In this document: positions 1 through 64,000 of the stretch, piece by piece | How positions within the stretch are numbered: the stretch's first letter is position 1 | Layout of the letters: each line of letters starts with the position of its first letter | Source: Methanomassiliicoccales archaeon | GTDB lineage: Archaea > Thermoplasmatota > Thermoplasmata > SG8-5 | Direction of reading: 5' to 3' | Assembly (NCBI GenBank): GCA_030612505.1 | Contig: JAUWNU010000001.1 | Span: 1,233-65,232, forward strand | Length of the DNA: 64,000 nt | Notes under the pieces: model-generated | The model's input: only the letters and a program-made list of their open reading frames with translations | Told to the model about the DNA's origin: nothing | Database searches by the model: none | Translations under genes and position numbers: made by a program

Positions 1-1
1 C

Positions 2-1579
2 GGCTCGGAGATTGCCACGGCCAGTCCCGCAGAGACCATGACATTTACTTTGAGTCAGCAGCATCTGTCGGAGGGCAATGAGAGATCCTACACCGTCCAG
101 GCAGACATCATTGGCTCGGCCATCGAGGGGCGGACCCTGGGGGCCTGCGTTGTCTCTCCTGAAGACATTGTGCTTACGCAAGGGGTTCTCTGGCAGAATA
201 CCCTCACCTGTCCCTATGACCTTGGGTACATTGTTTCTGTGCCGCCGGGTCTTGTCATTGACGGGGGATTCTCGGACTGGGTCACAAGAGACGAGATTGA
301 TCAAATTAACGAGGGGAGCGTCGGCAAGTCCAGCAGGGTTGACATAGAGGACTTTGGAGCGGTTGATGATGGTTCAGGCATTTTCCTTCATTTCTCCACA
401 GTCAGCAATGTACTGGCTGGCGGCCTTATTCCCCACGCGAACAATATCCGGGCGCCGGGAGAAGATACAAGCACAGAACCTTCTGATCCTTCAAACATTG
501 ATTCTGACAGGGACGGCATTCCAGATGCAGAGGAGCAAGCCGGTTACGAGCATGACTTCAATAATGATGGAATACCAGACCAGGAAAGCAGGGTTGACGG
601 CAGGCCGGATGTTGATGCAGATGGCATTGCAGATTATCCCCATGGAGACGATGAATGGCTGGTGTGGGAAGAGAACGGCCAGGTGCTGGCCGAGATATTT
701 ATAGGAGGGGTTGAGAAGCCCCAAGTAACCGGCGAAGATACCGCCAGAATTTACATTGATTCAGATGGCTTGGTAAATACTGGATATTCAATAGGCGGAA
801 TAGGAGCCGACAGAATGGTGGAATTCATTGGAAAACACGGAAAGGTGAACCAGGCAAGCTACAATATATTCGCCGGCAGCCATTCAGGAGTCTGGAACTG
901 GACATTCCTGGAAGAGCCAGCATACATGAAGGACACCAATGAAATTGAAGCTTATGTGACCATTAACACTGGAGCAAGCCCAACGGTATGGTTCGAGGTG
1001 GTAGCCTGGAATGATGACAGGGATGAATCTGATGAGAATATCAATGCGGTTCTGATCACTTACGGCGTCAGGTCAGGGAGCGGTGATGAACTCATGGCGC
1101 CTTCATGGCCGGTAACGGTATATGGCGTGGTATCAAATACAACCGGACCAGCACCGGACGGAACCTGGGTAACGATTGTGGTCAAGGATGGCGGAGGCAC
1201 GCCTGTCGCTTGGTACAATACAACAACATCGACCACTTACGGGGTCCAAGGAAGATTCGTAAAATCCACTATAACAGTTCAGGACGGGTGGACTATCGAG
1301 CTCAATGTGTCCTATGATTGGGAGGGAACCACCTACACTGGCACAAACAGCACCACAGCATCCAGCGGTACTTATGCCTATAATGTGGATGTGAACACAA
1401 CGTCTGTAGTCATTCCGGAATTTGATGCAATCATAGTTCCAATTTTGATGTTTATTCCAATAATAATCATTACTGGCCGTAGGAAGCGCCAGTTATCTGA
1501 AAGAGCAGGCCAAGGCCCGTACAAACAAATAAGTAATACCAATAACAATGTTATTAAGTTAAAGGAGGAAAGAATATGA
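2..1579 (+). CDS. Surface protein, probably 5'-partial (frame is open to the window start, no signal peptide at Met38). It has Asp-rich thrombospondin-type-3-like Ca-binding motifs and a C-terminal TM anchor followed by basic residues.
   Basis: Repeated DxDxDGxxD motifs (DSDRDGIPDAEE, NNDGIPDQ, DVDADGIADYP). Hydrophobic C-terminal helix IVPILMFIPIIIITG followed by RRKRQ. No in-frame stop between position 2 and 38. Confidence 0.55.
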   Translation, partial: GSEIATASPAETMTFTLSQQHLSEGNERSYTVQADIIGSAIEGRTLGACVVSPEDIVLTQGVLWQNTLTCPYDLGYIVSVPPGLVIDGGFSDWVTRDEIDQINEGSVGKSSRVDIEDFGAVDDGSGIFLHFSTVSNVLAGGLIPHANNIRAPGEDTSTEPSDPSNIDSDRDGIPDAEEQAGYEHDFNNDGIPDQESRVDGRPDVDADGIADYPHGDDEWLVWEENGQVLAEIFIGGVEKPQVTGEDTARIYIDSDGLVNTGYSIGGIGADRMVEFIGKHGKVNQASYNIFAGSHSGVWNWTFLEEPAYMKDTNEIEAYVTINTGASPTVWFEVVAWNDDRDESDENINAVLITYGVRSGSGDELMAPSWPVTVYGVVSNTTGPAPDGTWVTIVVKDGGGTPVAWYNTTTSTTYGVQGRFVKSTITVQDGWTIELNVSYDWEGTTYTGTNSTTASSGTYAYNVDVNTTSVVIPEFDAIIVPILMFIPIIIITGRRKRQLSERAGQGPYKQISNTNNNVIKLKEERI

Positions 1580-1959
1580 AAACAACACCCACAAGTAAGC
1601 CAGTTGGAGGGATGTTACAAGTGGAGACGGGAAAGATGTACACCAAGGCTATTAACCGATTTGTTGAAAACATCAAACATGGAAATCACATCGAGAAAAT
1701 AGTATTGTTTGGCAGTGTGGGGAGAGGGAGTGCGCGCGTGGGAAGTGATGTAGATATTCTTGTAATCGGCAAAGATGCCAAAAGAATAAGAAAAAGTGTG
1801 ATAGGCGCCGCCTCAAAAATCTTATTCGAGGAAGGCATAATCGTTGAATGTATTGTGGTGAACCGACAGGAGTATGAACAGAATAAAAAGTACAACCCTG
1901 CGTTTTATGAAGAAACCAACAAAGGGAGGATATTGTATGAACGAGCACCAGCATCTTAA
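1576..1959 (+). CDS. Minimal nucleotidyltransferase (MNT), antitoxin-type partner of the downstream HEPN gene
   Basis: Motif LFGSVGRGSARVGSDVDILV (GS-x9-13-DxD polymerase-beta-type NT fold). GGAGG RBS at 1564-1568. Overlaps the downstream HEPN gene. Confidence 0.8.
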   Translation: MKTTPTSKPVGGMLQVETGKMYTKAINRFVENIKHGNHIEKIVLFGSVGRGSARVGSDVDILVIGKDAKRIRKSVIGAASKILFEEGIIVECIVVNRQEYEQNKKYNPAFYEETNKGRILYERAPAS

Positions 1960-2320
1960 GAAGGCAAGAGAAAAATTAAGAGCTGCAGAAGTTCTGTTTG
2001 ACAGCGATCTATTAGAGGATGCCGCCTCCCGGGCATATTATGCAATGTTTCATGCAGCAAAGGAATATCTCCTTACAAAAGGAGAAAAACCAAGAACCCA
2101 TAGAGGTGTTATCAGCCTGATGTATGATTGGGCGAAAAAGGATGATAACCTTTCTGAAGATTCAATGAAAAGCCTGATGTCTGGCCTTCAGATAAGACTC
2201 GTTTCAGATTACGATATCAAATCCACCCTGGGCAAAGATGAAGTGGAAGAGCTTTTGGACAGTTCCAGGGAATTTGTAGATTATATATGTACTGTCTTGG
2301 AGGTGAATGGTAATGATTAA
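1937..2320 (+). CDS. HEPN domain protein (toxin-type partner of the MNT); start taken at the internal Met MNEHQHL
   Basis: HEPN-like helical signature AASRAYYAMFHAAKEYLLTKGEKPRTHRGV (R-x-x-x-H region). Tandem with and overlapping the MNT gene. Confidence 0.75.
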   Translation: MNEHQHLKKAREKLRAAEVLFDSDLLEDAASRAYYAMFHAAKEYLLTKGEKPRTHRGVISLMYDWAKKDDNLSEDSMKSLMSGLQIRLVSDYDIKSTLGKDEVEELLDSSREFVDYICTVLEVNGND

Positions 2321-2387
2321 TGTTTCTATTGATGCTACAAATGTCCTCAAAAGATATTTAAAGGGGAGAATACAATATAATAAAACA

Positions 2388-2395
2388 AAAGAGGT
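2388..2395 (+). promoter_or_regulatory. Shine-Dalgarno site GAGGTGAG, 7 nt upstream of the FG-GAP protein start. Similar GGAGG sites precede the starts at 1576, 8392 and 10390.
   Basis: Complementary to the archaeal 16S 3' end CCUCC. Recurs at consistent spacing before several genes. Confidence 0.6.
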
Positions 2396-2401
2396 GAGAA
2401 G

Positions 2402-5400
2402 ATGAAATTCAGCACTGACCGGTGGGCGGTCAAATTAGTGAGCTTTGTTATCGTACTATCCATGGTATGCATGACTGCACTGCCATTGGCAACAGGGGAC
2501 GACCTGTTCGAGATTGCCAGTGGTGAAGGTGACTCTGGAGCCGGCACCACATCAAATTTTGGATGGAATGTATCCAAAGCAGGAGACGTGAATGGTGACG
2601 GCATTGATGATTTCATTGTTGGAGCCCCTAATGCGGATTATCTGGCTGTTACAGACTGCGGTGCCGCTTTTATCTACTTTGGATATGACGGTATTCAGGA
2701 CGCTGATTTGAATGCCAGCAATGCCAATGTTTCAATTTACGGTACAGCAGCCAGCGGTCATTTCGGCTGGGATGTGGCCGATGCAGGAGATGTCAATGGC
2801 GGTAATGTTGACATCATAATCGGTGAGCCAGATAATGGAAATGGCAAGGCTTACATTTACTATGGCTCTGGTGCCATGAGTGCGACCATGACCACGGCAG
2901 ATGCCGATGTGACAATAACAGGGGAGGCCAGTGGCGATGATTTTGGAAAAGCAGGACCAGGGGCGGGGAATACCGACGACTCTGGAAATGCCGATGTGAT
3001 TGTGGGAGCGCCGGAGGCAGATTCTGCCAAGGGAGCGGCCTACATTTTCTATGATAGCTCCATGGCTGCAGCAATTGCTGCCGGGAATGCAGATGTTATC
3101 ATGAATGGAAAACATACAGATGGAAAATTCGGCAGTTCTGTTTCATCTGCTGGTAACACGGATGGAGTTGGCGGCACAGAGGTTGTTATAGGGGAGCCTG
3201 GTAGTGATCGGGCATATGTCTATTATCCACCATCTGACCAGACCGCCAATGCCGATGACCCAGTATTTGGGACAGTGGGCAATGATTATACCTACACCCA
3301 GTCGAGTAATAATGGTTATGAGATAATCGAGGAGGAAGCTGGCGCAGGTGGCAGAGTGGATCTATGGGGAACTCATGATATGACAACAGGAATACCTACC
3401 GGATGGTCAGATTATGATGCTGGTGGTTCGGTCAGTGCAAACACATGGTTCGCTCTGGCAGCCCCAACAACCCCGCCGACACAGGGAGATGCTCCAGTTA
3501 TCTGGATAAACTGGGAATTACCGTATAATAATAGAGCACTGGAAACAGAGGCATTTGACTTCGCCACTTACTCGGGTGTGGAAATGAATTTCGAGCACTT
3601 CATGAACGCTGCCTATTTAGATGACTTGCATCTCGAATGGGACAATACTGGAGGAGGTGCTGGTGGAACATGGAACCTGATACAGACATGGACTGCTGAC
3701 GGTACATGGACTGACTGGACAATTCGAAACGCCATTGACTGCAGTGCAGTTGATGGATTGAGCGATGTGCGATTCAGGTTCAGGTATGAGGCGACAGACG
3801 GTAACAGCAACGGAATAGACTACGTAAAAGTGACTGGCAATGAACCAACCACAAGCAAATTAGAACACAAATGGACAATCCCTGTAACCACAGGCGGCAC
3901 GTTCTACATCGAAGCCAATAGAACAGATAAGCTCGAAGGGGATACATTAAACTTCTATTACTCGCTCACAGGCACTGGCACAGTGGGAGATACTGGTGCA
4001 GGATGGGTATCGATGATGAGCCAAATCACGATTCCCACAAATGGTGACCCGAACAGCTACCAGACTTATTCCGATTCAACCCTGGACACTTTCACTGGCA
4101 CGTTATATATCGGTGTTGTTGACGCAGACAGAACAAGTGGACTAACATTGAAGGATGTGCTCTGTGTGGACCATATGTTTGTTCGGGGAATACCATTCAA
4201 GGAGCTTGTGGGTGAAAGAATAACACAGAACACAGATTATACGGCGACGGCGGATTCTGCGGTATCTGGAACAGTAACTCCCTCGACAGATGGTTACCAG
4301 AAAACCCAGGCCACAGATGATGATTATGAATCAATACAGGAAATATCTGTTGCAGCCACATACGACTATGATTATACCACAGACGAATGGTTTACCCAGT
4401 CTGACTCACACACGAACGACCACACAGCCACGCAGGTGCAGGGTGGCAATACAGAGGATATTGTTGAGCTGAGTGTACCTGGTGCCCCTGTACCTACCAC
4501 TGAAACCAGATATATGAGAGGCGACCAGCACACGATCAATACCTTGACAGCTTACCAGCTCGGGACCACGCAGTCCTCCACAGCCCGATCGAGCCTCCTT
4601 GAGCAAACCGGGGCTGGTGGTGGCACAGTTAACTGGGGAATCAGAGTGTGGGGGATAGATAGCGACGGCACCGAGACGGAAATTACATCGGGAACGCCTG
4701 TTGCTCAAGTGAGCAGGGCGACAGCTGGTGAGGGTATACAGTCCAACACCTGGGCCTGCCCCCAGACAGGTATAACTGACACTGACGCCATCGTTGTCAG
4801 AGTTTACGCTGAACTCTCTGGTGTGATAGCCTGGACTGAGCAAGCCGAATTTATCAGTGAGCAATTGGGAGCAACCTTATTAGAGGATGTCACTTGGACA
4901 GTTTATTACTATACCCAGTATGCCACAGTAAGTGGTGGTGCCCCTGGTGGTAGATATACAAGAGGGTGGTTCCATTGGGGAGATGCCGCACACGACTCCA
5001 GGATAGATAACTTCGTGTGGAGCGTTCCTGGCCCAGCTCACTACAGCCTCGAGCAAAAATGGCAGTTCACTGATACGCCTTTGGCAGCTTCGCAATATGA
5101 ATTCCATGCCTTTGTAGGTTGGGATGGTGCTGGTGCTGGAGATGACACATTTGAATACTGGTATTCAACAACAGGCGCAGATCCTGTGGGGGGTGCAGGC
5201 TGGACCCTTATGTTCACTGACTCAACCTCAGCTGTAAACGAGCAGACCTTCGACCTTGACAATGATGGGTATACTGGAGGAGCCTTATATGTCGGGGTTA
5301 TTGACACCGATAGCTCAGGCGATGGTCAAGACACGCTGATTGTTGATTATTTGTATGTGGAAACAGTAATCACACCAGCTTATTCGTCATTAGAACATAA

Positions 5401-8383
5401 ATGGACCTTCGCAGGTGTCACGGCAGGAACCGATACAACATTCTATCTCGAAGCCTATCGCACCAATCTGGATGCCGAGAACATGGAATTCTATTACTCG
5501 ACTTCAGGAAGCGGAAGTGTAAGCACCTGGACACCGATGTTTGATGTGACAGCTACATCAGATCCAGGCCCCCCTGGCCAAACATTTTCAGATGCAATTC
5601 TGGATGCATATACTGGTACGCTCTATGTCGGTGTAATAGATGCCTCATCTGGAGATACAAATCAGGACACAATTTACATTGACCACATGTATTTCAGGGC
5701 ATCTGGCTCAGCATTACCATCGGATTTCGGATTTGATGTTGCCAACATGGGCAATATAAATGACGATGGCAGTGGCACGCCGGACATAGCGATAACCGAC
5801 CCAACTGGCAATAATGGATATACCTATATTTGGGAAGACGGCAATTTCGAAGGCTCATCATCAAGGGAAGATACAGATTTGGCACATTTCACAGCATCTG
5901 GAAGCAGTCTGGCGGACGGAAGCAATCCGAGTAATAACATATTTGCCACATCTGGTGGGGACTTGAATTTGAGTGCTAATATAATCTTTGAAGATGATTT
6001 TGAGGATGACTTTGCAGGGCAGGACCCAGATGATCCACCATGGGGCATACCCACAGAAGACGCTGGTACGAATGTAGAGATAAGCGGCACTGTGAGTCAA
6101 GGTGGTTCTCAGTCCATGATGCTTGACGATGATGCAAGTGCTGATACAACTGGATGTAGCATCGTATCCGATAATTTTGCAGCTACAACGGCAGGTGTGA
6201 TAGAATTCTGGGCCAGATGCACTGACCAGGTAAGCGCCAGTGAACAGTTTGTCATATCCGCCAGAAGTGGTACAACTGATGCAATCCTGGTTGGATTCAT
6301 GGAAGATAGTTTCTGTTATGAGATCGGTACTACAGTCACAATATTTGGTTCATATACACAAAGCCAGTGGTATCATTTTAAGCTTGTATTCGATGCCGCA
6401 ACAGTTACATATGATTATTACATAGATGATGTTTTGAGGTGGGATGATCTTGATTTTACAAATGCTGTGGCTAGCATCAACAACATTGAGATCACAACAA
6501 AACCTTTCAATTTTGTTCCTGATCGTGGTGCCACTCAAGCACTGGGCTACATAGATGATATAATAATATATGAGCCATATGACACCCCAGGCTATTACAC
6601 ATCGTCAACGACCACAGCACCTGGTTACATAACAGCTGTTAAACCATTTTGGAATCTTACAACCCCCGGCGGAACCACAGCCTGGCTCAACATATCAAGG
6701 GATGGCGGCATAACATGGAATCAAAGTGCTTTGACAAATGGCTATTGGTACACCTTCCCAAGTGAGGGTATTGGCAAGGAGCTGTGCTATAAAATTGAGA
6801 TGTCAACCACCAATACCATCACCCCAGTTTTGCAGGATGTCACTCTCTATTACAAATATTGCACACCCGCGAGTATTACATTCACTGGAACTGGTTCTGG
6901 AGACAAGTTCGGCTTCTCGGCAGCTTCAGCTGGAGACATTGATGGTGATGGCATCGATGATTTACTGGTCGGGGCACCTTATAATGATACTGCCGACGGC
7001 ACCAACCCAAATGGCGGGGGCGTATTCGCCTTCTGCGGCGGAGCCTATTTATCTGGCACGATTAGCGCCAGCAATGCCAATTACACCTTCTATGGCGGTA
7101 CAGCAGGTGATATGCTGGGCTATTCAGTTGGAACGATTGGCAACTTCAACAGCCACGGTAATGATGATGTAATAGTCGGAATACCGTTCAACAATTCCAA
7201 TGCTGGCTCTGCGATTGCGCTTTCCATCGCACTGCCAATGAAGACTGCGGTATCCTTCACAGTCGAAGAGCACGGCCTTGAGCCAGAAGCCAAAGTAAAT
7301 ATATCCTGGACAAAGGTAAACGGAGCCACAAAATACAATATTTACCGCTCCGATACTCCGTGGGGATTTGACTTTGGCACACCCGATGCCACTGTGGACG
7401 CGCCAGCCCTTTCATGGGTGGATACAAATGCTCCCAGGAACACTGCCAACCCTCACAACGCCACTTCGTATTATTATGCGGTAAGGGCGGAGAATGCGCT
7501 GGCCGAGAAAGGTCCGTACAAGATATTTGCCATTCACAGGATGGACCTGGTGGACCAATGGAATTTCATCACCTGGTTGTCCAATGAGACCATGGACATT
7601 GAAACTGAAGCATTTGCCAATTTGGAGGCTGATGATGGAGCCAACCCCACCACATTCATTTACGACAAAGTTGAGAGATGGGACCCGGCTAGCCAGGCTG
7701 ATTGGGAATCTTATACCACAGACGGCGATCTCGGCCCCTTCTCTGACATGGCGCCTGGTTATGCCTATGCCATCAATTGCCGGGTTGACGCGGTCTGGAC
7801 TTACGTTGAGGACTGCGGTGTTCCATCCATCTCCACCGCAGATGATTCAGCTCTGGCCGCACCCGGGAGCTTCACGCTGGCGAGGAACGGTGCGAATCCA
7901 AGCCATGTGGACCTCAGCTGGAATACTGTGGCAACCGCAGACCATTACAATATCTACCGCTCTTTCACAAAGTGGGGCTTTGATTTCAACAACCCGATCC
8001 ACAGCACTGCCGACGGTGCGGTGACCAGCTGGACAGATACCACATCCACCCAGGAGAACGGGGCCTACAATGCATCTGTTTATTACTATATCATAAGAAC
8101 CGTGGATGCCAGTGGAGATATCGAGAAGAACCTGAATGCCGCCGCCATGCACAGAATGGACTTCAGGAACGGAATCAACTACATGAGCTGGACACCACAC
8201 GAGACAGTGTCGGAGGAAACGGCACTGGCAAGCCTTGTTCCCTTTGTCGATTACATCTCGGTGGAGCAATGGGATGAATCGACCCAGGTCTTTAACCCGG
8301 CGGTAGCCAACTTCGAAAGGGGATATGGATACGGGATCAATGCAATACAGGCCTGCACCTGGACATATGTAGAATATGCATGA
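2402..8383 (+). CDS. Giant secreted protein (1993 aa) with FG-GAP/integrin-alpha-like repeats, internal repeated beta-sandwich domains, and FN3-like domains at the C-terminus
   Basis: N-terminal signal/TM (KLVSFVIVLSMVCMTALPLA). At least 6 FG-GAP repeats (FGWNVSKAGDVNGDGIDDFIVGAP, FGWDVADAGDVNGGNVDIIIGEP, FGKAGPGAGNTDDSGNADVIVGAP, FGSSVSSAGNTDGVGGTEVVIGEP, FGFSAASAGDIDGDGIDDLLVGAP, LGYSVGTIGNFNSHGNDDVIVGIP). Two FN3-like modules (NISWTKVNGATKYNIYRS and DLSWNTVATADHYNIYRS). RBS GAGGTGAG at 2388-2395. Confidence 0.85.
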   Translation: MKFSTDRWAVKLVSFVIVLSMVCMTALPLATGDDLFEIASGEGDSGAGTTSNFGWNVSKAGDVNGDGIDDFIVGAPNADYLAVTDCGAAFIYFGYDGIQDADLNASNANVSIYGTAASGHFGWDVADAGDVNGGNVDIIIGEPDNGNGKAYIYYGSGAMSATMTTADADVTITGEASGDDFGKAGPGAGNTDDSGNADVIVGAPEADSAKGAAYIFYDSSMAAAIAAGNADVIMNGKHTDGKFGSSVSSAGNTDGVGGTEVVIGEPGSDRAYVYYPPSDQTANADDPVFGTVGNDYTYTQSSNNGYEIIEEEAGAGGRVDLWGTHDMTTGIPTGWSDYDAGGSVSANTWFALAAPTTPPTQGDAPVIWINWELPYNNRALETEAFDFATYSGVEMNFEHFMNAAYLDDLHLEWDNTGGGAGGTWNLIQTWTADGTWTDWTIRNAIDCSAVDGLSDVRFRFRYEATDGNSNGIDYVKVTGNEPTTSKLEHKWTIPVTTGGTFYIEANRTDKLEGDTLNFYYSLTGTGTVGDTGAGWVSMMSQITIPTNGDPNSYQTYSDSTLDTFTGTLYIGVVDADRTSGLTLKDVLCVDHMFVRGIPFKELVGERITQNTDYTATADSAVSGTVTPSTDGYQKTQATDDDYESIQEISVAATYDYDYTTDEWFTQSDSHTNDHTATQVQGGNTEDIVELSVPGAPVPTTETRYMRGDQHTINTLTAYQLGTTQSSTARSSLLEQTGAGGGTVNWGIRVWGIDSDGTETEITSGTPVAQVSRATAGEGIQSNTWACPQTGITDTDAIVVRVYAELSGVIAWTEQAEFISEQLGATLLEDVTWTVYYYTQYATVSGGAPGGRYTRGWFHWGDAAHDSRIDNFVWSVPGPAHYSLEQKWQFTDTPLAASQYEFHAFVGWDGAGAGDDTFEYWYSTTGADPVGGAGWTLMFTDSTSAVNEQTFDLDNDGYTGGALYVGVIDTDSSGDGQDTLIVDYLYVETVITPAYSSLEHKWTFAGVTAGTDTTFYLEAYRTNLDAENMEFYYSTSGSGSVSTWTPMFDVTATSDPGPPGQTFSDAILDAYTGTLYVGVIDASSGDTNQDTIYIDHMYFRASGSALPSDFGFDVANMGNINDDGSGTPDIAITDPTGNNGYTYIWEDGNFEGSSSREDTDLAHFTASGSSLADGSNPSNNIFATSGGDLNLSANIIFEDDFEDDFAGQDPDDPPWGIPTEDAGTNVEISGTVSQGGSQSMMLDDDASADTTGCSIVSDNFAATTAGVIEFWARCTDQVSASEQFVISARSGTTDAILVGFMEDSFCYEIGTTVTIFGSYTQSQWYHFKLVFDAATVTYDYYIDDVLRWDDLDFTNAVASINNIEITTKPFNFVPDRGATQALGYIDDIIIYEPYDTPGYYTSSTTTAPGYITAVKPFWNLTTPGGTTAWLNISRDGGITWNQSALTNGYWYTFPSEGIGKELCYKIEMSTTNTITPVLQDVTLYYKYCTPASITFTGTGSGDKFGFSAASAGDIDGDGIDDLLVGAPYNDTADGTNPNGGGVFAFCGGAYLSGTISASNANYTFYGGTAGDMLGYSVGTIGNFNSHGNDDVIVGIPFNNSNAGSAIALSIALPMKTAVSFTVEEHGLEPEAKVNISWTKVNGATKYNIYRSDTPWGFDFGTPDATVDAPALSWVDTNAPRNTANPHNATSYYYAVRAENALAEKGPYKIFAIHRMDLVDQWNFITWLSNETMDIETEAFANLEADDGANPTTFIYDKVERWDPASQADWESYTTDGDLGPFSDMAPGYAYAINCRVDAVWTYVEDCGVPSISTADDSALAAPGSFTLARNGANPSHVDLSWNTVATADHYNIYRSFTKWGFDFNNPIHSTADGAVTSWTDTTSTQENGAYNASVYYYIIRTVDASGDIEKNLNAAAMHRMDFRNGINYMSWTPHETVSEETALASLVPFVDYISVEQWDESTQVFNPAVANFERGYGYGINAIQACTWTYVEYA

Positions 8384-8391
8384 GGTGACCG

Positions 8392-10221
8392 ATGAGGCTC
8401 AACAGGCTTCTGTCGTTATTTGTCTTTGCTTCATTGATAGCCAGTATGGTCTTTGCTCATGTTCCGAATAATACCAGAGCAGCCCCCTTTACAATCACTG
8501 TACAGGGCAGCGTATTCAATGCCACTGGAGTGCCTGCACCAATAGGGACCGATGTGAACATCACGATTTATGACGGTGCGGTTCTCAATGGCGTATATCA
8601 AGCCAAAGTACTGGATTCCTTTGGCTTTTACTATAATGATTCGGTGAGCGCAGACAACGGCTTTATTATATCTGTCAATGCCAGCTTTGATTCCTTCTTC
8701 GATTATTCCAATGATACTGTAATGGCTGGCGATGCAAACTATGTGATCCACCTGGGCCAGGTAATTTATGGAGCCAGTATATCGGCCCCGGCAGATGATG
8801 AGGGGCTTCCAGGGACAACCATCACCTACATGTTCACTGTCGAAAACGAGGGCAATGTCAAGGACAAATATGACTTAAGTATTCTTTCACAATCCGGCTG
8901 GCCAGTATCCATAATTGATTCATATCAGACAGGTATTCTGATGCCCGGCGAAAGCGTTTTTGTAAATGTCAGCGTCACCATACCGGCGGAAGAACTGGCC
9001 CATGACACAGACACCATCACTCTGCGGGCCGAATCGGTCCTGGACCCAGGAAATGCCGGCACGGCAACGGCAACCACCACGGTACTGCTGTCTCCGGGGG
9101 TGGAGGTTATCCCGTCCCCAACAGCATCTGGCTATCCTGGCGATGCTGTCACAATGATGTTCCAGGTCAAGAATCTGGGCAACGGTCAGGATTCATTTCA
9201 CCTGACCGCTTCAATCGATGACCCGGGCTGGCAGTTCAATATGGAACCCGCCTCGGACACGGCCTTGCTGGCATCAAATAAAAGGGCATATATCAATATT
9301 ACAGTACAAGTGCCAGTAGATTCACTCTACAACGATTATGCCCTGGTCAATCTGAGGGCCGAATCCAATGCCGATTCTTCGGTCTCGGATGAGGAGGACC
9401 AGATGATAAGCACACTTCATGCCGCTGGCCTGGAATTGACAGGCCCGGACTCGGCAATCAAGGGCCACCCTGGCGGAATTGCGCAAGCCACCCTGTCATT
9501 GAAGAACACTGGCAATGGTCCGGACACCTTCACGTTCATTGTGTCCGCCACCCCCGACTGGGATCTAGATATGGCAACCGGCACCCTGGCGGGAGTCAGA
9601 TACGGTGAAGCCAGGAACTTCACTGTTGATTTAATCATTCCGACATCGGCCAGCATTGGAGAAGAGGTGGAAATCGAGGTGACGGCCAGCTCTGCCTCAG
9701 ATGCATCGAAAACCGACTCTGTCACATATATAATTCAAGTGGTTGCCAACAGGGAGCCGGTCGCCGTGATCTCATCCCCTGAGAACGGTGCAAATTACAC
9801 CACCAATGATACTATAGTCTTCAATGGTTCGGCCAGCCATGACCCGGAACACGATGAGCTGGTATTCAACTGGACATCCAGCATTGATGGAAACCTTGGC
9901 ACTTCAGCCGAATTCACTGCCAAACTCACTGCCGGAACCCACATAATCACATTGACGGTGGATGATGGCTTTGGGGGGCGCGACCAGAAAACCGTGACAA
10001 TCACGGTCACGGTGCCAGATGATTCAGGTACCCCTGGCGGCGATTCTCCGAACAACATCTACTTTTTACTGCTGGCCATAATCATAATTACCATAATTGT
10101 ATTTTTCATTGGATCCAGGTTCAGGAAAAAGCCGGAAACTGATGGCGATTATGTTGAACCGTCGGGCGACGAAGCCGAGAGAGAAAAATGGAGGAGGAAG
10201 AGAAATGCCGCCGGAGAATAA
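8392..10221 (+). CDS. Surface protein with CARDB/DUF11-like beta-sandwich repeats, a PKD-like domain and a C-terminal TM anchor
   Basis: N-terminal signal peptide. Repeats with GTTITYMFTVENEGNVKDKYDL, GDAVTMMFQVKNLGNGQDSFHL and GIAQATLSLKNTGNGPDTFTF. PKD-like FNGSASHDPEHDELVFNWTSSIDGN. C-terminal IYFLLLAIIIITIIVFFIGSRFRKK. Confidence 0.8.
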   Translation: MRLNRLLSLFVFASLIASMVFAHVPNNTRAAPFTITVQGSVFNATGVPAPIGTDVNITIYDGAVLNGVYQAKVLDSFGFYYNDSVSADNGFIISVNASFDSFFDYSNDTVMAGDANYVIHLGQVIYGASISAPADDEGLPGTTITYMFTVENEGNVKDKYDLSILSQSGWPVSIIDSYQTGILMPGESVFVNVSVTIPAEELAHDTDTITLRAESVLDPGNAGTATATTTVLLSPGVEVIPSPTASGYPGDAVTMMFQVKNLGNGQDSFHLTASIDDPGWQFNMEPASDTALLASNKRAYINITVQVPVDSLYNDYALVNLRAESNADSSVSDEEDQMISTLHAAGLELTGPDSAIKGHPGGIAQATLSLKNTGNGPDTFTFIVSATPDWDLDMATGTLAGVRYGEARNFTVDLIIPTSASIGEEVEIEVTASSASDASKTDSVTYIIQVVANREPVAVISSPENGANYTTNDTIVFNGSASHDPEHDELVFNWTSSIDGNLGTSAEFTAKLTAGTHIITLTVDDGFGGRDQKTVTITVTVPDDSGTPGGDSPNNIYFLLLAIIIITIIVFFIGSRFRKKPETDGDYVEPSGDEAEREKWRRKRNAAGE

Positions 10222-10300
10222 GAAATTCATTGAGGAGTTCATGGAATGTTGGAAGCGGTTCGAGGCCAGGGATTCGGGTGCTGGGGCGAAAGATACTTAA
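10205..10300 (+). CDS. Small ORF (31 aa, MPPENKKFIEEFMECWKRFEARDSGAGAKDT). Its 3' end is the left copy of the direct repeat flanking the HepT/MntA cassette, and it has a paralog at 11951-12031.
   Basis: ATG-initiated ORF. A C-terminal copy recurs at 11047-11130 without a start codon. Paralog MPPQGKRMSEEFLRAWLDFSTRKTNH at 11951. Confidence 0.3.
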   Translation: MPPENKKFIEEFMECWKRFEARDSGAGAKDT

Positions 10301-10310
10301 TGATGGAAAG
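10240..10310 (+). repeat. Left copy of a approx. 70-bp direct repeat flanking the mntA-hepT cassette
   Basis: GAGTTCATGGAATGTTGGAAGCGGTTCGAGGCCAGGGATTCGGGTGCTGGGGCGAAAGATACTTAATGATGG versus the 11070-11140 copy, with about 6 mismatches. Confidence 0.8.
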
Positions 10311-10389
10311 GTATATTCAATTAAACCAAATGACAGGAAATGATAAATCGCACTCATAACAATATATTTCAAGTGAAGGAGGAACGAGG

Positions 10390-10683
10390 ATGAAAAGCTT
10401 AGAAAAAATACAATCCATCTTATCTACACACAAAGAGGATATAAGGAAGAAGTATGGAGTTAAAGAGATAGGCATCTTTGGCTCCTTTGTGAGAGGTGAG
10501 CAGAAGGAAACAAGTGATGTTGATGTTCTCGTGGATTTTGAAGAAGTGCCTGATCTATTAAAGTTTATAGAGCTGGAAAGGTATCTTGAGGAACTTCTGG
10601 GCATTAAGGCGGACCTTGTGAGAAAACAGGCGATAAGGAAAGAGTTGAAGGATAGGATATTAGGGGAGGCTGGAATGGTATGA
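10390..10683 (+). CDS. mntA: MntA-type nucleotidyltransferase antitoxin
   Basis: GIFGSFVRGEQKETSDVDVLVDF NT motif. RBS GAAGGAGG at 10374-10381. 4-nt overlap with the downstream HepT gene. Confidence 0.85.
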   Translation: MKSLEKIQSILSTHKEDIRKKYGVKEIGIFGSFVRGEQKETSDVDVLVDFEEVPDLLKFIELERYLEELLGIKADLVRKQAIRKELKDRILGEAGMV

Positions 10684-11036
10684 AAAGAGACAATCGCCTC
10701 TACATACAGGATATTTTAGATGGCATTAATAAAATAGAGGAGTTCGTCGGGGACATGAATCTTGAAGAGTTTGCCGATGACGATAAAACCAGCAGTGCGG
10801 TTGTGAGAAAACTTGAAATCATTGGCGAAGCGACCAAGAACGTCCCTGAGGATATAAGGGAAAAATACAAAGAAATTCCCTGGGTTGATATGGCGAGAAT
10901 GAGAGATAAAATCATCCACTTTTATTTTGGCGTTGACCATGAGATCGTCTGGAAGGTTGTAAAAGAGCGGCTTCCGGAGATTAAACCATGGTTAATTGAA
11001 ATTATAAAAAATTGGGGGAACGAGTTAGATAGCTGA
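10680..11036 (+). CDS. hepT: HepT/DUF86 HEPN-family toxin
   Basis: DUF86 signature RDKIIHFYFGVDHEIVW (R-x4-HxY HEPN motif). Translationally coupled to mntA. Confidence 0.85.
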   Translation: MKRDNRLYIQDILDGINKIEEFVGDMNLEEFADDDKTSSAVVRKLEIIGEATKNVPEDIREKYKEIPWVDMARMRDKIIHFYFGVDHEIVWKVVKERLPEIKPWLIEIIKNWGNELDS

Positions 11037-11069
11037 AAAAGTCGATGATAAACGATTTCCTGAGGATTT

Positions 11070-11140
11070 TCTCGAGTGCTGGAAACGGTTCGAGGCCAGG
11101 AATTCGGATGCTGGGGCGAAAGATACTTAATGATGGGAAA
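11070..11140 (+). repeat. Right copy of the direct repeat flanking the mntA-hepT cassette. It carries the functional start of the DUF5678-like gene.
   Basis: TTTCTCGAGTGCTGGAAACGGTTCGAGGCCAGGAATTCGGATGCTGGGGCGAAAGATACTTAATGATGGGAAAG. Confidence 0.8.
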
Positions 11141-11393
11141 GAATATAGTTATGGAAGTGAATGCGATGAGAATAAACGCGCTGAAGAAAAAATACTCGGG
11201 TGAGTGGATGGCGATAAAGGTCACAAAGACTTCGCCAACCGGAGAGCCTCTTGAGGGAGAATTATTGCTCCGAAACCATGACCATGACAAACTATGGAAG
11301 AACTTGCCAAAACATAAAGGATTCAGAATTTACGTCACTTATGCTGGCAAACCCCTTGAAGAAGGATATGCAGCAGCTTTCCAAGTAAAATAA
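11130..11393 (+). CDS. DUF5678-like small protein (start at MMGKNIV; the ORF-track upstream extension is repeat-derived)
   Basis: SGEWMAIKV...GE.L..GEL resembles the DUF5678 family, which is commonly paired with retropepsin-like proteases in archaea. Its start overlaps the stop of the repeat-derived upstream reading frame. Confidence 0.5.
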   Translation: MMGKNIVMEVNAMRINALKKKYSGEWMAIKVTKTSPTGEPLEGELLLRNHDHDKLWKNLPKHKGFRIYVTYAGKPLEEGYAAAFQVK

Positions 11394-11410
11394 GCGATTA
11401 TCGGGGCATA

Positions 11411-11797
11411 ATGATGGATATACCGATAAATGAAGAAGAGCCAATAATCGTGTTAAAAGTGAATTTGACAGGGAAAACAGGTGAATACACGATAGACATG
11501 GCTCTGGATACCGGTGCCACTTATGTGATGATTCCTTGGTGTGTGGCAGAACATTTGGGCTATGAGCCTGCCGTAAGTCCAGAGAGGATTAACATTACTA
11601 CGGCAAGTACAACGGTCAAAGTGCCGCTGATAACGGTCGGGGCTATTGGCATAGGAGACATGACCGTGAAAAACATCAAAGTTGTGGTTCATGATCTGCC
11701 GCATAAAAGCAGGGTAGATGGCCTATTGGGTCTAAGTTACCTGAGAAACTTCGACGTATTCCTAAAATTTAAGAGCAATAAATTAACAATACTTTAA
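11411..11797 (+). CDS. Retropepsin-like (clan AA) aspartic protease
   Basis: Active-site motif MALDTGATYVMIP (hydrophobic-hydrophobic-D-T-G-A). Size of 128 aa fits a single-lobe retropepsin. Confidence 0.75.
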   Translation: MMDIPINEEEPIIVLKVNLTGKTGEYTIDMALDTGATYVMIPWCVAEHLGYEPAVSPERINITTASTTVKVPLITVGAIGIGDMTVKNIKVVVHDLPHKSRVDGLLGLSYLRNFDVFLKFKSNKLTIL

Positions 11798-11950
11798 TCC
11801 TGTAGTTTGATGTTTTTGAATCATCCTTGAGATAGGGAAAGGCCTGGATAATGAGCTGCTTCTGTCCGATACCAGAGTTCAATGCCGAACTGATTGCCAT
11901 ATTCATACCATTGGGAATGTCAGTAATGATTATTAGGAGGAAGAGAAAAT

Positions 11951-12031
11951 ATGCCACCACAGGGTAAGAGGATGAGTGAGGAATTTTTAAGGGCCTGGCT
12001 TGATTTTAGCACTAGAAAAACGAATCATTGA
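11951..12031 (+). CDS. Small ORF (26 aa) paralogous to the 10205-10300 small ORF, immediately upstream of the HTH regulator gene. Could be a leader peptide or uORF.
   Basis: MPPQGKRMSEEFLRAWLDFSTRKTNH. Preceded by AGGAGG at 11934-11939 and followed by a T-run. Confidence 0.25.
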   Translation: MPPQGKRMSEEFLRAWLDFSTRKTNH

Positions 12032-12067
12032 AGCTTTTTTATTTAACCCAATAACGCAAAATGCTTA

Positions 12068-12553
12068 ATGTATAATCGCATACTTGCTGACATGGATTTC
12101 GAGATTACTGTAAGCCGAAATGCGCCGCTGACCTCCCTGGACGACCTGGAAGAGGTTTGCGCTATTTTTCTTAGTAATATCGGGTACTTGCCAAAGGGTT
12201 ATGGCCCCCGTACTGGGGTATCTGAGATAAGGGAGAGCGTTCCGTTCCGCTTGTTTGTGGACTTTTTTTTACTGCGTCGGGACAAAACCTGGCTGGTGGA
12301 AGAACTGGCCCACGAGCTGAAAACCTCCAAACCCACAATTTACAGGCATATCAAGAAGTTGAAGAGCATGGATTTACTGGAAGAAGCTTATCTCGATACT
12401 GAAGCAGGCACACAGCGTAAGGGCTACAAACTGAGATATGGCAGCCTGGGAGATGCCTGGCATTTTGCCGAGGAACATGTTACAGTGGCAATGGCAAATT
12501 ATCGAAAGACTATTGATCATATTCAAACACTGGCAGAGAAAAAGAGGAAGTGA
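12068..12553 (+). CDS. Winged-helix (ArsR/TrmB-like) transcriptional regulator
   Basis: wHTH-like segment LVEELAHELKTSKPTIYRHIKKLKSMDLLEE. Confidence 0.5.
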   Translation: MYNRILADMDFEITVSRNAPLTSLDDLEEVCAIFLSNIGYLPKGYGPRTGVSEIRESVPFRLFVDFFLLRRDKTWLVEELAHELKTSKPTIYRHIKKLKSMDLLEEAYLDTEAGTQRKGYKLRYGSLGDAWHFAEEHVTVAMANYRKTIDHIQTLAEKKRK

Positions 12554-12557
12554 ATAA

Positions 12558-12848
12558 ATGAAGAAAGATGAAGAGGAAGACAATGGCGTGGTTTTAACAC
12601 CCAACTCAAGATACAGAATAAAATCCCTGGAATCCAGGGATAATCCACTGGTCACCAGCGGCAAGTTCATTGGCTACACCGCAATTGGCCATGACGAAGG
12701 CATGGCAATAGAGCTGGACAGCACCCATGATAAGGACAAGGGAAAGATTCGCATTGTGCCTACCCACACCATCATCTCAATAGACATTATCGAGGCAGTG
12801 GAGAAGGAAGAGAAAAAGCAGCAACGTTCCAGCACAATGTACGGGTGA
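12558..12848 (+). CDS. Hypothetical small acidic protein
   Basis: ORF with AGAGGAAG upstream. Ends ...STMYG, like the 13134 protein. Confidence 0.4.
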   Translation: MKKDEEEDNGVVLTPNSRYRIKSLESRDNPLVTSGKFIGYTAIGHDEGMAIELDSTHDKDKGKIRIVPTHTIISIDIIEAVEKEEKKQQRSSTMYG

Positions 12849-12858
12849 ACAATTGGCA

Positions 12859-12965
12859 TGGTCTATGCTTAGTTATCGTTAACAGAGGGTCTGAGTTTGT
12901 ATACAAAAGTGATAGGGTCTTTGCTTGGTTATTGTTAATTAGGGTCTAGGATATGCTGGCAATAA
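12859..12965 (+). repeat. Tandem 27-bp repeat array (about 4 units, same family as 28962-29115), ending in a terminator-like hairpin ATGCTGGCaataaaGCTGCCAGCAT plus T-run
   Basis: Units start with (A/T)GGGTCT and carry the core TATCGTTAA. Confidence 0.7.
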
Positions 12966-12990
12966 AGCTGCCAGCATCTTTCTGTTTTCC
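12948..12990 (+). terminator. Hairpin ATGCTGGCaataaaGCTGCCAGCAT followed by CTTTCTGTTTTCC, downstream of the 12558-12848 gene
   Basis: Perfect 8-9 bp stem plus T-rich tract. Archaeal terminators are mainly oligo-T, so the hairpin may be incidental. Confidence 0.35.
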
Positions 12991-13078
12991 TAACACCCTG
13001 AACCCAAACATAATCCAAACATGTTGCAAACACCCTAGCCCCTAGACCCTGAACCCTATACCCAAACATATTGTAAAC
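12991..13078 (-). repeat. Inverted-orientation copies of the same 27-bp repeat family (CCCTGAACCC/AGACCCT motifs)
   Basis: The reverse complement gives AGGGTCTAGGGGCTAGGGTG... The block CCCTAGACCCTGAACCCT is shared with 63751-63770. Confidence 0.6.
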
Positions 13079-13133
13079 GTCCAGTATCTAAGCCATGTAA
13101 TATTTATATCATGCAATTCATTAGAGGTATTGC

Positions 13134-13454
13134 ATGTCACACATATTCGACACCTCAAGCCTTGAAGGCAAGATTCTTTTACTACTGGTTGAGGTGTATC
13201 CAGTTACCATGAAGGACATATCCAATTATCTCAATGAATCAATGAAAAGAGTGGAGAGGAGCGTCCAGATACTTGCCAAGAAGGGACTGATAGGCCTGGA
13301 GCCTCTGCCAGATGAAATTTTTGTAACACTCACAAGTGGAGATTTTTCGTTCAAGGGAAAAGAAACCGAGCAACTGAAAAAGGTCCGGGAAAAGCTCAAG
13401 AAACAGCAGGACTGGCATCTGCCAGATGATGAAGATAATGTGATGTATGGATAA
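13134..13454 (+). CDS. Small winged-helix DNA-binding protein
   Basis: KILLLLVEVYPVTMKDISNYLNESMKRVERSVQILAKKGLI resembles a MarR/Lrp-like wHTH. Confidence 0.45.
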   Translation: MSHIFDTSSLEGKILLLLVEVYPVTMKDISNYLNESMKRVERSVQILAKKGLIGLEPLPDEIFVTLTSGDFSFKGKETEQLKKVREKLKKQQDWHLPDDEDNVMYG

Positions 13455-13477
13455 TGCTAAAAAGCAGATAGTTGAAC

Positions 13478-13515
13478 GCACTAGCGAATTAATAGCAAGC
13501 GTTCGACGATGGCAT
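13478..13515 (+). other. Conserved hairpin GTTGAACGC-(20-nt loop)-GCGTTCGAC followed by GATGGCATG. The same stem, with a 3-nt loop, is at 29118-29140 beside the 27-bp array.
   Basis: The 9-bp inverted repeat is conserved between the two loci while the loop length differs. Downstream AATGCC(A/G)TACTG is also shared (13530 and 29172). Confidence 0.5.
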
Positions 13516-13699
13516 GGCAACAATCTATTACTAAATTAAATGCCATACTGCTCATGGCAATCTGTAAGTAATAGGTGAATGCATAACTAAATCCAGCAAT
13601 AAAGAGCATTCGTCATGATTGATCAATGTCCAAGTAATCGCAATCAAAAAATTCCGTAATCTTCGTAACTAACAATCTACAAATAGAGAGATTATGGGT

Positions 13700-14248
13700 T
13701 TAATGCATTGACATTTCCATAAACCGCATTTCCCTCTGCTTTGTTTCTAGAAATCTGTAAACTGCAGAATGTTCAGAGCCTTCCAGTATCATTTCCACTG
13801 CCCGTCTGGACGCGTCCATTGACATGAGATCTCCGATTATTGCCACGGTGTTTCCATATATTGATAGTTCTGATTCAGATAGATCTTCGATAATTCGCCT
13901 GGTCTTGCCATTGGTGCCGATTAGTCTGGCGCGGATTCGTGCAACATGTTTGCGTTCCTTGCCAGCAAAGTCCCGGATGTCCACAATAGATAGATACATG
14001 TCTTCATTGGCCAGCTGCATTGCCCTGTCTGGAGAAAAACCTCTGGCTATGGCCGTGACAACATCCCTGGCAGCGAGACCCACCTGTCCTTCCTGAACTT
14101 TTTTTGCCTTGGGTATGACAGTTACCTCACCGATATTTGAGTCTATCTCTAGTTTCACGCCGCAGCTCCGCTCTATCTGGGTCTTGACTTTCCCGTCTGG
14201 GCCAATGAGCACACCAACGCGCTCCTTTGGGATTTTCACATAGAGCAT
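13700..14248 (-). CDS. KH-domain RNA-binding protein (archaeal Dim2/Krr1-like), downstream partner of RIO1
   Basis: KH motifs (IGPDGKVKTQIE, IGTNGKTRRIIE). Conserved archaeal gene order aIF1A-RIO1-KH. Confidence 0.8.
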   Translation of the reverse strand: MLYVKIPKERVGVLIGPDGKVKTQIERSCGVKLEIDSNIGEVTVIPKAKKVQEGQVGLAARDVVTAIARGFSPDRAMQLANEDMYLSIVDIRDFAGKERKHVARIRARLIGTNGKTRRIIEDLSESELSIYGNTVAIIGDLMSMDASRRAVEMILEGSEHSAVYRFLETKQREMRFMEMSMH

Positions 14249-14309
14249 TATTAATCCTCCAGTTTCACAGAAGGCTTAAAATGAAATTCTGTGTAATTTG
14301 TATTCAATT

Positions 14310-15101
14310 TCATTTTTCTTCCTCCAAGATATCCTTCATCAGGTCTTCTACTTCCACCTGGATATCGAACCGTTTAAAATACCTTGCTAAGTTTTTGATA
14401 TCTCGTTCTAGAAACTCTCTAGCCATTGGATGATTTGTTAAAACTGCCTGGCCAACATCGATTATTGTTGGGCCAGATTCGGTCATTAGGATATTGTACT
14501 CGGAGAAATCCGCATGAACCAGGCCGGCTTTCTTATATATTTTCTTGTAATTGTCATATAGAGTATTATACAATTCATCTGGACTTTCAATTTCAACGCT
14601 TCGTAAATGAGGTGCTGGAGTTTCATCAATGCCAATGAATTCCATTACGATAATATTCTTAACGCATGTAATTGGCTTTGGAACTATGATGCCATTGGTG
14701 TGCATTCTTTCCAGATTTCTGAATTCCTTCTGTGCCCATAGATGAATGGTCCTTCTCTTGTTCTTGCCAACACTGCGAAAACGCATATCGCCAGTAATGT
14801 ATTTTTGAATATTATTGAATGTGGAATTTGACATCCTGTAAATCTTCACAGCAACATAGTCGCCATCAATAGTTGTGGCTCTGAAAACATTCCCTTCCTT
14901 GCCAGTGGCAATTGGAAAGTCCAGAGTATCAAAATAGCCCTTTGTGGTGAGGCCGTAGATGGTCATGAGGGTTTCATGGTCAAATACCTCATCGTAGATT
15001 TTTCTGTCCTCTAAATTCTTCTCACGAAAACGATAGGCAAGCACCTTTTTTTCAAGCTCCCTGAGCTTTTTGTCATCAATCTTCATATGACCTTCCAGCA
15101 C
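14310..15101 (-). CDS. rio1: RIO-type serine/threonine protein kinase (Rio1)
   Basis: RIO signature LVHADFSEYNILM, flexible loop and ATP-binding lysine region. Adjacent to aIF-1A. Confidence 0.85.
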   Translation of the reverse strand: MLEGHMKIDDKKLRELEKKVLAYRFREKNLEDRKIYDEVFDHETLMTIYGLTTKGYFDTLDFPIATGKEGNVFRATTIDGDYVAVKIYRMSNSTFNNIQKYITGDMRFRSVGKNKRRTIHLWAQKEFRNLERMHTNGIIVPKPITCVKNIIVMEFIGIDETPAPHLRSVEIESPDELYNTLYDNYKKIYKKAGLVHADFSEYNILMTESGPTIIDVGQAVLTNHPMAREFLERDIKNLARYFKRFDIQVEVEDLMKDILEEEK

Positions 15102-15431
15102 CTAGAAAATATTTATTTCTTCGGGAATGACTCCGCGTCTGGCCAAATTGGATGCCTGTGTCCTTGTGTACCTGTAAATTATATCGGATTTTTCATCCTG
15201 GAATTCCCATGGCCGGATTATGAGCAAATCACCCTCACGAATCCACATTCGTTTCTTCAGCTTACCACGTATTCGGCCCATTCTGGACTTGCCATCAGCG
15301 CATATCACCTTTATTTTGGAAGCACCCATGAGCTGGTCAGCTATGGCGAACATTTCTCGTTTGATCTCCTTGGGCATTGGCGATCTTACCTGTTCGTCAG
15401 GTGTTCCGGGTTTCTTACCTTTATATACCAT
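15102..15431 (-). CDS. eif1a: Translation initiation factor aIF-1A
   Basis: S1-like OB fold RMGRIRGKLKKRMWIREGDLLIIRPWEFQDEKSDIIYRY. Probably leaderless, with the TATA box 24-33 nt upstream. Confidence 0.9.
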   Translation of the reverse strand: MVYKGKKPGTPDEQVRSPMPKEIKREMFAIADQLMGASKIKVICADGKSRMGRIRGKLKKRMWIREGDLLIIRPWEFQDEKSDIIYRYTRTQASNLARRGVIPEEINIF

Positions 15432-15454
15432 TCAGACCCACATAAGACTGGTCT

Positions 15455-15464
15455 AATATAAAAG
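15455..15464 (-). promoter_or_regulatory. TATA box (TTTATATT on the minus strand) for the aIF1A-RIO1-KH operon
   Basis: AT-rich octamer 24-33 nt upstream of the aIF1A start codon, consistent with leaderless archaeal transcription. Confidence 0.5.
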
Positions 15465-15748
15465 ATGTACTGGAGTATTTTTGTGAAATTATCTGCGCTG
15501 GCTCACTGAACATGTCCGAGCAGGATGCGCGAATTCTTTCGGAATTCAAGCCAGTAACACCCATGCGATTTGTGAGTGTTACTGTCGAACCTTCAGGTTT
15601 GCGGATGAAGCGAGGAATGGTTCAGTATCAGGGCTTCTCTGGGTTTTAACCCAGAGAAGTGCTTCCCACTCTAAGAATTCCGTTAGACATCCCTGAATAT
15701 CATTGATGACAGTATAACCAATTTTCATATGTCATTCAATGTAAAACT

Positions 15749-15818
15749 GATAGGGATGCCGCTGCTTTCGGGCGTTAACCCGAAAGCAGACCACCCTTTA
15801 GGGTTGGGGAGCCCTCAC
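15749..15818 (+). repeat. Copy 1 of a approx. 70-nt GC-rich hairpin element (GATAGGGATGCC-GCTGCTTTCGGG-cgttaa-CCCGAAAGCAGACC-ACCCTTTAGGGTTGGGGAGCCCTCA)
   Basis: Near-identical to 27855-27921. The linked motif GAACCTTCAGGTTTGCGGAT at 15586-15606 also recurs at 27761-27781. Confidence 0.7.
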
Positions 15819-16222
15819 CTTTCGCAAAAAGAAATATTCGGTAAAGAAAAACTCCAGGTGAGTCCTGCTCGATAATTTGAATGGCCAGAAAGGTTATTTC
15901 ATTGAAAGAAATATCTTGACTGGGGAAAGAGAATGCGCGGGAAGAAGATACGGGCTCCTGCATCGGGGAAGGCCAGTGTCTGCTATTGTCTTCAGCATAA
16001 CCTCCCTGGGCGCTTTGATGGCATTCGGGTGAAGTGAGAGTTAATTGACCCGAAAATTAATTACGGCACAAAGAAATCTCCTGGTCGAGGAAAGGGCCTC
16101 CAGGTGAGTTTTTGGAAACTTTCAAGATCTCTCTCCAGCCCAGGGGCTCCCTCAAAAACTCGGGGAAAAGGTTTTATTCGTTCCGGCAATGTCTGACCTT
16201 CAATAACTTGGAGTTGACTTGA

Positions 16223-17419
16223 ATGGCAAGGAACATAGTCGTAGAACTACTAAGCGCAAAATACATCGAGACGCAGGATGTGGAGATAGTAGAGAGAAAG
16301 GGTATCGGCCACCCGGACAGTATAGCAGATGGACTGGCTGAGTCTGTATCACGATCATTATGTAAGATGTACATCAAGAAGTACGGTCACATTTTGCATC
16401 ACAATACCGATGAATGTCAGATTGTCGGAGGCCAGAGTGCTCCAAAATTCGGCGCTGGAGTGATTCTTGAGCCAGCCCAGATAATTCTGGTAGGCAGGGC
16501 AACAACCGAGGTTGACGGAGAGCGTCTTCCTTACAGGGCAGTGGCATTAAAGGCAGCCAGGGACTATCTGAAGAAGCATATGACTCACCTGGACGTTGAT
16601 ATTGACGTTACTCTGGAATGCCGTATTGGTCAGGGTTCTGTGGACTTGAGGGGTGTTTATGACACAGGCAAGTTCCTTTCCAATGATACCTCATTCGGCT
16701 GCGGATTCGCCCCTCTCAGCGAGACTGAGCGCATAGTTCTGGAGACAGAGCAGTTTATTAATGGTAGGCTGAAAAAATCCATGCCAGAAGTTGGTGAGGA
16801 TGTCAAAGTCATGGCCTCCAGGATGAAGGATAAAATCAGCATAACAATTGCAGCAGCAATGGTTAGCTCTGAAATTCCGGACAAGAGCCATTACAAGAGC
16901 GTGGTAAAGGAGCTTAATGAGAAGGCACTGGCTCATGCATCACATTTTACAGAAAGAGATTTGCATGTTGATGTCAACACAGCTGACGATTACAAGAAGG
17001 GAAATTATTACCTCACCGTGACCGGTCTTTCAATGGAGAACGGTGATGATGGTTCAGTAGGTCGTGGAAACCGCGCTAATGGTCTAATAACACCATACAG
17101 GCCAATGAGCATGGAAGCCACAGCCGGAAAGAATCCAGTTACCCATGTTGGAAAGATGTACAATATTCTGGCCAATAAGATAGCCGAGGACATTATAAAG
17201 GAGACTAAGGGTGACGTTTTGGAAGTTCATGTGCGCCTGCTTTCACAGATTGGCGCGCCAATCGATAATCCACAGATGGCCAGTGTACAGGTTGTTCTGG
17301 CAGATGGCGTGAAAATGGACAAGGTCAAGAAGGATATGACTGGTGTTGTAGACAATAGCCTGGAAAATATCTCCAATATCACCGACCTTATCGTGAAGGG
17401 CAAAGTCACAACCTTCTGA
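16223..17419 (+). CDS. mat: Archaeal-type S-adenosylmethionine synthetase (methionine adenosyltransferase)
   Basis: N-terminal [21 protein letters not shown] and overall architecture typical of archaeal MAT. About 400 aa. Confidence 0.9.
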
Positions 17420-18018
17420 TGCCCATGTTTGAATTAGAGCTGGCCAGCAGAGGCGGCGCCCCGCTGTTCCAGCCCTTTCACATACTCAAGGCACTGTGGA
17501 TAATTCGGCAGGCTGAAATTATAGGCAGGAAAGAACTATCAGCGAAGCTGGCCATCGGAGAGGGCAGCACTCGCAAACTTATCGCTTACCTTGAAGAAAA
17601 GGACTGGGCCAGTTCAACCAGGCAGGGCATTTCTCTCACATCTTCCGCTAATAAATTGCTTGATGATATTGGCATACTGGCCAGCGAGGTCCATACAGGC
17701 GACCTCACAGTGGATGAACATGATTTTGCAGTACGCCTGAAGAATACCTCTAAGCTAGTAGGAAAAGGCATTGAGCAAAGGGACGAGGCCATGAAGGCTG
17801 GAGCAACCGGCGCAACAACTTTGGTTTACAGGGATAAGCTTGTTCTGTCAGATGACCCCGATACTGATTGCGGCATGCCTGAACTATGTCACAAACTCAC
17901 TGAGATGTTCGAATTGACATCAGGGGATGTGTTGATAGTTGGCTCTGGCCCAACACTGGCATCTGCAGAGGACGGGGCCTTTGCTGCAACAGTATTAACA
18001 CTAATCAATAAAAAATGA
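17419..18018 (+). CDS. Conserved hypothetical protein with an N-terminal wHTH-like region, start-stop overlapped with mat
   Basis: TGATG coupling to mat. ILKALWIIRQAEIIGRKELSAKLAIGEGSTRKLIAYLEE is HTH-like. Confidence 0.5.
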   Translation: MPMFELELASRGGAPLFQPFHILKALWIIRQAEIIGRKELSAKLAIGEGSTRKLIAYLEEKDWASSTRQGISLTSSANKLLDDIGILASEVHTGDLTVDEHDFAVRLKNTSKLVGKGIEQRDEAMKAGATGATTLVYRDKLVLSDDPDTDCGMPELCHKLTEMFELTSGDVLIVGSGPTLASAEDGAFAATVLTLINKK

Positions 18019-18060
18019 AAACAAGAAAAGGTTGCGATTTCTCGCATTATTTGTTCAATA

Positions 18061-18459
18061 TTAGAAAAGGCCACCGACGCCCATTCTTATAGACCATGCT
18101 AGCACATAAAGTCCAAATCCAAATCCTGCTGCTCTAAGCATATGTGAACTTGTACTCTCTGCCAGGTCGGTTCTTGTTATTCCACCTATTATCAACAGAG
18201 TAAGAATGGCTATTATCCCCAAGTCTACTAGTAGTGTTCCCAGGAATCGAATAGCATCTATGTCACCAGTCAGCATTCCAGAAAAGCACATATCCAGAAT
18301 CAAAGCTCCCAATGCTAGCATTCCTGCACTGAGCAAAAGGAACAATCCTAGCTTACCCGGTCCAACAAAATGGTCATGAATATTTGTCGTTTGGCTCTGT
18401 TGTACTGGTTGCTGATACTGTGGCTGGGGTGGTGGTTGTTGATATGTTTGGTCAGTCAT
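18061..18459 (-). CDS. Membrane protein with an N-terminal Q/P-rich tail (QQPPPQPQYQQPVQQ) and 3 TM helices
   Basis: Low-complexity N-terminus plus hydrophobic helices. Paralogous N-terminal style to the 19535 gene. Confidence 0.5.
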   Translation of the reverse strand: MTDQTYQQPPPQPQYQQPVQQSQTTNIHDHFVGPGKLGLFLLLSAGMLALGALILDMCFSGMLTGDIDAIRFLGTLLVDLGIIAILTLLIIGGITRTDLAESTSSHMLRAAGFGFGLYVLAWSIRMGVGGLF

Positions 18460-18642
18460 AATTATCTCTCCATTTTTTACCTTTCATATTCAGATTAAGG
18501 TAATACTTGTAATAAGTTCTAGATATATTAATATTTCTATTGACTAAATAAAAATCAAAAATAATTCCCGTTTTCACTAATCAATAAAAAAATTTAAAAG
18601 TAAGAAGTGCGGAATGTTCCGCATTCATGTCAGTAATTTAAC

Positions 18643-18960
18643 TTACTGGACATTCTTTCCACAGTGTGGGCAGTTGTTGAAGTTCACCGGAATTTGCTGT
18701 CCGCATCCCATGCAGGTCCTCTGTTGTCCCTGTGCTGGTGGTGGCGGTGGTGCTGCTCCTGGTGGTGGTGGCGGCGGTTGCTGATAATACTGTGGGGCCC
18801 TTTCTTCATACTTCACAAAGAAGTAAATTAGAGCGCCTGGCCAACAGAAAATAAGCAGGATAACGAATAATACCCAACTACCTGTAAATTCTTTTCCCAT
18901 ATGTTCACATCTCCTATTTTTTGTGTTTTTACTTGTTTTGGATTTCACAAAAGATTGCAC
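18643..18960 (-). CDS. Single-pass membrane protein with a poly-proline linker and a C-terminal zinc ribbon
   Basis: TM FTGSWVLFVILLIFCWPGALIYFFV, then QQPPPPPPGAAPPPPPAQGQQ, then CMGCGQQIPVNFNNCPHCGK. Confidence 0.65.
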   Translation of the reverse strand: MQSFVKSKTSKNTKNRRCEHMGKEFTGSWVLFVILLIFCWPGALIYFFVKYEERAPQYYQQPPPPPPGAAPPPPPAQGQQRTCMGCGQQIPVNFNNCPHCGKNVQ

Positions 18961-18984
18961 TGATGCTATTAATAACTATCACCT

Positions 18985-19485
18985 TCATTTTATATTGTTC
19001 AGGCCTTCACATTTTGGAAAATTTGGATACTGATTGCATTCTTTGCATGTCTTGAGCATTTTTTTACTATTGAACAGGTTGTAGCCAATAGCAATTGCCA
19101 GGAACATGCCAATCAGTATATATTGCTCTGGTTGTGGGGCCAGCCATATGGAATACAGAATAGATGCCAATGAAATTCCTAAAATAACCCTGGACACAAT
19201 CTGCATGCTTTTTGGAAGTTTGTCCTTATAAACTATCTTTCTTATGGAATTAATCAGGAACATGGCCAGTGCTATGTAGAAAGCCATGAGATACTCAATT
19301 GAATGCAAGTCTGAAAGAAAAAATAGCAAAGCTAGAGCAATTACTGCCGAGGGGTAGATGACAAAACATCCTAGACATAGCCTCCAGCCCCGTATATTCA
19401 AGGTATGACTGGAAAAAATATCACATGAAGGATGATGGGCCAGCAGAAAAGGATTGTTTTTGAAATATTCCTTCAATCGACCCAT
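18985..19485 (-). CDS. Integral membrane protein (4-5 TM), function unknown
   Basis: Hydrophobicity pattern. Lies inside the zinc-ribbon membrane protein cluster. Confidence 0.45.
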   Translation of the reverse strand: MGRLKEYFKNNPFLLAHHPSCDIFSSHTLNIRGWRLCLGCFVIYPSAVIALALLFFLSDLHSIEYLMAFYIALAMFLINSIRKIVYKDKLPKSMQIVSRVILGISLASILYSIWLAPQPEQYILIGMFLAIAIGYNLFNSKKMLKTCKECNQYPNFPKCEGLNNIK

Positions 19486-19534
19486 ATTAGCACTCCGAAC
19501 ATGTTTATATATTCGCCGAATAAGCTATATTCAG

Positions 19535-20170
19535 CTACTGTGCAACCTGCTTGCCGCAGTGTGGACAATTATTGTAACTTGCCGGTATCTGCTGTCCGCA
19601 TCCTGTGCACACCCGGGAACCACTATTTTGCTGATCATGCCCAACCGATGCTTTGCCACAGTGGGGACAGTTGTGGTAATTTGCCAGTATCTGCTGTCCG
19701 CATCCAGTGCATATTCTCTGTGGTGGCGGTGGTGTACCATACCCTGGCGGTGGCGCTCCATATCCTGGCGGTGGTGGCATATAACCTGCCCCTCTTGTTG
19801 CGTTTATCAAATCATCAAATTTCATGTAGGCAATTAAAAGAATAATACCGGGAATCATGTTTATAAATATAAGGCCTACAATCATCCAGATAAGTGTCTT
19901 TGATTTTGCCTGCTCATATTGACCCTGGTCTATCATTTCATTTATCTTAGTGCAATTAATATAGAATAGGAATCCAAGAATCACCGGAATAATACCAACT
20001 ATCAGGAGAGGCCAAAAGATAAGCGCTAGCCAGATCATTATAATCATTCCAATTATAGCCATGATTATTCCAAATATGCCAGCAATATTAACAAGGCTCT
20101 TGATAGAATCCACTTCTGGCGGTGTCATACCATAGGGCATTGGCGGCTGTTGATAGTACTGTCCAGTCAT
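19535..20170 (-). CDS. Membrane protein with a Q/P-rich N-terminus, TM helices, a PPPGYG repeat linker and two tandem C-terminal zinc ribbons. Ends with a TAG stop.
   Basis: CTGCGQQILANYHNCPHCGK and CTGCGQQIPASYNNCPHCGK. The DNA-level duplication is visible at 19561-19620 and 19660-19720. Confidence 0.65.
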   Translation of the reverse strand: MTGQYYQQPPMPYGMTPPEVDSIKSLVNIAGIFGIIMAIIGMIIMIWLALIFWPLLIVGIIPVILGFLFYINCTKINEMIDQGQYEQAKSKTLIWMIVGLIFINMIPGIILLIAYMKFDDLINATRGAGYMPPPPGYGAPPPGYGTPPPPQRICTGCGQQILANYHNCPHCGKASVGHDQQNSGSRVCTGCGQQIPASYNNCPHCGKQVAQ

Positions 20171-20252
20171 TTTATTACCTTCCTAATTTAATCATTATGA
20201 GTTTAAACACATTATATTACAGATATATCAAACTTGCGAAAGCAGGCAATTC

Positions 20253-21011
20253 TTACTTACCCTGTATCTTCTGCAGATTATTTGCCCGTCTATTGTAGTT
20301 CAGGGCTTCTGCTTCATGGTTCTTGCTGCGTTCCAGTAATGCCTTTGCCTTCTGGCGTTTGGCTGCTGCCTTCTGTGTGTTCTTGGCAGAATTTGACATC
20401 CAGCTGCTGGATTTGCTCTTCATCCTTGCTGCTTTGGTCTTGAGTTTCGCAACCCTCACCCTGGTGCGCTCTGCCTTTCCGTCCTCAAGATATTCCAGAT
20501 CTGCCTGTTTATCATCGGCCTTGGCCATTGCATTCTTGCCTTTTTCGATGTATCTTTCGGCTTTACGCCTGGCCTTATTAGAATTTTCCTGGTACTTGAT
20601 CATGGCAGCTTCCTCTGTCATGTATTTTTTGAAAAGCTTTGCTTCCTCCGCACTGTGTTTGGCTGCCCTCTGCCTGAGAATTGTAACATCATGATATTCA
20701 GCAGCCCGCATCTTGTCATGTCTGGTATGGGCAATTTCAGCCTCAATATCTTTTTCCTGTTTTGGCTCTTCAGTCAATTCTTCTGATTCTGATGTGCTGG
20801 GTGTTTCATCTGCCGGCATCAAATAATCATGGGAATATGCTGCTTTCGAGTCATCATTCGAAAGCAGAGCCGCACTCTCCTTTTTCACTGGAGGAAGTTC
20901 TTCTTTCATCTGCGATTGCGAAGTTTCCTCTTCTTTCTTCTTACTGATGGCCTTTCCACCGCCATAGAATATCTCATCTTCCTCTTCCAAATCTGAGCTC
21001 ATAATTATCAA
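20253..21011 (-). CDS. Highly charged K/E/A-rich low-complexity protein (coiled-coil-like), hypothetical
   Basis: Long ORF with biased composition and an acidic N-terminal segment. Confidence 0.4.
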   Translation of the reverse strand: MIIMSSDLEEEDEIFYGGGKAISKKKEEETSQSQMKEELPPVKKESAALLSNDDSKAAYSHDYLMPADETPSTSESEELTEEPKQEKDIEAEIAHTRHDKMRAAEYHDVTILRQRAAKHSAEEAKLFKKYMTEEAAMIKYQENSNKARRKAERYIEKGKNAMAKADDKQADLEYLEDGKAERTRVRVAKLKTKAARMKSKSSSWMSNSAKNTQKAAAKRQKAKALLERSKNHEAEALNYNRRANNLQKIQGK

Positions 21012-21115
21012 GCCTTAATCATGATACCGGATTAAAGCTTTTCCTTTTTCCTCACTTTGATAATTGAAGCTTATAGGTATCAAAGTTAGGAAAAGCGTAA
21101 ATTTGACAACTATAA

Positions 21116-22495
21116 TTATGGATTAATTGTCAAATTTCTGCTTTTTCCTACAACCATGACAGATGCCTCAGCATCGTTAATGATTCTGAGTAATATATCC
21201 CGGCGTATGAAAGGGCTGTTCCAGTTGATGACCACAAGTTGATTGGATTTTGCCCTGACCTTCTGAACGAATTCTATTGTTGGGTCGCCGCGTACAATGT
21301 CTTCAACAACTTCAATACCATATATTCTGGCCATACGCCTGGTGTGTCCTCTAACAATGTCATATTCCACGCTTCCAGAATCATGAATGCACATTGCATA
21401 GAGTTTTGCTCCAGTATCCAGTGCCAGGCTAACTGCGCATCTGGTGCAGCGCTCACCTATCATGCTACTGTCCAGCAAATGAATAACTCGCTCATATTTT
21501 CTGCCCATAGCTATTAAAATTGAGACATCTGTGTCTGCTATTAAGCGCTTAACAAACTTCATTGGCAGTGAGTGGCCAAACATGCCTTGTTTGGCCTGAT
21601 GGACCGCAACAAGGACCCCATCATCCTTTCCAAAGGTTTTCACAAGGGCCATGAATTCTTCCAGCAAGTTGCCGATTATTGGCTTGTATTCGCCTTGAAC
21701 TCTTGCCTTTTCAAGAATTGTCCGGGCCTTGTTCAGCAAGTCATTATCTTCATGGCGATAGACCAGCTGGCAAGCCACTTTGAACCTGGTGCAGAGGAAA
21801 GCAACCTCTTTCAGCCCCTTAATGTCATCTGCAGATTGCAGAAGGTAAACTACCTTGGTTCTGGGGATGTACTGGCTTGAACTACCAGCCAGGGTTTCAA
21901 ATATCTCCACATCAATCTCACCCATAGATACCATGGAAAGAATATCTCCTTCCTTCAGAACCAATGAAGGATTTGGTTTTTGCAAATTTTGACCTTTTCT
22001 CACGGCTGCAATTATGCAATTAGGTGGCAAATTAATGTCCTTGATGCGAGTGCCCAGCACCGGAGACTCTTTGGTTATGACAATATCGGTGATGGTCTCC
22101 ATTGTTGGAAACACCTCTTCGTGAATCGCATTGATAGTTTCATTCACTGGTGAAATTAAGTGTGTAACGCCGGCTTCTTTCAATTTCTGACGATAGCTTT
22201 CATCATGTATTTTTGCTACAATCTTTTTGACTCCAAACTCGCTGGCTACCAATGCTGCCTTCCAATTTACATAGTCCTTGCTTGTAACGAGAATCAGAGC
22301 TTCTGCGGTTTCAATTCCTGCCTTCATGAGTACCTCTGGCTGCTTGCCATCTCCGCCAATGACCTGCCAGTCCGGGTGCTCTCTCCGTATGATAGTGCAT
22401 TTTGCCGGGTCTGCCTCCACCAGAATTGTATTGTCCAGCCTATCCATGAGCTCCATGCCAACTGTGCCAGCTCCCAGGATTATGATATTATTCAT
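21116..22495 (-). CDS. TrkA-N/TrkA-C (RCK) regulatory protein with C-terminal USP-like domains
   Basis: Rossmann IIILGAGTVGMELMDRL (GxGxxG). TrkA-C-like RIKDINLPPNCIIAAVRKGQ. 4-nt overlap with the upstream antiporter gene. Confidence 0.7.
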   Translation of the reverse strand: MNNIIILGAGTVGMELMDRLDNTILVEADPAKCTIIRREHPDWQVIGGDGKQPEVLMKAGIETAEALILVTSKDYVNWKAALVASEFGVKKIVAKIHDESYRQKLKEAGVTHLISPVNETINAIHEEVFPTMETITDIVITKESPVLGTRIKDINLPPNCIIAAVRKGQNLQKPNPSLVLKEGDILSMVSMGEIDVEIFETLAGSSSQYIPRTKVVYLLQSADDIKGLKEVAFLCTRFKVACQLVYRHEDNDLLNKARTILEKARVQGEYKPIIGNLLEEFMALVKTFGKDDGVLVAVHQAKQGMFGHSLPMKFVKRLIADTDVSILIAMGRKYERVIHLLDSSMIGERCTRCAVSLALDTGAKLYAMCIHDSGSVEYDIVRGHTRRMARIYGIEVVEDIVRGDPTIEFVQKVRAKSNQLVVINWNSPFIRRDILLRIINDAEASVMVVGKSRNLTINP

Positions 22496-23712
22496 TGAGC
22501 ATCAGCCCCTGGGAAAGTCTTGCGGAATAGAATTGGCGAGACAATGCTGGTAATAACACCTACCAGAATGATGACACTTTTAAGAGACTGATCAATGAGT
22601 CCCATTTCTTCACCTACTTGTGCGGCTGCGATTATTAGGCTGAGCCTGGCTGCTAGCAAAATACCTATTCCAAGGGCTTTTCTTCTGCCGTATTGAGGGA
22701 TATAAATCATGCTTGGCAATATCTTGACCAGATAGGCAACAATCAATAGCACGGGAATGAACAGAAGTGACTGAGATTCTAATATGCTCTTGAAATCGAA
22801 TGTCAACCCTAAATGAATGAAAAAGAATGGAATAAAGAAGCCGAATCCCAATCCAGAAAGCTGTTTTTCAAGTAACTCGCGCTTTTGAAATATTAAAGTG
22901 AGAACAACGCCTGCCAGGAAAGCCCCCAGTATGGCAATGGATTCTGAACCTTCCTCTCCTAACATGCCGGATATTGCCACAAATATGAACAATATGGCAA
23001 TTGAAGCACGGACTCCTATCTCTGTTGGGTCGTCCATACGGAAAAAGCGAGCCAGCATATTGGGAAATCGCCAGATTGCAGCCCTTCCAACAAGGTAAAT
23101 CGCTATGAATAAGGCAAGCAAGAAGGCCAGGAAAAGCATTGGCAATACTGTTACATTGGCACTGTCACTTCCAAAGCTAAATCCTATGGTGTAAAGCATC
23201 AGCAAGGTCATGGTTGCGAAATCCGCAAAAATAGCAGCCAGTAATATGGCCTGGCCTTCATCTGTTTTGGAAGACCTTCGTTCCCTGAGTGTTGGTACTA
23301 CAACCCCTACGGATGTTGTGCTGAGCACCAGGGCCAGGAAGAATGTATCCACACCAGCCAGTTCTACAAATACTCCTGAAAGAAAGCTGATGGCAAGATA
23401 TGATAGAATAAGAGTTGCCTCAAATAGCATTGCTGCCTTGAGTAGAGTTTTCGGGCCTTGGGAGAATATGATATTCAGGTCGATTTCCAGACCAGCCAGG
23501 AACATCAGGAATATCAGACCAATTAATGAAAGAAATTTAAGAGATTCGCCGAATTCCACAGGCCCATCACCAACAAGCCAACTATACAGTGCCACGCCTA
23601 TTCCCACAATAAGTCCGAAAATTATCTCTCCCACTACTATGGGTATGCCTATGCGCTCGCATACCAGAGGCGCTATGAAGGCCAGCAGGGCAACAATAAC
23701 CAAAATTATCAA
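22492..23712 (-). CDS. Monovalent cation:proton antiporter (CPA/Kef-type Na+/H+ or K+/H+ exchanger)
   Basis: About 12 predicted TM helices. Typical Na_H_exchanger composition. Operon with the TrkA-domain protein. Confidence 0.7.
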   Translation of the reverse strand: MIILVIVALLAFIAPLVCERIGIPIVVGEIIFGLIVGIGVALYSWLVGDGPVEFGESLKFLSLIGLIFLMFLAGLEIDLNIIFSQGPKTLLKAAMLFEATLILSYLAISFLSGVFVELAGVDTFFLALVLSTTSVGVVVPTLRERRSSKTDEGQAILLAAIFADFATMTLLMLYTIGFSFGSDSANVTVLPMLFLAFLLALFIAIYLVGRAAIWRFPNMLARFFRMDDPTEIGVRASIAILFIFVAISGMLGEEGSESIAILGAFLAGVVLTLIFQKRELLEKQLSGLGFGFFIPFFFIHLGLTFDFKSILESQSLLFIPVLLIVAYLVKILPSMIYIPQYGRRKALGIGILLAARLSLIIAAAQVGEEMGLIDQSLKSVIILVGVITSIVSPILFRKTFPGADAQ

Positions 23713-23856
23713 TGGTTCGATATAACTTCCTCCTCACTAAACATGCCAGACATTGTAATGCATTACAGAATATATATTGATTATTACATTATACAAAATG
23801 ACAATTTTGGGAATATACTTATAAACTCATACTGGCTAATGAATATTAGGTATGAT

Positions 23857-24102
23857 ATGAACGAAGAAGCATTAATTAAAATTAAACAGGCATTGGATAA
23901 TTCCATATGCCCCCATGGCTGCAAATGCTATCGAATTAAGCCGGATGAGATATGCAAGGCCAGGGTAACCGATCTAGAAAATCTATTGGAATGCCTTGAG
24001 GATGAACCAGAACACTGCACATTCTCAATGGCCTTCGGCGGCATATATTATTGCAAGTGTCAGGTGAGAATCGAATTGGCAAAAATTTTGAATGAATCAT
24101 GA
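23857..24102 (+). CDS. Small Cys-rich protein (8 Cys; possible metal-binding), start uncertain
   Basis: CPHGCKCY...C..C...CKCQ pattern. The ORF track gives a longer AT-rich N-terminal extension that is probably non-coding. Confidence 0.3.
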   Translation: MNEEALIKIKQALDNSICPHGCKCYRIKPDEICKARVTDLENLLECLEDEPEHCTFSMAFGGIYYCKCQVRIELAKILNES

Positions 24103-24339
24103 TTTAGAAATAATTTCTTCGCTAGCCTTTTTCAGACCGCCAGGGCCTTTAGCCAGTACAAAATTCAACCCAACTTTTTCTGCAACCAGTCTATCGCTTT
24201 CAAAGTCCCCTACAAACCAGGATTTTGCATAGTCAATGTCATACTTATCATTGACCTTGTCGAACATGAAGATTATGGCATGGATGCCTTTTTTGAACGG
24301 TTCTTTTCTTTTAATCATGAGAATACCGAATTTAGCCAA
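24097..24339 (-). pseudogene. Chimeric remnant: 5' end similar to the adjacent membrane-protein gene (MIKRKEPFKKGIHAIIF) fused to a 3' fragment of a gmhB paralog
   Basis: C-terminal FDKVNDKYDIDYAKSWFVGDFESDRLVAEKVGLNFVLAKGPGGLKKASEEI versus GmhB FDQVNEKYDVDYANSWFVGDFESDREIAERMGLRFKLARGDGGLRKAVEEI. About 75 percent nucleotide identity. The HAD catalytic DxD N-terminus is missing. Confidence 0.7.
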
Positions 24340-24766
24340 TTTCTATGCAATCATGGTCATCTGTTTTCACCAAGTCCAATATGAACAAAACGAGATTCAA
24401 TACCTGTATTGCTACGATAATCGTAACCAGGGCGTAAAGCAGCCTTTCATTCTCTATGGTAGCGATGGTAAAAATAAATGCAAATACAAAAGGAATGGCA
24501 AAAGTAGCCCCCGCAAGCCTCACCACTAATTCATATTTCTGGATTTTTTCTTTATCCCGGTTCTTGATATCCAATTTGTAGGCGTAATAAAAACACAGAC
24601 CCATCAGGAAGAGAGAGATAAATACCAATATTACCCAGAACACCTGATTAAAAGAATTGTCTGGGCCAAGCCGAATAAATAAAAAGAGGATACCCAATAA
24701 AACAACACCGTACATGATGATTATGGCATGGATGGCTCTTTTAAAGGGTTCTTTTCTTTCGAACAT
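24332..24766 (-). CDS. Small membrane protein (4 TM), hypothetical
   Basis: N-terminus MFERKEPFKRAIHAIII shared with the chimeric remnant. Hydrophobic helices. Confidence 0.5.
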   Translation of the reverse strand: MFERKEPFKRAIHAIIIMYGVVLLGILFLFIRLGPDNSFNQVFWVILVFISLFLMGLCFYYAYKLDIKNRDKEKIQKYELVVRLAGATFAIPFVFAFIFTIATIENERLLYALVTIIVAIQVLNLVLFILDLVKTDDHDCIEIG

Positions 24767-24802
24767 GGAAATCCTACCTTTGACTTTCTAACCTCGCAAC
24801 TA

Positions 24803-25300
24803 TCAACCTATAATGTTTTTCAGTATTTCTTCAACCGCCTTCCTCAACCCGCCGTCGCCCCTTGCCAGCTTGAACCTCAATCCCATTCTCTCCGCTATCT
24901 CCCGGTCGCTTTCAAAGTCCCCCACAAACCATGAATTTGCATAGTCCACGTCATACTTCTCATTGACCTGGTCGAATAATCCAGTTTCAGGCTTTCTGCA
25001 TTTGCAATTGTCCTCTGGAGCATGGGGACAGTAAAACACTTCCTCCACAATTCCGCCGCCTTCCTCTATCTCGAAAAGCATATTGTTGTGAATGACCTCA
25101 AGTCCCTCTTCTGTCAAGAGTCCCCGGCCAATTGGTGACTGATTGGTAATAATAATAATCTTGTAGCCAGCTCCAGATATTTCTGCTATGGCCTTTATTG
25201 CGCCTTCCAGGAACTCAAATTCTGGCCATGAAAGTACATACTTCCCAAGCTCGAGACGGTTAATGACTCCATCACGGTCCAGAAAGACAAATTTATCCAC
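24803..25300 (-). CDS. gmhB: D-glycero-D-manno-heptose 1,7-bisphosphate phosphatase (HAD-IIIA, GmhB)
   Basis: FLDRDGVIN motif I. HAD-IIIA size (165 aa). Operon with gmhA, hddA and hddC. Confidence 0.8.
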   Translation of the reverse strand: MDKFVFLDRDGVINRLELGKYVLSWPEFEFLEGAIKAIAEISGAGYKIIIITNQSPIGRGLLTEEGLEVIHNNMLFEIEEGGGIVEEVFYCPHAPEDNCKCRKPETGLFDQVNEKYDVDYANSWFVGDFESDREIAERMGLRFKLARGDGGLRKAVEEILKNIIG

Positions 25301-25886
25301 GCCTGGCCAACTCCTCTTCCTTGAGCATTAGAGTTGTCAAATGGTCAACAAGCATGTGTATGTCTTCGGTTTTCTGCATATTGTGAACTGGCACAATGAG
25401 GCATAAATCTACCATATCCTTAATCTTGCCGCCGTCAAAGCCAGTTATTCCCACAGTGGTCCCATCATTCTCGTTTGCATAGCTTATTGCCCGCAGCACA
25501 TTCTCGGAATTTCCGGAGCCAGAGATTCCAACAACAATATCCCCCGGTTCCATGAGATTCTTCAATTGCTCTATGAAAATGTCCTCATAACATGAATCAT
25601 TACCCCATGCCAGCATCTGTGGAATATTATCCGCAAGACTCAGTACCTTAAAACGAGGTACCCCTTCAACAATTGTGCCTTTGGCCAGGTCGCTGGTGAA
25701 GTGAGAAGCTGTTGAAGCACTTCCACCATTGCCGCAAAAAAATATTTTGCGATTATCTGCCCTGGCTTCCATGAAAATGGTGGCCAGTTGGTCAAAAAAA
25801 TCTGCATTATTCACCTTGATATCCTCAAGTATCCGGATAATATCGTTCAGGTAGTCGTTTATAAATTTTTCACGGAATTCATTCAT
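25293..25886 (-). CDS. gmhA: Phosphoheptose (sedoheptulose-7-phosphate) isomerase GmhA (SIS domain)
   Basis: SIS motif FFCGNGGSASTASHFTSDL. About 195 aa. Confidence 0.85.
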   Translation of the reverse strand: MNEFREKFINDYLNDIIRILEDIKVNNADFFDQLATIFMEARADNRKIFFCGNGGSASTASHFTSDLAKGTIVEGVPRFKVLSLADNIPQMLAWGNDSCYEDIFIEQLKNLMEPGDIVVGISGSGNSENVLRAISYANENDGTTVGITGFDGGKIKDMVDLCLIVPVHNMQKTEDIHMLVDHLTTLMLKEEELARRG

Positions 25887-25890
25887 TTTA

Positions 25891-26901
25891 TCAATCTCCG
25901 TTGATTATTGTGGCGCCTTTTTTATCGAAATGGAAGTCCAGCGGGCTTAAACCTTCCTTCACCATGGCCTTGGTAACTGCTTTCTGATGCGGTTTATCAC
26001 AATACACCATGAAGTAACCTCCGCCACCTGCACCTGTGAGCTTACCGCCAAGTGCGCCGTTCTTCTTGGCCAGTTCATACATCTTATCGATTCTGGGATT
26101 AGAAATACCCTTGGCTAGATTTTTCTTGAACTGCCATGATTCGTCCAGAAGTCGCCCGAACTCATTCAGGTCTCCAGACTCTAGAGCCTTCTTAACCTCA
26201 AAAGCTATCTCTTTAATTTTATGAAGTGACTCAACAACTTCTCCCTTATCATCTCTTGTAGATTTATCCTGGCTCTTGAGAATCTTTGAGGACTCGCGGG
26301 TTCTGCCAGTGAAGAAGAGCATGATATCATCCTCCATGCGAACACGAACTTCCCTGGCTATATTGAGAGGTTCAACTTCCACAGTTCCATCTTTATTAAA
26401 TTGCATGAAATTTACACCGCCAAAGGCAGCAGCATACTCATCTTGCTTGCCAATTGGCATCTTCAGTTCATTGTATCCAATATCATATGCCAGTTCAGCT
26501 ATTTCCTGCTTTGTGAGTTTTAATCTCTCAAGCTCATTAATGATATTGATTATATTTACTGTCACAGTGCCAGATGAACCTAATCCAGTGCCCGGCGGAA
26601 TCTCACTTGCCATGAATATATTAAGGCCGCGCTGAACATTAAAATGCTTTAGAACAGCAACTGGAATATCAAGCCCTTTTCCCAGCTTCAGGTCATAAAA
26701 ATCCTTCACAGTATGATGAACCTGCAAATCCGAAGAAATGAGCTGAATTCGGTCATCCAGTCTTATCTCTAGAATGGTGTAAAAATACTTGTTTATGGCT
26801 GCGCTTACAACAACTCCACCATACTTCTCGTAGTATGATGCTAGGTCTGTCCCGCCTCCGCCAAAGCTTATTCTTACTGGTGAACGACTAATCAGTGTCA
26901 T
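25891..26901 (-). CDS. hddA: GHMP kinase, D-glycero-D-manno-heptose 7-phosphate kinase (HddA-type)
   Basis: GHMP motif PPGTGLGSSGTVTV. Context between gmhA and a nucleotidyltransferase. Confidence 0.75.
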   Translation of the reverse strand: MTLISRSPVRISFGGGGTDLASYYEKYGGVVVSAAINKYFYTILEIRLDDRIQLISSDLQVHHTVKDFYDLKLGKGLDIPVAVLKHFNVQRGLNIFMASEIPPGTGLGSSGTVTVNIINIINELERLKLTKQEIAELAYDIGYNELKMPIGKQDEYAAAFGGVNFMQFNKDGTVEVEPLNIAREVRVRMEDDIMLFFTGRTRESSKILKSQDKSTRDDKGEVVESLHKIKEIAFEVKKALESGDLNEFGRLLDESWQFKKNLAKGISNPRIDKMYELAKKNGALGGKLTGAGGGGYFMVYCDKPHQKAVTKAMVKEGLSPLDFHFDKKGATIINGD

Positions 26902-27589
26902 TTATTTCCCTTCTGGCCAGTTCCAGTCCTTCTGGGGTTCCTATATCATAGAACCTCTGGCTGGTCAATAGTCCAAAAAGGCGACCTGTATTTATTAATT
27001 TTGGGAATATGGATTCCTCCAGGGAAAATATACGTCCAGGCGCATAATCCAGTATATCTCTGCTGAAAAGTGAAAGTCCGGCTTCCAGGCCGTTCATTGA
27101 GTCCGGCGAATTCTTCTTGATATAGTCCATTATTCGCCCATCTGGCATTATGCGAGTATTGTTTGGCGCGATATTGTCATTGTTCAGATAAATTGAAATT
27201 ACACCCTGGGCATCATTCTCCTCCTGAACTCTTGCCAGATGCCTTAATTCCAGCGGTAAATAACTATCTCCAAATGCAAAGAAGAATTTTTCGTCAAGCA
27301 AATGCCTGGCATTCAGCAGAGCGCCTCCGGTTCCCAGAGGTTCAAGCTCCACAGAATGAACTATTTCAACACCATGCTGGCTGCCGTCTCCAAAATGCTC
27401 TTCAATATGCTCATGAAGATGGCCGGTGCAGAACACGAATTTCTGAATGCCTTGGGCTTTGAAATATTCAACCAGTATCTCCAGAAAAGGACGCTGGCCG
27501 AAGGGAATCATTGACTTGGGAATGTCATATGTTAATGGATGAAGCCTTGTTCCCAGGCCACCGCAAAGAAATACTGCCTGCTTTACCAT
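26888..27589 (-). CDS. hddC: Sugar-1-phosphate nucleotidyltransferase, D-glycero-D-manno-heptose 1-phosphate guanylyltransferase (HddC-type). Start set at MVKQAVFLCGG; the longer ORF-track N-terminus runs into the repeat element.
   Basis: AVFLCGGLGTRLHPLTYDIPKSMIPF (GGxGTRL signature). About 230 aa. Confidence 0.75.
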   Translation of the reverse strand: MVKQAVFLCGGLGTRLHPLTYDIPKSMIPFGQRPFLEILVEYFKAQGIQKFVFCTGHLHEHIEEHFGDGSQHGVEIVHSVELEPLGTGGALLNARHLLDEKFFFAFGDSYLPLELRHLARVQEENDAQGVISIYLNNDNIAPNNTRIMPDGRIMDYIKKNSPDSMNGLEAGLSLFSRDILDYAPGRIFSLEESIFPKLINTGRLFGLLTSQRFYDIGTPEGLELARREINDTD

Positions 27590-27721
27590 AATATCACTTG
27601 TAAACCACCAGGCCTTAAAATATTTGGCGTTCTTATTCATGCCTGTATGTTTCCAAAAGGCCAGTCGCACACCTAACTTCTCGGAACTATCGGTTCCGAG
27701 TTTATTAAACACGCGCCACAC

Positions 27722-27785
27722 CCTAATACCGCTGCTTTCGGGTATGGCCCGAAAGCAGAGCAACCTTCAGGTTTGCGGATACAGG
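27722..27785 (+). repeat. Partial copy of the hairpin element (GCTGCTTTCGGGtatggCCCGAAAGCAGAG) fused to the GAACCTTCAGGTTTGCGGAT motif
   Basis: Shares both sub-motifs with the 15586-15818 region. Confidence 0.65.
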
Positions 27786-27838
27786 GTGCTCATCAAAATG
27801 ATATATTTCATTTTATTGGATTGGCGTGTTTTTAATAA

Positions 27839-27921
27839 GGGCTCCCAGGTATCCGATAGGGATACCGCTGCTTTCGGGCGTTAACCCGAAAGCAGACCAT
27901 CCTTTAGGGTGGGGAGCCCTC
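27839..27921 (+). repeat. Copy 2 of the approx. 70-nt hairpin element, here embedded in an outer inverted repeat GGGCTCCC...GGGAGCCC
   Basis: GATAGGGATACCGCTGCTTTCGGGCGTTAACCCGAAAGCAGACCATCCTTTAGGGTGGGGAGCCCTCA, more than 90 percent identical to 15749-15818. Confidence 0.7.
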
Positions 27922-27965
27922 ATTTGATTAGAAATGTACGGTATGCGACGATCATTCACGCGTTA

Positions 27966-28916
27966 TTATTTGGAATATACATAGGGATTTTCCAATAGCC
28001 AGCGCACTGTTCTGCGAATCGTTTCCTCAATATTAACCTGTGGTTTCCAGCCATATGCCATAAGCTTCGAAACGTCCAGATGAACAAGGGGAGAATCACC
28101 AATCCAGCCACGCTCTCCTCCAGTGAACTTGTACTCAACATTATTCAGACCTAGCTCATCAGTAATAATGTCTGCCACGCTCTTCACTTCTATGAACTCG
28201 GTCTGGCCGATATTGAATAGCTCGGCATTGCCAGGGGTATTTTCATACCCAGTGAAGAAGCCGTCAATGCAATCGCCGATATAACAATAAGATTTTCTTG
28301 CTGTTCCATCGCCCAGTATTTCCAGCTGGGCAGGGTTAGCTTTCAGCTTTTTCACGAAATCATAGGTCACACCATGGGGGTGCCGCTCTCCCTGAATTGA
28401 AACAAAGCGATACATCCAGCTTTTGATTCCATATGCCTCGGTGAATGCTTCAATAAAGCCCTCGCAGGCCATTTTTGATGCACCATAGAATGAGGTTTGC
28501 CTTGGGTGATAAGTTTCAGGTGTTGGAAATACATCCGGCTCCCCATAAGTTGCCGCTGTTGAACTGAAAATTATCTGTTTCACATCATTGAGCCGCATTG
28601 CCTCCAGAATATTGTAAGTGACTATGATATTCCTGTCTATATCTCGAAAGGTGTCCTCAAGTCCATGACGCACATCAGCATTTGCAGCCAGATGGAATAC
28701 CGCATCAGCATCTTTCAGCGCATCCTTGGTCTTCTCCATGTCTCCCAGGTCGAAATTTAGAAGCTTGACAGCATCTTTGTCCAGGTGATGTTGAATATTT
28801 TCTATATAGCCAGTGCTCATATTATCTATAATTGTAACATCATGCCCCTGCTTGACCAGACGGTCAACAACATGGCTGGCAATGAACCCGCATCCTCCTG
28901 TGACTATTGCTTTCAT
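27966..28916 (-). CDS. NAD-dependent epimerase/dehydratase (extended SDR; UDP-glucose 4-epimerase-like or heptose epimerase)
   Basis: N-terminal MKAIVTGGCGFIASHVVDRL (GxxGxxG), the YxxxK catalytic region, and ITGYENTPGNAELFNIGQ. Confidence 0.8.
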   Translation of the reverse strand: MKAIVTGGCGFIASHVVDRLVKQGHDVTIIDNMSTGYIENIQHHLDKDAVKLLNFDLGDMEKTKDALKDADAVFHLAANADVRHGLEDTFRDIDRNIIVTYNILEAMRLNDVKQIIFSSTAATYGEPDVFPTPETYHPRQTSFYGASKMACEGFIEAFTEAYGIKSWMYRFVSIQGERHPHGVTYDFVKKLKANPAQLEILGDGTARKSYCYIGDCIDGFFTGYENTPGNAELFNIGQTEFIEVKSVADIITDELGLNNVEYKFTGGERGWIGDSPLVHLDVSKLMAYGWKPQVNIEETIRRTVRWLLENPYVYSK

Positions 28917-28961
28917 AATATCATGGGTGAGTAGTTGTTGTGGTTATTATGGATTTCGATG

Positions 28962-29115
28962 TTTAGGGTCTAGCTTAATTAACTCTGATAATGGGTCTAG
29001 GGTCTGCGTTTAGTCATCGTTATTAAGGGTCTGTGCTTAATTATCGTTAGTTAGGGTCTTTGTTTAATTATCGTTAGTAAGGGCCTATGCTTGGCTATCG
29101 TTAGAGAGGGGCTAG
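28962..29115 (+). repeat. Tandem array of about 5 copies of a 27-bp repeat (consensus AGGGTCTNTGNTTAATTATCGTTAGTT) followed by hairpin GTTGAACGCaagGCGTTCGAC
   Basis: Head-to-tail units with no spacers, visible directly in the sequence. The same family occurs at 12859-13078 and 63751-63895. Confidence 0.8.
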
Positions 29116-29378
29116 TTCGTTGAACGCAAGGCGTTCGACAATGGCATGAGAACGCATTCAAAATAAATGGAATGCCGTACTGTTAAAAGTGTTCTGAAAG
29201 CAATTGTTGGGTTCGATGGCTAAATAAAAACAAATGCAGAACCCGACCTGATATGGCTTAAAGCAATCTGCCAGCATAATATCAGAAGGCCCGCAATCAC
29301 ACTTGCGTTAAAAAAACGATTGCGGTGGTGCACAAGTTGGTCTTTTATCCGAAACATATATAATCACGTATATTCGTA

Positions 29379-31697
29379 TTGAATAATACAAGAGGGGAAG
29401 CCATGAGGCAATCTACTTTGCAATTCAAGTGGGCAGTGATATTGACCAGTATTCTAATGATAAGCAGCACACTGGCTGCTGCCATGATAGTTGGTTCCAC
29501 CTCACCAGATGGAGGATTGGAAACCCTAAATGCTGGAGAACCGAACATCTTCTGGATTGGATTCAATGACACTGCAGGAACATCCAGGCTTGACCAGATG
29601 GTTGATGTTGAGAACTGGTATAATTTCACATGTGGATTCAATTACAGCTAGGGCTTTTTCAATTGCGAGATTATTGTAGAGGCCTGGTATGACTGTGGGC
29701 TGGCAGGAAACAGTTCTGCTTACCCACCAGAAACAGAGGACAACCGGAGTCTGGCCTTCAGCCTTCTATACGATGTTGCGACAGTCTCTTACACCATACA
29801 GTACCCGGGAGCAACACCAGGTACCATGGAGATAGCTATAAACGATTCCTGGGACACTGCTGTCATTGACTGGGTGCACCCAACCAACTCCCCAATGGAG
29901 GACATACTTGCACTGACAATACCAATTTACCTGGGACCGCAGATAAGAAATGCAGATGGCAATGGCTTTGGCTCTGGAGATTTAGATTATAATTCAGACC
30001 CAAATAATGCCTTACTGGACATAAACAGCTGGGACTTCGAGATCACTGTAAGGGACTCTGCAAATACTTCACTGGCTTCTTCCAGCTACGGAGAGTTCGG
30101 AATCAACCCGCATTGTGATATTTCTGTTACTGGAAATCCTGTTGGGGAAGCACCACCTGGCACTGCCGCTACTCTCCTGGCAAATCCAACTCATATCACC
30201 TATTCAGCTAACAATGATTATTGGGTCAATGTTTCTGTGACTAATCTTCTGGAAAATGGTGTAGGGCCAGCTTCTATTTCTGCAACCGATGTAGAAGTTC
30301 AAAATTCTGACCCATATGCAACTACTGGTAACTCAGATATATCCGCACAAACATATTTCCCTGGCCCAGGTATTGATATGCAAGTCTGGGGACAGCCAGG
30401 TATTCCAATGAATGCCCCAGGAAATGGAACAATAGCTACTGGCCCCTGGGTATCTGATTACAATGCAGCAATGTATGGGCTAAATGACTATACCCAGCTT
30501 GATTGGTGGATCACGGTTAGTGCAGCTACGCCAGAAGGGGTTTATTATGGAGATATCACAATTACAATAGAAGATTCTAATGGAAACACAGTAATGGACC
30601 AGACTACTCAGATAATTGTCAATGTTGTTTTCCCTCATTTATATTGGATTGGATTCAATGGAACAGGCATGAACTCAAAACTTGACCAGGTTGTAGATAC
30701 TGATAACTGGTACAATTTTACAGTGACTGGCAATTATTCACAGGGTTGGAACGGCCTCCAGGTGGAGATAAGGGCATGGTATGATAATGGTAATATTGGC
30801 TTTATGTCAACATATCCTCCTGTAACTCCTGAAAATAAAAACCTGGCATTCAGTATTACATATGAAGTTTTCAGTGGAATTTGCACTGTATATTATCCAA
30901 TAGGGCCGCAGGTTCAGGTAGGAACAGTCAGTGATGTGATCACATGGATAAATCCAATAAACATAGGAGAAGACTGGCATACTGTCAACATTCCAGTTTA
31001 CCTTGGAAATTCATTGATTTCCGCTGATGGTATGGGCTTCGCCAGTGGTGACCTTGCCTATCACTCTGACCCTAATTTGGCCTTGCAGGATGCTTTCAGC
31101 TGGGACTTTGAGGTCATTCTCAGGGATGCAATCAACCCAACAGCCTTGGACTTAAGCTATGCAGAATTCGGCCTTGACAACTCAACGCCCAGCTTTCCAA
31201 TATCTCTAGACGCTGGCTGGAATCTTATTTCGCTGCCGCTTGAACAGGCAGATGAATATTTGCCATCTGTTCTGAGTTCCATTGACGGCCAGTATGATAT
31301 TGTGAAATACTATGATGCCACTGACCAAAATGACCCATGGAAAACCTACAGAATAGGCGCATCAACCAATGATTTATTTTCAATTGATAGGACAATGGGT
31401 TTCTGGATTCATCTTACAGCAAATAATGGCGACCAGACATTGACGACAGGTATTGAAGGCACTTTCCCACCAGCCGCAGTAACTCTATACGCTGGCTGGA
31501 ATCTTGTTAGTTATCCTTCCATATCCCCGGATACTGTCGCAAATGCCTTATGGGGCACAGGAGCCGATATAGTCGAAGTATTTGACCCTGCAGAGCCTTA
31601 TTTGATAAGAGAGGTAAATGCGGATTATATGATGCAGCCTGGAGAAGGTTATTGGGTTCATGTTCCTGCGGACACAATATGGATGGTTGATTGGTAA
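29379..31697 (+). pseudogene. Secreted protein gene with two approx. 330-aa tandem repeats and a C-terminal GWNL domain, interrupted by a single in-frame TAG at 29649-29651. Either a pseudogene, a sequencing error, or split into ORFs 29379-29651 and 29826-31697.
   Basis: Both ORFs are in the same frame. The N-terminal signal peptide is in ORF1. The repeat motif NIFWIGFNDTAGTSRLDQMVDVENWYNFT (ORF1) matches LYWIGFNGTGMNSKLDQVVDTDNWYNFT (ORF2), and the alignment continues across the stop. Confidence 0.65.
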
Positions 31698-31774
31698 GAT
31701 TATAAGAAATATTTATATAACACCAATCGCAACAGTTAAATACAATACAAAATGGCGCACGTACATACTTATAT

Positions 31775-34700
31775 GTGATTATACATATTATGTCCAATAC
31801 AAAGTTAAAGGTGTTCATAATGGAGAGGAAAGATGTTTTTGTGCGCGGCCTTTCGATTGTTCTTGTAATATCAATGGTTTTTGGTTCAATACCATATTTC
31901 ACAATGGCCTCGGAGACCGTAGGCCAGATTGATATTGAAGTGACTAATCAAGAATTGGCAACCTATAATCTGGCTGTTTCCGAAATAGAGCTCAAGGAGA
32001 TTATTCCTGTTGAGGAAAATCAGGGTTCGCCGGCGCCAAGCCCATTTGCCACATTTGAGATTATGTATGCGGATTCGGCTATTGATCAGGGTGCTGGAGC
32101 AGTGCCCGAGGCAACTGGCACTCCTGATGATGTTCGCTTTTCATTCGGTGGAAATGCAAATTATGTAAGAGCTAGCGGCTCTACCTGGGGAGCTGGAGCA
32201 GGCTCAATCCTGTCAGTGGAAATCGCAGCAGAATGGTCATCTAGTGGTCTGACTGATGATGGTGCAATTATCCAGTATTATGATTCTGGAATTGGCGGCG
32301 TGGGAGCCACAAAGACAGCTGTGGATGCAAACAACTATGCTGTTGATAACACACTCTATCTGGACATAACCGCAGACAAGGCTAGCTGGACCTGGACTGA
32401 TGTGGGTAATGTCAACCCTGAGATATATTACCTCAAAGCCGGAGGCCCGGACGGCGGAACTCTAAGCATTGATGCACTCTGGATACGGGTACAATATGAA
32501 TCCATTTCAATTGACTATGATATCCCTGTGACCGTTGGCTGGAACCTTATAAGCGTTCCTTCGGTACAGGGAAACACCGACATTCTCACAGTACTGGATG
32601 ATGCTGGCGGCGATACTACCTGGGAGAGAGCTTCACATTACAATCCCCTGATAGCTGATAATCTATGGCAGTCCTATTCTATTTTCAAACCACCTACCCT
32701 GAATGAGCTGAACGATGTGAACAATAAGCTTGGCATCTGGGTGGACATAACAGATGTGGGAAGCGATGGCCTTCTCACAGTAAGCGGCAGCCCGCCTTCC
32801 ATGACTGCAATCAATCTCTATGCAGGCTGGAACCTTGTTGGGTATCCCTGCTTGGAAAGCCAGATGGCTATGAATTCACTGGCTGGCGTACCATACGATG
32901 CTCTGGAATGCCATGATGGTGGAGCACCATACCTACTCAGAACAATGCTGAACACAGAAATGATGGTTCCCGGTATTGGTTACTGGATAAAGGTAACCAG
33001 CGATTGTGTATGGAATGTGGGAGACATTACACCACCTACATTTGCAGGTCTTGTTTCTGCCCTGGATGCTGGAACCGGAGGAAGCGTTCTGCTGAACTGG
33101 AATCCGGCAACAGACCCCTCATACCCCATTACCTACAATATTTACATGGCCACAACATCTGGCGGCCAGGACTTTGGAACTCCGGATTATATTACAGACC
33201 TGACAGATTTCCAGGTTGATGGTTTGACAGACAATCAGGACTATTATTTCGTGGTAAGGGCAAAGGACTCTGCTGGCAATGAGGATTCAAACCTGGTTGA
33301 GAAAACAGCAATTCCAACAACACCAGATGCTACAAGCCCCTGGATAACAGCAACTGTTCCTGCAGATGCAGCAACAGGAATCGGCATTGCCCAGTCAATT
33401 ATAATTACCTTTTCAGAATCAATCAATACAGGTACATTCGTTTATTCCTGCGCACCCAACCCAGGCGGTTGGATAGAAACATGGGATACATTTGTGGAAA
33501 CAAATGATAGAGTAACCCTGACCCGCAATGACCTGGCTTTCGACACATTGTACACATTCCAGGTAACAGCAGCGGATGACCTGGCAGGCAATCCCCTGGT
33601 TGCCGGACCGGCACTGAACCCATGGACATTCACGACTATTGCAGCCCCAGACCTTACAGGACCAGTAACTTCTGGAGTATCAGCAACACCCAATCCCACC
33701 GATGGTGCTGGCACAGTCACATTAACAGCAACTGTTGATGATTCAACCACTGGCGGCTCTAATATTGCAGAGGCAGAGTACTTCGTGGATTCAGTAGGCG
33801 CTGACGGAAGTGGAACACTAATGGTAGCCAGTGATGGAAATTTCAACTCTGTGACAGAGGGCGTAACCGCTTCAATTGATGTTTCTGGATGGGCGCTGGG
33901 AACCTACACCTTGTATGTGCACGGACGGGATGCTTCAGGAAACTGGGGTGCTACAGACAGTACAATACTAGATGTCACCAATACACCTGATATCACAAGC
34001 CCCTGGATTGTAATAACAGCACCGGTGGACGGAGCAACTGGCGTATTAATTGGCCAGTCAATTGTAATTACTTTCTCGGAATCAATTAACACAGGCACAT
34101 TCGCCTACACCTGCACACCGAACCCAGGTGGCTGGGGCGAATCCTGGGACGCTGCAGTCGAGACCAATGACAGAGTAACATTAACCCACAGTGACTTTGC
34201 ATTTGACACATTATATGATTTCCAGGTAACAGCGGCAGACGACCTTGCTGGAAATCCCCTGGCAGCCGGACCAGTTCCGAACCCCTGGACATTCACAACC
34301 GAGCTGGAACCGACACCACCACAGGTTGTAGAGCCAACTTCACCTGCAAACGGAGCAATAGATGTGCCAGCCACATCAAACATCCAGATAACTTTCACAG
34401 AGGCCATGAACGAGGCATCTGTGGAATCCTGGTTCAATATTAATCCGGCAACAGCAGGAACATTCTCATGGAATCCAGGCAGTACAATTCTCACTTTCAC
34501 ACCCACAGGAGACCTTGCATTTGACCAGGTATACACCGTGACGATTGACGGTCTGGTGGAGGACCAGGAAGCCGAGACACTGGACGGCGATTATGACGGC
34601 GTTTCCGAGGGAAGCCCGACAGATGATTATGCCTTCTCGTTCACAACGGAAGCGGCACCCACGCCGCCCCAGGTGGTAGAACCGACGAATCCGGCAAACG

Positions 34701-37483
34701 GGGATGTAAACGTTCTAGTTACAGCAGCCATCCAGATACCGTTCACCGAGGCCATGAATGAGGCAAGCACCGAGGCGGCGTTCTCCATCGGCCCGGTTGT
34801 CGCAGGTGCATTCTCCTGGAATGTGGCAAGCGATATAATGACGTTCACGCCGTCCGCCGACCTATCGTATGAAACCACCTACACGGTCACCATTGATGGA
34901 ACCGCCCAGGACCAGCAGGCCGAGACACTGGACGGTGATTATGATGGTGTTTCCGAGGGCTCGCCGACGGACGATTATTCATTCTCATTCACCACGGAGG
35001 CAGCGGTCACACTCCCACAGGTCACGTCCACCATTCCGGTAAACGGTGCCGCGGGCGTTCTGGTGACCGACCCGATAATAATAAACTTCAACATGGCAAT
35101 GTGCGAGGATGGAAACGGCAAGGCACCCTGGGACGCGGGTTGTGTAGAAGGGGCGTTCACGGTAACCTATGGCGCGACCACATTGACCGCAGGAGACTTC
35201 ACGATATCCTGGAACGCAGCAAATGACCAGATCACCTTCATTCCCGTTACTTCCTACCCCTACGGAACAGTGATGAGCGTGACAGTTGACGGCACGGCCT
35301 TGGAAACCACGGAAACGTACACCCTGGACGGGAATTACAATTCAGTATCCGAAGGCTCCCCGATAGATGACTATTCGTGGAGCTTCACCACAGAGCCAGC
35401 ACCCACACCGCCGCAGGTTGTGGAACCGACATCCCCGCCGAATGGAGCGGTTGATGTCTTGATCACATTGGTCATACAGGTAACCTTCACGGAGGCCATG
35501 AACGAGGCAAGCACCGAGGCAGCGTTCTCCATCGGCCCGGTTATCGCAGGCACGTTCTCCTGGAACCCCAGCAGCACTATTCTGACGTTCACGCCATCGG
35601 CCGACCTCGCGTACGATACTGTATATTCGATAATCATCGCTGGAACCGCGCAGGACCAGGAGGCCGAAACACTGGACGGCGATTATGACGGCGTTTCCGA
35701 GGGAAGCCCGACAGATGACTATTCATTCTCGTTCACCACCCAGGCAGCACCCACGCCACCCCAGGTAATCTCCACATCACCCACCGACGGAGCCATTGGC
35801 ATCTCTTTATCCACGACAATCCAGATTACCTTCTCCGAGGCCATGAACGAGGCAAGCACCGAGGCAGCGTTCTCCATCGGCCCGGTTGTGGCCGGTGTGT
35901 TCTCCTGGAACCCAGGCAGCACAATTCTCACGTTCACACCATCCGCCGATCTATCGTATGGAACCACCTACACGGTCACCATCGATGGCACTGCCCAGGA
36001 CCAGCAGGGCGAGACACTGGACGGCGATTATGACGGTGTTTCCGAGGGCGCGCCGACGGACGATTACACATTCGGTTTCACCACCGAGCTTCCGCCGCCC
36101 CCGCAGGTCACCAGCCACTCGCCAACCGATGGGCAGAGCAATGTCCCGCTGAGCGAACCGATCGTGATCAACTTCAACATGGCAATGAGCGAGGATGGCA
36201 ATGGCAAGGCACCCTGGGACGCGGGTTGTGTAGAAGGAGCCTTTAGCATGACCGGCGGACTGACCGCAGGTGACTTCACGATATCCTGGAACGCTGGTGT
36301 CGATCAACTTACTTTGACACCGGAAACCCCATACCCGAGCGGCACGGTCCTGACGGTCACCATAGATGGTACGGCGGAGGAATCCACAGGCACCCAGACA
36401 TTGGACGGTGACTATGACGGCACAAGCGAGGGCAGCCCCACTGACGATTACTCCTGGAGTTTCACCACGGATTCCGGCCCATCAACACCGCCACAGGTCG
36501 TCGAGCCGACCGCACCGTTCAACGGCGAAACCAATGTTGTAGCGAGCACCAACATCGTGATTACATTCACCGAGGCCATGAACGAAGCGTCAGTAGAATC
36601 CTATTTCTCCATCTCGCCAGCAGCAGCAGGGGCATTCTCATGGAACCCCGGAAGCACTATTCTCACCTTCAACCCGAATCCGGACCTGTCCACGACCACC
36701 ACATACACCGTGACCATTGACGGACTGGCAGAGGACCAGGAAGCGGAGACACTGGACGGCGATTATGATGGAACCAGCGAAGGCAGTCCGACAGATGATT
36801 ATTCATTCTCGTTCACAACCGAGGCTGGCTCGGTCAACAGATATGCGGTTTGTGTGGGGATAGACAAGCACGATGACGGCACAACCACTTGTATATACGC
36901 TGACAACGATGGCCAGGATTGGGGGAATGAACTTAATTCCCAGGGGTATTCCGTAAGCTCGCGCCTGAATACCGCTGCTGATAAGGCGGTCATACTGGGA
37001 GATATTGCAGACATGGACACTTCTGAAAATGCTGGTGACTATTGTGCCTTCACATTCGCTGGCCATGGTGGTGTCTCTGGTGGAACCCATTACATCATTT
37101 GTGCGGACTGGGATGGAACATGGGGAACGGTGATCAGCGACAGCGAGTTTGAAGCGGCCTTCTCTGGTTTCAGCAGCATGCATATATTCATATTCTTTGA
37201 CAGCTGCAACAGCGGTGGAATGAGCGAAGTTGCCGCGGCTGGCAGACTCCTGATTACGGCCTGTACGGCCGTCCAGAGCTCCTATGGCGGGGATGCCGCC
37301 ATGCAAAATGGTGTCTGGACCTGGTACTTCGTCGAGGACGGTATCCAGACACAGGGATACACCATAATGGAGGACTGTTTCAACTACGCCGCACCCGAGG
37401 CAAAGAGTTGGTTAACCACCAATTACGGAGTCACCATGGACCCCCAGATATTTGACCAGTACACAGGGGATTTCTATCTTTGA
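31775..37483 (+). CDS. Giant secreted protein (1902 aa): signal/TM, GWNL domain, FN3 domain, about 9 tandem Big_5 (SbsA-type Ig-like) repeats, and a C-terminal caspase-like (clan CD) peptidase domain
   Basis: FN3 at SVLLNWNPATDPSYPITYNIYMA. The Big_5 consensus PTPPQVVEPTSPANGAxDV...IQITFTEAMNEAS...FSWNPGSTILTFTP...YTVTIDG...ETLDGDYDGVSEGSPTDDY repeats about 9 times. The C-terminal region has FAGHGG (His) and FFDSCNSGG (Cys), in caspase-fold dyad order. Confidence 0.85.
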   Translation: MIIHIMSNTKLKVFIMERKDVFVRGLSIVLVISMVFGSIPYFTMASETVGQIDIEVTNQELATYNLAVSEIELKEIIPVEENQGSPAPSPFATFEIMYADSAIDQGAGAVPEATGTPDDVRFSFGGNANYVRASGSTWGAGAGSILSVEIAAEWSSSGLTDDGAIIQYYDSGIGGVGATKTAVDANNYAVDNTLYLDITADKASWTWTDVGNVNPEIYYLKAGGPDGGTLSIDALWIRVQYESISIDYDIPVTVGWNLISVPSVQGNTDILTVLDDAGGDTTWERASHYNPLIADNLWQSYSIFKPPTLNELNDVNNKLGIWVDITDVGSDGLLTVSGSPPSMTAINLYAGWNLVGYPCLESQMAMNSLAGVPYDALECHDGGAPYLLRTMLNTEMMVPGIGYWIKVTSDCVWNVGDITPPTFAGLVSALDAGTGGSVLLNWNPATDPSYPITYNIYMATTSGGQDFGTPDYITDLTDFQVDGLTDNQDYYFVVRAKDSAGNEDSNLVEKTAIPTTPDATSPWITATVPADAATGIGIAQSIIITFSESINTGTFVYSCAPNPGGWIETWDTFVETNDRVTLTRNDLAFDTLYTFQVTAADDLAGNPLVAGPALNPWTFTTIAAPDLTGPVTSGVSATPNPTDGAGTVTLTATVDDSTTGGSNIAEAEYFVDSVGADGSGTLMVASDGNFNSVTEGVTASIDVSGWALGTYTLYVHGRDASGNWGATDSTILDVTNTPDITSPWIVITAPVDGATGVLIGQSIVITFSESINTGTFAYTCTPNPGGWGESWDAAVETNDRVTLTHSDFAFDTLYDFQVTAADDLAGNPLAAGPVPNPWTFTTELEPTPPQVVEPTSPANGAIDVPATSNIQITFTEAMNEASVESWFNINPATAGTFSWNPGSTILTFTPTGDLAFDQVYTVTIDGLVEDQEAETLDGDYDGVSEGSPTDDYAFSFTTEAAPTPPQVVEPTNPANGDVNVLVTAAIQIPFTEAMNEASTEAAFSIGPVVAGAFSWNVASDIMTFTPSADLSYETTYTVTIDGTAQDQQAETLDGDYDGVSEGSPTDDYSFSFTTEAAVTLPQVTSTIPVNGAAGVLVTDPIIINFNMAMCEDGNGKAPWDAGCVEGAFTVTYGATTLTAGDFTISWNAANDQITFIPVTSYPYGTVMSVTVDGTALETTETYTLDGNYNSVSEGSPIDDYSWSFTTEPAPTPPQVVEPTSPPNGAVDVLITLVIQVTFTEAMNEASTEAAFSIGPVIAGTFSWNPSSTILTFTPSADLAYDTVYSIIIAGTAQDQEAETLDGDYDGVSEGSPTDDYSFSFTTQAAPTPPQVISTSPTDGAIGISLSTTIQITFSEAMNEASTEAAFSIGPVVAGVFSWNPGSTILTFTPSADLSYGTTYTVTIDGTAQDQQGETLDGDYDGVSEGAPTDDYTFGFTTELPPPPQVTSHSPTDGQSNVPLSEPIVINFNMAMSEDGNGKAPWDAGCVEGAFSMTGGLTAGDFTISWNAGVDQLTLTPETPYPSGTVLTVTIDGTAEESTGTQTLDGDYDGTSEGSPTDDYSWSFTTDSGPSTPPQVVEPTAPFNGETNVVASTNIVITFTEAMNEASVESYFSISPAAAGAFSWNPGSTILTFNPNPDLSTTTTYTVTIDGLAEDQEAETLDGDYDGTSEGSPTDDYSFSFTTEAGSVNRYAVCVGIDKHDDGTTTCIYADNDGQDWGNELNSQGYSVSSRLNTAADKAVILGDIADMDTSENAGDYCAFTFAGHGGVSGGTHYIICADWDGTWGTVISDSEFEAAFSGFSSMHIFIFFDSCNSGGMSEVAAAGRLLITACTAVQSSYGGDAAMQNGVWTWYFVEDGIQTQGYTIMEDCFNYAAPEAKSWLTTNYGVTMDPQIFDQYTGDFYL

Positions 37484-38824
37484 TCATGAACTAGGCTTGC
37501 GTCTGACAGCGATGAGGATACAAGATATAATGACAATTCCAATGAGGGCTGCCCATAACACCCGGTTGTCAGATCGATTTACACCTTCCGGTCCAATGGT
37601 CCTGTAGACGAGCCAGGTATTATCTGTTGGTTCGGGAAATTGCTCGGCAGTGTTGGTCTCCCAGATAATCATCAAATCGGTATCTAGAGGAAGTAACGCT
37701 GGGCCGCCGAGTAACAATCCCCCTCCATCTCGCCTGTCACCATCCCCGGTTGTGAGTTCGATGGTGCCGCTCCATTCACCATCAACTAATATGCGTATCA
37801 CAATATCAGAATCAGCACCCGTGGTGATGGCCGGGTCATGGGATTGCCAGCAGATATAAAGGGCATCGTCGAACACAGTCATTGTGGGTTTGAAATCGTC
37901 GCCAGAATCGTCCGTCGTGAGTTCGACCAGTGAAGAATTCCAGTGGGAGCCGTCGTAGGCCGCCACGACTATGTCCCAGTCATCACCCGAACTAATAATC
38001 GGATCATTCGTTCTCCATGCCACGCGAAGTTTATCGTCGTGGGTGCATATGGCGGTGTCCGAGTTGTCCTCTGTGCTGGTTGATGTGATATCAGAGATAT
38101 TCTGGCTCCACGAAAAACCATCGAAGGACCGCACGAGAATGTCGCTTCCCTCGTCATTCCCAAAGTTAGTCGTGTAACTCTGCCAGGCCGCATAGGCATT
38201 TCCCTGGAACGTTGTGATGGAAGGGGACCAGTTGTTGCCATTGGTGCCCTCTGACACTACAATCAGTTGCCCCCATTCTCTATTCTCATCCAAACACCTG
38301 GAAACAATGTCATATTGTGAGCCAGTCCACCTCTGCCAGACCACCAGAAGCTTCGAGCCTAGGCTTACGGCCACCGGCATTCTGTCGTTCTGGTCATCGT
38401 TCTCTGGACTCACGAGAATAAGGGTATCGTTATGGCTATTGACCTGTTTCATCACTATCTCGTCGTCTATTCCCGGGTCAACCAATTCAGAATCGCTCTG
38501 CCAGAGTACATAAATCTCACCACAATGTCTTACAAGTTTTGGCATCCCACTGTACCCATCGTCCCAAATAACCAATGGCGGTGACCATTGGCTAGAATAT
38601 TCAGAATACATTATGCATTCTGTGCTGTGACAGTAAGCCGGATCATTGGTGCTCCAAACAAGGTGTCCAGTATTTCCATCATTCAATGCAAAGGGGTCCC
38701 TGTCCATGCCGAGGGCACCGGGCAGGGTGAACTCTGTGACGCCAGTACCACCCACAAAACCAGAACCAATAAACAGCGGACCGGAAATGACCAAAACAAT
38801 GAACAGAAGGACTCGGTACTTCAT
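37484..38824 (-). CDS. Surface-anchored 7-bladed beta-propeller protein (distant BNR/sialidase-fold relative) with a signal peptide and C-terminal TM anchor
   Basis: Seven repeats of W-x-(S/T)-x-D-x5-9-D-x-D-I-V-x10-15-W. C-terminal VLWAALIGIVIISCILIAVRRKPSS. Confidence 0.65.
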   Translation of the reverse strand: MKYRVLLFIVLVISGPLFIGSGFVGGTGVTEFTLPGALGMDRDPFALNDGNTGHLVWSTNDPAYCHSTECIMYSEYSSQWSPPLVIWDDGYSGMPKLVRHCGEIYVLWQSDSELVDPGIDDEIVMKQVNSHNDTLILVSPENDDQNDRMPVAVSLGSKLLVVWQRWTGSQYDIVSRCLDENREWGQLIVVSEGTNGNNWSPSITTFQGNAYAAWQSYTTNFGNDEGSDILVRSFDGFSWSQNISDITSTSTEDNSDTAICTHDDKLRVAWRTNDPIISSGDDWDIVVAAYDGSHWNSSLVELTTDDSGDDFKPTMTVFDDALYICWQSHDPAITTGADSDIVIRILVDGEWSGTIELTTGDGDRRDGGGLLLGGPALLPLDTDLMIIWETNTAEQFPEPTDNTWLVYRTIGPEGVNRSDNRVLWAALIGIVIISCILIAVRRKPSS

Positions 38825-38835
38825 ACGAATACCAC

Positions 38836-39366
38836 CTAGGGAACTCTCTGTTGGCCAGCCAGCTCTTTCAGCTTATCAATACTGGCCAGTGAAATCAATT
38901 CAACATCAATACCGGCAAGTGCTTCTCTTGCTCCTTCTTCCCGGTCAACAATAACAATAGCCTTGTCCACCAGGCCCCTATGTTCTCGGACAGCGGCAAT
39001 GGCCCTTATCAGGCTTCCGGCAGTTGTCACCGTATCCTCAACAAAAAGCACTTTTTCACCGGCTGCCAGTCCCCCTTCAACAATGTTTCCTATGCCATGG
39101 CCTTTTCTATGTTTACGGATCATGAGATAGGGTATGTCAATCTCCAAGGATAGTGCTGCGGCAATTGGCACCGCACCGAGCTCCACGCCTGCTATCTTCT
39201 CAGCATCCCCTATGTATGAACTCATTGCCCTGGCCACCTTTTTCAGAAATTTGGGCTGAGTAATAACTACTCTCAAATCAACATAATAATCACTTTTTCT
39301 GCCTGAAGCCAGAGTAAAATCTCCAAGTTTGAAGGCTCCGGCATCTACAATTTCTTCTTCCAGCAT
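38836..39366 (-). CDS. pyrE: Orotate phosphoribosyltransferase
   Basis: PRPP-binding motif VLFVEDTVTTAGSL. 176 aa of type-I PRTase. Ends with a TAG stop. Confidence 0.85.
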   Translation of the reverse strand: MLEEEIVDAGAFKLGDFTLASGRKSDYYVDLRVVITQPKFLKKVARAMSSYIGDAEKIAGVELGAVPIAAALSLEIDIPYLMIRKHRKGHGIGNIVEGGLAAGEKVLFVEDTVTTAGSLIRAIAAVREHRGLVDKAIVIVDREEGAREALAGIDVELISLASIDKLKELAGQQRVP

Positions 39367-39414
39367 TTATTCACCTACCAGGGCACATCATTTCCCCTTA
39401 TTATAAATTATATA

Positions 39415-39996
39415 TTACCAGGGGACGTCTTTCTTCCCCATTTTAAAACCTATGATGTTCACAACCCTGTGCATTACTGGGATAAGAATTATCAATCCAA
39501 TGAAGCCAGCCAGATAAACGCCGTCAATAAAATTATCATAGAACCAGGTCCACTGAAGCGGCACAATTAAAATCATTGCGCCAATAAAGAAATCATATTG
39601 GTCCATTATTGGGAACTTGGCCCCGCGTTTCTTGCCAATACGGCGCTTTATGAAGCTTCCCAGCATGTCCCCGAACATTGAGCCGAAGGCCAGCAGAAAT
39701 AGAATTGGCAAGGCACAGGTGATGCAGGGATTTATTGTCCAGTTTGGCTGATTCAAAAAGCCCATTATGATTATCTGGATTACTCCCAGAATAACACCGC
39801 TGAGGGTTCCGCCTATAAGTCCATTCCAGGTCTTTCCATCGCCCAGTATTCTGGTGCCGTTCTTCATTGTCTTGCCGAAGTCTACAGGTGTTCCACCACC
39901 GAATAGCACCGCTGCTGAATTGGGTATCAGCATTGGAACCATTAGCCAGACCGCTCTCAGAATTGCCATGACAATTTCCAGAATGTCCATGAGCAT
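39415..39996 (-). CDS. carS: CDP-archaeol synthase (CarS, DUF46 family)
   Basis: Conserved PNSAAVLFGGGTPVDFGK...RILGDGKTWNG motif. 5 TM helices. About 190 aa. Confidence 0.8.
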   Translation of the reverse strand: MLMDILEIVMAILRAVWLMVPMLIPNSAAVLFGGGTPVDFGKTMKNGTRILGDGKTWNGLIGGTLSGVILGVIQIIIMGFLNQPNWTINPCITCALPILFLLAFGSMFGDMLGSFIKRRIGKKRGAKFPIMDQYDFFIGAMILIVPLQWTWFYDNFIDGVYLAGFIGLIILIPVMHRVVNIIGFKMGKKDVPW

Positions 39997-40068
39997 GGTA
40001 ATGTTGAGCCAATTAAAAATAGTTGGGGAATGAAATGTTTAATAGTAGCCAGCGCATTAGGGTCTTAC

Positions 40069-40770
40069 ATGGAGAAAATTCAGACTTACATAGAGGGCTT
40101 TGATGAGGTATTGGACGGCGGAATTCCCCAGGGGCATGTTGTTCTAGTTTGCGGGACCCCTGGTACAATGAAGACCTCAGTGACATACAGCATCATGTAT
40201 GAAAATGCCAAGCAGGCTGGAAAAAAAGGCCTTTATATTTCACTGGAAGAGAGCTATGAGGGTCTGAAAGGGGCAATGCTGGACCTGGGAATGGAAGGCA
40301 TTGACGAACTTCCGGTATTCATGATAGATGTGGGAAAGATCAGGCATGCCCATGTAGGCCAGGAAATGAACAAGAACTGGATAGACATACTCCAGAAATA
40401 TATCAAAAAGAGAGTGGAAGAAAATGACTTTGACATCATAGTTATTGATTCGCTGGCTGCGCTTTATTCCCTTGCGCCACTGAGTAATCCCCGTGCCGAA
40501 TTATTTCATTTTGTACGGTTCCTGAAAGAACTAAGGGCATCGGTCTTCCTTATCTCGGAAATATCCTATGGCTCAACATCCCTGGTATCCCATGACGAGG
40601 ACTTCCTGGTTGACGGAATTATTCATCTTAAAATGCATGAGGTTGGGGAAAGTGACTTCCAGCTGAGAATTAATTGTATTAAGATGAGAAGGACGCAGCA
40701 TACAAGAGGCTGGCATCGTTTGATGCATACTGGTAAAGGGTTTAATGCAACGCCAATTATTTCTGATTGA
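40069..40770 (+). CDS. KaiC-like/RecA-superfamily ATPase (single domain). Start taken at MEKIQTY; the ORF track begins 13 codons upstream.
   Basis: Walker A VLVCGTPGTMKTS. Walker B DIIVIDSLAALY. About 230 aa, like archaeal KaiC/RadA-like paralogs. Confidence 0.75.
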   Translation: MEKIQTYIEGFDEVLDGGIPQGHVVLVCGTPGTMKTSVTYSIMYENAKQAGKKGLYISLEESYEGLKGAMLDLGMEGIDELPVFMIDVGKIRHAHVGQEMNKNWIDILQKYIKKRVEENDFDIIVIDSLAALYSLAPLSNPRAELFHFVRFLKELRASVFLISEISYGSTSLVSHDEDFLVDGIIHLKMHEVGESDFQLRINCIKMRRTQHTRGWHRLMHTGKGFNATPIISD

Positions 40771-40990
40771 AGTTGGTGTAATTTGTATTTAATTGTTATC
40801 CATTTTGCTTGGAGATTGTTTGAATAATGTAAATAAGTCTTACAACCTTAACTATTATCCAGCTATTATCCGGTGCAAGACGATGGCGGCTATGCAAGAG
40901 CTTGAAATGTTTCAACTGTGCCAGAACGTGAACTGTGCTGATAAGACAAAGAATGGTGCCAGTGCAAATCCTCTTGCGGGATTTGTTTTA

Positions 40991-43900
40991 TCAGGGTGGA
41001 ACAGTGAACTCCCATGTATAGTCTAATACATTACCATAAATGTCCTCTGCAACTATTTGACAGACCACAGTAGTTCCAGGAGCAAAACCTGCTTCGTGAT
41101 AGTATGAAACATTGTAACCGTCTGTGATGGGATCTAAATCGTAGAAAACAGAGAATGCGCTGACGTAAAGCCGGATAGTGCTTACTTCCACTCCAAACAT
41201 GTCTGTTATATGAATTGAAATTACAGGTGTTGTATTGGTCGATGCTCCATCTGGTGGAGGATATTCATTTGAATGCTGAGGTGGAATTGTATCGCTTATC
41301 ACAGTCCAAGTGCAGTTGTCTGTGACTTTCACCCAATAACCTTCACCGGCAGTCATTGTGACTGTGGTCAGATCGTAAACATCTCTTATGAGCATTGGTG
41401 CTGTGGAATCATAAACAGCTATACTTCCTACAGGTAATCCAGATAATGCGTCAGAAGCTAGTCTGTCATTGTATGAAGGATAGCCCACAAGGTTATAACC
41501 ATAGTACAAAGGTATCTCAGTAATTATAGGTTTACTTCCCATTACTGCCAATGTAGTATTAGCCGTTGCATGTATCCAAATACCCATTGTATGGTTAATG
41601 TATAGCAGGTTATTTTGATATTCTGGCTTATAGATGTTATAAGATTTCCAATAATCTAATCTTGTATCAAACCACCTTGCACGATCCCACTCGCCTTCTA
41701 TAGTGTAGAATGCAGACCGGATGTATGGATCGAATTGTATATTAGGCAGGGAAATCAGGTTCCAGCCTTCGTGCAATGGTAATAGGAAAGGTTCACTTAA
41801 TATGATTATTACTTCCTTGCTTTGGTTCATATATGCGTTTGGTGTGGCATAACCTATAAGGTTCTCATACGTTGCAGTTGCATAGTGGGGTGTGCTGAGT
41901 GTTCTAGTAATTGAATTCTCCACATATTCTGTACAGATAACCCAGTTAGTTCTTCCATTAATATTCGTGGTTCGTAATTCAACTAAATTGTGAGATGTAT
42001 CATTCACCCAAACGGTTGCATTAGAAGTGGGCTCAAGAGACTCATAGAGAACTTTTACATGGAGGAACCATTGGACTGTAAGATTTGATGAAGCATCCCA
42101 GTATATTGTATTGGTCTTATTGAAGGTTGTATTTAGAGAAACTGGGTGGGAGTCACCACCAATGCTGAAGTCATAACCGGTACTATTTGTAATAGTGGAA
42201 TTTACTATCAGGAAAGAGGAATCATAACAATAGATTGCATCGTTTACAGTGTCTGAAATAATGTTGTTTCTGAGTTCGGTTCTCAGAACGTATTTTATAT
42301 TAATATTCTCCAATACGATTTTTCCCTGCTCGTCAACACTGACATTCAGAGGTATAGTGACATCCCCTAAACCTGTACCTGATACTCTACTGTTCAACAA
42401 GCTTACTAATCCATTGTCTGTTTCATTGATGAAAACGATTTCATTAAATTCACCACTATACACCCAATCCTCAACACCATCATCTCCAATGTCAAGCTTA
42501 ACATTGCTTGAGAAAATGTCATCTCCAAATATTCTCATGTCAACAAAATGAATGTGTGTTGTTTGTTCTTCTTCACACATTTCTTGCCAGGCTACTATGT
42601 TTCCATGAATTGATTGACTAGGATTTGGGCTAATACCTGCTGTCAAAGAAAGAATGGTTGTATTACCATCAGATATGTCATATATGGCAACTCCAAATGG
42701 TCCAGGAACTGCATTGATTATCTGGTAAACTACTTTATCGCCCCAGATTTCCGGTTGCACATTATTATGAGCATTCGTAATCTTAACAGTCTCATTGTTG
42801 GAAAGATTGAACACATAGATATTCCACCAGTTATCCGATGTGACACCATCTTTGTCGCTTTGCCAAGCTATAAAATTATTATGGATACTTGGGGATGTGT
42901 TGATGGTTCCACTGCCAAGTGGGGTAATCCATTTTTCACTGTCATCTCCTCCACCATCTTCAAACACACCATTTAGTCCAAGGTCATATAAGTATATTGC
43001 ATATTCCCAACCTAGATATTTGTGCCATACAATCTTATTCCCAAAGATACAAGGAGCATCATCAATTTCAAGATTATTTGTTATTCTAGTCTCTTCGTTT
43101 GATGTCAGATTATACATATAAATTTCATAATTTCCGTCGCGAGAATCACGCCACACAACTTTATCGTTATGTATACTAGTAGAATAACCTCTGGAAACCT
43201 TGTTGGATAGTTCGGTTACAATATCTGCCGAGATATTATAAGAATATAGGTGATTTTCATATATCCAAACATATTGATCATCCCAAAGAGCACCTTGTAT
43301 TGCCATAATGTTACTTCCCACATCCACTAGATACTCCTCTTCCATAGTTGAAATATTGTAAGTAAAGAGGCTATAAACTCCTTCCCGTTTATCTAACCAG
43401 TATACTCGGTCTTCCCAAACATGTGCATAATGTTGACCCATTCCCGCTGGATTAGAAACTACTTCTACACTAGTTCCTAATGATTCTCCTGAAATCACGA
43501 AAGTTGACTCATCCAAAATAATGGCCCTGTTTGGAACAGTGAGTGTTGGTAGGGGATTAAGATACGACTCTGGATTGAAAAAGCCGAAATCTCTTTTTCT
43601 ACTCCCATCAGAAAGGCAATTTATTGAAAGTTCTGGAGAATAACTAGAATTTTCAAAATATACACCATAACCATTGATTGAAATGATATTATTTGCTATA
43701 TAAGGACCTGATGAACGGGAATATATTCCGTATGCTATGTTCTGGGAGATATTGTTGTTCATAATCGATGGATGTGAGCTATCACAAAATATACCATAGT
43801 TGTTCAATCTTATATTGTTCCCTGTTATATTCATTGGTTCTTCGTTTGAGTTTATGTAGATACCATAACTAAACAAAGATATTGTATTGTTCTCTATGGT

Positions 43901-46900
43901 AGTTTTTGCTGTTCCGTATATGCCTATTCCTCTTTGGGTTCCGGTTCCAGTGATGTTGTTCTCTTGAATTACAGGATAACATGTATAGGTGGTTGAGGTG
44001 GATCCATAAGCATACACTACATGCCCTGTTCCAGATTGTATGAAAGTATTGTTCTTAATGTTCGCTAAGCTATCGTAGCAGTAAATGAGGTTGGATGAGC
44101 TTCCAGAGATATTATTATGGGAAATAGTTGTTGGTCGTTTACCTCCATACATATAGATACCATAGGTGTTGCTTGAGAATATATTGTTGTAACTTATTGA
44201 CGGCCAAGAAGCAAAGAGATAGATGCCATAGGTGTTGCTTGAGGAAATATTGTTTCTTATTACCTCAGTACTAGAAGACCATACCATATAGCAACCATAT
44301 CTGTTTAGGAGTATATTGTTGTCTTCAACGATGGCATGACTACCTTGATCTCTTATACCAGCACCGGATGTATAACCGTATCCATTTGAAGTTATGTTAT
44401 TACCAGCGATTGTTGCACCAGAAGATTGTATATATATCCCACAATTATCATTTGAAGTTATGTTGTTTCCGCTAATTAATGACGTGTCGGATGAAGTACT
44501 CTTAATGCCAACCAGATTTAACTGAATTGTATTGTCGGTTATTGTGCTCTGAGACCACCATCCAGTAAGTATCCCGATGCCATCGTTGGAATTTATATGG
44601 TTCCGTGTTATAATCGCCATTGAACGTATCACAAATATTCCTTGATAATTCAGGGAGATTGTATTGTTATCGACTGTTGAAAGTCCACCTCCCTCTAAAT
44701 ATATTCCACGCACATTGTTTAAAGATATGTTATTGCCATCTCTTAAGACAGGGGACGCCGAGTTGCTATATACTCCATAATTAGTGTTTGAAATAATTGT
44801 ATTACCGATTATACTTGGGCTGGCTAAGATAGCCACAGATATACCGATAGTGTTCCAACCTATGTCATTGTTCTCTATAGTAGGGGCACTGTTATTTACA
44901 TAAATACCTCGTGGGTTTGAGCTTATATTGTTATTGTTGGCGATAATCAATGATGTGGCTGCCTCATTTATTTGTATTCCGTCATTCCAGTTATAATTGA
45001 TATTGTTTGCTTCAATATTTGAGGAACTATCTTTTCCAACCACGATGCCATGATAATTGTCTGTAAGGTTGTTTTTTGTAATATGGGGCGAAGAGTCACC
45101 AATAACAACTATCCCTGACCCTACATCGAAATCAAACATTACAACGAATTTGAAATATTCACCGGAATTATCATCGATAGCAATATTATCAGCAACATCT
45201 TTTGACTGAACCGCAAAATAGTATGTTACACCATGAAGCAAATTCGTAAGAAATACAATGTGGGCTGTGGTCTTTCTCGGGTTCGAAGCTGTTGTTAAGG
45301 GAGGTACATTGTCACCCCAAATTACCGTGCTGTCACTACTTTCGTCAGTGTCCCAGGTGATTGCCACAGTGCCATATGATAATCTTGTGACTGCAATATT
45401 GGAAATAATGGGCATCGTATCGTCGATAATAGCTGTGTCAATAGCTGTTGCCGGACTGCCTGTTCCATCATCTGCATCTTCATATTCAACAGTTATTGTG
45501 TCACCTGATTTTACCTGTAATATATTGTCTGGAGGATTTGAATCTCCATACTCCAATGTCGCACTGCCAGTAAAGTAACTGGAGCCTGAGACCGTCTCTG
45601 TCAAAGTGGACTGTAATAAATCTCCGGTTGGACTGCTCGCGAGGTTAATCATTATGTTTGGTATTGCTGTCAAGTCCGCATCGACCAAGTTTATTCCTGC
45701 TGTTGAGTTTGACTGATATGCCGTTTTATCAAATTCAACAATGCCTTTGCTTGTAGGTGTCCCGTGATAGTTCAGAACAATGGCATAATCCTGGTCAATC
45801 GCAGATGTGGCAGAAATACTATCCTCTAACAAACTTACGGCAATTACTCTTACTATGTAAGTTCCCACCAAAAGCTCCGAAGGATTGATGTACACACATT
45901 CTATATTGTTTATATCATCGTTTTGAATCAGAGATGAATCTGACCAACCGTTTGAAAATTGATTGCCATAATATACCGTACCATCAGGTGCAATCACATC
46001 AAGATCCAGGTTGTTTACCAAGGTCTTAGCTGCATTCGGCGAGCCTGGAGGATCTGTCCAGGCCATTGTGATCTTGAGCGGCTGGGTTGTATCTGTTACT
46101 GTGACCTTATACTCTTGCCATTGTCCGTTTTCCAATAACTGATGGTCATCATGTGTTATTGTGCCTACTGGCTCAAGGGCATTTGTCAGATTCATTCTAC
46201 CCCATCCCTCATTTCCGTTTGGTATATCTGGAGTGCCAATATCATCTGCACTGTTTATCAATACTGCCTTTATCATAGCCGGGCTCGGATCTACTCCGTA
46301 GAGATTTCTGTAGTATTCAATAAACAACGCGGCTCCGCCTGCGACATGTGGACATGCCTGGCTAGTACCTGAACACCACTGATAATCATCATCTATGTTT
46401 TGGTATCCTGCTGCAACCAGGCTTGGGCTTCCATCATGAGTTTGTAAAGAAGCAATCCATGTTCCAGGTGCGACAATGTCTGGTTTAATTCTTCCATCAT
46501 CAGTAAGCCCTCTGCTACTGAAGTAGGCAATTTCATCTGGGTTATCTGCTGCACTGCTCCCCTCTAGTCTGTAATTTTCTGATGCACCCACAGTGATTAC
46601 GTTTTTTGCATTCCCAGGGCTTCCTGTAGAACCTGCACCAGCACTACCTTCATTTCCTGCAGCAAATATCATAGTGTATTCTTGATCTCCAGCAGTATCA
46701 TTGTCAGCGTCTCTAACAAGGGCATCGAATTCAGCATCGTCTAGAGTGTACGCCCCATAACTCCTACTTCCCCAACTGTTACTACCTAGCACTGCTCCAC
46801 GAATAAAAGCATCTTTCACTAATTCTTGATTTGATGGGCCTTCCCAGGAATCTGAATCGCCAAATATCCTCTGAGCCAATATTTTGGCATTTGGTGCAAC

Positions 46901-49900
46901 ACCTAATCCATACAGATAGCTGTTGGTGTCTGTTGTTCCAATTGAAGCGTTACCAGCTACAATCCCTGTACAATGTGTTCCATGTCCATTGATATCTTCA
47001 GCAACACCATCTGTATCATCATCTTCTGTATAGTCAATATATCCTAATACTCTGCCTCGCAGATCTTCATGCATTGTTCCATTTACACCTGTATCGAGAC
47101 CTGTATCAACAATAGAGATATTCACGCCAGTTCCATTGTATCCTAGGCTATTTACATAAGAGCCATAACCTGGGAAAGAGCCGCCAACTATTTCATCAGA
47201 AACTTCGTCAAATATCTCAGGAACCATATAAGGCTCAATCCAATATACCTCCGGAATATGTGCAACTTTTGATACAATATCAGAGTTAATCTGGATTCTC
47301 ATATTGTAATAATCTCTAAATTGCCATTCCTTTAGAACCACGTTGCTCAAAGAAGTGACTTCTGCGACTATATCAGATACAGCATCAGTATTCATTATCA
47401 TAACAGTGACATTTGTAGAATTTTGGAGGTTTCTATTGATTTTTGAGCTGATTTTGTAAGCTGGTTGATATAGGCCGCACCACTGAATGAAAGGCAGATT
47501 TTCCACGCTGGTTTTCGTTGTCTCGTCCATCATTACACCAAATGCATTACTTGGTACAGAGTCATAGACTGTCGCACCTAACCCCTCAATCTGCTCTATC
47601 ATTTCATTTGTAAGAGGTTCGGAGAACTGGACAAGATACAACCCATCAACCCCCGGCGGATAAGCTTCGATTTTAAGATCACTTGAAATTAACGGTTCAC
47701 CTTCAATTGTATCAAATGAGATGGAATCCAGTGATATTTGAGTTTGAGATTGCGGTCTTCTATTGAGTAATTGAAGAAGTGCTGGTGAAGAAAAGATGCT
47801 ACCGCCTGAACCGGGCAATCCTTTTCCACTGTATGTTGTAGCAGAAACAAAGTTATCCGAGATGTATGGCGATCCACCAGAGACAACAATTCCTGCTTGC
47901 CCATTGAAAGTTATTGTGTTTCCAATAATCGGTACGTTAGACAGAATCGAGCTTACTCCAAACCCGGTATTAAATGAGATGTTATTATTGGCAATTTTCG
48001 TGTATTCTGAGAGTAAAAATGGAACTGAAACAGGATTTGCTTTTGAGGATCCTACGAAGATTGTGAATGTTTGGTACGCATCGTTCAGCCACAGATCGAA
48101 AGTCACCGTGCCACCAGTTATGTTAAAGTCCAATGAATCCTCACCGCTTCCTTCATTCATGTTAAAAGATGTCGGATTGCCTATTCCTGCAGTATCGCCT
48201 TCTCCTGTCTCAAAGTCGAAGTAGTTCAAATTCGTAAAGCTCTCGCTTGCAGTTATTGTTCCGTTGAAGTAATCTGTACCTCCGTCGCCACTCATTCTCA
48301 AATGCCAACCAGCATTGTCATGCCAGATGAAATAGCCCACATCTGTTCCGGGAATGTATGTCGGCTCACCATAGGGACTGATCATATTATGGACGCTGGT
48401 GCCATTTCCCTGATTATATTGAATTGTATTGTTTACAATCCTTCCGATGGACGAATCCAGGTATATTCCTTCACCAACATTGTCTTCTATCAGACAATTT
48501 TCGATTATGGGGCTGCTCATGCCCTCGACAAAGATACCGTGCCCGAGGTCTGCCTTGGTCACATTGCTGTTCATGATTGTTGGAGAGGAATCTTTGACGT
48601 AGATGTTGTGTGTGGTTCCTTCCATGATTTTACTGCCAGCGATATTTACTTTACTTCCTTCAAGTGCCTGGATGCCTCCTGGTTTGCTGAGGTCTGAAAT
48701 ATCGCCCCACATCCACCGAACAGAACTGTTATCCGTGACGTTGAGCCACGAATTAGTGAAAAACTTGTATGAAAGAGATTCTTGTTTTGCAACGATAATA
48801 GACCGATCTAAGATATCAAAACTTCCACCATGATTGAGTTTTATCTTGAGCGGTGATTCTAATGGGTCAATCCTGTCTATTCTCAATGTGACATTATCTT
48901 CGAATATCAGTCGTCCGGTAGAATTGATTATCAAATCTCCGCCAAGACCGTATCTGTCCTGCAATCTTATCTCCACATTATTGTATCTCTCTTCTGTGTC
49001 CACGTAATGCGTCGAGTTCCACCAGATAGTTCCACCAATCACCCACACACCTTCCCTGATGACATTATCGCCTTCATTTGCCTCGCCGATTTTGTTCTCG
49101 GGGTCTATGTGAATGTTCAGATAATGGGGGCCTCTGGTCTCGGGAGTCCATTCAAATGTAACAAAATCTTCGGAACCGCTCTCTATCTTGCTGATGGTGG
49201 ATGAGGATAAAAGCGTCTTATCTCCGTTCTCTAATTCATCGTATATATCTACTTGAACATCCTTGGCAGATACTATTCCAGCATTGCTCACGGGAATTTT
49301 TATCCAGCTTGGTTCGCCCTTGATCAAATCGCCTTCTATCTCAATGTATTGTGGTATCGCTGTAAGGTCTGGTGGAAATATCAATCTGGTTTCATCTATC
49401 TTCACAATCGCCCACGTGCCAAATATCTCCGGCAATCTTCCCTTTATCACATAATCTCCTATCTCATCTTTTGTTTCGAGAAGAAGTTCTTCACCAGCTT
49501 CTAAGAAAGCTTGTATATCTTTGTCTTCTGCCAGATTCTTCATTGCAGTTTGATATTTGTTGAGAGCAAGTGAAAATTTATTGTCGATAATTCCCCACCA
49601 ATTATCTCTGCCGAGTTGAATTGTACCTGTAACTCTTATCTCGGCAATGCTTTTCTCCGCATTTGCGATATCTTCAGACATAGGATTATCGACCATTACA
49701 TCTGTAGTTTCAATCAAGTTGTTAATCATAGACCAGACTTCCAGTATCAACATATCTGCGTCTGCCTCGTTGATTGTTCCCTGCTTCTCAAGCAAGGATA
49801 TCTTGTCTACTACCAAAAAGGCAGAATCAACCGCGTGATTTAATGTATTAACTGCCTGTGCTGTCTTCCCATTGTCATAGAAATTATCAGCGAGATTCAA

Positions 49901-50917
49901 TTTACGTTCGATAACATCGAGCAAAGAATTGATTCCTCTTGAGTGTGGTTCTCCCACCTTTTCATCAACAAGGTCTCTGAGATTGATAACTTGCTCTTTT
50001 ACTGATTCTATCATAAATGGAACCGTGACAACAACAATCTCACTGTGCGCGATGTTATTGGTCTCATCTGCTTCATAGAATGTCTCATCTGGGTCAACCA
50101 CTGCAAAAATCATGTATTCTCCTTCAAAGCCAGTAGTATTCCAATTCAGAGAGGCGGTCATCGGCTGAGAAAGTCCGTGAAATGAGGACATACGAGTTCC
50201 GATTTTATTGTCTTCGTCTACAAAATTCAAATAGAAAGAAACATTGACATCCGGGGCACCCTGGGCGGCCGTTATCACAGCAGTAACAGTAATAATTTCA
50301 CCTGCTTCGGGTCTGATATTTGAAAAGCTGACACCCCTCACTGATAAATCCTGTTCAATTCCCAATTCATCAAATTCTTCTTCCGGTGGCGGGGCATCTT
50401 CTGCAAATTCATCAATAGGCATGGAAAATTCTGATAAAGTATCTGGAGAACCCTCGGTAGACAAAAGACTATCAGCTGACGCTATTTTAGAATCCTGGCT
50501 GTTGAAATATAAATCTAATTTCTTCCCGAATCCTATGTGTTCAATAACAAACGTTTCATAAATCGTGCTGCCGTCACTGACCGCAGTAATCTGGATAGTA
50601 TCTCCAACTTCATAACCGCTTGGCAATTCTTCCAATATACATTCATACGCACAAGTTTCGTATACCTCTGCCTTAATGGATTCACCTGTTCTCAGATTTT
50701 CAATAGTAATGTCCACATTGCTTATCAAATTGCCATTCCCATCATAGACAAAACCATAAACATCAAAAGGTGGTATTGGAGCACCATTGTTTCCAGTCAT
50801 TCCTTGTGCCTGAGCTGTTGAGAACGCACTGAATATGAACAACATTACAACCAAACTCGCAAAAATCTTTGTCTTACTACCCACTTCCACACCGTTTCTC
50901 TTCACTTCTGTATTCAT
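40991..50917 (-). CDS. Giant secreted multidomain protein (3308 aa): signal peptide, CarboxypepD_reg-like and CARDB N-terminal module, PbH1 beta-helix repeats, S8 subtilase domain (about 46250-47200), a second long PbH1 repeat block, a PD40-like beta-propeller repeat block, and a C-terminal GWNL domain (about 41270-41800)
   Basis: Subtilase triad motifs VNISIVDTGLD (Asp, about 47100), HGTHCTGIVAGN (His, about 46960) and WCSGTSQACPHVAGGAALF (Ser, about 46350). Dozens of NNISxNxxGIY beta-helix repeats. Propeller repeats such as DKVVWRDSRDGNYEIYMYNL. Confidence 0.85.
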   Translation of the reverse strand: MNTEVKRNGVEVGSKTKIFASLVVMLFIFSAFSTAQAQGMTGNNGAPIPPFDVYGFVYDGNGNLISNVDITIENLRTGESIKAEVYETCAYECILEELPSGYEVGDTIQITAVSDGSTIYETFVIEHIGFGKKLDLYFNSQDSKIASADSLLSTEGSPDTLSEFSMPIDEFAEDAPPPEEEFDELGIEQDLSVRGVSFSNIRPEAGEIITVTAVITAAQGAPDVNVSFYLNFVDEDNKIGTRMSSFHGLSQPMTASLNWNTTGFEGEYMIFAVVDPDETFYEADETNNIAHSEIVVVTVPFMIESVKEQVINLRDLVDEKVGEPHSRGINSLLDVIERKLNLADNFYDNGKTAQAVNTLNHAVDSAFLVVDKISLLEKQGTINEADADMLILEVWSMINNLIETTDVMVDNPMSEDIANAEKSIAEIRVTGTIQLGRDNWWGIIDNKFSLALNKYQTAMKNLAEDKDIQAFLEAGEELLLETKDEIGDYVIKGRLPEIFGTWAIVKIDETRLIFPPDLTAIPQYIEIEGDLIKGEPSWIKIPVSNAGIVSAKDVQVDIYDELENGDKTLLSSSTISKIESGSEDFVTFEWTPETRGPHYLNIHIDPENKIGEANEGDNVIREGVWVIGGTIWWNSTHYVDTEERYNNVEIRLQDRYGLGGDLIINSTGRLIFEDNVTLRIDRIDPLESPLKIKLNHGGSFDILDRSIIVAKQESLSYKFFTNSWLNVTDNSSVRWMWGDISDLSKPGGIQALEGSKVNIAGSKIMEGTTHNIYVKDSSPTIMNSNVTKADLGHGIFVEGMSSPIIENCLIEDNVGEGIYLDSSIGRIVNNTIQYNQGNGTSVHNMISPYGEPTYIPGTDVGYFIWHDNAGWHLRMSGDGGTDYFNGTITASESFTNLNYFDFETGEGDTAGIGNPTSFNMNEGSGEDSLDFNITGGTVTFDLWLNDAYQTFTIFVGSSKANPVSVPFLLSEYTKIANNNISFNTGFGVSSILSNVPIIGNTITFNGQAGIVVSGGSPYISDNFVSATTYSGKGLPGSGGSIFSSPALLQLLNRRPQSQTQISLDSISFDTIEGEPLISSDLKIEAYPPGVDGLYLVQFSEPLTNEMIEQIEGLGATVYDSVPSNAFGVMMDETTKTSVENLPFIQWCGLYQPAYKISSKINRNLQNSTNVTVMIMNTDAVSDIVAEVTSLSNVVLKEWQFRDYYNMRIQINSDIVSKVAHIPEVYWIEPYMVPEIFDEVSDEIVGGSFPGYGSYVNSLGYNGTGVNISIVDTGLDTGVNGTMHEDLRGRVLGYIDYTEDDDTDGVAEDINGHGTHCTGIVAGNASIGTTDTNSYLYGLGVAPNAKILAQRIFGDSDSWEGPSNQELVKDAFIRGAVLGSNSWGSRSYGAYTLDDAEFDALVRDADNDTAGDQEYTMIFAAGNEGSAGAGSTGSPGNAKNVITVGASENYRLEGSSAADNPDEIAYFSSRGLTDDGRIKPDIVAPGTWIASLQTHDGSPSLVAAGYQNIDDDYQWCSGTSQACPHVAGGAALFIEYYRNLYGVDPSPAMIKAVLINSADDIGTPDIPNGNEGWGRMNLTNALEPVGTITHDDHQLLENGQWQEYKVTVTDTTQPLKITMAWTDPPGSPNAAKTLVNNLDLDVIAPDGTVYYGNQFSNGWSDSSLIQNDDINNIECVYINPSELLVGTYIVRVIAVSLLEDSISATSAIDQDYAIVLNYHGTPTSKGIVEFDKTAYQSNSTAGINLVDADLTAIPNIMINLASSPTGDLLQSTLTETVSGSSYFTGSATLEYGDSNPPDNILQVKSGDTITVEYEDADDGTGSPATAIDTAIIDDTMPIISNIAVTRLSYGTVAITWDTDESSDSTVIWGDNVPPLTTASNPRKTTAHIVFLTNLLHGVTYYFAVQSKDVADNIAIDDNSGEYFKFVVMFDFDVGSGIVVIGDSSPHITKNNLTDNYHGIVVGKDSSSNIEANNINYNWNDGIQINEAATSLIIANNNNISSNPRGIYVNNSAPTIENNDIGWNTIGISVAILASPSIIGNTIISNTNYGVYSNSASPVLRDGNNISLNNVRGIYLEGGGLSTVDNNTISLNYQGIFVIRSMAIITRNHINSNDGIGILTGWWSQSTITDNTIQLNLVGIKSTSSDTSLISGNNITSNDNCGIYIQSSGATIAGNNITSNGYGYTSGAGIRDQGSHAIVEDNNILLNRYGCYMVWSSSTEVIRNNISSSNTYGIYLFASWPSISYNNIFSSNTYGIYMYGGKRPTTISHNNISGSSSNLIYCYDSLANIKNNTFIQSGTGHVVYAYGSTSTTYTCYPVIQENNITGTGTQRGIGIYGTAKTTIENNTISLFSYGIYINSNEEPMNITGNNIRLNNYGIFCDSSHPSIMNNNISQNIAYGIYSRSSGPYIANNIISINGYGVYFENSSYSPELSINCLSDGSRKRDFGFFNPESYLNPLPTLTVPNRAIILDESTFVISGESLGTSVEVVSNPAGMGQHYAHVWEDRVYWLDKREGVYSLFTYNISTMEEEYLVDVGSNIMAIQGALWDDQYVWIYENHLYSYNISADIVTELSNKVSRGYSTSIHNDKVVWRDSRDGNYEIYMYNLTSNEETRITNNLEIDDAPCIFGNKIVWHKYLGWEYAIYLYDLGLNGVFEDGGGDDSEKWITPLGSGTINTSPSIHNNFIAWQSDKDGVTSDNWWNIYVFNLSNNETVKITNAHNNVQPEIWGDKVVYQIINAVPGPFGVAIYDISDGNTTILSLTAGISPNPSQSIHGNIVAWQEMCEEEQTTHIHFVDMRIFGDDIFSSNVKLDIGDDGVEDWVYSGEFNEIVFINETDNGLVSLLNSRVSGTGLGDVTIPLNVSVDEQGKIVLENINIKYVLRTELRNNIISDTVNDAIYCYDSSFLIVNSTITNSTGYDFSIGGDSHPVSLNTTFNKTNTIYWDASSNLTVQWFLHVKVLYESLEPTSNATVWVNDTSHNLVELRTTNINGRTNWVICTEYVENSITRTLSTPHYATATYENLIGYATPNAYMNQSKEVIIILSEPFLLPLHEGWNLISLPNIQFDPYIRSAFYTIEGEWDRARWFDTRLDYWKSYNIYKPEYQNNLLYINHTMGIWIHATANTTLAVMGSKPIITEIPLYYGYNLVGYPSYNDRLASDALSGLPVGSIAVYDSTAPMLIRDVYDLTTVTMTAGEGYWVKVTDNCTWTVISDTIPPQHSNEYPPPDGASTNTTPVISIHITDMFGVEVSTIRLYVSAFSVFYDLDPITDGYNVSYYHEAGFAPGTTVVCQIVAEDIYGNVLDYTWEFTVPP

Positions 50918-51062
50918 CTAAATTCCTCCCGACAACAAGATGACTAAAAAACGCCCCCTAACCTGACCCTGATGATGTTATACATGCAAAAAACTTTCTA
51001 TGAAAAAACAGCATGTTAAAAAGTAATATACTGGAAACGATAGAAAATCTAATTAAGAAGTT

Positions 51063-54000
51063 ATGAGTTATATTCATTACATGTGCGGGAAAAGAGTGTC
51101 AGTAATTCTTTCGATTATTCTTGTTATCATTCTTATTTTACCTGTTGTGAATCTTTCAGCAAACAAGCCAGAGCAAAAACCAACTCCTAAAATGAATCCA
51201 GTAAATAATGAAGCTTTCGGTTTTCCACCTGGCTGGTCTGACGACATTCAATTGACTTTCATACCTGGGTTGGGGTCGAATGTACGGGCTTCCATGATAA
51301 CAAATAGGGATGTCATCCACATTGTTTGGGAGAATATGACAGATGGCCATATCGGATACTGCCGTAGCGAGGATGCTGGAAGGACGTGGACAGAGCCTAG
51401 AATCATAACCTCTGGAAATGTGGCAGGGAACCCAAGGATTGCCATAAACGGTTCCCATATACACGTTGTATATGAGAAGGATACTGGCTTCACATCTGAA
51501 ATCATGTATCAGAACAGCACTGACAATGGTGAGACATGGAGTTTACCTGTGATGTTGTCCCTCAATGACGGAGTTTGGTGCGCAATACCAGACATTGCCG
51601 TTGATGGCGATAACATTCATGCGGTATGGGAAGATGAAGATGCAAGCGGACCCGGAATTTATGAGATTATATATCGCAACAGCACAGATGGAGGAAAAAC
51701 TTGGAATTCACAGGTTCAACTAACCAATTATCCAGGAGGTTCTGATGCATCAGCAAAAATCGCCATTAATGAGTCTGTAGTTCATGTGGTCTGGGGAAGG
51801 TTCGTTACTGCCACAGGCAGTTTTGAAACAATGTACCGCCGCAGCCTGGACGGAGGCTCAATCTGGGAAGCTGAAATGCAGATAACAAAACCAGGTTCTG
51901 GACATTCCTATGCCCCTGATCTGGCAGTGAACGGCTCCAATGTTTATGCAATCTGGATGGACAGCAGGGATGGTTCATGGGAAACGTATATCAACACCAG
52001 CTTCGATGATGGCCAGACTTGGAATGGAGAAATAAGGTTGACCGATGTTGATGGCCGCAACTCATTTGGGGCTCATGTAGGTGTCTGGAATGAGACTGTT
52101 TACGTTGTCTGGGGAGACCCGAGGGACGATTACCCATACCCGGAAGCGCATGAAGCCTACATGAATTATAGTTTTGATGGCGGTGTTACCTGGCAGAGTT
52201 CGAATGAGAGATTACAATTTGCTCTGAATAACTCCGGGCCAAATGATATTGCGCTGACAGAGAACTATATACATGTAGTCATGAAAGACAATAGGACAGG
52301 AAAACGAGAAATATATTACAAACGCTACCCCGACTTCCAAACAGATACCACAGCTCCTTCAATAGTTCATACTCCAATCCCAAACACACCTATTGGCCAG
52401 CTGATCAATATAACAGCAAAGGTTTCTGACAATGTGGCACTCTCAGAAGTATGGCTTAACTATACTGGCATTAATGGAACCAATTACAATGTTTCGATGA
52501 CCGGCTGGGATCAGAAAAAGGTCATGGTTTCTGGATTGGGGCAAACACTCTATGCCCAGGATGGTAATTATTCATTTGAGATTCCTGCGCAGAATGGTGT
52601 TGGTGTGGTTAGCTATTACATTTGGGCTGAAGACGTGGAAGGAAATTTTAAAAATTCTCCTTGGGGCGGTAGTTATTTCGTACAGGTAACAGGGCCGCCG
52701 AGCATTGAAGTTACAAATCCCGTAGGTGGAGAAATTTGGACTGGCGGGAGCAATCACCAGATTGAGTTCACCGCTTCAGATTCAGAGGACGACCCTGCCA
52801 ATTTGACCGTCTTCCTGAATTATACCTCCGGTGCTGGCGGAGCGATTGCCATACTTCAAGGGAATCAGACACCTTATTCCTGGACATTGCCTACTATAAA
52901 TGCGATTGATGTGAAGGTCAACGCCACTGTGGTTGACAGAGATGGAAACAAAGCCTACGGTGATTCTGAAATGTTCGAGATTGATACTTCCTTGCCAGAG
53001 GCCGTCTCGACAATGCCAGCCAATGGCACAACAGGAGTTTTCATCTATCAGTCTGTTGTCATCCAGTTTAACGAACCAATGAACACCTCCACCGTTACAG
53101 CGGCACAAACAGGCGGGATCGACCCAGGCAGTTGGTCATGGTTCTGGAATGTGGATAAGGACACGATTACTGGCATACATGATGCGTGGTCTAGGGGAGA
53201 TATTATTGAGATAACTGTTCAACCAAATTATAAAGATGATTCTGATCAGGGAAATGCTAACAGCACATCCTGTGTTTTTTCGTTCACAACCGAAACCAAT
53301 CCGTCACCTGAGATAGTCCACACAAATATTTCAAGTCCGCAGGAACTGGGGGATGAGATTAGAATAAACGCTACAATCACAGATGACAGTACAGTGATGA
53401 ACGCTGTTCTATGGTGGCAAGATATTGATGGTGTTTGGCATGAAAATTATATGAGCAAAAATGGCGATGATTGGGAGTATTGGATTCCTGGCCAGATGGC
53501 AGAAGGAAAAATAAGTTATCAAATCAATGCAACAGACGATTTACAGCAGAAAAATACCACGATAATCTATGAATTTAATGTTGAAGATACAACGCCACCA
53601 GTTATTGTTCATACACCTGTTGAGAGTGTATTAATTAATGAATCAATTAACATCACTTGCCAGGTTAGTGATTTAGGCGGGGCGAATGCTTCAGCGGTGT
53701 ATCTCTTTTACAAATGTGCAGGCGAGACTGATTATACCCAAGTAACGATGAATCCAGGATTTTGGTATGAAATACCAGCACAATCAATTCCAACCACAAT
53801 TGAATATTATCTTCTGGCTTCTGATTTCTATGGTAATAATGCTTCTACCTCTCTTTACTCTTTTGATGTAATTGATACATCCATACCAGATACTACACCG
53901 CCAGTAATTGCCCATACACCTGTTGAAAGCGCTGTTATTGGCGAATCGATAAACATCAGTTGCCAGGTTATTGACCTGGATGGAGTGGATATTGTCTATC

Positions 54001-54605
54001 TGAATTACAAAAATGAAAGTGATGTAAATTTCATCCAAGTAACAATGAATCCTGGCTATTGGTTTGAATTGCCCGCTCATTTTCTGCCAACAATAATCGA
54101 GTATTATATTCAGGCTTTTGACATATCTGGCAACGAGGCAGCAACACAAACTTACAGCTTGGAAATAATTGACCCATCTGTTCCAGATACAATGCCACCA
54201 GAAGTATTGCTAGCAACTCCGACAGGAGATAATTTTCCCATCTCAACGAGTATTTCAGTTGTGTTTAGCGAATATATGAATACGACCTCTGTGGAAGGTG
54301 CAATATCGATTTCGCTAGACATTTCCTTTAGCAGTTCATGGGCTAATAATCAAACTTTAGTTCTATCATTCACTGGCAACCTTTCTTACGACACTACTTA
54401 CACAGTTACAATAGATTCGGGAGCAAAAGACCTGGCAGGAAATACTTTGGCAAGCGATTATTCGTGGCAGTTTACGACATTAGGTGAACCAGAGGTAGTA
54501 CAACCCACAGCATCTAATGATTGGGGCTGGATTGGGATTATAATCTTTCTGATTTCGTTTATTGCTTTAATTCTAATTCATGGAGTTTACAAAGAGGAAT
54601 TGTGA
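51063..54605 (+). CDS. Surface protein paralog 1 (1180 aa): signal peptide, 7 Asp-box (BNR) propeller blades, Ig-like domains, Big_5 domain, C-terminal TM anchor
   Basis: Asp-boxes SEDAGRTWTE, STDNGETWS, STDGGKTWNS, SLDGGSIWEA, SFDDGQTWNG and SFDGGVTWQS. Big_5 segment PPEVLLATPTGDNFPISTSISVVFSEYMNTTSV. Ends GWIGIIIFLISFIALILIHGVYKEEL. Confidence 0.85.
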   Translation: MSYIHYMCGKRVSVILSIILVIILILPVVNLSANKPEQKPTPKMNPVNNEAFGFPPGWSDDIQLTFIPGLGSNVRASMITNRDVIHIVWENMTDGHIGYCRSEDAGRTWTEPRIITSGNVAGNPRIAINGSHIHVVYEKDTGFTSEIMYQNSTDNGETWSLPVMLSLNDGVWCAIPDIAVDGDNIHAVWEDEDASGPGIYEIIYRNSTDGGKTWNSQVQLTNYPGGSDASAKIAINESVVHVVWGRFVTATGSFETMYRRSLDGGSIWEAEMQITKPGSGHSYAPDLAVNGSNVYAIWMDSRDGSWETYINTSFDDGQTWNGEIRLTDVDGRNSFGAHVGVWNETVYVVWGDPRDDYPYPEAHEAYMNYSFDGGVTWQSSNERLQFALNNSGPNDIALTENYIHVVMKDNRTGKREIYYKRYPDFQTDTTAPSIVHTPIPNTPIGQLINITAKVSDNVALSEVWLNYTGINGTNYNVSMTGWDQKKVMVSGLGQTLYAQDGNYSFEIPAQNGVGVVSYYIWAEDVEGNFKNSPWGGSYFVQVTGPPSIEVTNPVGGEIWTGGSNHQIEFTASDSEDDPANLTVFLNYTSGAGGAIAILQGNQTPYSWTLPTINAIDVKVNATVVDRDGNKAYGDSEMFEIDTSLPEAVSTMPANGTTGVFIYQSVVIQFNEPMNTSTVTAAQTGGIDPGSWSWFWNVDKDTITGIHDAWSRGDIIEITVQPNYKDDSDQGNANSTSCVFSFTTETNPSPEIVHTNISSPQELGDEIRINATITDDSTVMNAVLWWQDIDGVWHENYMSKNGDDWEYWIPGQMAEGKISYQINATDDLQQKNTTIIYEFNVEDTTPPVIVHTPVESVLINESINITCQVSDLGGANASAVYLFYKCAGETDYTQVTMNPGFWYEIPAQSIPTTIEYYLLASDFYGNNASTSLYSFDVIDTSIPDTTPPVIAHTPVESAVIGESINISCQVIDLDGVDIVYLNYKNESDVNFIQVTMNPGYWFELPAHFLPTIIEYYIQAFDISGNEAATQTYSLEIIDPSVPDTMPPEVLLATPTGDNFPISTSISVVFSEYMNTTSVEGAISISLDISFSSSWANNQTLVLSFTGNLSYDTTYTVTIDSGAKDLAGNTLASDYSWQFTTLGEPEVVQPTASNDWGWIGIIIFLISFIALILIHGVYKEEL

Positions 54606-54674
54606 GTTAGTCTCTTTTCAATCATTAGTGAATCCGAGCGGATTCGCATTCGGCGGTAAGAACGCTTACTACTT

Positions 54675-55229
54675 TCATCCAAATTCATCCAATTCTTCTT
54701 CCGGTGGCGGGACATCTTCTGCAAATTCATCAATGGGCGCGGAGAATTCCGATAAATTATCTGGAGTGCCCTCGGTAGACAAAAGACTCTCAGTTGATGT
54801 TATTTTAGAGTCCTGGCTGTTGAAATGTAAATCCAATTTAGTCCCGAATCCTATACGTTCAACAATAAATGTTTCATAAATTGTGGTGTCATCATTAACC
54901 GCAGTAATCTGGATAGTGTCTCCAATTTCATAGCCGCTCGGCAATTCTTCTAAATCACATTCATATGCACAAGTCTCATAGACATTTGCCTCAAGCGTCT
55001 CAGTGGTTCTAAGGTTTTCAATTGCAATCTCAACATCGTAAACAGGATTGCCGTTCTCGTCATAGATTTGCCCATAAAGCACATAAGGCGGTGTCGGCAC
55101 TCCTTCATTTTCTGCCACTCCCTGCGCCTGAGCGGTTGAGAATGCACTGAATATGAACAGTGCCACAATTAAGCTCGCAATAGTCTTTGTTCTAGCCCCC
55201 ATGATATTTGATTTTGTATTTTTCGTCAT
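54675..55229 (-). CDS. Secreted CarboxypepD_reg-like domain protein (184 aa), a truncated paralog of the giant protein's N-terminal module
   Basis: Signal ASLIVALFIFSAFSTAQAQG. YGQIYDENGNPVYDVEIAIENLRTTETLEANVYETCAYECDLEELPSGYEIGDTIQITAV aligns with the first 180 residues of the 40991-50917 protein. Terminates after the acidic linker PPPEEELDEFG. Confidence 0.75.
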   Translation of the reverse strand: MTKNTKSNIMGARTKTIASLIVALFIFSAFSTAQAQGVAENEGVPTPPYVLYGQIYDENGNPVYDVEIAIENLRTTETLEANVYETCAYECDLEELPSGYEIGDTIQITAVNDDTTIYETFIVERIGFGTKLDLHFNSQDSKITSTESLLSTEGTPDNLSEFSAPIDEFAEDVPPPEEELDEFG

Positions 55230-55405
55230 TTTCCTACCCCCTGATATGATGGTTAATATTGCAAGGGCAATCGCATTGGTGAGATATAAAATCTTGTGAA
55301 TGCACGATAATATTGTGTAAAGAAAAAGGATGTTTTTATGACGAAAACCTATAGTTTGTAGTTAAAGAGACAAAAGTATTTTAGGAATGATGCGAATGGA
55401 GATTT

Positions 55406-58400
55406 GTGTTGAAAAAATCGATAGGAAGAAAACGGCAGATCTTTCTAGTATCTGCAACTACATTCGTAATCATTACCTTGTTATTGAGTTCTATGGTAGT
55501 TATAATTTTCCCTCAAAATACTGCCAAACAGATTGATAATGTGATTAATACATTTCCACCGGGTTGGACAGATGACATTCAAATGACCCTCTTAACAGAA
55601 TTGGGCTCTCAAATAAGACCCGCTCTTGCATCTGAAGGAGAGGTTATTCATTTAATCTGGGAAAATAGGTCAAGTATCCATAAATTGGAATATAGACGAA
55701 GCAATGATGCGGGAAGGACATGGACAGAAACTAGAATGATTACTTCGGGGGAAGTGGGTAATCAGAAAATAGCCATTAATGGATCTCAGATTCATGTCGT
55801 TTATGAAAAGGACTTTGGTATCGGTTTAGAAATAGTATATCAAAATAGTACGGACAACGGGGATACCTGGAATGCTCCTGTGATGTTAACTCCCAATGAT
55901 GGAATTTGGACCCAGCTCCCTGATATTGCGGTTATCAATGACACGATTCATATAGTCTGGGAAGATGAAGGCACAAGTGCTCCTGGAAGTTGTGAAATAT
56001 TCTATCGCAACAGCACAGATGGAGGAATATCTTGGAATCCAACGATTCAACTCACAAATTACCCTGGGGGGTCAGATACCGAGGCAAAAATCGCTGTTAA
56101 CGGCTCTATAGTTCATATAACCTGGGGTAGATTTGTTACGGGGACGGGGACGTTTGAAGCAATGTATCGACGAAGCCTAGATGGAGGTTCAACCTGGGAG
56201 GCAGAAAAGCAGATAAGCCTACCAGGATCTGGACATTCTGAGCCTAGCGACCTCGCCGTGAATGGCTCCAGCGTTTACACAATATGGATGGACAGCAGGG
56301 ATGGATCGTGGGAGACATATATTAACTCCAGCTTTGATAACGGCCAGACTTGGAATGGCGAAATGAGACTGACCGATGCCGATGGTCGGAACTCATTTGG
56401 CGCACATGTTGGTACATGGGATCAAACTGTTTATGTTGTCTGGGGAGACCCAAGAGACGATTATCCGTACCCAGAAGCGCACGAAGCGTACATGAACTAC
56501 AGTTTTGACGGCGGTGTAACCTGGCAGAGTTCGAATGAAAGATTACAATTTGCCCTGAATAATTCCGGGCCTGGTGACATTGCCCTAACAGAAAACTCTG
56601 TACATGTAGTCATGACAGATAATAGAACAGGAAAAAAGGAAATTTATTACAAACGTTATCCTGATTTCCCAGCAGATATTGCGTCACCATCTATAATCCA
56701 TACACCCACCTCAAGCACACCTATAGGCCAATCAATCAATATCACAGCCAAAGTTACTGATAATGTGGCCCTCGCAGATGTCTGGTTGAATTATACCAGC
56801 GTGAATGGGACAAATAACAATGTTTCTATGACTGGCTGGAATCAGAAAGAAGTCATGGTCTCGGGGTTGGGACAAACACTCTATGCCCAGGATGGTAATT
56901 ATTCGTTTGAGATTCCTGCTCAGCAAAGTGCTGGTGTCATGAATTATTATATTTGGACAAATGATACCAGTGGAAATGAAAACTGGATTGGGACTTATCA
57001 GGTTCAAATTTTTGACATGACCAAGCCAATAATCAATCATGTTCCTGTAGCTTCTTCAAAAATAAACGAGCCGATTGATATAGGTGTAAATGTGACTGAT
57101 AACGGCGAGGTTGCGAATGTAACTCTATACTATGAAAATGTGGGCGTTACGACCTATACAGCCGTTGACATGACTCCCGTATCCGGCAATTGGGCTGCAA
57201 CAATCCCAGCACAAAATGAAACTGGCTTGGCTCATTACTTCATATGGGCGAACGATACGTCTGGGAATAATGTAACTGATCCATTAATGGGAAGCCATGC
57301 GGTTCAGATAACTGGGCCCCCGAGCATTGGGGTTACAAATCCAGTAGGTGGTGAGGATTGGACTGGCGGGAGCAAGCATTTGATAGAGTTTGTTGCGTCT
57401 GATACTGAGGATAATTCCGAGAATTTGACGGTGTTCCTGAATTATACATTTACTACTGGCCAAGGTGATATTGCCATCTCGATAAAAGGGGATGAATCTC
57501 CATATCTTTGGACGTTGCCAAATATCGATGCGACTGATGTTGTTGTAAATGCCACAGTTGTTGATTCTGATGGGAATAAAACCTATGATGATTCGCCAAT
57601 ATTTACGATAGATTCTTCACCGCCAGAAGTAATTTCGACTAATCCAGTAAATAATACAACAGGTATTTCTATTTTCCAGCCGATAGTAATTCAGTTCAAT
57701 GAAAAAATGAATATATCTTCGGCTGTTGTAAATCAAACGAATGGTACTGACCCTGGTGGTTGGTTTTGGTTCTGGAATCAGGACAAGGATACAATTACAG
57801 GGATTCATGATGCCTGGCTCAGAGGAGATAATGTAGAGATAACAGTCCAGATAGGATACAAGGATGATTCTGAACCTGGAAACATCAATAACACTGCTTA
57901 TGTTTTTTCATTCACAACTGAAACAAACCCTTCGCCTGAGATAAACCATATGAATATTTCAGTCCCACAGGAATTGGGTGATGCAATAAGAATTAATGCA
58001 ACAATCACAGATGATGGCACAGTGATGAACGGTGTTCTTTGGTGGCAGGATGTTGATGACATCTGGCATGAGAATTATATGGATAAAGATGGTGATGATT
58101 GGGAGTACACCATACATGCTCAAATGGCTGTGGGTAAAGTCAAATATCAAATCAATGCAACCGATGACTTTGAGCAGAAAAATTCAACTATTATTTACGA
58201 GTTCGATATTAGAGATTCAACGCCTCCAGTTATTATCCATACGCCTGTTGAAAGTGCAGTTATTGGTGAGGCGATAAACATCACCTGTGAGATTATTGAT
58301 TTAAGCGAGGTGAATATAGCATACATGACATCTGGGGTGTTTTTTGTTTACAGATACGAAGGCGACACTGGCTTCACATATGGAGTGATGAACCCGGGTT

Positions 58401-58957
58401 ATTGGTATGAATTACCAGAACATTCTGCGCCAGCCACAATCGAGTATTACATCCAGGCATCTGACATTTATGGCAACGTTGCTTCAACACAACTTTACAC
58501 TTTAGAAATAATCGCCCCATCTTTCCCAGATACTATACCGCCAGAGATATTGCTCGCAACTCCAACTGGTGATAATATTCCAATATCAACGGAGATTTCA
58601 ATAGTGTTTAACGAAGCTATGAATCAATCTTCCGTGGAAAACGCAATCTCGATTTCACCGACAATAACTGGTATCAGTTACACGTGGCTGAACAATCAGA
58701 CATTAGTTATTGATATTTCAGGTATTCTTTCATACAATTCAACTTACACAGTTATGATAGATACAGGAACAAAAGACCTGGCTGGAAATACTTTGGAGAA
58801 CGATTATTCATGGCAATTTACGACGGTTGAAGAACCGGAGATTATTCAACAACCAGCGTCAAATAATTGGGGGTGGATTGGGATTATTATATTTTTGGCT
58901 ACAATAATAATGTTGATGTTGTTCTATCAGTTTAACAAGGAAAAAGAGCTGGAATAA
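55406..58957 (+). CDS. Surface protein paralog 2 (1183 aa), same architecture as 51063-54605
   Basis: Asp-boxes SNDAGRTWTE, STDNGDTWN, STDGGISWNP, SLDGGSTWEA, SFDNGQTWNG and SFDGGVTWQS. C-terminal GWIGIIIFLATIIMLMLFYQF anchor. Confidence 0.85.
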   Translation: MLKKSIGRKRQIFLVSATTFVIITLLLSSMVVIIFPQNTAKQIDNVINTFPPGWTDDIQMTLLTELGSQIRPALASEGEVIHLIWENRSSIHKLEYRRSNDAGRTWTETRMITSGEVGNQKIAINGSQIHVVYEKDFGIGLEIVYQNSTDNGDTWNAPVMLTPNDGIWTQLPDIAVINDTIHIVWEDEGTSAPGSCEIFYRNSTDGGISWNPTIQLTNYPGGSDTEAKIAVNGSIVHITWGRFVTGTGTFEAMYRRSLDGGSTWEAEKQISLPGSGHSEPSDLAVNGSSVYTIWMDSRDGSWETYINSSFDNGQTWNGEMRLTDADGRNSFGAHVGTWDQTVYVVWGDPRDDYPYPEAHEAYMNYSFDGGVTWQSSNERLQFALNNSGPGDIALTENSVHVVMTDNRTGKKEIYYKRYPDFPADIASPSIIHTPTSSTPIGQSINITAKVTDNVALADVWLNYTSVNGTNNNVSMTGWNQKEVMVSGLGQTLYAQDGNYSFEIPAQQSAGVMNYYIWTNDTSGNENWIGTYQVQIFDMTKPIINHVPVASSKINEPIDIGVNVTDNGEVANVTLYYENVGVTTYTAVDMTPVSGNWAATIPAQNETGLAHYFIWANDTSGNNVTDPLMGSHAVQITGPPSIGVTNPVGGEDWTGGSKHLIEFVASDTEDNSENLTVFLNYTFTTGQGDIAISIKGDESPYLWTLPNIDATDVVVNATVVDSDGNKTYDDSPIFTIDSSPPEVISTNPVNNTTGISIFQPIVIQFNEKMNISSAVVNQTNGTDPGGWFWFWNQDKDTITGIHDAWLRGDNVEITVQIGYKDDSEPGNINNTAYVFSFTTETNPSPEINHMNISVPQELGDAIRINATITDDGTVMNGVLWWQDVDDIWHENYMDKDGDDWEYTIHAQMAVGKVKYQINATDDFEQKNSTIIYEFDIRDSTPPVIIHTPVESAVIGEAINITCEIIDLSEVNIAYMTSGVFFVYRYEGDTGFTYGVMNPGYWYELPEHSAPATIEYYIQASDIYGNVASTQLYTLEIIAPSFPDTIPPEILLATPTGDNIPISTEISIVFNEAMNQSSVENAISISPTITGISYTWLNNQTLVIDISGILSYNSTYTVMIDTGTKDLAGNTLENDYSWQFTTVEEPEIIQQPASNNWGWIGIIIFLATIIMLMLFYQFNKEKELE

Positions 58958-58996
58958 GCTATCCCCAGATATTCCATCAACGCTTTCTCTCGTTCT

Positions 58997-59932
58997 TTAA
59001 TATTTCTGGCAAGTTATCTTGTCTATTAGAAATGGAACTGTTAATACCACGATTTCACTGTGCGCGATGTTGTTGGTTTCATCTGCCTCATAAAATATCT
59101 CATCTGGGTCAACCACTGCAAAGATTATATGTTCTCCTTCAAAACCAGTGCTGTTCCAGTTCAAAGAGGCGGCCATTGGTTGAGAAAGTCCGTGGAATGA
59201 AGACATACAAGTTCCGATATGATTGGCTTCGCCTACGAGATTCAAATAGAAAGAAACATTGACATCAGGAGTACCCCGATTGGCGGTTATCACAGCAGTG
59301 ACAGTAACTATTTCACCTTCTTCTGGTCTGATATTTGAAAAACTGACACCTCTTACAGACAGGTCTTGTTCAATTCCAATATTATCTAACTCTTCTTCCG
59401 ATGGCTGGGCATCTTCTGGATATTCATCAATAGGCATGGAGAATTCTGATAAAGAATCTGGAGAACCCTCGGTAGACAAAATGCTATTCGATGCTGCTAT
59501 TTTAGACTCCTGGCTGTTGAAATATAAATCCAATTTCTTCCCGAATCCTATGTGTTCAACAACAAACGTTTCATAAATTGTGCTGCCGTCACTAACCGCG
59601 GTAATCTGGATAGTGTCACCGAGTTCATAACCGCTAGGCAATTCTTCCAATATACATTCATACGCACACGTTTCATAGACCTCTGCTTCAAGCGTCTCAG
59701 CGGTTCTCAGATTTTCAATAGTAATGTCCACGTTGCATATCAAATAGCCATCTCCATCATGGATAAAACCATAAACATCAAAAGGTGGTATCGGAGCACC
59801 ATTGTTTCCAGTCATTCCTTGTGCCTGAGCTGTCGAGAACGCACTGAATATGAACAGTGCCACAATCATACTCGCAAAAATCTTTGTCTTATTACCCACT
59901 TCCACACCGTTTCTCTCTATTTCTGTTGTCAT
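58997..59932 (-). CDS. Secreted CarboxypepD_reg-like plus CARDB protein (311 aa), a paralog of the giant protein's N-terminal 300 residues
   Basis: About 85 percent identical to residues 1-300 of the 40991-50917 protein, including the CARDB motif FAVVDPDEIFYEADETNNIAHSEIVV. Ends 39 bp from the convergent neighbour. Confidence 0.8.
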   Translation of the reverse strand: MTTEIERNGVEVGNKTKIFASMIVALFIFSAFSTAQAQGMTGNNGAPIPPFDVYGFIHDGDGYLICNVDITIENLRTAETLEAEVYETCAYECILEELPSGYELGDTIQITAVSDGSTIYETFVVEHIGFGKKLDLYFNSQESKIAASNSILSTEGSPDSLSEFSMPIDEYPEDAQPSEEELDNIGIEQDLSVRGVSFSNIRPEEGEIVTVTAVITANRGTPDVNVSFYLNLVGEANHIGTCMSSFHGLSQPMAASLNWNSTGFEGEHIIFAVVDPDEIFYEADETNNIAHSEIVVLTVPFLIDKITCQKY

Positions 59933-60098
59933 TTGAAATCCTCCTAACCTTATGGTGACTAAAAATCCGTCCCCCGACCTGACTGAGATATTGTCATAAG
60001 TTTAAAAAACTATCTTATAGAAAAACAACATGTTAAAAAATATTATGCTTGAAAGATAGAAAACATAATTATAGAAGTTACGAGTTATATTCGTTAAC

Positions 60099-63000
60099 AT
60101 GTATGGGAAAGGAAGAGTGCCGGCTATTCTATCGCTTATTCTTGTTATCATCCTTACTTTACCTGTTCTGAATCTTTCGGCTAGTGATTCAGAACCAAAT
60201 CCAATTCCAACGGCAGAACTAGTAAATAACGAATCTTTAGGTTTTCCTTCAGGTTGGACTGACGACATTCAAATGACACTCTTACCTGGATTGGGAACCC
60301 ATGTATGGCCTGTTATTGCAACAAATGGAGATACAATCCATCTCGTATGGGAAAATAGGACTAGTACTCATAGTATAGGATATAGACGTAGTGAAGATGC
60401 AGGAAGGACTTGGACAGAATCTAAAATAATAACTTCTGGAGAAGTAGGTAATCCAAGAATAGCTATTAATGGCTCTAATATCCATCTTGTGTATATGCAA
60501 GACACCGGCATCACATCTGAAATCATGTATCAGAATAGCACTGATAATGGTGAGACATGGAGTTTACCTGTGATGTTGTCCCTCGATGACGGAGTCTGGT
60601 GTGCGATACCAGACATTGCTGTTGATGGCGATAACATCCATGTTGTTTGGGAGGATGAAGATGCAAGTGGACCCGGAAGTTATGAGATTATATATCGCAA
60701 CAGCACGAACGGAGGAATATCATGGAACCCGACAATCCAACTCACAAATTATCCTGGGGGGTCTGATGCATCCGCAAAAATCGCCGTTAATGGGTCTTTA
60801 GTTCATGTGGTCTGGGGAAGGTTCGTTACTGCTTCAGGCAGTTTTGAAACGATGTATCGCCGCAGCCTAGACGGAGGTTCAACCTGGGAGGCTGAAATGC
60901 AGATAACAAAACCAGGCTCAGGACATTCCTATGCTCCTGATCTCGCCGTGAACGGCTCCAGCATTTATGCAATCTGGATGGACAGCAGGAATGGAGCATG
61001 GGAGACTTATATCAACATTAGTTACGATGATGGTGTTTCATGGAATGGTGGTATTGCTTTGAGCGACATAGACGGAGAGTTTTCGTGGGTTCCAATAGTA
61101 GATGTCTGGAATCAAACAGTTTATGTCATGTGGACAGATCGAAGGGATGACTACCCTTATACCGATGCACAAGAAATCTACATGAACTACAGTTTTGACA
61201 GCGGCGTTACCTGGCAGGATGAAAATAAAAGATTGACATTAGCTCTAAACAATTCTGCTGTAAACGACATTGTGGTTACCGAAGACTATATACATGTAGT
61301 TTCTGTCGATAATAAAACAGGAAAACGGGAAATTTATTACAAACGGTATCCCGATTTCCCAGCAGACACCACACCTCCGACAATCATTCACACACCCATA
61401 ACTGGCACACCTATAGGCCAATCAATTAACATATCATGTCAGGTTTCCGATAATGTAGCGCTTTCTGAAGTATGGCTGAATTATACTGGTGTGAACGGAA
61501 CGAATTACAATGTATCAATGACTGGCTGGAACCTGAAAAAAGTCATGGTATCTGGGCTGGGGCAAACACTCTATGCCCAGGATGGTAATTATTCGCTTGA
61601 GATTCCCGCCCAAAATGGTGTGGGTGTGCTTAGTTATTTTATCTGGACAAATGACACAAGCGATAATGATAACTGGACTGTGACATATCAGGTTCAAATA
61701 TTTGACATAACCAAACCAACAATCAATCATGTTCCTGTAGCTTCTTCAAAAATAAACGAACCAATTGATATTGTTGTAAATGTGACCGATAACGGCGAGG
61801 TTGCAAATGTAACTCTATACTACGAAAATGTGGGTGATATAACTTACACAGCAGTTGATATGACTCTGATTTCTGGTGACTGGACTGCAACAATCCCTGC
61901 ACAAACTGTGACAGGCTTAGCCCATTATTTCATATGGGCGAATGACACATCTGGAAATAATATTACATCGCCAGTAATGGGAGATTATGCGATACAGATA
62001 ACGGGGCCTCCGAGCATTGATATTACTAATCTAATTGGAGACGAGGATTGGACTGGCGGTAGCAATCATCAGATTGAGTTTAGTGCAACAGATACGGAAG
62101 ATTCGCCTGCTGTTTTAGATGTGTTTTTGAACTATACTTCGAGTGCTGGCAACGGTGTTATCGCATCGATAAAAGGTAATGATTCACCTTATGATTGGAC
62201 GTTGCCAACTATTAACGCAACTGATGTTATAGTCAATGCTACTGTTATTGATTTGGATGGGAATAAATCATACGACGATTCACTGGAATTTATGATTGAT
62301 TCTTCACCGCCAAAAGTAATCTCCACCAATCCTGTTAACAACACAACAGGCAATTCTATCTTCCAGCCTATTGTTATTCAGTTCAATGAACCTATGAATA
62401 TTTCTTCGGTTACTGTCAATCAGACAAATGGTACTGACCCAGGGGGTTGGAATTGGTACTGGAATGAGGATAAAGATGTGATTACAGGCATTCACAATCC
62501 TTGGGAAAGGGGAAGATACATTGAAATGACCGCCCAGCCAAATTATTCTGATAATTCCAATCCTGGAAATTCTAACAACACAACCTATGTTTTCTCATTC
62601 ACAACCGAAACCAATCCTTCGCCTGAGATAATCCATACGAACATTTCAAGCCCGCAGGAATTGGGTGATGAAATGAGAATCAATACGACAATCACAGACG
62701 ATGGAGAAGTGATGAATGCTGTTCTTTGGTGGCAGGGTGTTGATGATGTCTGGCATGAGAATTTTATGGACAAAAATGGTGATGATTGGGAATATTTCAT
62801 ACCTGGCCAGGTGACAGAAGGAAAAGTAAAGTATCAGATAAATGCGACAGATGATTTACAACAGAAGAATACGACAATAATTTATGAGTTTGATATTGAG
62901 GATACGACACCGCCAGTTATTGTTCACACACCTGTTGAGAGTGCTGTTGTTGGTGAGGCGATAAACATAACTTGCCAGATTACTGATTTGGGTGGTGTGG

Positions 63001-63623
63001 ATGTTGTAAATCTATATTACAAAAATGAGAGTGCTTCAAATTTCACACAGGTAACTATGAATCAGGGTTATTGGTTTGAATTATCTGCTCAGACCGTGCC
63101 GAATACAATCGAGTATTACATACACGCTTTCGACATCTATGGCAATGATGTTGCAACACAAACTTACACTTTGGAAATAATTGATACATTTGTTCCAGAT
63201 ACCACACCGCCAAAGGTTTTGTTTGTTTCACCAACTGGCAATAATGTACCAATTTCTACGAGCATTTCAATCGTGTTTAACGAAGCTATGAATCAAACTT
63301 CTGTGGAAAATGCAATATCAGTTTCACCAACAATAACCGGTATCGGTTACACATGGCTGAATAATCAAACATTAACTATTGAAATATCAGGCAATCTAAG
63401 TTACAATACTACTTATACAGTTTCGATTGGCACAGGAGCAAAAGACCTATGTAGAAATACTTTGGAGAACGATTATTCATGGCAATTCACGACAGCAGAG
63501 GAACCTGAAATAGTACAAACGCCAGCGTCTAATGATTGGGGATGGATTGGAATTATTATCTTTCTGATTACGATAATAGTATTGTTAGTCCTGTCCCCAC
63601 AAATGCAAGATAAACCGAAATAG
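60099..63623 (+). CDS. Surface protein paralog 3 (1174 aa), same architecture as 51063-54605
   Basis: Asp-boxes SEDAGRTWTE, STDNGETWS, STNGGISWNP, SLDGGSTWEA, SYDDGVSWNG and SFDSGVTWQD. Big_5 segment. C-terminal GWIGIIIFLITIIVLLVL anchor. Confidence 0.85.
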   Translation: MYGKGRVPAILSLILVIILTLPVLNLSASDSEPNPIPTAELVNNESLGFPSGWTDDIQMTLLPGLGTHVWPVIATNGDTIHLVWENRTSTHSIGYRRSEDAGRTWTESKIITSGEVGNPRIAINGSNIHLVYMQDTGITSEIMYQNSTDNGETWSLPVMLSLDDGVWCAIPDIAVDGDNIHVVWEDEDASGPGSYEIIYRNSTNGGISWNPTIQLTNYPGGSDASAKIAVNGSLVHVVWGRFVTASGSFETMYRRSLDGGSTWEAEMQITKPGSGHSYAPDLAVNGSSIYAIWMDSRNGAWETYINISYDDGVSWNGGIALSDIDGEFSWVPIVDVWNQTVYVMWTDRRDDYPYTDAQEIYMNYSFDSGVTWQDENKRLTLALNNSAVNDIVVTEDYIHVVSVDNKTGKREIYYKRYPDFPADTTPPTIIHTPITGTPIGQSINISCQVSDNVALSEVWLNYTGVNGTNYNVSMTGWNLKKVMVSGLGQTLYAQDGNYSLEIPAQNGVGVLSYFIWTNDTSDNDNWTVTYQVQIFDITKPTINHVPVASSKINEPIDIVVNVTDNGEVANVTLYYENVGDITYTAVDMTLISGDWTATIPAQTVTGLAHYFIWANDTSGNNITSPVMGDYAIQITGPPSIDITNLIGDEDWTGGSNHQIEFSATDTEDSPAVLDVFLNYTSSAGNGVIASIKGNDSPYDWTLPTINATDVIVNATVIDLDGNKSYDDSLEFMIDSSPPKVISTNPVNNTTGNSIFQPIVIQFNEPMNISSVTVNQTNGTDPGGWNWYWNEDKDVITGIHNPWERGRYIEMTAQPNYSDNSNPGNSNNTTYVFSFTTETNPSPEIIHTNISSPQELGDEMRINTTITDDGEVMNAVLWWQGVDDVWHENFMDKNGDDWEYFIPGQVTEGKVKYQINATDDLQQKNTTIIYEFDIEDTTPPVIVHTPVESAVVGEAINITCQITDLGGVDVVNLYYKNESASNFTQVTMNQGYWFELSAQTVPNTIEYYIHAFDIYGNDVATQTYTLEIIDTFVPDTTPPKVLFVSPTGNNVPISTSISIVFNEAMNQTSVENAISVSPTITGIGYTWLNNQTLTIEISGNLSYNTTYTVSIGTGAKDLCRNTLENDYSWQFTTAEEPEIVQTPASNDWGWIGIIIFLITIIVLLVLSPQMQDKPK

Positions 63624-63750
63624 GTTCATGCGCCCCGACCAGGGTTTTGTCGAAGAAGCTTGCTTCGAGATGTAGATCAATCATTGGATGGGTTTGAAAG
63701 AATGAGGGGGCTGATTGGTGCAAGAAACCGGATGCAGGCAGGCCGTCCTG

Positions 63751-63895
63751 GACCCTGAACCCTAGACCCTCTCTAACGATAACCAAACACAGACCCTCAA
63801 TAACAATAACCAAACACAGACCCTTACTAACGATAATTAAACGCAGCCCCTTACTAACAACAATTAATCATAGCCCCTATATTAGAGCATAAAAT
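63751..63895 (-). repeat. Tandem array of about 4-5 copies of the 27-bp repeat family in reverse orientation (CTCTAACGATAACCAAACACAGACCCT units)
   Basis: The reverse complement matches the 28962-29115 consensus AGGGTCTGTGTTTGGTTATCGTTAGAG. Confidence 0.75.
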
Positions 63896-63907
63896 AATTG
63901 TAAAAGT

Positions 63908-64000
63908 TATTTCTTGGCTGGCGGCTTCTTCTTGGTGGACTTCTTAGCCTGTGTCTTGGACTCTGTCAGGCCTGCCTTGTATTTTTCATACTTTTCCCTT
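63908..64000 (-). CDS. 3' end (Lys-rich C-terminal tail ...TESKTQAKKSTKKKPPAKK) of a minus-strand gene that continues beyond the window
   Basis: Open reading frame running to the window edge with a TAA stop (TTA at 63908-63910 on the plus strand). Function cannot be assigned from 30 residues. Confidence 0.3.

Follow-up and report, generated by a model that had tools for sequence, protein, structure and literature searches.

Intergenic 27-bp repeat arrays of an uncultured Thermoplasmata archaeon, probable copies of a young, lineage-specific minisatellite and heptamer family

The DNA considered here is a stretch of 64 kb (the window), and its host is an archaeon, since it encodes an archaeal-type SAM synthetase (read from the ORF translation), aIF-1A, a Rio kinase, a KH/PNO1-like protein and a CDP-archaeol synthase; the database proteins nearest to its own are supplied by Thermoplasmata MAGs. 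Three of its 24 intergenic gaps hold head-to-tail arrays of a 27-bp unit (loci A, B and C). These gaps lie in tandem, divergent and convergent contexts, as an earlier sequence-only reading had described, and the neighbouring genes code for HTH proteins, a KH protein, an epimerase, surface proteins and a probable topoisomerase I; two HTH genes, at 12068-12553 and 13134-13454, stand on either side of array A. The features of the three loci are the following:

12859..12950, plus strand: forward arm of array A, about 3.5 degenerate units, namely ATGGTCT plus 20 nt (from 12859), AGGGTCT plus an odd 21-nt body with the palindrome TTGTATACAA (12886), AGGGTCT plus 20 nt (12914) and a terminal AGGGTCTAGG (12941); also recovered in the independent assembly L014
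12953..12990, plus strand: central hairpin of locus A, ATGCTGGCA-ATAAAGC-TGCCAGCAT, followed by the T-rich tail CTTTCTGTTTTCC; terminator-like
12991..13078, minus strand: inverted arm of element A, G-rich on the minus strand, with five heptamers and degenerate unit remnants
28962..29115, plus strand: array B, a start unit with TTAATTAA, one extra GGGTCT, four 27-bp units (28999, 29026, 29053, 29080) and a terminal AGGGGCTAG
63747..63905, minus strand: array C, a start unit (63879-63905), four 27-bp units (63771-63878) and the heptamers AGGGTCT, AGGGTTC and AGGGTCC (63747-63770)

The presence of head-to-tail 27-bp arrays at three intergenic loci, first proposed by eye, is borne out by several kinds of search. 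For example, two tracts of period 27 are detected by TRF, one of 3.9 copies at 28999-29104, with 81% matches, and one of 4.3 copies at 63764-63878, and the unit consensus, with at most 3 mismatches, has three matches in the window against 0.00 expected from 100 shuffles. A profile HMM built from 12 units recovers 10 units in the window, every one within loci A to C; the rest of the window and about 78 kb of related DNA yield no further unit. Of 13 occurrences of the heptamer itself (AGGGTCT/AGACCCT) in the window, 11 fall inside the three array loci. Over 118 nt, array B is 80% complementary to array C; the two are mutually inverted and lie 34.6 kb apart.

On its G-rich strand the unit reads AGGG(T/G/C)CT followed by a 20-nt body, NYGNTTRRTTATYGTTANNN. 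Among the 12 units, positions 1-4, 6-7, 10, 12-13, 19 and 22-24 are invariant, so that the invariant columns are spread over the whole 27-mer. The first unit of an array is atypical (..TTAATTAACTCTGATAAT at B and ..CAATTATTTTATGCTCTAATAT at C), each array ends in AGGGNCTAG, and in the odd unit of array A (12886-12913) the place of the 20-nt body is taken by sequence unrelated to the other units. Bare heptamers (AGGGTCT, AGGGTTC and similar) trail or mirror the 27-bp arrays and flank the GC hairpin at locus A. The arrays are non-coding, because stops close all six frames in every one of them. Locus A is two-armed, running from units through a hairpin with a T-rich tail to inverted heptamers, and the whole element folds in single-stranded DNA as a long imperfect hairpin (z -3.1). 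Forward units were correctly seen there by the sequence-only reading (about 3.5 degenerate ones, at 12859-12950), but what it took for "inverted copies" at 12991-13078 consists, for the most part, of bare 7-bp heptamers on the opposite strand and not of 27-mers; five of these are contiguous at about 13033-13063 (GGGTATA GGGTTCA GGGTCTA GGGGCTA GGGTG on the minus strand). The terminal units B5 and C4 share 23 of 27 positions and are closer to each other than to their own array neighbours. A unique register between arrays B and C was considered and rejected, unit-by-unit identities being similar in two registers with only B5/C4 clearly matching.

In all six arms examined, the G-rich strand begins 0-46 nt from the nearest ORF and is directed away from it. 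The distance is 11 nt at A, where the array follows the stop codon of a 96-aa gene; 0-27 nt at C, whose start unit lies immediately 3' of the TAA of the probable topoisomerase I gene; 3 nt in the related contig L022; and 46 nt, upstream of the ORF and on the non-coding strand, at B, where the array starts just upstream of the conserved epimerase promoter region. Tandem heptamer runs with a G3 tract are found at about 13033-13063, at 63747-63770, and at positions 6240-6257 and 107-121 of the related contigs L003 and L022, respectively. Across the window and about 80 kb of related loci, canonical G-quadruplex motifs (G3N1-7x4) fall only in these elements, and the sole one of the window is the run at 13033-13063. 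Runs of at least four consecutive G-tracts are restricted to element A and L003, the adjacent tracts in arrays B and C numbering two to three.

This arrangement might suggest that the arrays are transcribed 3'-UTR or RNA-level elements, in which a G-quadruplex or a hairpin terminates transcription, stabilises mRNA ends or blocks read-through. The hairpin and T-run of locus A, which score as a terminator-like site, the confinement of the G3N1-7x4 motifs to these elements and the stops in every frame are all in line with such a role. However, oligo-T is required in archaeal termination and is missing from the units, no terminator-like site is present at arrays B and C, canonical G-quadruplex potential exists at one of the three window loci only, and no gene precedes array B in the orientation of the array. 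The proximity to stop codons would be expected anyway, because the original gaps measured 1-4 nt. Terminator function was rejected as a general explanation, the terminator-like site being confined to locus A. On the other side, an RNA-level role has been proposed for the G-rich heptamer repeats and REPs of bacteria, and the bacterial heptamer analogues are mostly transcribed (PMC4692102). On balance, a role of this kind appears quite improbable for the arrays of the window, though the many invariant columns of the unit and a divergence of array B similar to that of the neighbouring coding DNA leave some probability to it and to protein binding.

The history of the arrays can be followed in related DNA. 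Pattern scans with AGGGNCTNNGNTTRRYTATYGTTA gave one true relative (L003) and four chance matches among genome contigs, eight single chance matches among metagenome contigs and none among viral contigs. L003 being the only true relative found by pattern, further related DNA was reached through the proteins adjoining the arrays and their contigs, and copy number is read within the 64-kb window and these related loci. Independent assemblies reproduce the arrays, and at locus A the one from the same strain (L014) is identical to the window. At the site of array A, where the window has 285 nt, the relative L016 (flanking genes 79% identical) reads TAA-T-ATG, a gap of 1 nt, and no target-site duplication is visible at this empty site. 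In another relative, L087 (86%), the same place is taken by an unrelated insert of 366 nt, with the downstream wHTH promoter conserved; this promoter, which had been considered as part of element A, was rejected as such, since it is kept beside a different insert. In two other samples (L085 and L086, 96-aa protein 94% identical) an array A' follows the same stop codon, with the odd unit first and then three standard units, about 4.5 units against about 3.5 in the window. Unit order and number therefore differ between strains, which is the comparison that the sequence-only reading had called for. Arrays A' and A are 67% identical with indels of whole units, against 90% in the flanking gene. The hairpin and tail of L085 match the L003 type and not that of the window. 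The GCTGGC..GCCAGC stem of locus A is found also in L003 and L017, and in mutated form in L085.

Array B has an ortholog, B', in L082 (epimerase 91%, from the same sample as L014), which differs by substitutions and one indel and is about 88% identical to B, against 85% in the neighbouring coding DNA. The heptamer is perfectly kept between B and B', and the unit bodies drift. Array B and the adjoining hairpin module (described below) are both absent from L017-L021 (epimerase 91%), L083 (90%) and L022/L023 (87%); in the array-free relatives similarity to the window stops at GGTTATTATGRATTTCG, exactly at the edge of array B before its first unit. Related elements of heptamers and a hairpin are also present at other sites in two other Thermoplasmata MAG lineages. 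For example, two ORFs of the Thermoplasmata MAG contig L003 converge on a gap occupied by GGGTCTAGGGTCTAGGG, a hairpin, an inverted 27-mer and a heptamer, and both stop within the outer TAG of the repeat (outer TAGGGTCT). In L022, heptamers surround a CTGCTT..AAGCAG hairpin 3 nt after the kaiC stop, a site that is plain in the window. The short-read contigs of L082 (inside array B'), L085 and L086 end within or just past arrays, as expected of multi-copy repeats. From the comparison of relatives, therefore, the repeat family is lineage-restricted, polymorphic in presence, variable in its units and placed at different loci in each lineage, and its arrays are, judging by presence and absence at orthologous sites, recent insertions.

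Insertion polymorphism of this sort could also be produced by a transposon. According to this explanation, the arrays would be subterminal transposase-binding repeats of an undescribed archaeal transposon, the two-armed copies (locus A and L003) being MITEs and arrays B and C solo or rearranged ends. At locus A and in L003 a short core lies between inverted arms, B and C are mutually inverted, the insertion polymorphisms are clean, and an L003-type core occurs at the window's locus A in another strain, all of which would fit. Nevertheless, no transposase was found in the scanned ORFs of the window or in the gene tables of the related loci, no target-site duplication is visible, and the genes that B and C enclose are chromosomal ones, with synteny maintained in relatives devoid of arrays. 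As regards MITEs, the arms at locus A and in L003 are inverted but have unequal internal spacing, and they do not look like true terminal inverted repeats because the spacing is 27 bp in one arm and 7 bp in the other. A transposon of this type is, consequently, an unlikely source of the arrays.

A different possibility is that the arrays are binding sites of a lineage-specific DNA-binding protein, acting as operator, centromere or insulator-like iterons or as gene-end punctuation. Heptad arrays recognised by the RHH protein omega are known from plasmid pSM19035. In the same way, the heptads here might be read by an omega/RHH-like protein, or the 27-mers by a multi-domain or oligomerising factor; both modes belong to the same reading and share its low probability. 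The invariant columns throughout the 27-mer, the perfect conservation of the heptamer between B and B' while the bodies change, the direct and inverted heptad runs about a centre, the two HTH genes flanking array A and the abutment of array B on a promoter point in this direction. However, the same operon and promoter exist without arrays in relatives, no functional theme unites the loci (tandem, divergent and convergent gaps, housekeeping and surface genes), strains differ in the number and order of units, and no candidate protein co-varies with the arrays in the available data. In addition, successive sites would face different sides of the helix, because a period of 27 bp corresponds to 2.6 helical turns. 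Protein binding as the reason for the arrays is thus rather doubtful, although the spread-out invariant columns and a divergence of array B no faster than that of coding DNA (88% vs 85%) are compatible with selection for a putative binding site.

Another issue is the relation of the arrays to surface-protein genes, since arrays B and C had been noticed to bracket an island of such genes. The genes of L021 run in the order epimerase, Big_5/C14 surface protein, a 443-aa protein, PRT, CarS, KaiC and topoisomerase I. The window has the same backbone, its right-end gene having a Topo I-like C-terminus, and adds to it an extra 623-aa gene beside array B and a 22.8-kb block of surface-protein genes (40991-63623) between kaiC and topA, which is missing in L021 and L017. 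In L022 the epimerase gene adjoins PRT, and the Big_5 region beside the array B site is missing. The arrays might accordingly be regarded as recombination or boundary elements that delimit or mobilise a variable surface-protein island, with the inverted arrays B and C 34.6 kb apart, array C at the right edge of the block and array B beside the variable Big_5 region. Bracketing is physically true, but the bracketed interval also holds the 446aa-PRT-CarS-KaiC genes, which are syntenic with the epimerase gene in array-free relatives, and these relatives keep the Big_5/C14 gene beside the epimerase. Moreover, the left edge of the block (40771-40990) lacks an array, no integrase or recombinase gene is present, and none of the copies at array A, L003 and L022 has an island. 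A boundary role, half true at most on account of the position of array C, is therefore very improbable; at most, the arrays accumulate where intergenic DNA was reshuffled.

Nor does the neighbourhood point to a replication origin. Iterons and ORB elements resemble the arrays in having direct and inverted repeats of about 20-30 bp; unlike them, the arrays have no adjacent initiator gene and no AT-rich unwinding element between arms, occupy three loci in 64 kb, and are missing from the corresponding sites of the close relatives L016, L017-L023, L083 and L087. No orc1/cdc6 or rep gene was found among the scanned array neighbours, and the lineages lacking the arrays are 79-91% identical, so the iteron idea put forward from the letters was not upheld in the sense of a replication origin. 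Both the iteron and the island-boundary readings are unsupported, because the housekeeping genes of the B to C interval are still syntenic in relatives lacking arrays and no Orc1/Rep, cas or transposase gene lies nearby. On the other hand, the exclusion of CRISPR was right, since the period-27 units have no spacers and cas genes are lacking (Pfam scans of the larger window ORFs gave no Cas domain). Searches of other kinds were also negative: Rfam gave no match at any repeat, neither at the gathering threshold nor at E<=5; no tRNAs were found; blastn of array B plus the module against phage and plasmid collections returned no match; exact-protein look-ups of the window epimerase and aIF-1A gave nothing new; and searches with the heptamer strings returned nothing relevant, no description of these sequences having come up in the literature searched.

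Taken together, the arrays are probably copies of a young, lineage-specific, non-coding family of interspersed minisatellite and heptamer repeats, of the MIRU, STRR or REP kind, in an uncultured Thermoplasmata archaeon. Of the possibilities originally listed, the minisatellite family is the one that agrees with head-to-tail, non-coding units dispersed over intergenic sites and differing in order and number between strains. The seed of the family would be the G-rich heptamer (T)AGGGTCT, which contains CTAG, and its simplest members would be short direct and inverted heptamer runs around a GC-rich hairpin. In the lineage of the window, the heptamer and about 20 nt of adjacent sequence may have been amplified head-to-tail into 27-bp units. 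Elements would enter intergenic gaps that are otherwise tiny, as clean insertions whose G-rich strand points away from the nearest gene end. Unit number and order would then change by slippage or unequal recombination, as at MIRU-VNTR loci. Spread probably proceeds by the copying of whole arrays or parts of them between loci, with slippage in place as the next step; copying between loci is suggested because the terminal units of B and C best match each other (23/27) and because an L003-type core occurs at locus A in another strain. Mobility is read from presence and absence only, since no transposase, target-site duplication or autonomous parent element was seen. The repeats would be selfish or neutral, presumably lacking a dedicated function, and their cellular effects (six-frame stops, the locus A hairpin and, in some copies, heptamer runs capable of forming G-quadruplexes) could be by-products. 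A dedicated function is unnecessary to explain the data.

Several known repeat systems are comparable with this family. MIRU units measure 40-100 bp, whereas the units described here are of 27 bp, closed in all frames and tied to a heptamer and a hairpin; in MIRU units, Supply et al. (1997, 2000) reportedly described small ORFs overlapping the stop and start codons on either side. The likeness to the MIRU-VNTR loci of Mycobacterium tuberculosis lies in a single family of tandem units at several intergenic loci, often within operons, with differences in copy number between strains (PMC3635867). Another example is provided by the GGGNATC repeats of Xanthomonas and Nostoc, which are non-coding and run to 2-26 units with four preferred; they adjoin the 5'-neighbouring ORF, following stops on the coding strand or preceding starts on the non-coding one, with occasional overlap of the stop codon (PMC4692102). 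All six arms examined here follow the same rule of placement. As in these GGGNATC/STRR heptamers, the unit of 7 bp has a G3 tract, comes in runs of 2-5, is mostly intergenic and varies in number; it lies near the 5'-neighbouring ORF in any orientation, with overlap of the stop in L003, and runs of four form a canonical G-quadruplex motif (PMC4692102). Unlike them, the family has an archaeal host and a heptamer, GGGTCTA, that carries CTAG, and most of its copies here are 27-bp units (the heptamer and a conserved 20-nt body), often as inverted pairs around a hairpin.

In bacteria, to which their description is confined in one survey, REP/BIME elements are palindromes of 20-40 bp with a GTAG or CGTC tag at one end, and they are thought to be mobilised in trans (PMC3733652). 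The archaeal repeats share with them short GC-rich hairpins with a flanking tag, a position downstream of genes between tandem or convergent ORFs and a frequent arrangement as inverted pairs (PMC3733652). In contrast to REPs, it is the repeated heptamer that serves as tag, and the hairpin at 12953-12977 is preceded by AGGGTCTAGGAT, without GTAG or CGTC. A more far-reaching proposal, which we hold only as a faint possibility, would make the AGGGTCT heptads and 27-mers the recognition arrays of a clade-specific protein, either a MITE transposase or a gene-end heptad-binding factor, so that heptads, 27-mers and the CTGCTTTCG and GCTGGC hairpins would jointly amount to an archaeal equivalent of REP/BIME with G-quadruplex-capable tags.

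If the interpretation as a young repeat family is correct, the biology of interspersed minisatellites, G-rich heptamers and REP-like repeats, well known in bacteria, extends to uncultured Thermoplasmata. It would also account for the breaks of short-read assemblies at particular intergenic sites in these populations, provide VNTR markers for telling co-existing strains apart in metagenomes and point out the only G-quadruplex motifs of the region. At the same time, it drops the unsupported idea that the arrays mark origins or the limits of a surface-protein island.

Finally, a second repeated feature is found in the same part of the window. The conserved hairpin motifs noted by the sequence-only reading are real, GCGTTCGACNATGGCATG being exact at 13499 and 29131, and the surrounding similarity covers about 135-150 nt with three hairpins (H1 to H3). 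The copies of this module, together with a possible related remnant, are the following:

13468..13618, plus strand: module copy A, H1 with a 19-nt loop insertion, H3 GGTGAATGC/GCATTCGTC; located where the wHTH and KH genes converge
29116..29251, plus strand: module copy B, H1 GTTGAACGC/GCGTTCGAC, H2 ATGGCAT/ATGCCGT, H3 GTTGGGTTC/GAACCCGAC
29250..29277, plus strand: possible remnant of an array-terminal hairpin, GATATGG..AATCTGCCAGCAT, resembling GATATGCTGGCA..AAGCTGCCAGCAT of locus A

The coupling of arrays and hairpin that had been proposed turned out to be incidental. The module abuts the array at locus B only; it is absent at C, and at A it lies 390 nt from the array with a complete gene in between, a gene that is conserved in relatives having neither array nor module. 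The H1 stem, of 9 bp, does not differ between copies, and its loop measures 3 or 19 nt (3 nt in the ortholog of module copy A in L015); H2 has 7 bp and H3 has 9 bp. In H3, four pairs are changed on both sides between the paralogous copies with pairing kept. H1 and H3 have the same orientation, share the foot GKTG...CGNC and stand about 4-6 nt from the limits of similarity, the boundaries being inferred from one paralogous comparison. The flanks are xTAG on one side and TGAT on the other in both independent copies (n = 2 only). In the relatives L016 and L087 the module is lacking from the gap that holds copy A. A scan of viral contigs for the H1 hairpin gave 58 matches, about what a rough estimate by chance predicts, and none of them was followed by ATGGCAT.

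By its architecture, the module looks like a small element distinct from the arrays and similar to the PATEs, the palindrome-associated transposable elements of haloarchaea, which are derived from IS200/IS605 (PMC3119063). In fact, it has no inverted terminal repeats, is too short to code, carries similar near-terminal palindromes in the same orientation and shows insertion polymorphism, one element lying next to or inside another repeat (PMC3119063). Unlike PATEs, it has no tnpA/tnpB parent IS in the window, and only two independent copies. Because the independent insertions are just two, architecture is the whole basis of this comparison. The module would have been inserted independently at two sites, one of which happened to be the end of array B. 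Alternatively, it may be the gene of a small structured RNA, present as two non-mobile paralogous copies. The three conserved stems with variable loops, the four compensatory pairs of H3 and the fold z-scores of the plus strand (-1.95 to -3.2) are what such a gene would display. Nevertheless, there is no Rfam match at E<=5, no TATA/BRE or other promoter-like sequence is shared upstream of the two copies, the module is missing from the same gap in relatives at 79-86% identity, a covariance model retrieves no further copy in 148.6 kb, and H1 and H3 are near-terminal and alike as in PATEs; an RNA gene is therefore not a likely identity for it. As for the sequence at 29250-29277, it matches the locus A hairpin at 12 of 13 positions, and 6 of 2000 local shuffles did as well, but equal scores occur elsewhere in the window. 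If this remnant is real, module B sits inside an array and hairpin element, an arrangement that is suggestive only.

A family of REP-like hairpins, with the consensus CTGCTTYYG-loop-CRRAAGCAG, occurs four times in the window, where 0 copies would be expected, and also in two relatives, the Thermoplasmata MAG contig L003 and L022, which is free of array B (one of the AGGGTCT-led arrays of 27-bp units).

15762-15789, window, hairpin
20840-20867, window, hairpin
27732-27758, window, hairpin
27868-27895, window, hairpin
2207-2266, L003, hairpin
126-151, L022, hairpin

One copy lies within an ORF (20253-21011, minus strand). The hairpin is arranged in tandem in L003, and in L022 AGGGTCT heptamers stand on its flanks. 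This suggests a single superfamily to which both the heptamer tag and hairpins of several types belong. Possible relics occur downstream of topoisomerase I in two array-free relatives: the hairpin GGCTGGCT..AGCCAGCC of L017 (1195-1230) and, in L021 (2340-2400), motifs like CCCCTAGC and TATACCCAAATATC look like decayed members of the window's heptamer/hairpin repeat family.

The window also holds a second dispersed repeat, whose two copies are 96% identical across 69 nt.

27838-27921, full copy
15749-15817, 5'-truncated copy

For the full copy, the predicted fold is four-way, resembles a cloverleaf and is very stable (-55.9 kcal/mol, z -7.9); neither ARAGORN nor Rfam recognized it. TAGGGT follows the central hairpin. 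In the window, 376 nt (27590-27965) separate the NTP-transferase gene from the epimerase gene; in relatives, including the strain L082, which shares array B, the two genes are spaced by 0-4 nt or slightly overlap. This segment appears to be a further intergenic insertion, clean and of very recent date, here inside an operon. Another gap, of 791 nt, separates the divergent aIF-1A and SAM synthetase genes (15432-16222); it is gene-free, contains repeat fragments and has no Rfam match, and the short-read contig of an independent assembly (L014) stops 24 nt inside it.

Exactly where the window has array A, the 86% relative L087 carries a different, hairpin-rich insert of about 330 nt (1144-1476), for which no similarity to any part of the window was found. 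Insertions seem to be favoured in this gap, as at a hot spot. The string TGAACAATTGGC, a stop codon plus 9 nt, lies 3' of a 96-aa gene in the window (12846-12857) and 3' of a wHTH gene in L087 (1828-1839), MYG being the C-terminal end of both proteins; this shared string may be a recombination footprint. Upstream of locus A are two gene pairs, likely toxin-antitoxin modules.

1576-2320, nucleotidyltransferase/HEPN (MNT-HepT type) pair
10390-11036, nucleotidyltransferase/HEPN (MNT-HepT type) pair

Further along the window, kaiC and the probable topA gene enclose a surface-protein block.

40991-63623, surface-protein block, 22.8 kb

It comprises one 3308-aa S8 protease/beta-helix protein, three BNR/Big_5 paralogues of about 1180 aa and small genes in between; kaiC and topA are adjacent in L021, and in L017 a single gene of 298 aa lies between them. 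The surface protein beside array B looks split into ORFs of 90 aa (29379-29651) and 623 aa (29826-31697), the former carrying the signal/TM segment together with a motif, WIGFN..DNWYNF, found again in the latter in a different frame; the split could reflect a frameshift or a sequencing error, or the gene could be a pseudogene.

Follow-up and report, generated by a model that had tools for sequence, protein, structure and literature searches.

Three secreted proteins encoded in the window, the whole 64,000-nucleotide stretch of a Methanomassiliicoccales archaeon contig that was analyzed here, share a domain of ~165 residues that belongs to a very large, unannotated and mostly archaeal family of C-terminal domains. 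The domain, which we call GWNL after its recurring motif, gives a confident structural model and has no detectable solved relative. Its best explanation is a self-folding extracellular module of two tandem ~80-residue units. Across the family, GWNL is essentially the C-terminal domain of secreted proteins, and we tentatively favor a role in holding these proteins at the surface of the cell that makes them.

Three copies of the domain in the window

The three carrier proteins, designated p1, p2 and p3 (Table 1), lie in a stretch whose genes for an archaeal-type AdoMet synthetase, CDP-archaeol synthase and a RIO kinase indicate an archaeal host. A sequence-only reading of this DNA had proposed that segments of the three proteins share a bipartite domain, and both the places and the homology were confirmed by proper alignment. 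In pairwise BLASTP the copies align end to end, with 34-39% identity over ~168 residues and E values of 2e-31, 3e-33 and 2e-39. The three-way alignment contains 42 invariant columns, among them all the landmarks listed in that reading; GWNLISxP, W..Y, GxW(I/V), YAGWNLVGYP and GEGYWV vary little or not at all both there and in an alignment of 105 sequences. Each protein has G[WY]NL exactly twice, with a spacing of ~90 residues. E values of 1e-31 to 1e-39 together with 42 invariant columns are far beyond chance, and we therefore consider the domain to be real. An HMM scan of all six frames found exactly three full copies in the window. The carriers had also been described as giant proteins, but p1 is not giant, with only 623 residues, or 764 codons when read from an upstream start.

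The p1 copy represents the canonical C-terminal form and ends in ...ADTIWMVDW immediately before the stop codon. The p2 copy is internal and near the N-terminus, without a terminal Trp (..VWNVGD); downstream of it, Pfam matches identify fn3, nine Big_5 stretches and a C-terminal caspase-like Peptidase_C14. In p3 the domain is penultimate, again without a terminal Trp (..TWTVISD), and the ~100 residues after it resemble an Ig-like module found ahead of the domain in two relatives (P0016 and P0032). Upstream of it lie CARDB, an S8 subtilase (Peptidase_S8), beta-helix/NosD and beta-propeller repeats.

An FG-GAP protein elsewhere in the window probably carries a divergent, GWNL-like pair of half-units at its C-terminus. 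The half-units span residues 1714-1800 and 1918-1988, the insert between them appears fn3-like by eye, and the last residues of the protein are ...CTWTYVEYA. The match to the half-2 HMM is weak, with an E value of 1.9e-5 for the whole protein against all six-frame pieces of the window.

Table 1. Features of the window that carry or relate to the GWNL domain
Feature	Position	Strand	Extent	Basis
p1 ORF, as called	29826..31697	+	623 aa	
Full p1 gene	29403..31697	+	764 codons, from the real upstream start at 29403	
p1 ~190-aa module, first copy	29526-30107	+		Smith-Waterman
p1 ~190-aa module, second copy	30618-31178	+		Smith-Waterman
GWNL domain of p1	31182..31694	+	aa 453-623	BLASTP; HMM, 237 bits; AlphaFold model; half-unit homology
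p1 GWNL half-unit 1	~31182-31457	+		
p1 GWNL half-unit 2	~31458-31694	+		
p2 ORF	31775..37483	+	1902 aa	
GWNL domain of p2	32516..33025	+	aa 248-417	BLASTP, HMM scan
p3 ORF	40991..50917	-	3308 aa	
GWNL domain of p3	41291..41791	-	aa 3043-3209	BLASTP, HMM scan
Probable divergent, split GWNL-like domain, C-terminus of FG-GAP protein (ORF 2402..8383)	7541..8365	+	within 1993-aa protein	half-2 HMM

A duplicated unit with a confident predicted structure

The domain had been described as consisting of duplicated halves, and this holds at the level of profiles. When the 105-sequence family alignment was cut at the inter-repeat linker and the two half profiles were compared by hhalign, half 1 matched half 2 with 98% probability and an E value of 2e-13 over 71-76 columns. 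Each ~80-residue, beta-rich unit contains, in order, I-x-L-x-x-G-W-N-L-[IV]-x-x-P, a short helix, D-x-V-x-x-[YF]-D, G-x-G-[FY]-W-[IV]-x-V and W-x-V, with W-x-x-Y as an extra motif of half 1. Bacterial relatives keep the half-1 pattern in both halves; the archaeal form has a diverged half 2. The window segments themselves measure ~167-171 residues.

AlphaFold2, run on the family alignment, modeled the p1 domain with a pLDDT of 92.3 and a pTM of 0.88. Each half is predicted to form three beta-hairpins, six strands in all, and one 4-residue helix, and DSSP assigns 13 strands and two helices to the whole. The only soft region of the model is the linker between the halves (residues ~81-97), and a half-unit modeled alone reached a pLDDT of 92.2. 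Some members (P0122, P0225 and P0232) have a domain inserted between the halves, which indicates that the inter-half linker tolerates insertions.

Searches for a named family or a solved relative

The sequence-only reading had found no named family to which the domain could be matched, and the searches agree. No Pfam or NCBIfam family matched p1 at E<=0.1, and no Pfam or NCBIfam match in p2 or p3 covers the GWNL domain. Among 105 relatives scanned, none gave a match above cut-off over the domain. The only recurrent signal, in 20 of the 105, was a sub-threshold one to DUF1737 (PF08410) over the GWNL(V/I)G.P strand. With 17-21 residues and 14-16 bits against a cut-off of 24, this is likeness at the level of a motif, and membership in DUF1737 was rejected. 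Profile searches of PDB sequences, with full-domain and half-unit profiles, returned nothing credible.

Structural comparison was likewise negative. Foldseek found no significant neighbor of the full model in the PDB (best E 0.054, TM ~0.15) or in BFVD (best E 0.2), and with the half-unit the best E in the PDB was 0.41, the best TM being 0.4-0.5 to small cupin-like and RCK_C domains. Weak recurring matches to the luminal domain of vitamin-K gamma-carboxylase (E ~0.4, RMSD 8.5 A) were set aside as noise. Full-text literature searches for the motif or for a described C-terminal domain of Thermoplasmata gave nothing relevant, and the names supplied by the sources, among the named members seen, were all 'hypothetical protein'. 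In sequence and fold, GWNL matched none of the functionally similar kinds of domain with which it could be compared, and we therefore treat it as a new, unnamed domain family.

Size and distribution of the family

When 1.84 billion cluster representatives were searched with a profile of the domain, 18,700 clusters (50% identity) passed E<=1e-3; the number fell to 7,495 at E<=1e-10 and to 2,426 at E<=1e-30. In GTDB contigs, with one genome per species, 243 places matched, and 79 loci from 31 assemblies were kept. Almost all of these loci are labeled Thermoplasmata, Methanomassiliicoccales, Methanobacteriota or Ca. Proteinoplasmatales SG8-5; a minority are labeled Anaerolineae, Thermoanaerobaculia or uncultured bacterium. 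A search seeded with an Anaerolineae copy recovered a bacterial branch (Chloroflexota, Desulfobacteraceae and Thermodesulfobacteriota) as well as Woesearchaeota. The closest relative of a window copy, at 61% identity, belongs to an uncultured Thermoplasmata MAG. Overall, the family is mainly one of Thermoplasmata; a smaller branch occurs in Chloroflexota and in a few other bacterial and archaeal groups.

Position, export and passengers

Calling ORFs in the 79 loci and placing the domain by HMM yielded 101 carriers. The sequence-only reading, from its three examples, had taken the domain for a mobile module found in different positions. It is indeed autonomous and attached to unrelated architectures, but the freedom of position seen in the window is atypical of the family: the domain ends within 5 residues of the C-terminus in 85 of the 97 proteins from the related loci with a complete 3' end (88%), and likewise in 227 of 248 database proteins (92%). 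The last residue of these C-terminal forms is Trp in 55/85 and 171/227, respectively. The usual ending is W-[VT]-[VI]-[DN]-W-COOH, a minor type being W-[ED]-V-P-L, and the terminal Trp is absent from the internal copies listed, including those of p2 and p3. Thus p1 is a canonical member, while p2 and p3 are minority forms that lack the terminal Trp. Some proteins have as many as five internal copies, or have copies in tandem at the N-terminus (P0123 and P0124).

An N-terminal hydrophobic signal was found in 72 of 82 carriers with a complete 5' end, and p1 (in its extended reading), p2 and p3 each have one. The passengers, sampled by Pfam scans of the window proteins and of relatives, are mutually unrelated. 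They comprise C1 papain, C11 clostripain, S8 subtilase and C14 caspase-like peptidases and Porphyromonas-type PAD, along with BNR and Sortilin propellers, beta-helix/NosD, CARDB and BACON. Many carriers, p1 among them, have no recognizable catalytic domain. Two bacterial RHS-repeat proteins carry GWNL at the N-terminus, one identified by Pfam scan and the other by homology to it in the N-terminal 260 residues. Carrier genes often occur in tandem, with up to four in succession, and the fetched loci of a single MAG include at least 11 of them.

Membrane anchors, composition and neighboring genes

The domain and a C-terminal membrane anchor are nearly mutually exclusive. Among predicted secreted, non-polytopic proteins of at least 300 residues from the related loci, a C-terminal TM helix was present in 2 of 72 GWNL carriers versus 13 of 51 non-carriers (Fisher p=3.5e-4). 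The window shows the same division. Six of its proteins end in a TM helix and a charged tail (38..1579, 8392..10221, 37484..38824 and the BNR/Big_5 paralogues at 51063, 55406 and 60099), and p1, p2, p3 and the FG-GAP protein are the four large secreted ones that lack such an anchor, all with GWNL or, in the last, a probable GWNL-like domain. No C-terminal TM-like segment was found in p1, p2 or p3. At three related loci (L008, L010 and L067), GWNL is the last folded domain and is followed by a ~60-residue linker and then a C-terminal TM anchor, which places the domain close to the membrane there. Anchors of the archaeal PGF-CTERM/archaeosortase type, and simple C-terminal TM anchors, are an alternative way of retaining secreted archaeal proteins on the cell; unlike the TM signal of PGF-CTERM-type anchors, GWNL is a folded, soluble domain.

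Glycan-binding modules are often rich in Trp, and the Trp content of the domain is 5.2%, compared to 2.7% for the rest of the protein. Its net charge per 100 residues is -5.8, versus -7.6 for the passengers. Binding of anionic polymers by electrostatics, in the style of SLH or GW modules, was rejected because the domain is about as acidic as the rest of the protein. Domain identity has a median of 52.8% among paralogues of the same genome and 39.6% between genomes. The greater likeness within a genome would fit co-evolution with one genome-specific partner, although it could simply come from recent lineage-specific duplication.

Clustering of neighboring genes across the related loci revealed no conserved neighbor resembling a receptor, sortase or processing enzyme. 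The commonest neighbor, a STAND-ATPase/TPR-type protein, occurs in 9 of the 31 genomes; this window does not encode it. Nucleotide-sugar genes recur near carriers in 4-5 genomes and are also present in the window.

A possible role in surface tethering

The sequence-only reading had suggested a carbohydrate-binding or an envelope-targeting domain, and both are still the strongest candidates. The role that we tentatively favor, and consider quite possible, is that of an extracellular module that tethers secreted proteins non-covalently at the producer's own surface. Carriers would be exported through Sec by means of their N-terminal signal peptide, and the module, normally the last domain and with a free C-terminal Trp, would then bind a common component of the producer surface, for which a glycan or protein of the envelope or S-layer is the most plausible candidate. 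Peptidase, beta-helix, BNR and Ig-repeat proteins that lack a membrane anchor would in this way stay attached to the cell. In p2, the module would occupy the cell-proximal, N-terminal end, and the stalk of fn3 and Big_5 domains would hold the caspase-like peptidase outward.

We infer that GWNL binds something and that its ligand would be the cell's own surface. Tethering is favored because of the C-terminal position of the domain and the exclusion of C-terminal anchors; the export signals, the unrelated passengers, the presence of at least 11 paralogues in a MAG, the greater likeness of domains within a genome, the richness in Trp and the membrane-proximal placement at L008, L010 and L067 also speak for it. 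Against it, no conserved receptor or sortase gene was found near the carriers, and exclusion of anchors is equally expected of released enzymes with a substrate-binding module. The acidity of the domain counts against binding in the electrostatic SLH or GW style. The relatives in Chloroflexota and other bacteria live with envelopes unlike those of archaea, so that a ligand confined to a single envelope type is less likely, and the proteins with up to five internal copies or with tandem N-terminal copies point to a binding module of general use more than to a dedicated anchor.

Functionally, and by analogy, GWNL appears most to resemble retention and sorting C-terminal modules (the T9SS domain, GW/SH3b and SLH), dockerins and terminal CBMs. 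The GW modules and SH3b repeats of Listeria InlB and Ami are, like GWNL, tandem ~80-residue units with Gly-Trp, and GW modules tether secreted proteins non-covalently to the producer surface, which is the mechanism favored here. The likeness in the GW dipeptide is superficial, however. There is no Pfam match to GW/SH3b and no SH3-like structure among the 50 best half-unit Foldseek matches listed, and GWNL is acidic whereas GW modules are basic. The functional kind, a surface-tethering or targeting module, would be already known, here on a different structural scaffold.

The main rival to tethering is a CBM- or lectin-like module that targets a substrate, concentrating released enzymes on an insoluble external polymer such as detrital glycan, cell-wall debris or another cell's surface. 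We think this unlikely, though well above negligible. Its attraction is that the domain is Trp-rich and that a missing membrane anchor is what one would expect of released enzymes, so that anchor exclusion is explained as well as by tethering. Spread over unrelated phyla and the multi-copy internal arrangements are explained better, and binding to a target is plausible for the bacterial RHS proteins with an N-terminal GWNL. Many passengers are hydrolases (C1, C11, S8, C14 and BNR), of kinds ascribed to sediment Thermoplasmata (PMC6461988). Other features point away from substrate targeting: CBMs are commonly found at either end of a protein, so the extreme C-terminal bias and terminal Trp would be unusual, and many carriers, p1 included, lack a recognizable catalytic domain. 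The domain has no sequence match to any Pfam carbohydrate-binding family, and no described CBM family was recovered by sequence or by fold. Finally, the likeness of paralogues within a genome fits one shared partner better than diverse substrates.

A C-terminal sorting or secretion signal similar to that of the T9SS, read by dedicated machinery and possibly cleaved or covalently attached after export, seems to us quite improbable. The T9SS C-terminal sorting domain of Bacteroidota (Por_Secre_tail, TIGR04183 / PF18962) is likewise a folded, beta-rich domain; it closes many unrelated proteins exported through Sec, with numerous paralogues in each genome. GWNL shares that placement on diverse, Sec-exported passengers (85/97 and 227/248 C-terminal; signal in 72/82), although two of the three window copies are internal. 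The exact C-terminal place in ~90% of members, the conserved terminal aromatic residue, the diversity of passengers, the many paralogues per genome and the greater likeness of domains within than between genomes would all suit such a signal. However, ~10% of the copies are internal and some proteins have 2-5 of them; copies that are not at the terminus cannot act as a terminal signal. In addition, the carriers already have Sec signal peptides and the archaeal hosts have no outer membrane to cross, no conserved gene for the machinery was found among the neighbors, and the 105-sequence consensus shows no conserved cleavage motif upstream of the domain. GWNL is also twice the size of the T9SS domain and consists of two repeated units rather than a single Ig-like sandwich of ~80-100 residues. 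It has no match to TIGR04183 or PF18962, and the T9SS domain is not among the 50 best Foldseek matches listed for either model.

Very improbable, in our judgment, is a dockerin-like docking or oligomerization module that plugs carriers into a scaffold protein or into multimers: cohesin-dockerin pairs are species-specific, which the higher same-genome similarity of GWNL would parallel, and the type I dockerins of cellulosomal enzymes are, like GWNL with its pseudo-symmetric architecture, internally duplicated and C-terminal on many different extracellular enzymes, but they are ~70-residue helical domains with two ~22-residue Ca-binding loop-helix segments, whereas GWNL, at ~165 residues more than twice that size, is all-beta with two short 4-residue helices in its 13-strand model and shows neither a Ca-binding loop-helix motif nor a dockerin match in Pfam. 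The surroundings of the carrier genes yielded no candidate for a cohesin-like partner or a scaffold.

If tethering is taken further, GWNL could be the signature of an unrecognized, widespread system by which Thermoplasmata attach proteins to their surface (or sort them). Built on a fold without a solved relative, it would be the functional counterpart of SLH/GW modules or of the T9SS C-terminal domain. Recognition would involve the free C-terminal Trp, and a receptor in the envelope would evolve along with the domain in each genome. We regard this broader proposal as doubtful on balance.

The uncultured Thermoplasmata of sediments (MBG-D/Thermoprofundales, SG8-5 and relatives) are believed to make their living by degrading proteins outside the cell (PMC6461988). 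The GWNL domain offers a handle for predicting their surface-associated proteome, and structural work and binding assays gain a concrete target in it. It is also a candidate for a new Pfam family, one of at least 18,700 sequence clusters. An anchoring or sorting module would represent a new mechanism in archaeal cell-surface biology, and a substrate-binding module would represent a new CBM-like family.

The full p1 gene

Read from its real upstream start, p1 encodes a signal peptide (MRQSTLQFKWAVILTSILMISSTLAAAMIVG), two copies of a ~190-residue module and then the GWNL domain. The two module copies are clearly alike, with a Smith-Waterman score of 446 versus 40+-6 for shuffles. A single in-frame TAG at 29649-29651 falls within the first module, at a position that aligns with a Gln of the second copy. 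TAG ends 4 of the 30 ORFs in the window and thus behaves as an ordinary stop here; on this ground, amber recoding (pyrrolysine) was rejected, and the p1 TAG is more likely a nonsense mutation or a sequencing error.

An in-frame TAG upstream of p1

The 623-aa ORF as called at 29826..31697 (p1), which ends in a GWNL domain, can be extended upstream in frame to an ATG, from which a clear signal peptide is encoded. The extended frame is broken by a single in-frame TAG, on both flanks of which homology continues; in the alignment, the second repeat of p1 itself has Gln at this position. The TAG is due to read-through, to an error in sequencing or to a nonsense mutation of recent date. Recoding is unlikely, because TAG is the terminator of 4 of the 30 ORFs in the window.

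Features of the window discussed here
Feature	Position	Strand	Content
Weak GWNL-like half-units (two)	7541-8365		C-terminal end of 1993-aa FG-GAP protein, ORF 2402..8383
Five-gene run	24803-28916	-	HAD phosphatase, SIS isomerase, GHMP kinase, nucleotidyltransferase, NAD-dependent epimerase
Upstream extension of p1 frame	29403-29825		ATG at 29403
In-frame TAG	29649-29651		within extended p1 frame
p1 passenger module, copy 1	29526-30107		~190 aa
p1 passenger module, copy 2	30618-31178		~190 aa
KaiC/RecA-like ATPase gene	40030-40770	+	just past p3 3' end
Paralogues (~1180 aa each)	51063-54605, 55406-58957, 60099-63623	+	BNR propeller, Ig-like domains, two Big_5 stretches
184-aa ORF	54675-55229	-	matches p3 N-terminus

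Passenger modules and membrane-anchored paralogues

The two copies of the p1 passenger module share the pattern FWIGFN..NWYNF..AWYD..LAF..ADGxGFxSGDLxYxSDPNxAL..SWDFE and align with a Smith-Waterman score of 446, versus 40 ± 6 in shuffles. The module has no Pfam match, and homologues are present in further Thermoplasmata GWNL proteins, at the related loci L046, L033, L028 and L041.

Each of the three BNR/Big_5 paralogues ends in a TM helix (WGWIGIIIFL...) followed by a charged tail; they form the membrane-anchored counterpart to the proteins with a GWNL domain. The 184-aa ORF matches the first 186 residues of the 3308-aa GWNL protein p3 at 72% identity (126/175). This N-terminal region of p3 comprises a CarboxypepD_reg-like domain as well as the signal peptide, and the ORF is a stand-alone duplicate of it.

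Neighbouring genes

The genes of the five-gene run are consecutive, lie immediately upstream of p1 and together look like a heptose-type nucleotide-sugar pathway; nucleotidyltransferase and epimerase genes of similar type recur in 4-5 other genomes, again close to GWNL genes. The commonest conserved neighbour of GWNL genes, a STAND-type ATPase of ~1000 aa with C-terminal TPR-like repeats (15267-18254 in locus L056, with its relatives; 13 genes, spread over 9 of 31 genomes), is absent from the window. The KaiC/RecA-like ATPase gene is convergent with p3, on the opposite strand, and a similar KaiC-like gene is found close to GWNL genes in three other genomes.

Divergent and multi-copy members

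The FG-GAP protein appears to be a divergent fourth GWNL member of the window. Its two half-units are parted by an insert of ~115 aa that looks fn3-like, and it resembles the database proteins P0122, P0225 and P0232, GWNL variants with an insertion between the halves. Strong exceptions to the C-terminal rule also exist among the database proteins of the family: P0123 (3424 aa) carries five GWNL domains, all internal, and P0124 (862 aa) has a tandem pair immediately after its N-terminus.

Follow-up and report, generated by a model that had tools for sequence, protein, structure and literature searches.

The closest described systems are the orthocaspases or metacaspase-like peptidases (MEROPS C14B), among them MaOC1 of Microcystis aeruginosa and GSU0716 (3BIJ). 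These proteins match the Pfam C14 profile, adopt the caspase-hemoglobinase fold, carry the dyad motifs (S/A)GHG and D-x-C-x-SG beside an acidic S1 pocket, and consist of a single-chain catalytic domain joined to accessory domains. Discussion of prokaryotic caspase relatives usually centres on programmed cell death and cytoplasmic signalling, and the characterised C14B members are cytoplasmic. That some prokaryotic caspase homologs are extracellular was pointed out in 2012 (PMC3501461), and in 2019 Klemencic et al. listed archaeal orthocaspases that have bacterial Ig-like (Big_7) domains on their N-terminal side (PMC6426788), in a domain census which did not assign a function. According to that survey, 8.6% of bacterial orthocaspases lack the dyad (pseudo-orthocaspases), while no archaeal pseudo-variants were reported. 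Furthermore, MAGs of Thermoplasmata (Thermoprofundales) carry genes for extracellular clan-CD peptidases and for C14B peptidases, and these genes are expressed (PMC6461988).

Two other kinds of enzymes invite comparison. The secreted peptidases of sediment Thermoplasmata and of bacteria that belong to the gingipain (C25), clostripain (C11) and legumain (C13) families are likewise clan CD members, namely exported Arg/Lys- or Asn-directed cysteine endopeptidases. Many are joined to Ig-like or adhesin domains, and a part in breaking down protein outside the cell is ascribed to them (PMC6461988). The MALT1 paracaspase has a single-chain, Arg-specific caspase domain beside Ig-like domains; it differs from the protein studied here in being eukaryotic, cytoplasmic and activated by dimerisation in a signalling complex, with Ig domains that flank the protease.

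The gene described here lies in a window of 64,000 nucleotides from an uncultured Thermoplasmata archaeon, which is the whole stretch of DNA analysed. Its product shares with the C14B orthocaspases the profile, the modelled fold, the dyad motifs, the predicted acidic S1 pocket and the joining of a single-chain catalytic domain to accessory domains. In contrast to these, it is predicted to be exported, its catalytic domain is located at the extreme C-terminus behind an Ig-like stalk of ~1650 aa, and this domain lacks a long p20/p10 linker and is closed by a tail with the conserved pattern D-x-Y-x-G-x-F-Y-L. With the archaeal orthocaspases of PMC6426788 it has in common an Ig-like N-terminal side, a C14 p20 domain and an intact dyad, whereas Big_5, fn3 and an undescribed domain, here called GWNL, as well as a much greater protein length set it apart.

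Gene Model and Domain Layout

The open reading frame extends over 31775..37483 on the forward strand and counts 1902 codons from its first GTG, with the stop codon at 37481-37483. Translation most likely starts at ATG 31820, since a Shine-Dalgarno-like GGTG is found 6 nt upstream and the N-terminus of the ortholog P0003 reads MMERNNIFVRGLSIVLV. An exact look-up of the protein with two alternative starts returned no database record. Neither a tRNA nor an Rfam family nor a DNA-level tandem repeat was identified in or around the gene, and explanations as an assembly artefact or as an RNA were therefore rejected.

From the N- to the C-terminus, the layout comprises a signal sequence, an unassigned region, a duplicated GWNL domain, a single fn3 domain, nine Big_5 repeats and the C-terminal domain of 220 aa (Table 1).

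Table 1. Features of the gene and its surroundings, with positions in the window. Residue numbers of the whole protein are counted from the GTG.
Feature	Position	Strand	Details
Gene for predicted exported multidomain protein, 1887 aa	31820..37483	+	Most likely start ATG 31820; mechanical ORF from GTG 31775, 1902 aa
Predicted Sec signal peptide or N-terminal anchor	31820..31909	+	MERKDVFVRGLSIVLVISMVFGSIPYFTMA/SE; Kyte-Doolittle scan
N-terminal region, ~200 aa	31910..32500	+	No Pfam or NCBIfam match; kept in P0003, L004 and L010
Duplicated all-beta 'GWNLIS.P ... GxGYW' domain, ~175 aa	32510..33031	+	BLASTP, alignment, AF2
Fibronectin type III domain	33068..33286	+	Pfam PF00041, 30 bits (cut-off 25)
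Stalk: nine Big_5 Ig-like repeats, other Ig-like modules in between	33332 (approximate)..36820	+	Pfam PF13205
Caspase-family domain (Peptidase_C14, clan CD), ~220 aa	36821..37480	+	Pfam, PDB sequence match, AF2, Foldseek
Asp, domain residue 37, predicted S1-pocket acid (TbMCA2 Asp95 equivalent)	36908..36910	+	Kept in 126/129 homologs
Catalytic His, CAT, residue 1764, domain residue 89	37064..37066	+	Kept in 127/129 homologs
Asp, domain residue 134, two residues before the catalytic Cys, predicted second S1-pocket acid (TbMCA2 Asp211 equivalent)	37199..37201	+	Kept in 121/129 homologs
Catalytic Cys, TGC, residue 1811, domain residue 136	37205..37207	+	Kept in 128/129 homologs
Convergent neighbour, 446 aa: signal peptide, Trp-rich repeats, C-terminal TM anchor	37484..38824	-	Adjoins the gene in every orthologous locus

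The N-terminal hydrophobic segment is the only one in the entire protein, and no other TM segment was detected by the Kyte-Doolittle scan. It was assigned as a signal peptide from hydropathy and sequence pattern, and it would be either cleaved or retained as an anchor.

The GWNL domain is common to this protein, to a 3308-aa S8 subtilase and to a 623-aa upstream ORF of the window, with identities of 34-38% in BLASTP. An AF2 model derived from an alignment of database proteins reaches a pLDDT of 90, and a search with this model revealed no fold match in the PDB at E<0.001. The domain may represent a shared attachment module.

Pfam PF13205 recognises nine Big_5 stretches (E 1.9e-122), which agrees with the about nine repeats counted in the first-pass annotation. 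The array is not plainly tandem, as had been stated there, but is broken by other Ig-like modules and shows no tandem repetition on the DNA level. Moreover, nothing demonstrates the S-layer type that had been ascribed to the stalk.

Profile, Fold and Catalytic Residues of the C-Terminal Domain

A clan-CD caspase-like domain at the C-terminus had been proposed in the first-pass annotation, starting at 36830 (in frame, residue 1686), and profile, fold and dyad conservation all uphold it. The 227-aa tail scores 31.2 bits against PF00656 and thereby exceeds the gathering cut-off (21.4); scored within the full-length protein, the match reaches 25.8 bits. While the match spans positions 2-175 of the 233 profile positions, the AF2 model (pLDDT 96, pTM 0.92) represents a complete fold including p10-equivalent strands and helices. 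On the sequence level, the PDB entry 3bij_A (caspase-like GSU0716) was matched with an E-value of 2.9e-5. The best 50 Foldseek matches in the PDB are all C14 members, i.e., GSU0716, MALT1, caspase-9 and other caspases, and metacaspases, with E-values down to 4e-11 and a TM score of ~0.73; for MALT1, TM scores are 0.72-0.75 at 10-13% identity. Profile and model thus confirm the tail as a family C14, clan CD caspase-like domain, for which a caspase-hemoglobinase alpha/beta fold is confidently modelled.

Among the families C14, C13, C25, C11 and CHAT, C14 alone exceeds its cut-off. For C13 (legumain/GPI8), PF01650 gave a partial match of 14.9 bits versus a cut-off of 22.8, and the fold matches go to C14. 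C25 (gingipain), C11 (clostripain) and CHAT showed no Pfam match at E<=1 and are absent from the best 50 Foldseek matches; the secreted peptidases introduced above belong to other families. The NCBIfam scan yielded nothing above its cut-offs, with NF047832 (caspase, EACC1-associated type) reaching 14.4 bits against a cut-off of 140.

The motif FAGHGG starts at residue 1761 and DSCNSGG, as part of FFDSCNSGG, at residue 1809 (GTG numbering). Their occurrence is not fortuitous, because the tail passes the PF00656 cut-off by the margin given above and has 966 phmmer relatives. His and Cys stand in the order of the clan-CD dyad, 47 residues apart, close to the spacing of about 45 noted earlier, and both are nearly invariant among 129 homologous domains (Table 1).

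The S1 pocket was mapped by spacing-equivalent sequence positions from TbMCA2, with no substrate complex involved. In this metacaspase, Asp95 and Asp211 are the acidic S1-pocket residues (PMC4357240). The equivalent of Asp95 is Asp37 of the domain, placed at +3 from the Cys92-equivalent on helix 1, and that of Asp211 is Asp134. Since both acids are conserved, cleavage after Arg or Lys is predicted. At position 87 of the domain, also part of the predicted pocket, Ala is present in place of the Ser usual in the family, and the Cys92-equivalent is likewise Ala.

Homolog Family and Predicted Export

An exhaustive phmmer search with the tail revealed at least 966 representative proteins (cluster representatives) at E<=1e-3. 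The family becomes visible by exhaustive search only; a word-index search with the same tail retrieved two proteins. PF00656 is matched by 64 of 66 homologs (best E 8e-23). An N-terminal hydrophobic segment was found in 84 of 113 complete homologs, and 11 more have an upstream TM segment (~85% together). In 98 of 115 homologs, no more than 25 aa separate the end of the domain from the C-terminus. Partner domains across the family are PKD, Big_5, PPC, Big_7 and fn3, of which Big_7 and PKD recall the set catalogued in PMC6426788. This clade is clearly built for export: its members mostly bear signals and have the protease as their last domain.

For the protein itself, the signal-like N-terminal segment, exclusively extracellular-type partner domains and a C-terminus free of an anchor are in good agreement with the extracellular location anticipated in the first-pass annotation, and we predict that it is exported.

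The nearest relative, 81% identical, already bears the NCBI name 'caspase family protein [Thermoplasmata archaeon]'. Taken with the C14 profile match and the precedents of PMC6426788 and PMC3501461, this leaves the earlier view that the enzyme is not of a described type overstated. Exported prokaryotic caspase relatives form a large group that has already been annotated, and the gene is one of its ordinary members; it adds no new principle, and standard annotation recognises it correctly. Within the papers searched, no biochemical work on an archaeal orthocaspase came to light.

Genomic Neighbourhood

Syntenic orthologs with lengths of 750 to ~1530 aa occur in MAGs of Thermoplasmata/Methanomassiliicoccales. 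What is conserved around the gene are housekeeping genes, which form a syntenic block, and synteny of this kind says nothing on function. The convergent 446-aa neighbour has no Pfam, NCBIfam or PADLOC match. Surface proteins encoded near the gene have either a plain TM anchor or the GWNL domain at their C-terminus.

Neither a conserved sorting motif nor an operon partner was found. Given this and the housekeeping neighbours, the earlier proposal that the enzyme processes neighbouring surface proteins or acts in self-cleavage and anchoring was pure speculation. An archaeosortase/PGF-CTERM system, in which a polytopic membrane enzyme acts on substrates that end in PGF and a TM helix, was considered and rejected, as the protein has its single hydrophobic segment at the N-terminus and no real gene of the window ends in PGF-CTERM; the absence of such motifs, remarked upon before, extends to the whole window. 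PADLOC gave one weak match to a generic caspase model (15.5 bits, E 0.0018), and since this match stands alone, a reading as a defence system was likewise discarded.

Proposed Function and Alternative Explanations

From sequence and model, the gene probably encodes an exported, highly acidic multidomain protein whose last ~220 residues form a catalytically competent C14 cysteine peptidase for extracellular Arg/Lys-specific proteolysis. The protein would be translocated by Sec and then either released or retained at the envelope via its N-terminal part, i.e., by an uncleaved signal anchor or by the GWNL domain. The protease would thereby be placed at the outermost point of a long stalk made of nine Big_5 and other Ig-like modules, where the single-chain enzyme would cleave extracellular proteins after Arg or Lys. 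Its most probable role would be the degradation or trimming of environmental or envelope proteins, alongside the giant neighbouring S8 subtilase which shares the GWNL domain. We infer a nutritional role by analogy, with the unlinked neighbouring protease gene as its other basis.

An enzyme that acts solely in cis is unlikely, although of the alternatives it has the most to commend it. Like the clan-CD CPD of MARTX toxins, such an autoprocessing module would cut its own polypeptide, so that either stalk or protease leaves the cell. At the junction of stalk and protease, a basic residue immediately precedes strand 1 (R in this protein, where the junction VNR/YAV contains R1689; among 129 homologs, K in 71 and R in 26), a Gly-Arg after the catalytic Cys loop is conserved in 79 of 129, and other K/R sites in the stalk are few, so that cleavage in cis would be highly site-selective. 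However, metacaspase-type domains, cytoplasmic ones included, generally have a basic residue ahead of strand 1, which counts against autoprocessing. The post-Cys loop, moreover, has only ~12 residues, the model shows the entire domain as a single compact fold, and nothing links the rare K/R residues elsewhere in the protein to domain boundaries. We consider it improbable that the enzyme is a dedicated, sortase-like maturase or transpeptidase of surface proteins, comparable to PorU (C25), which serves type IX secretion, or to GPI8 (C13) of GPI anchoring. Such an enzyme would recognise other envelope proteins by a signal, cut there and fix these proteins to the envelope. Clan CD membership, as in PorU and GPI8, predicted export, a window crowded with large surface proteins and the adjoining conserved surface-anchored neighbour are compatible with this idea. 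Yet profile and fold indicate C14, with C13 below its cut-off and C25 unmatched, no C-terminal sorting motif shared by the nearby surface proteins was found, homolog architectures are very diverse with no conserved partner gene, and the enzyme would sit at the tip of a stalk of >1600 aa, away from the membrane where anchoring would occur.

The idea that the protein acts outside the cell in programmed cell death or fratricide, directed against the own surface or neighbouring cells as considered for exported bacterial metacaspases, was raised in PMC3501461, and the long stalk could conceivably reach neighbouring cells. We regard it as very improbable here: no immunity, toxin or regulatory gene is linked, the gene sits in a chromosomal block that is stable and syntenic, PADLOC gave nothing beyond the weak generic match, and there is no experimental precedent. 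Least probable, and hardly to be credited, is a pseudo-protease that serves in binding and does not catalyse, or a fortuitous motif match. The dyad-less bacterial orthocaspases and the replacement of the family consensus Ser87 by Ala would fit such a reading, but this protein has the dyad and both S1 acids, which are nearly invariant in 129 homologs, the 2019 survey (PMC6426788) lists no archaeal pseudo-variants, and the profile and fold evidence is strong. On a wider scale, there is a slim chance that the exported C-terminal C14 clade forms a distinct functional class, either a tethered sortase-like maturase of archaeal envelope proteins or a contact-dependent weapon against neighbouring cells, with GWNL as a hitherto unrecognised envelope attachment module shared by several exoproteases.

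If the preferred reading as Arg/Lys-specific exoproteases is true, C14 joins C11, C13 and C25 in the clan-CD toolkit of sediment and marine Thermoplasmata, which is thought to degrade detrital protein, and exported C14 enzymes belong in peptidase inventories.

Lys and Arg are extremely rare in the Big_5 stalk and make up 1.6% of the entire carrier, compared to 3.7-5.7% in other surface proteins and 10-14% in cytoplasmic proteins of the window. For an Arg/Lys-specific exoprotease, this composition would guard against self-digestion. It may also simply reflect the acidic exoproteome of the lineage; the family median, 4.6-4.7%, is low as well.

A Caspase-Type Domain at the C-Terminus

Four independent lines of evidence, namely a profile match, a sequence match in the PDB, the predicted fold and conservation among homologs, identify the C-terminal ~220 aa (the tail) of the large Big_5 repeat protein, hereafter the caspase protein, as a caspase-type domain. 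The 227-aa query scored 31.2 bits against Pfam Peptidase_C14 (PF00656), which has a curated cut-off of 21.4. Rejected identities are C13 (14.9 bits, under the Pfam threshold of 22.8) and C25, C11 and CHAT, which are absent from the Pfam scan results. The only significant PDB sequence match was the caspase-like GSU0716 (3BIJ, E 2.9e-5), in an alignment spanning both catalytic motifs. An AlphaFold2 model based on a 67-sequence alignment reached pLDDT 96 and pTM 0.92. In a Foldseek comparison of this model with the PDB, the best 50 matches were all C14 members, including GSU0716, MALT1 paracaspase, caspases-9, -7, -11 and -1, CED-3, and yeast and plant metacaspases, with E down to 4e-11 and a query-normalised TM-score of ~0.73 for the best matches. 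The clan-CD peptidase suspected in the first-pass annotation is thus borne out by a predicted structure with a peptidase fold.

An exhaustive phmmer search of 1.84 billion cluster representatives with the tail returned 966 proteins at E<=1e-3, 136 of them at E<=1e-10, and 64 of 66 full-length homologs match PF00656 (best E 8e-23). The His-Cys dyad, likewise predicted at first pass, is conserved: across an alignment of 129 near-complete homologous domains, the catalytic His is kept in 127 and the Cys in 128. On every feature tested, the tail is a bona fide member of family C14, of the metacaspase/orthocaspase type.

Gene Structure and Predicted Export

The mechanical ORF comprises 1902 codons counted from GTG (see Table). 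The real start is probably ATG 31820, which yields 1887 aa. A GGTG motif lies six bases 5' of this ATG, and the N-terminus of the closest full-length ortholog, P0003 (MMERNNIFVRGLSIVLV), aligns with MERKDVFVRGLSIVLV of the caspase protein. The interval first proposed for the domain, 36830-37483, is in frame and corresponds to the last 217 residues plus the stop codon; both motifs reported there, FAGHGG and FFDSCNSGG, are found in the tail, with a His to Cys spacing of 47 residues. Pfam gives one fn3 and nine Big_5 stretches (E 1.9e-122), in line with the roughly nine repeats given at first pass, and the initial observation is confirmed. The array is not an assembly artefact, since its repeats differ from one another in DNA sequence and Tandem Repeats Finder reported none.

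Between 34001 and 38000, G+C rises to 0.54-0.55 over the Big_5 array and caspase domain vs. ~0.42 in the flanks. The probable reason is an amino acid composition with much Thr, Ala, Gly, Asp and Pro; recent transfer is the less probable explanation, as related MAGs keep the gene in synteny. Antisense to the Big_5 and caspase coding sequence run several long ORFs of 83-167 aa, with similar ones in orthologous loci; rather than genes, these are most likely a side effect of repeat codon composition.

Coordinates of features in the window
Feature	Position	Strand	Remark
SIS_2, GHMP kinase, nucleotidyltransferase, NAD-dependent epimerase gene run	25293-28916	-	
90-aa ORF	29379-29651	+	other frame, just upstream of 623-aa ORF
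623-aa ORF	29826-31697	+	upstream of caspase gene
GWNL domain copy	31164-31694	+	C-terminus of 623-aa ORF, 34% identity
Caspase protein, mechanical ORF	31775-37483	+	
Caspase protein, probable coding region	31820-37480	+	
GWNL domain	32510-33031	+	caspase protein, ~175 aa
Antisense ORFs	33442-37411	-	
Catalytic His codon (CAT)	37064-37066	+	
Catalytic Cys codon (TGC)	37205-37207	+	
446-aa convergent neighbour	37484-38824	-	abuts caspase stop codon
3308-aa protein	40991-50917	-	CARDB, Peptidase_S8 subtilase, right-handed beta-helix/NosD repeats, GWNL
GWNL domain copy	41228-41830	-	near C-terminus of 3308-aa protein, 38% identity
Three paralogs, ~1180 aa	51063-54605, 55406-58957, 60099-63623	+	BNR/sialidase-like repeats, Ig-like domains, two Big_5

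Hydropathy predicts that the caspase protein is exported, with a signal that is either cleaved or retained as an anchor. The scan of the 1887-aa form gave a single hydrophobic segment (residues 10-27), preceded by a basic N-region and followed by TMA|SE, and no C-terminal helix. The identifiable partner domains in this protein and its homologs (PKD, Big_5, PPC, Big_7, fn3) are all typical of extracytoplasmic proteins. N-terminal hydrophobic segments occur in 84 of the 113 homologs whose N-terminus is complete. In a further 11, a membrane helix precedes the domain, often behind a cytoplasmic zinc ribbon, and would likewise put the protease outside. In 98 of 115 homologs, no more than 25 residues separate the end of the domain from the C-terminus. 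Hydrophobic segments, partner domains and C-terminal position therefore place the tail in a large clade of exported, C-terminally located C14 domains.

Pocket and Predicted Specificity

The proposed S1 pocket of TbMCA2 consists of Cys92, Asp95, Ser156 and Asp211 around His158 and Cys213 (PMC4357240). Its spacings lead to Ala34, Asp37, Ala87 and Asp134 around His89 and Cys136 of the tail (domain numbering). Asp37 is kept in 126 and Asp134 in 121 of the 129 homologs, while position 34 is Cys in 65 and Ala in 28, and position 87 Ser in 116 and Ala in 8. Because the two Asp residues are conserved at TbMCA2-equivalent positions, the pocket appears to be of the acidic metacaspase/orthocaspase (C14B) type. 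In characterised members, such a pocket goes along with cleavage after Arg or Lys, and the same specificity is predicted for the tail from these positions. Given a short loop behind the catalytic Cys and a model that forms one compact domain, the enzyme would be expected to work as a single chain, as GSU0716 and MALT1 do, and not as a p20/p10 heterodimer. The protein ends in D-x-Y-x-G-x-F-Y-L, a stretch conserved among close relatives and packed into the AlphaFold2 model with high confidence.

Lys and Arg make up 1.6% of the caspase protein and 1.8% of the 623-aa ORF, vs. 3.7-5.7% in other surface proteins and 10-14% in cytoplasmic proteins of the window; the ~890-residue Big_5 stretch has only two Lys. 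This scarcity fits protection against an Arg/Lys-specific protease. The whole homolog family is K/R-poor (median 4.6-4.7%), however, and the depletion may therefore simply reflect an acidic exoproteome.

The GWNL Domain and Other Surface Proteins

Residues ~230-405 of the caspase protein form a duplicated all-beta domain with the motifs 'GWNLIS.P...MGIW' and then 'GWNLVGYP...GxGYW', here termed the GWNL domain. It matched nothing in Pfam or NCBIfam, and its AlphaFold2 model, although confident (pLDDT 90), retrieved no PDB fold at E<0.001. Most of its database relatives are short hypothetical proteins; its position is often C-terminal, also in secreted bacterial and archaeal proteins. One of the two further copies in the window belongs to the 3308-aa protein, a predicted second large exoprotease encoded 3.5 kb downstream on the opposite strand. 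A C-terminal TM helix is absent from all three GWNL proteins and present in the BNR+Big_5 paralogs and the 446-aa neighbour. The anchoring mode of the three paralogs, each ending in a conserved 'NDWGWIGIIIFL' C-terminal TM anchor, differs from that of the caspase protein. The GWNL domain may be a shared module for envelope attachment or substrate binding.

The 623-aa gene appears frameshifted, as a pseudogene or through a sequencing error, because the 623-aa ORF lacks a signal peptide while the 90-aa ORF has one, together with a copy of the repeat 'WIGFN..DQ.VD..NWYNFT' found inside the 623-aa ORF. The orthologous locus L001 does not contain the gene.

Proposed Role

The tail carries a C14 domain with intact dyad and, by sequence, an acidic pocket, on a protein predicted to be exported. 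Conservation of dyad and pocket contradicts a pseudo-enzyme. After Sec translocation, the protein would be held by its N-terminal part or released, with the protease on the tip of a long Ig-like stalk, where it could cleave extracellular proteins after Arg or Lys. The most probable role is proteolysis outside the cell, which would serve to scavenge protein or to turn over envelope proteins. This role fits the adjacent giant subtilase, which shares the GWNL domain, and published work inferring that Thermoplasmata of sediments encode and express clan-CD peptidases that are secreted, as well as C14B peptidases (PMC6461988).

Three points speak against the first-pass suggestion of a sortase-like maturase of surface proteins: no sorting motif was found, C14 is not the family of such enzymes, and the whole length of the stalk separates the protease from any N-terminal attachment point. 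Against an effector of cell death or fratricide speaks that no immunity, toxin or regulatory gene is linked and that the only PADLOC match is weak, to a generic caspase model. The tail might act by cis-autoprocessing only, as basic residues are conserved where the stalk meets the protease and behind the catalytic loop.

An exported archaeal caspase-type protein is not new as a concept. According to a 2012 census, many caspase homologs of prokaryotes have N-terminal helices or signal peptides along with extracellular partner domains (PMC3501461); of the 93 archaeal p20 proteins in a 2019 census, all have an intact dyad and 15 an N-terminal bacterial Ig-like (Big_7) domain (PMC6426788); and NCBI lists the tail's nearest relative, at 81% identity, as 'caspase family protein, partial [Thermoplasmata archaeon]'. 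The literature searched contained no biochemical work on any archaeal or exported C14 member. The present protein is distinguished by its length, Big_5 stalk, GWNL domain and extreme K/R depletion.

Organism and Locus

The window is archaeal, encoding CDP-archaeol synthase, a KaiC-type ATPase and archaeal SAM synthetase, and a genome scan found relatives in Thermoplasmata, Methanomassiliicoccales and Thermoplasmatota MAGs. Seven loci wholly or partly keep the order epimerase (reverse), caspase protein (forward), 446-aa protein, phosphoribosyltransferase and CarS (all reverse), and KaiC (forward). As the flanking housekeeping genes are 66-90% identical and the caspase protein only 40-79%, with lengths from about 750 to 1900 aa, the gene is, judging from these comparisons, a vertically inherited, fast-evolving surface gene with changing repeat number. 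A functional partner cannot be deduced from this conserved order.

No family match was found for the 446-aa neighbour, which combines a signal peptide with seven or eight Trp-rich repeats ('..hhhW.s.d' type) and a C-terminal TM anchor. It adjoins the caspase gene in all orthologous loci extending past the stop, at only 23-31% identity. The gene run just upstream of the surface-protein genes, kept in the orthologous loci L001 and L004, resembles a pathway for nucleotide-activated heptose or another sugar and could supply surface-protein glycosylation.

Follow-up and report, generated by a model that had tools for sequence, protein, structure and literature searches.

A tandem array of divergent protease–propeller gene pairs shaped by partial duplication in an uncultivated Thermoplasmata archaeon

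How a genome comes to hold one very large secreted protease gene together with two short genes that reproduce its 5′ end, each lying back to back with a copy of the same anchored propeller gene, is the question raised by a locus from an uncultivated archaeon of the Thermoplasmata. Within the 64,000-nucleotide window of DNA that we analyzed, the minus-strand genes G3308, S184, and S311 alternate with the plus-strand propeller-protein genes B1, B2, and B3. The original prediction described these six ORFs as a three-unit array of divergent gene pairs, and all six lie exactly where it placed them. Here we define the units and their breakpoints, assess whether the short genes are decaying, and establish which part of the pairing is conserved in related genomes.

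Results

Three Homologous Units Are Arranged in Tandem

The array opens with G3308 (40991..50917, minus strand), which encodes a secreted giant of 3308 aa. It faces B1 (51063..54605, plus strand; 1180 aa) across divergent spacer 1 (50918..51062), which carries the GGAGG Shine-Dalgarno sequence of the minus-strand gene and A/T-rich boxes; the start of B1 is probably Met7 (51081), which matches both the database gene call and B3. Junction 1 (54606..54674), between the convergent B1 and S184 genes, is a duplication joint and contains a hairpin, GAATCCG-AG-CGGATTC, at 54630-54645. The second pair consists of S184 (54675..55229, minus strand; 184 aa), divergent spacer 2 (55230..55405), and B2 (55406..58957, plus strand), a 1183-aa paralog of B1. 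Junction 2 (58958..58996), a duplication joint between the convergent B2 and S311 genes, leads to S311 (58997..59932, minus strand; 311 aa), divergent spacer 3 (59933..60098), and B3 (60099..63623, plus strand), a 1174-aa paralog of B1 and the last member of the array. Beyond B3 lies a convergent topoisomerase I gene, seen in L001.

Self-blastn identifies unit 1 (50007-54557), unit 2 (54678-58915), and unit 3 (59022-63572) as homologous, with 70-81% nucleotide identity (E = 0). They are colinear and head-to-tail, and the flanking gene is truncated at the joints, which defines a tandem segmental duplication array. At the protein level, B1 to B3 share 69-73% identity and the N-terminal modules of G3308, S184, and S311 share 68-82%. 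The co-duplicated 5′ portion of the giant gene spans 50007..50917 (minus strand; codons 1 to ~303), of which codons 1 to ~186 (50360-50917, minus strand) are represented in unit 2 too. The divergent promoter regions, also expected to be homologous, align in all three units: spacer 3 is ~80% identical to spacer 1 (~77-82% across alignments), with five single-base indels between them, and spacer 2 is homologous to both but more diverged (~51-56% to spacer 1), with several indels. The A/T-rich boxes of spacer 1 are conserved and are candidate archaeal TATA/BRE elements.

As the contig is metagenome-assembled and the repeat units are ~4.4 kb long, collapse or expansion of repeats during assembly could be suspected of creating the array. 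We give this explanation virtually no weight: units that are just 70-81% identical in DNA are far too diverged to mislead an assembler, and the ENA contig ERZ4219663 NODE_486 (28.8 kb), which was assembled independently, carries the same three units with identical order and junctions, with 1 mismatch in 22,920 nt (99.996% identity), and its array is closed by the topoisomerase I gene. Because this independent contig holds the same three units, the array is not an assembly artifact.

Duplication Breakpoints Lie within the Giant Gene

Self-blastn and alignment show that the homology of S184 to the giant gene ends at 54678, at the S184 stop codon. For S311 it ends at 59022, 8 codons before the stop, and the last 8 codons are junction sequence. 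The left breakpoints are inside the giant gene, at codon ~186 for the S184-B2 unit and codon ~303 for the S311-B3 unit; each short ORF is therefore a 5′ stub of that gene. The signal peptide, the β-sandwich, and the acidic linker are retained in S184, and in S311 these are joined by the first CARDB domain. That the stub homology stops at the 3′ ends of the stubs bears out the proposal of repeated segmental duplications that took in the 5′ end of the giant gene and its neighbor.

Synonymous divergence between paralogs (dS ~0.5 to >1) indicates that the units of the array are old. Along the alignment of G3308 with S311, dS is uneven, at 0.28 in the N-terminal part versus 0.73 in the CARDB part, NG86 estimates being noisy at dS of at least 0.7; from this inequality between regions it follows that gene conversion has blurred the duplication history.

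G3308 Is an Anchorless Multidomain Subtilase

G3308 comprises, in order, a signal peptide, an N-terminal β-sandwich, an acidic linker, two CARDB domains, a Peptidase_S8 domain (aa 1262-1573), many β-helix/NosD repeats, and a C-terminal domain of ~170 aa (aa 3044-3216); no membrane anchor was found in the protein. The match of residues 1262-1573 to Pfam PF00082 scores 165.2 bits (cutoff 21.8), and motif matching finds the S8 triad motifs intact (VDTGLD at 1271-1276, HGTHC at 1317, and GTSQA at 1522-1526; D1273/H1317/S1524). In its signal peptide, Peptidase_S8 domain, and intact D/H/S motifs, G3308 resembles the secreted archaeal S8A subtilases of sediment Thermoplasmata (PMC9123169), and the Thermoplasmata MAG that encodes it is related to lineages reported with S8A extracellular peptidases (PMC9123169). 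Unlike the surveyed enzymes, its protease domain sits within a 3308-aa multidomain giant with CARDB domains and many β-helix repeats (PMC9123169). Its gene is also linked in synteny to that of an anchored BNR protein; this coupling and the amplification are both absent from that survey.

The three minus-strand proteins had been assigned a common N-terminal module consisting of a signal peptide, a CarboxypepD_reg-like domain, an acidic linker, and CARDB. The signal peptide and acidic linker are indeed common to all three. CARDB (PF07705) is found in G3308 (two domains, 74.4 bits, above the gathering score of 22.7) and at a subthreshold score in S311 (21.1 bits versus the same cutoff of 22.7), where the domain is nevertheless 82% identical to the first CARDB of the giant; Pfam and alignment reveal no CARDB domain in S184, which stops within the acidic linker. 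The CarboxypepD_reg-like domain is a tentative assignment: the AlphaFold2 (AF2) model of S311 contains a β-sandwich, confident at residues 48-140 only (pLDDT ~80), but the match to CarboxypepD_reg (PF13620) is weak, at 16.9 bits against a cutoff of 32.3. Foldseek searches with the β-sandwich return generic transthyretin/CnaB-like sandwiches, including a teneurin carboxypeptidase-like domain, with E values of at least 0.002.

B1 to B3 Are Anchored Seven-Bladed Propeller Proteins

B1 is laid out as a signal peptide, a 7-bladed Asp-box propeller, an Ig-like stalk (Big_7 and two Big_5 domains), and a C-terminal transmembrane (TM) anchor, which is present in B2 and B3 as well. BNR_2 (PF13088) is matched by B1, B2, and B3 at 41.7, 38.0, and 42.9 bits, respectively (cutoff 31.4). 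Of the seven Asp-box blades originally proposed, all seven are predicted as blades in the AF2 model of the propeller (pLDDT 89), but canonical Asp boxes are fewer, with six strict S-x-D-x-G-x-x-W matches in B1, six in B2, and five in B3. The best PDB matches of the model are the 7-bladed GH145 protein BT3686 (TMq 0.65), lectins, and sialidases (~0.5); with GH145/PL42 structures the likeness is one of global fold only (TMq 0.59-0.65 at 11-16% identity), and identity to solved structures overall is 11-18%. B1 to B3 share repeated S-x-D-x-G-x-T-W boxes, the BNR_2 match, and the AF2 fold with BNR/Asp-box propellers (PF13088, GH33, GH145 BT3686/PL42), and differ from known members in that the propeller is fused to a long stalk of Ig-like domains and to a TM anchor at the C terminus. 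Assignment to the GH33 sialidases was considered and rejected: these have six blades, the model has seven, and the FRIP motif, searched as [FYWL]R[IVL]P, is found in none of the B proteins, R[IVL]P occurring nowhere outside the signal peptide. The propeller may be a lectin-like binder instead of a glycosidase.

N-x-S/T sequons number 37 in B1, 40 in B2, and 48 in B3, compared with an expected 14-17 (14 for B1), a 2.6-2.8-fold enrichment, and the propeller proteins are probably heavily N-glycosylated. This enrichment, the signal peptide, the large acidic β-rich/Ig-like ectodomain, and the one C-terminal TM helix, which ends in a short basic tail, are features that B1 to B3 have in common with archaeal S-layer-type glycoproteins. 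They differ in having a plain TM anchor without a PGF-CTERM/archaeosortase-type signal, and show no sign of forming a lattice. A propeller head is unusual among characterized S-layer proteins.

The three paralogs differ in their stalks. B1 contains an additional Ig-domain duplication of 303 nt (~53628-53930), and B2 and B3 contain an extra Ig segment of ~97 aa (291 nt; ~56978-57277 and ~61668-61967, respectively) that is missing from B1; every indel in the B genes is a multiple of 3. In sliding windows along the B genes, dN/dS is 0.04-0.40 and never >1, and the three genes are under purifying selection in all windows tested. Identity among them is mosaic, with B1 resembling B3 at aa 120-300 and B2 at aa 300-420. 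Both gene conversion and gain or loss of Ig domains have occurred among the B paralogs.

The Conserved Partner of the Propeller Protein Is a Large Secreted Protein

The pairing of a giant with a propeller protein is found in relatives. In L076, a 3205-aa giant is 43% identical to and colinear with G3308 over residues 17-3206, has the same N-terminal module, is anchorless, and is divergent from a TM-anchored BNR protein of 1528 aa. A 1709-aa S8 protein lies opposite a 1178-aa BNR protein in L006, and a 1478-aa large protein lies opposite a 1147-aa BNR protein in L012/L043. In L007 a MULE transposase gene is inserted between an S8 gene and a BNR gene, and in L002-L005 (four samples) a 3080-aa giant is followed by a co-directional gene for a 1379-aa BNR protein. 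The pairs in relatives (L076, L006, L012/L043, L007, L002) are single copy; the large partner has no TM anchor, and its BNR counterpart carries the conserved 'NDWGWIGIIIFL...KEK' anchor. In L006 and L012 the large partner lacks the β-sandwich and starts straight at CARDB. Next to the B1-type ortholog of a relative (L040) lies a different, co-directional BNR gene and not an S184-like stub; even this relative therefore lacks the array structure.

No such recurrence was seen for the stubs. A search of 5.8 billion proteins with S311 returned only itself and S184, and an exhaustive profile search of 1.84 billion representatives found no stand-alone N-terminal module: the module occurs only at the N termini of large proteins (467-3205 aa), and it heads other anchorless secreted β-helix proteins. 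One of these proteins (L077, from the same sample) faces a TM-anchored protein in divergent orientation; the module carriers in L077 and L078 do not adjoin BNR genes. The sole other stub found is a 267-aa ORF beside a BNR gene in L009, in a visibly decaying unit. The idea of a conserved pairing between a small CARDB protein and the propeller is thus not supported: these searches found it nowhere else, the BNR protein of relatives is paired with a large protein of full length, and S184 has no CARDB. The pairing that is conserved across genomes is that of a giant or large secreted protein with an anchored BNR protein. With no stand-alone stub homolog in other genomes, any function of the stubs would therefore be young and lineage-restricted.

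Stubs S184 and S311 Evolve under Constraint

The stubs might be functionless relics lying beside a promoter that the B genes need, their frames intact by chance or through conversion from the giant gene. Their 3′ ends coincide with the duplication joints, they have no stand-alone homologs, the comparable stub in L009 belongs to a decaying unit, and conversion within the array is evident both from the uneven dS between G3308 and S311 and from the mosaic pattern of identity; moreover, dN/dS on the short S311-specific branch is ~0.49, a weaker constraint than that on the giant. We nonetheless think it unlikely that the stubs are relics. NG86 dN/dS is 0.19-0.22 between G3308 and S311, 0.25-0.27 between G3308 and S184, and 0.31-0.32 between the stubs themselves, where a value of ~1 is expected were both neutral. 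Conversion resets divergence without lowering dN/dS, and the unconverted CARDB part of S311 has a dN/dS of 0.11 at a dS of 0.73. In simulations of a neutral stub, the median pairwise dN/dS was 0.42, the observed value was reached in 0 of 1,000 runs for S311 and 5 of 1,000 for S184, and the ORF was still open with P = 0.007-0.008. Frame-breaking indels are absent from the 910 + 552 coding nt of the stubs (S311 has no indel in 910 nt; S184 has one, of 6 nt and in frame) but plentiful in the adjoining spacer, with five 1-nt indels in ~150 nt. The start codon is kept, and neither the Shine-Dalgarno sequence nor the signal-peptide segment 'LFIFSAFSTAQAQG' varies. The 184- and 311-aa ORFs are thus not decaying, and the evolutionary signatures of the three paralogs suggest that S184 and S311 are real small genes.

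Two further explanations concern the units. The N-terminal module of the giant (the β-sandwich and conserved acidic linker, CARDB being optional) could dock the anchorless protease noncovalently onto the neighboring anchored propeller, with S184 and S311 recruited as stand-alone partners of B2 and B3 (caps, competitors, or adaptors) and each unit forming a matched small-protein/anchor pair. The giant and its orthologs are anchorless and their BNR neighbors always have a conserved C-terminal TM anchor, the same module is present on other anchorless β-helix proteins and in the divergent L077 pair, and each stub still lies beside its own B paralog, with a promoter region common to the two. This last pairing, however, is not independent evidence, because the duplication geometry yields it automatically; furthermore, the protease–BNR pairing persists with a different N terminus in L006 and L012, module carriers in L077 and L078 are away from BNR genes, no small stand-alone homolog exists elsewhere in the databases searched, and the S311 model is confident over residues 48-140 only. 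We hold this scheme to be doubtful, if somewhat less so than the relic explanation; the stubs may have a docking or two-component (adaptor/chaperone) role. Far less credible is that the units are donors that switch exposed parts of the propeller and the N terminus of the giant, in the manner of bacterial silent cassettes. Units have indeed exchanged sequence by gene conversion in the past, as the mosaic identity blocks record, and whole-domain indels in the Ig-like stalk set the paralogs apart. Yet all copies are complete, separately promoted, and under purifying selection, with no window of dN/dS >1; the paralogs are old; no recombinase or invertible element was found within the units; and the two assemblies have the same structure, 1 nt apart in 22.9 kb, with no sign of within-population shuffling.

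Discussion

We consider it probable that the array arose by lineage-specific tandem amplification of an ancestral divergent pair, with the stubs kept under selection and probably expressed as small secreted proteins. The ancestral pair placed an anchorless secreted giant with an S8 subtilase and a β-helix opposite an anchored 7-bladed Asp-box propeller protein with an Ig-like stalk. Two old partial tandem duplications, each running from within the giant gene, over the shared divergent promoter region, to just beyond the propeller gene, then gave three propeller paralogs and, as an automatic by-product, S184 and S311, each stub stopping at the first stop codon past its duplication joint. B1 to B3 have been kept under purifying selection while exchanging patches by gene conversion and gaining or losing Ig domains. 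The outcome is a larger and more varied complement of anchored surface proteins, most likely glycan binders or glycan-cleaving enzymes that act beside the secreted protease in the capture or degradation of extracellular polymers. The stubs would most likely be expressed as small secreted proteins equivalent to the N-terminal module of the giant.

A comparable arrangement is the lpl lipoprotein cluster of Staphylococcus aureus (PMC2568036), which is likewise a head-to-tail array of diverged surface-protein paralogs. In both, the repeat unit consists of part of one gene, the intergenic region, and the neighboring gene, and copies undergo recombination or conversion (PMC2568036). The present array differs in that a divergent pair lies within each unit, the left breakpoint cuts short a 3308-aa gene and leaves selected 5′ stubs, the host is an archaeon, and the units number only three and are all old (dS ~0.5 to >1).

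The array is a neat if fairly unremarkable instance of a gene family enlarged by partial duplication; its value lies mainly in annotation and in the hypotheses it offers, and it does not overturn current understanding. It is a detailed record of how the surface-protein repertoire has grown in an uncultivated, sediment-type Thermoplasmata archaeon, and a clear case in nature of shortened gene copies being retained by selection once a partial duplication has produced them. The conserved gene-order link between a giant S8 protease and an anchored Asp-box propeller hints at how extracellular enzymes stay at the cell in these archaea. Were docking to prove true, partial duplication would have given birth to a new gene and to a new two-component archaeal surface module.

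The Array Comprises Three Colinear Units

The locus is a tandem array of three units, each with a minus-strand gene, a divergent spacer, and a plus-strand gene for an Asp-box propeller protein (B1 to B3). All six ORFs of the original prediction were recovered at their exact coordinates: G3308, the giant S8-protease/beta-helix gene (40991-50917, minus strand), and B1 (51063-54605, plus strand); S184 (54675-55229, minus strand) and B2 (55406-58957, plus strand); and S311 (58997-59932, minus strand) and B3 (60099-63623, plus strand). S184 and S311 are short copies of the 5' part of the giant gene, herein stubs. The proposed threefold repetition was confirmed by self-blastn of the 40- to 64-kb region, which returned three colinear units with E-values effectively zero throughout: positions 50007-52625 align with 59022-61646 at 80.8% identity over 2.6 kb, 50360-50872 with 54678-55190 at 79.8%, and 55553-58915 with 60243-63584 at 75.0%; other B1/B2/B3 segments are 70 to 76% identical between paralogs. 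Amino acid identity is 69 to 73% among B1 through B3 and 68 to 82% among the three N-terminal modules. All three spacers are alignable, which bears out the suggested homology of the divergent promoter regions, and they hold candidate TATA/BRE boxes, picked solely by inspecting the alignment.

In an independently assembled contig (ENA ERZ4219663 NODE_486; 28.8 kb), where a convergent topoisomerase I gene comes after B3, the six genes have the order seen in the window's 68.7-kb contig, with a single mismatch over 22,920 nt. An assembly artefact is ruled out by this agreement; moreover, collapse or expansion is not credible because the units share only 70 to 81% identity.

The start of B1 is probably the ATG at 51081, its seventh codon, with which the B3 start aligns; in the database B1 is annotated at 1174 aa. 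The convergent stop codons of B1 and S184 flank a perfect 7-bp stem hairpin (GAATCCG-AG-CGGATTC; 54630-54645), possibly a terminator or a leftover of the duplication joint. In intergenic DNA, a 27-nt tandem repeat (~4 copies) occurs at 28999-29104 and 63764-63878, in opposite orientation and 35 kb apart; the two sites are ~80% identical over 118 nt and without an Rfam match, and one lies directly downstream of B3, ahead of the topoisomerase I gene. The window as a whole yielded no Rfam matches and no tRNAs.

Single-Copy Relatives and the Origin of the Array

Homology between S184 and the giant gene stops at 54678, beside the S184 stop codon; for S311 it stops at 59022, the final eight codons being junction sequence. 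These ends fit the geometry expected of tandem duplication, in which the left end of the duplicated segment would fall within the giant gene, at codon ~186 or ~303, and the right end slightly beyond the propeller gene. Stub breakpoints and single-copy relatives both support the predicted repeated segmental duplication of the 5' part of the giant gene with its neighbor. The locus is thereby shown to be a divergent secreted protease/anchored propeller pair amplified by two partial tandem duplications.

In L076, a 3205-aa anchorless giant, 43% identical to and colinear with G3308 (residues 13-3203 versus 17-3206) and bearing the same N-terminal module, stands in divergent orientation to a BNR protein of 1528 aa that has a C-terminal transmembrane (TM) anchor. 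Elsewhere, a 1709-aa S8/beta-helix protein is divergent from a 1178-aa BNR protein (L006), and a 1478-aa protein from a 1147-aa BNR protein (L012/L043); in four samples (L002-L005) a 3080-aa giant lies directly upstream of a co-directional 1379-aa BNR protein; and L007 has the order S8 gene, inserted MULE transposase gene, BNR gene. Throughout, the large partner is anchorless, and the anchor of the BNR partner has a conserved motif, NDWGWIGIIIFL...KEK. What is conserved as a pair is therefore the giant and the propeller protein. The L007 transposase gene, of the MULE family, occupies 2935-4230 of that locus, inside the spacer, and shows that the spacer between protease and BNR genes tolerates disruption. 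A second divergent anchorless/TM-anchored pair was seen in L077 (ENA ERZ4219663 NODE_2642, from the same sample as L001, the second assembly's copy of the array), where a 1451-aa beta-helix protein with the N-terminal module of the giant faces a TM-anchored beta-helix/PKD protein of 1462 aa, a hint that secreted partner plus anchored partner is a general gene arrangement in this lineage.

The original prediction had instead proposed a conserved pairing of a small CARDB protein with a propeller protein. No such pair was found in other genomes, where a large protein accompanies the BNR protein. In a word-indexed search of 5.8 billion clusters, S311 matched only itself and S184, and an exhaustive profile search placed the signal-peptide/beta-sandwich/linker part only at the N termini of large proteins (P0123, 3205 aa; P0132, 1451 aa; P0136, 1690 aa; P0140, 1221 aa; P0155, 1565 aa; P0144, 467 aa). 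L040, with an ortholog of B1 type, continues with a different, co-directional BNR gene and no stub. The one further small ORF found beside a BNR gene, of 267 aa in L009, was considered as a second small-protein pair and rejected, the unit being in decay: the ORF is 62% identical to the N terminus of the L006 protease, homology to full-length protease breaks off 13 codons beyond its stop, and the TM anchor of the BNR gene is in another frame. L009 (1501-5566) is thus a decaying protease/BNR pair of another lineage, its protease down to the 267-aa ORF.

The Stubs Show No Sign of Decay

Because a stub has been truncated ever since its duplication, the neutral expectation for dN/dS is at least ~0.5 relative to the giant and ~1 between the two stubs. 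Observed values (NG86) were 0.19 to 0.22 for giant versus S311, 0.25 to 0.27 for giant versus S184, and 0.31 to 0.32 between stubs; the CARDB part of S311 gave 0.11 (dS 0.73). Gene conversion resets divergence and does not lower this ratio. Simulations let the stub branch evolve neutrally and allowed only synonymous change on the giant branch; they gave a median dN/dS of 0.42, reached the observed value in 0/1000 (S311) and 5/1000 (S184) runs, and left the ORF open in only 0.7 to 0.8% of runs. Between units 1 and 3, the ~150-nt spacer shows five single-base indels and the sequence after the B stop codons several whose length is not a multiple of three; the 910 nt coding for S311 have none, and S184 has one 6-nt in-frame difference. 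All three minus-strand genes retain the start codon, a GGAGG-type Shine-Dalgarno sequence, and the core of the signal peptide, including its AQA cleavage site. Low dN/dS, intact frames, and retained expression and secretion signals argue against decay and, in estimates based on three sequences, show both stubs to be under purifying selection; the terminal branch of S311, which is short, has a dN/dS of ~0.49.

Propeller Paralogs Are Old, Constrained, and Mosaic

Across sliding windows, dN/dS among B1 through B3 was 0.04 to 0.40 and nowhere exceeded 1, so that diversifying selection was rejected; all B-gene indels have lengths divisible by three. By these measures all three propeller genes show the signature of purifying selection. 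Their dS is ~1 or higher, and the duplications are therefore old. B1 is nearest B3 at residues ~120-300 (83 to 92%) and nearest B2 at ~300-420 (88 to 92%), while in parts of the stalk B2 is nearest B3, a mosaic that indicates gene conversion. To such conversion we attribute the conflicting signals on the order of the two duplications: the module phylogeny joins giant and S311, the B 5' half B1 and B3, blades 6-7 B1 and B2, and the B 3' half B2 and B3. A 291-nt Ig segment of B2 and B3 is missing from B1, which carries an internal Ig duplication of 303 nt (53585-53824 versus 53888-54121, 70%), absent from B2 and B3 and shared with L040 (76% nucleotide identity).

Domain Content

B1 through B3 match BNR_2, Big_7, and two Big_5 domains (Pfam) and have an N-terminal signal-like segment and a single C-terminal TM helix. 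Seven Asp-box blades had been predicted; seven blades were indeed modeled for B1 (AF2, residues 37-444, pLDDT 89), but strict Asp boxes number six in B1, six in B2, and five in B3. The best PDB match to the B1 propeller is the seven-bladed GH145 enzyme BT3686 (TMq 0.65), followed by PLL lectins and a PL42 lyase (~0.6) and sialidases (~0.5), all at only 11 to 18% identity. With seven blades and no FRIP motif in any B protein, sialidase membership was rejected. N-x-S/T sequons number 37 to 48, versus 14 to 17 expected from composition.

The giant, G3308, carries a signal peptide and lacks a membrane anchor; Pfam matches in it are a pair of CARDB domains (74 bits), a Peptidase_S8 domain at residues 1262-1573 (165 bits), which has D/H/S triad motifs, and numerous Beta_helix/NosD repeats. 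The proposed CarboxypepD_reg-like domain fell under the Pfam threshold (16.9 versus 32.3 bits). Of the CARDB domains assigned to the stubs, that of S184 is missing, the protein ending in the acidic linker, and that of S311 is slightly sub-threshold (21.1 versus 22.7), S311 being 82% identical to the first CARDB domain of the giant. In S311, only a beta-sandwich (residues 48-140) is modeled with confidence, and a fold search with the model gave no significant match.

Several anchorless secreted giants have in common a ~170-aa domain ending GYWV.V....W.V.W, a candidate surface-attachment or sorting domain. It occurs at 41269-41787 (G3308 residues 3044-3216) and, in window ORFs 29826-31697 and 31775-37483, at 31194-31688 and 32522-33046; in relatives (L011, L076, L077) it forms the extreme C terminus.

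Host and Genomic Surroundings

The window encodes the archaeal markers CDP-archaeol synthase and archaeal-type AdoMet synthetase, and named homologs of its proteins belong to MAGs of Thermoplasmata or Thermoplasmatota. Identity of MAT is 86% with that of a 'Thermoplasmata archaeon' and 77% with that of Ca. Proteinoplasmatales SG8-5. Secreted S8A peptidases are reported to be common in such lineages (PMC9123169). Very large secreted proteins abound in the remainder of the window too; the whole is an island of surface-protein genes with housekeeping genes in between. Farther upstream (2402-10221) are more large secreted proteins, a 1993-aa FG-GAP protein and one of 609 aa that carries Ig/PKD domains. 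In the 1902-aa ORF at 31775-37483, nine Big_5 repeats are accompanied by an fn3 domain and, at the C terminus, a caspase-like domain (Peptidase_C14); GC content is 54 to 55% in the repeat region and ~42% around it.

Functional Implications

The propeller proteins would be N-glycosylated, membrane-anchored glycan binders or hydrolases, and the stubs would be expressed as small secreted proteins equivalent to the N-terminal module of the giant. That this module docks onto the anchored neighbor, making the stubs matched partners of B2 and B3, is an attractive idea that would suit both the dichotomy of anchorless protease and anchored propeller and the synteny of their genes; we consider it unlikely, however, as L006 and L012 keep the pairing despite a changed N-terminal module, and several other module carriers are anchorless beta-helix proteins without BNR gene neighbors.

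S8, CARDB, beta-helix, BNR, and Big_5 are known protein families, and truncated duplicates are known to be retained. Tandem paralog clusters of surface proteins, some with a repeat unit cutting across ORFs, have also been described (PMC2568036). New here are this archaeal locus, the conserved synteny of giant protease and BNR protein, and evidence that two stubs have probably persisted as genes in an array whose propeller proteins and secreted protease, side by side, may serve extracellular polymer capture or degradation.
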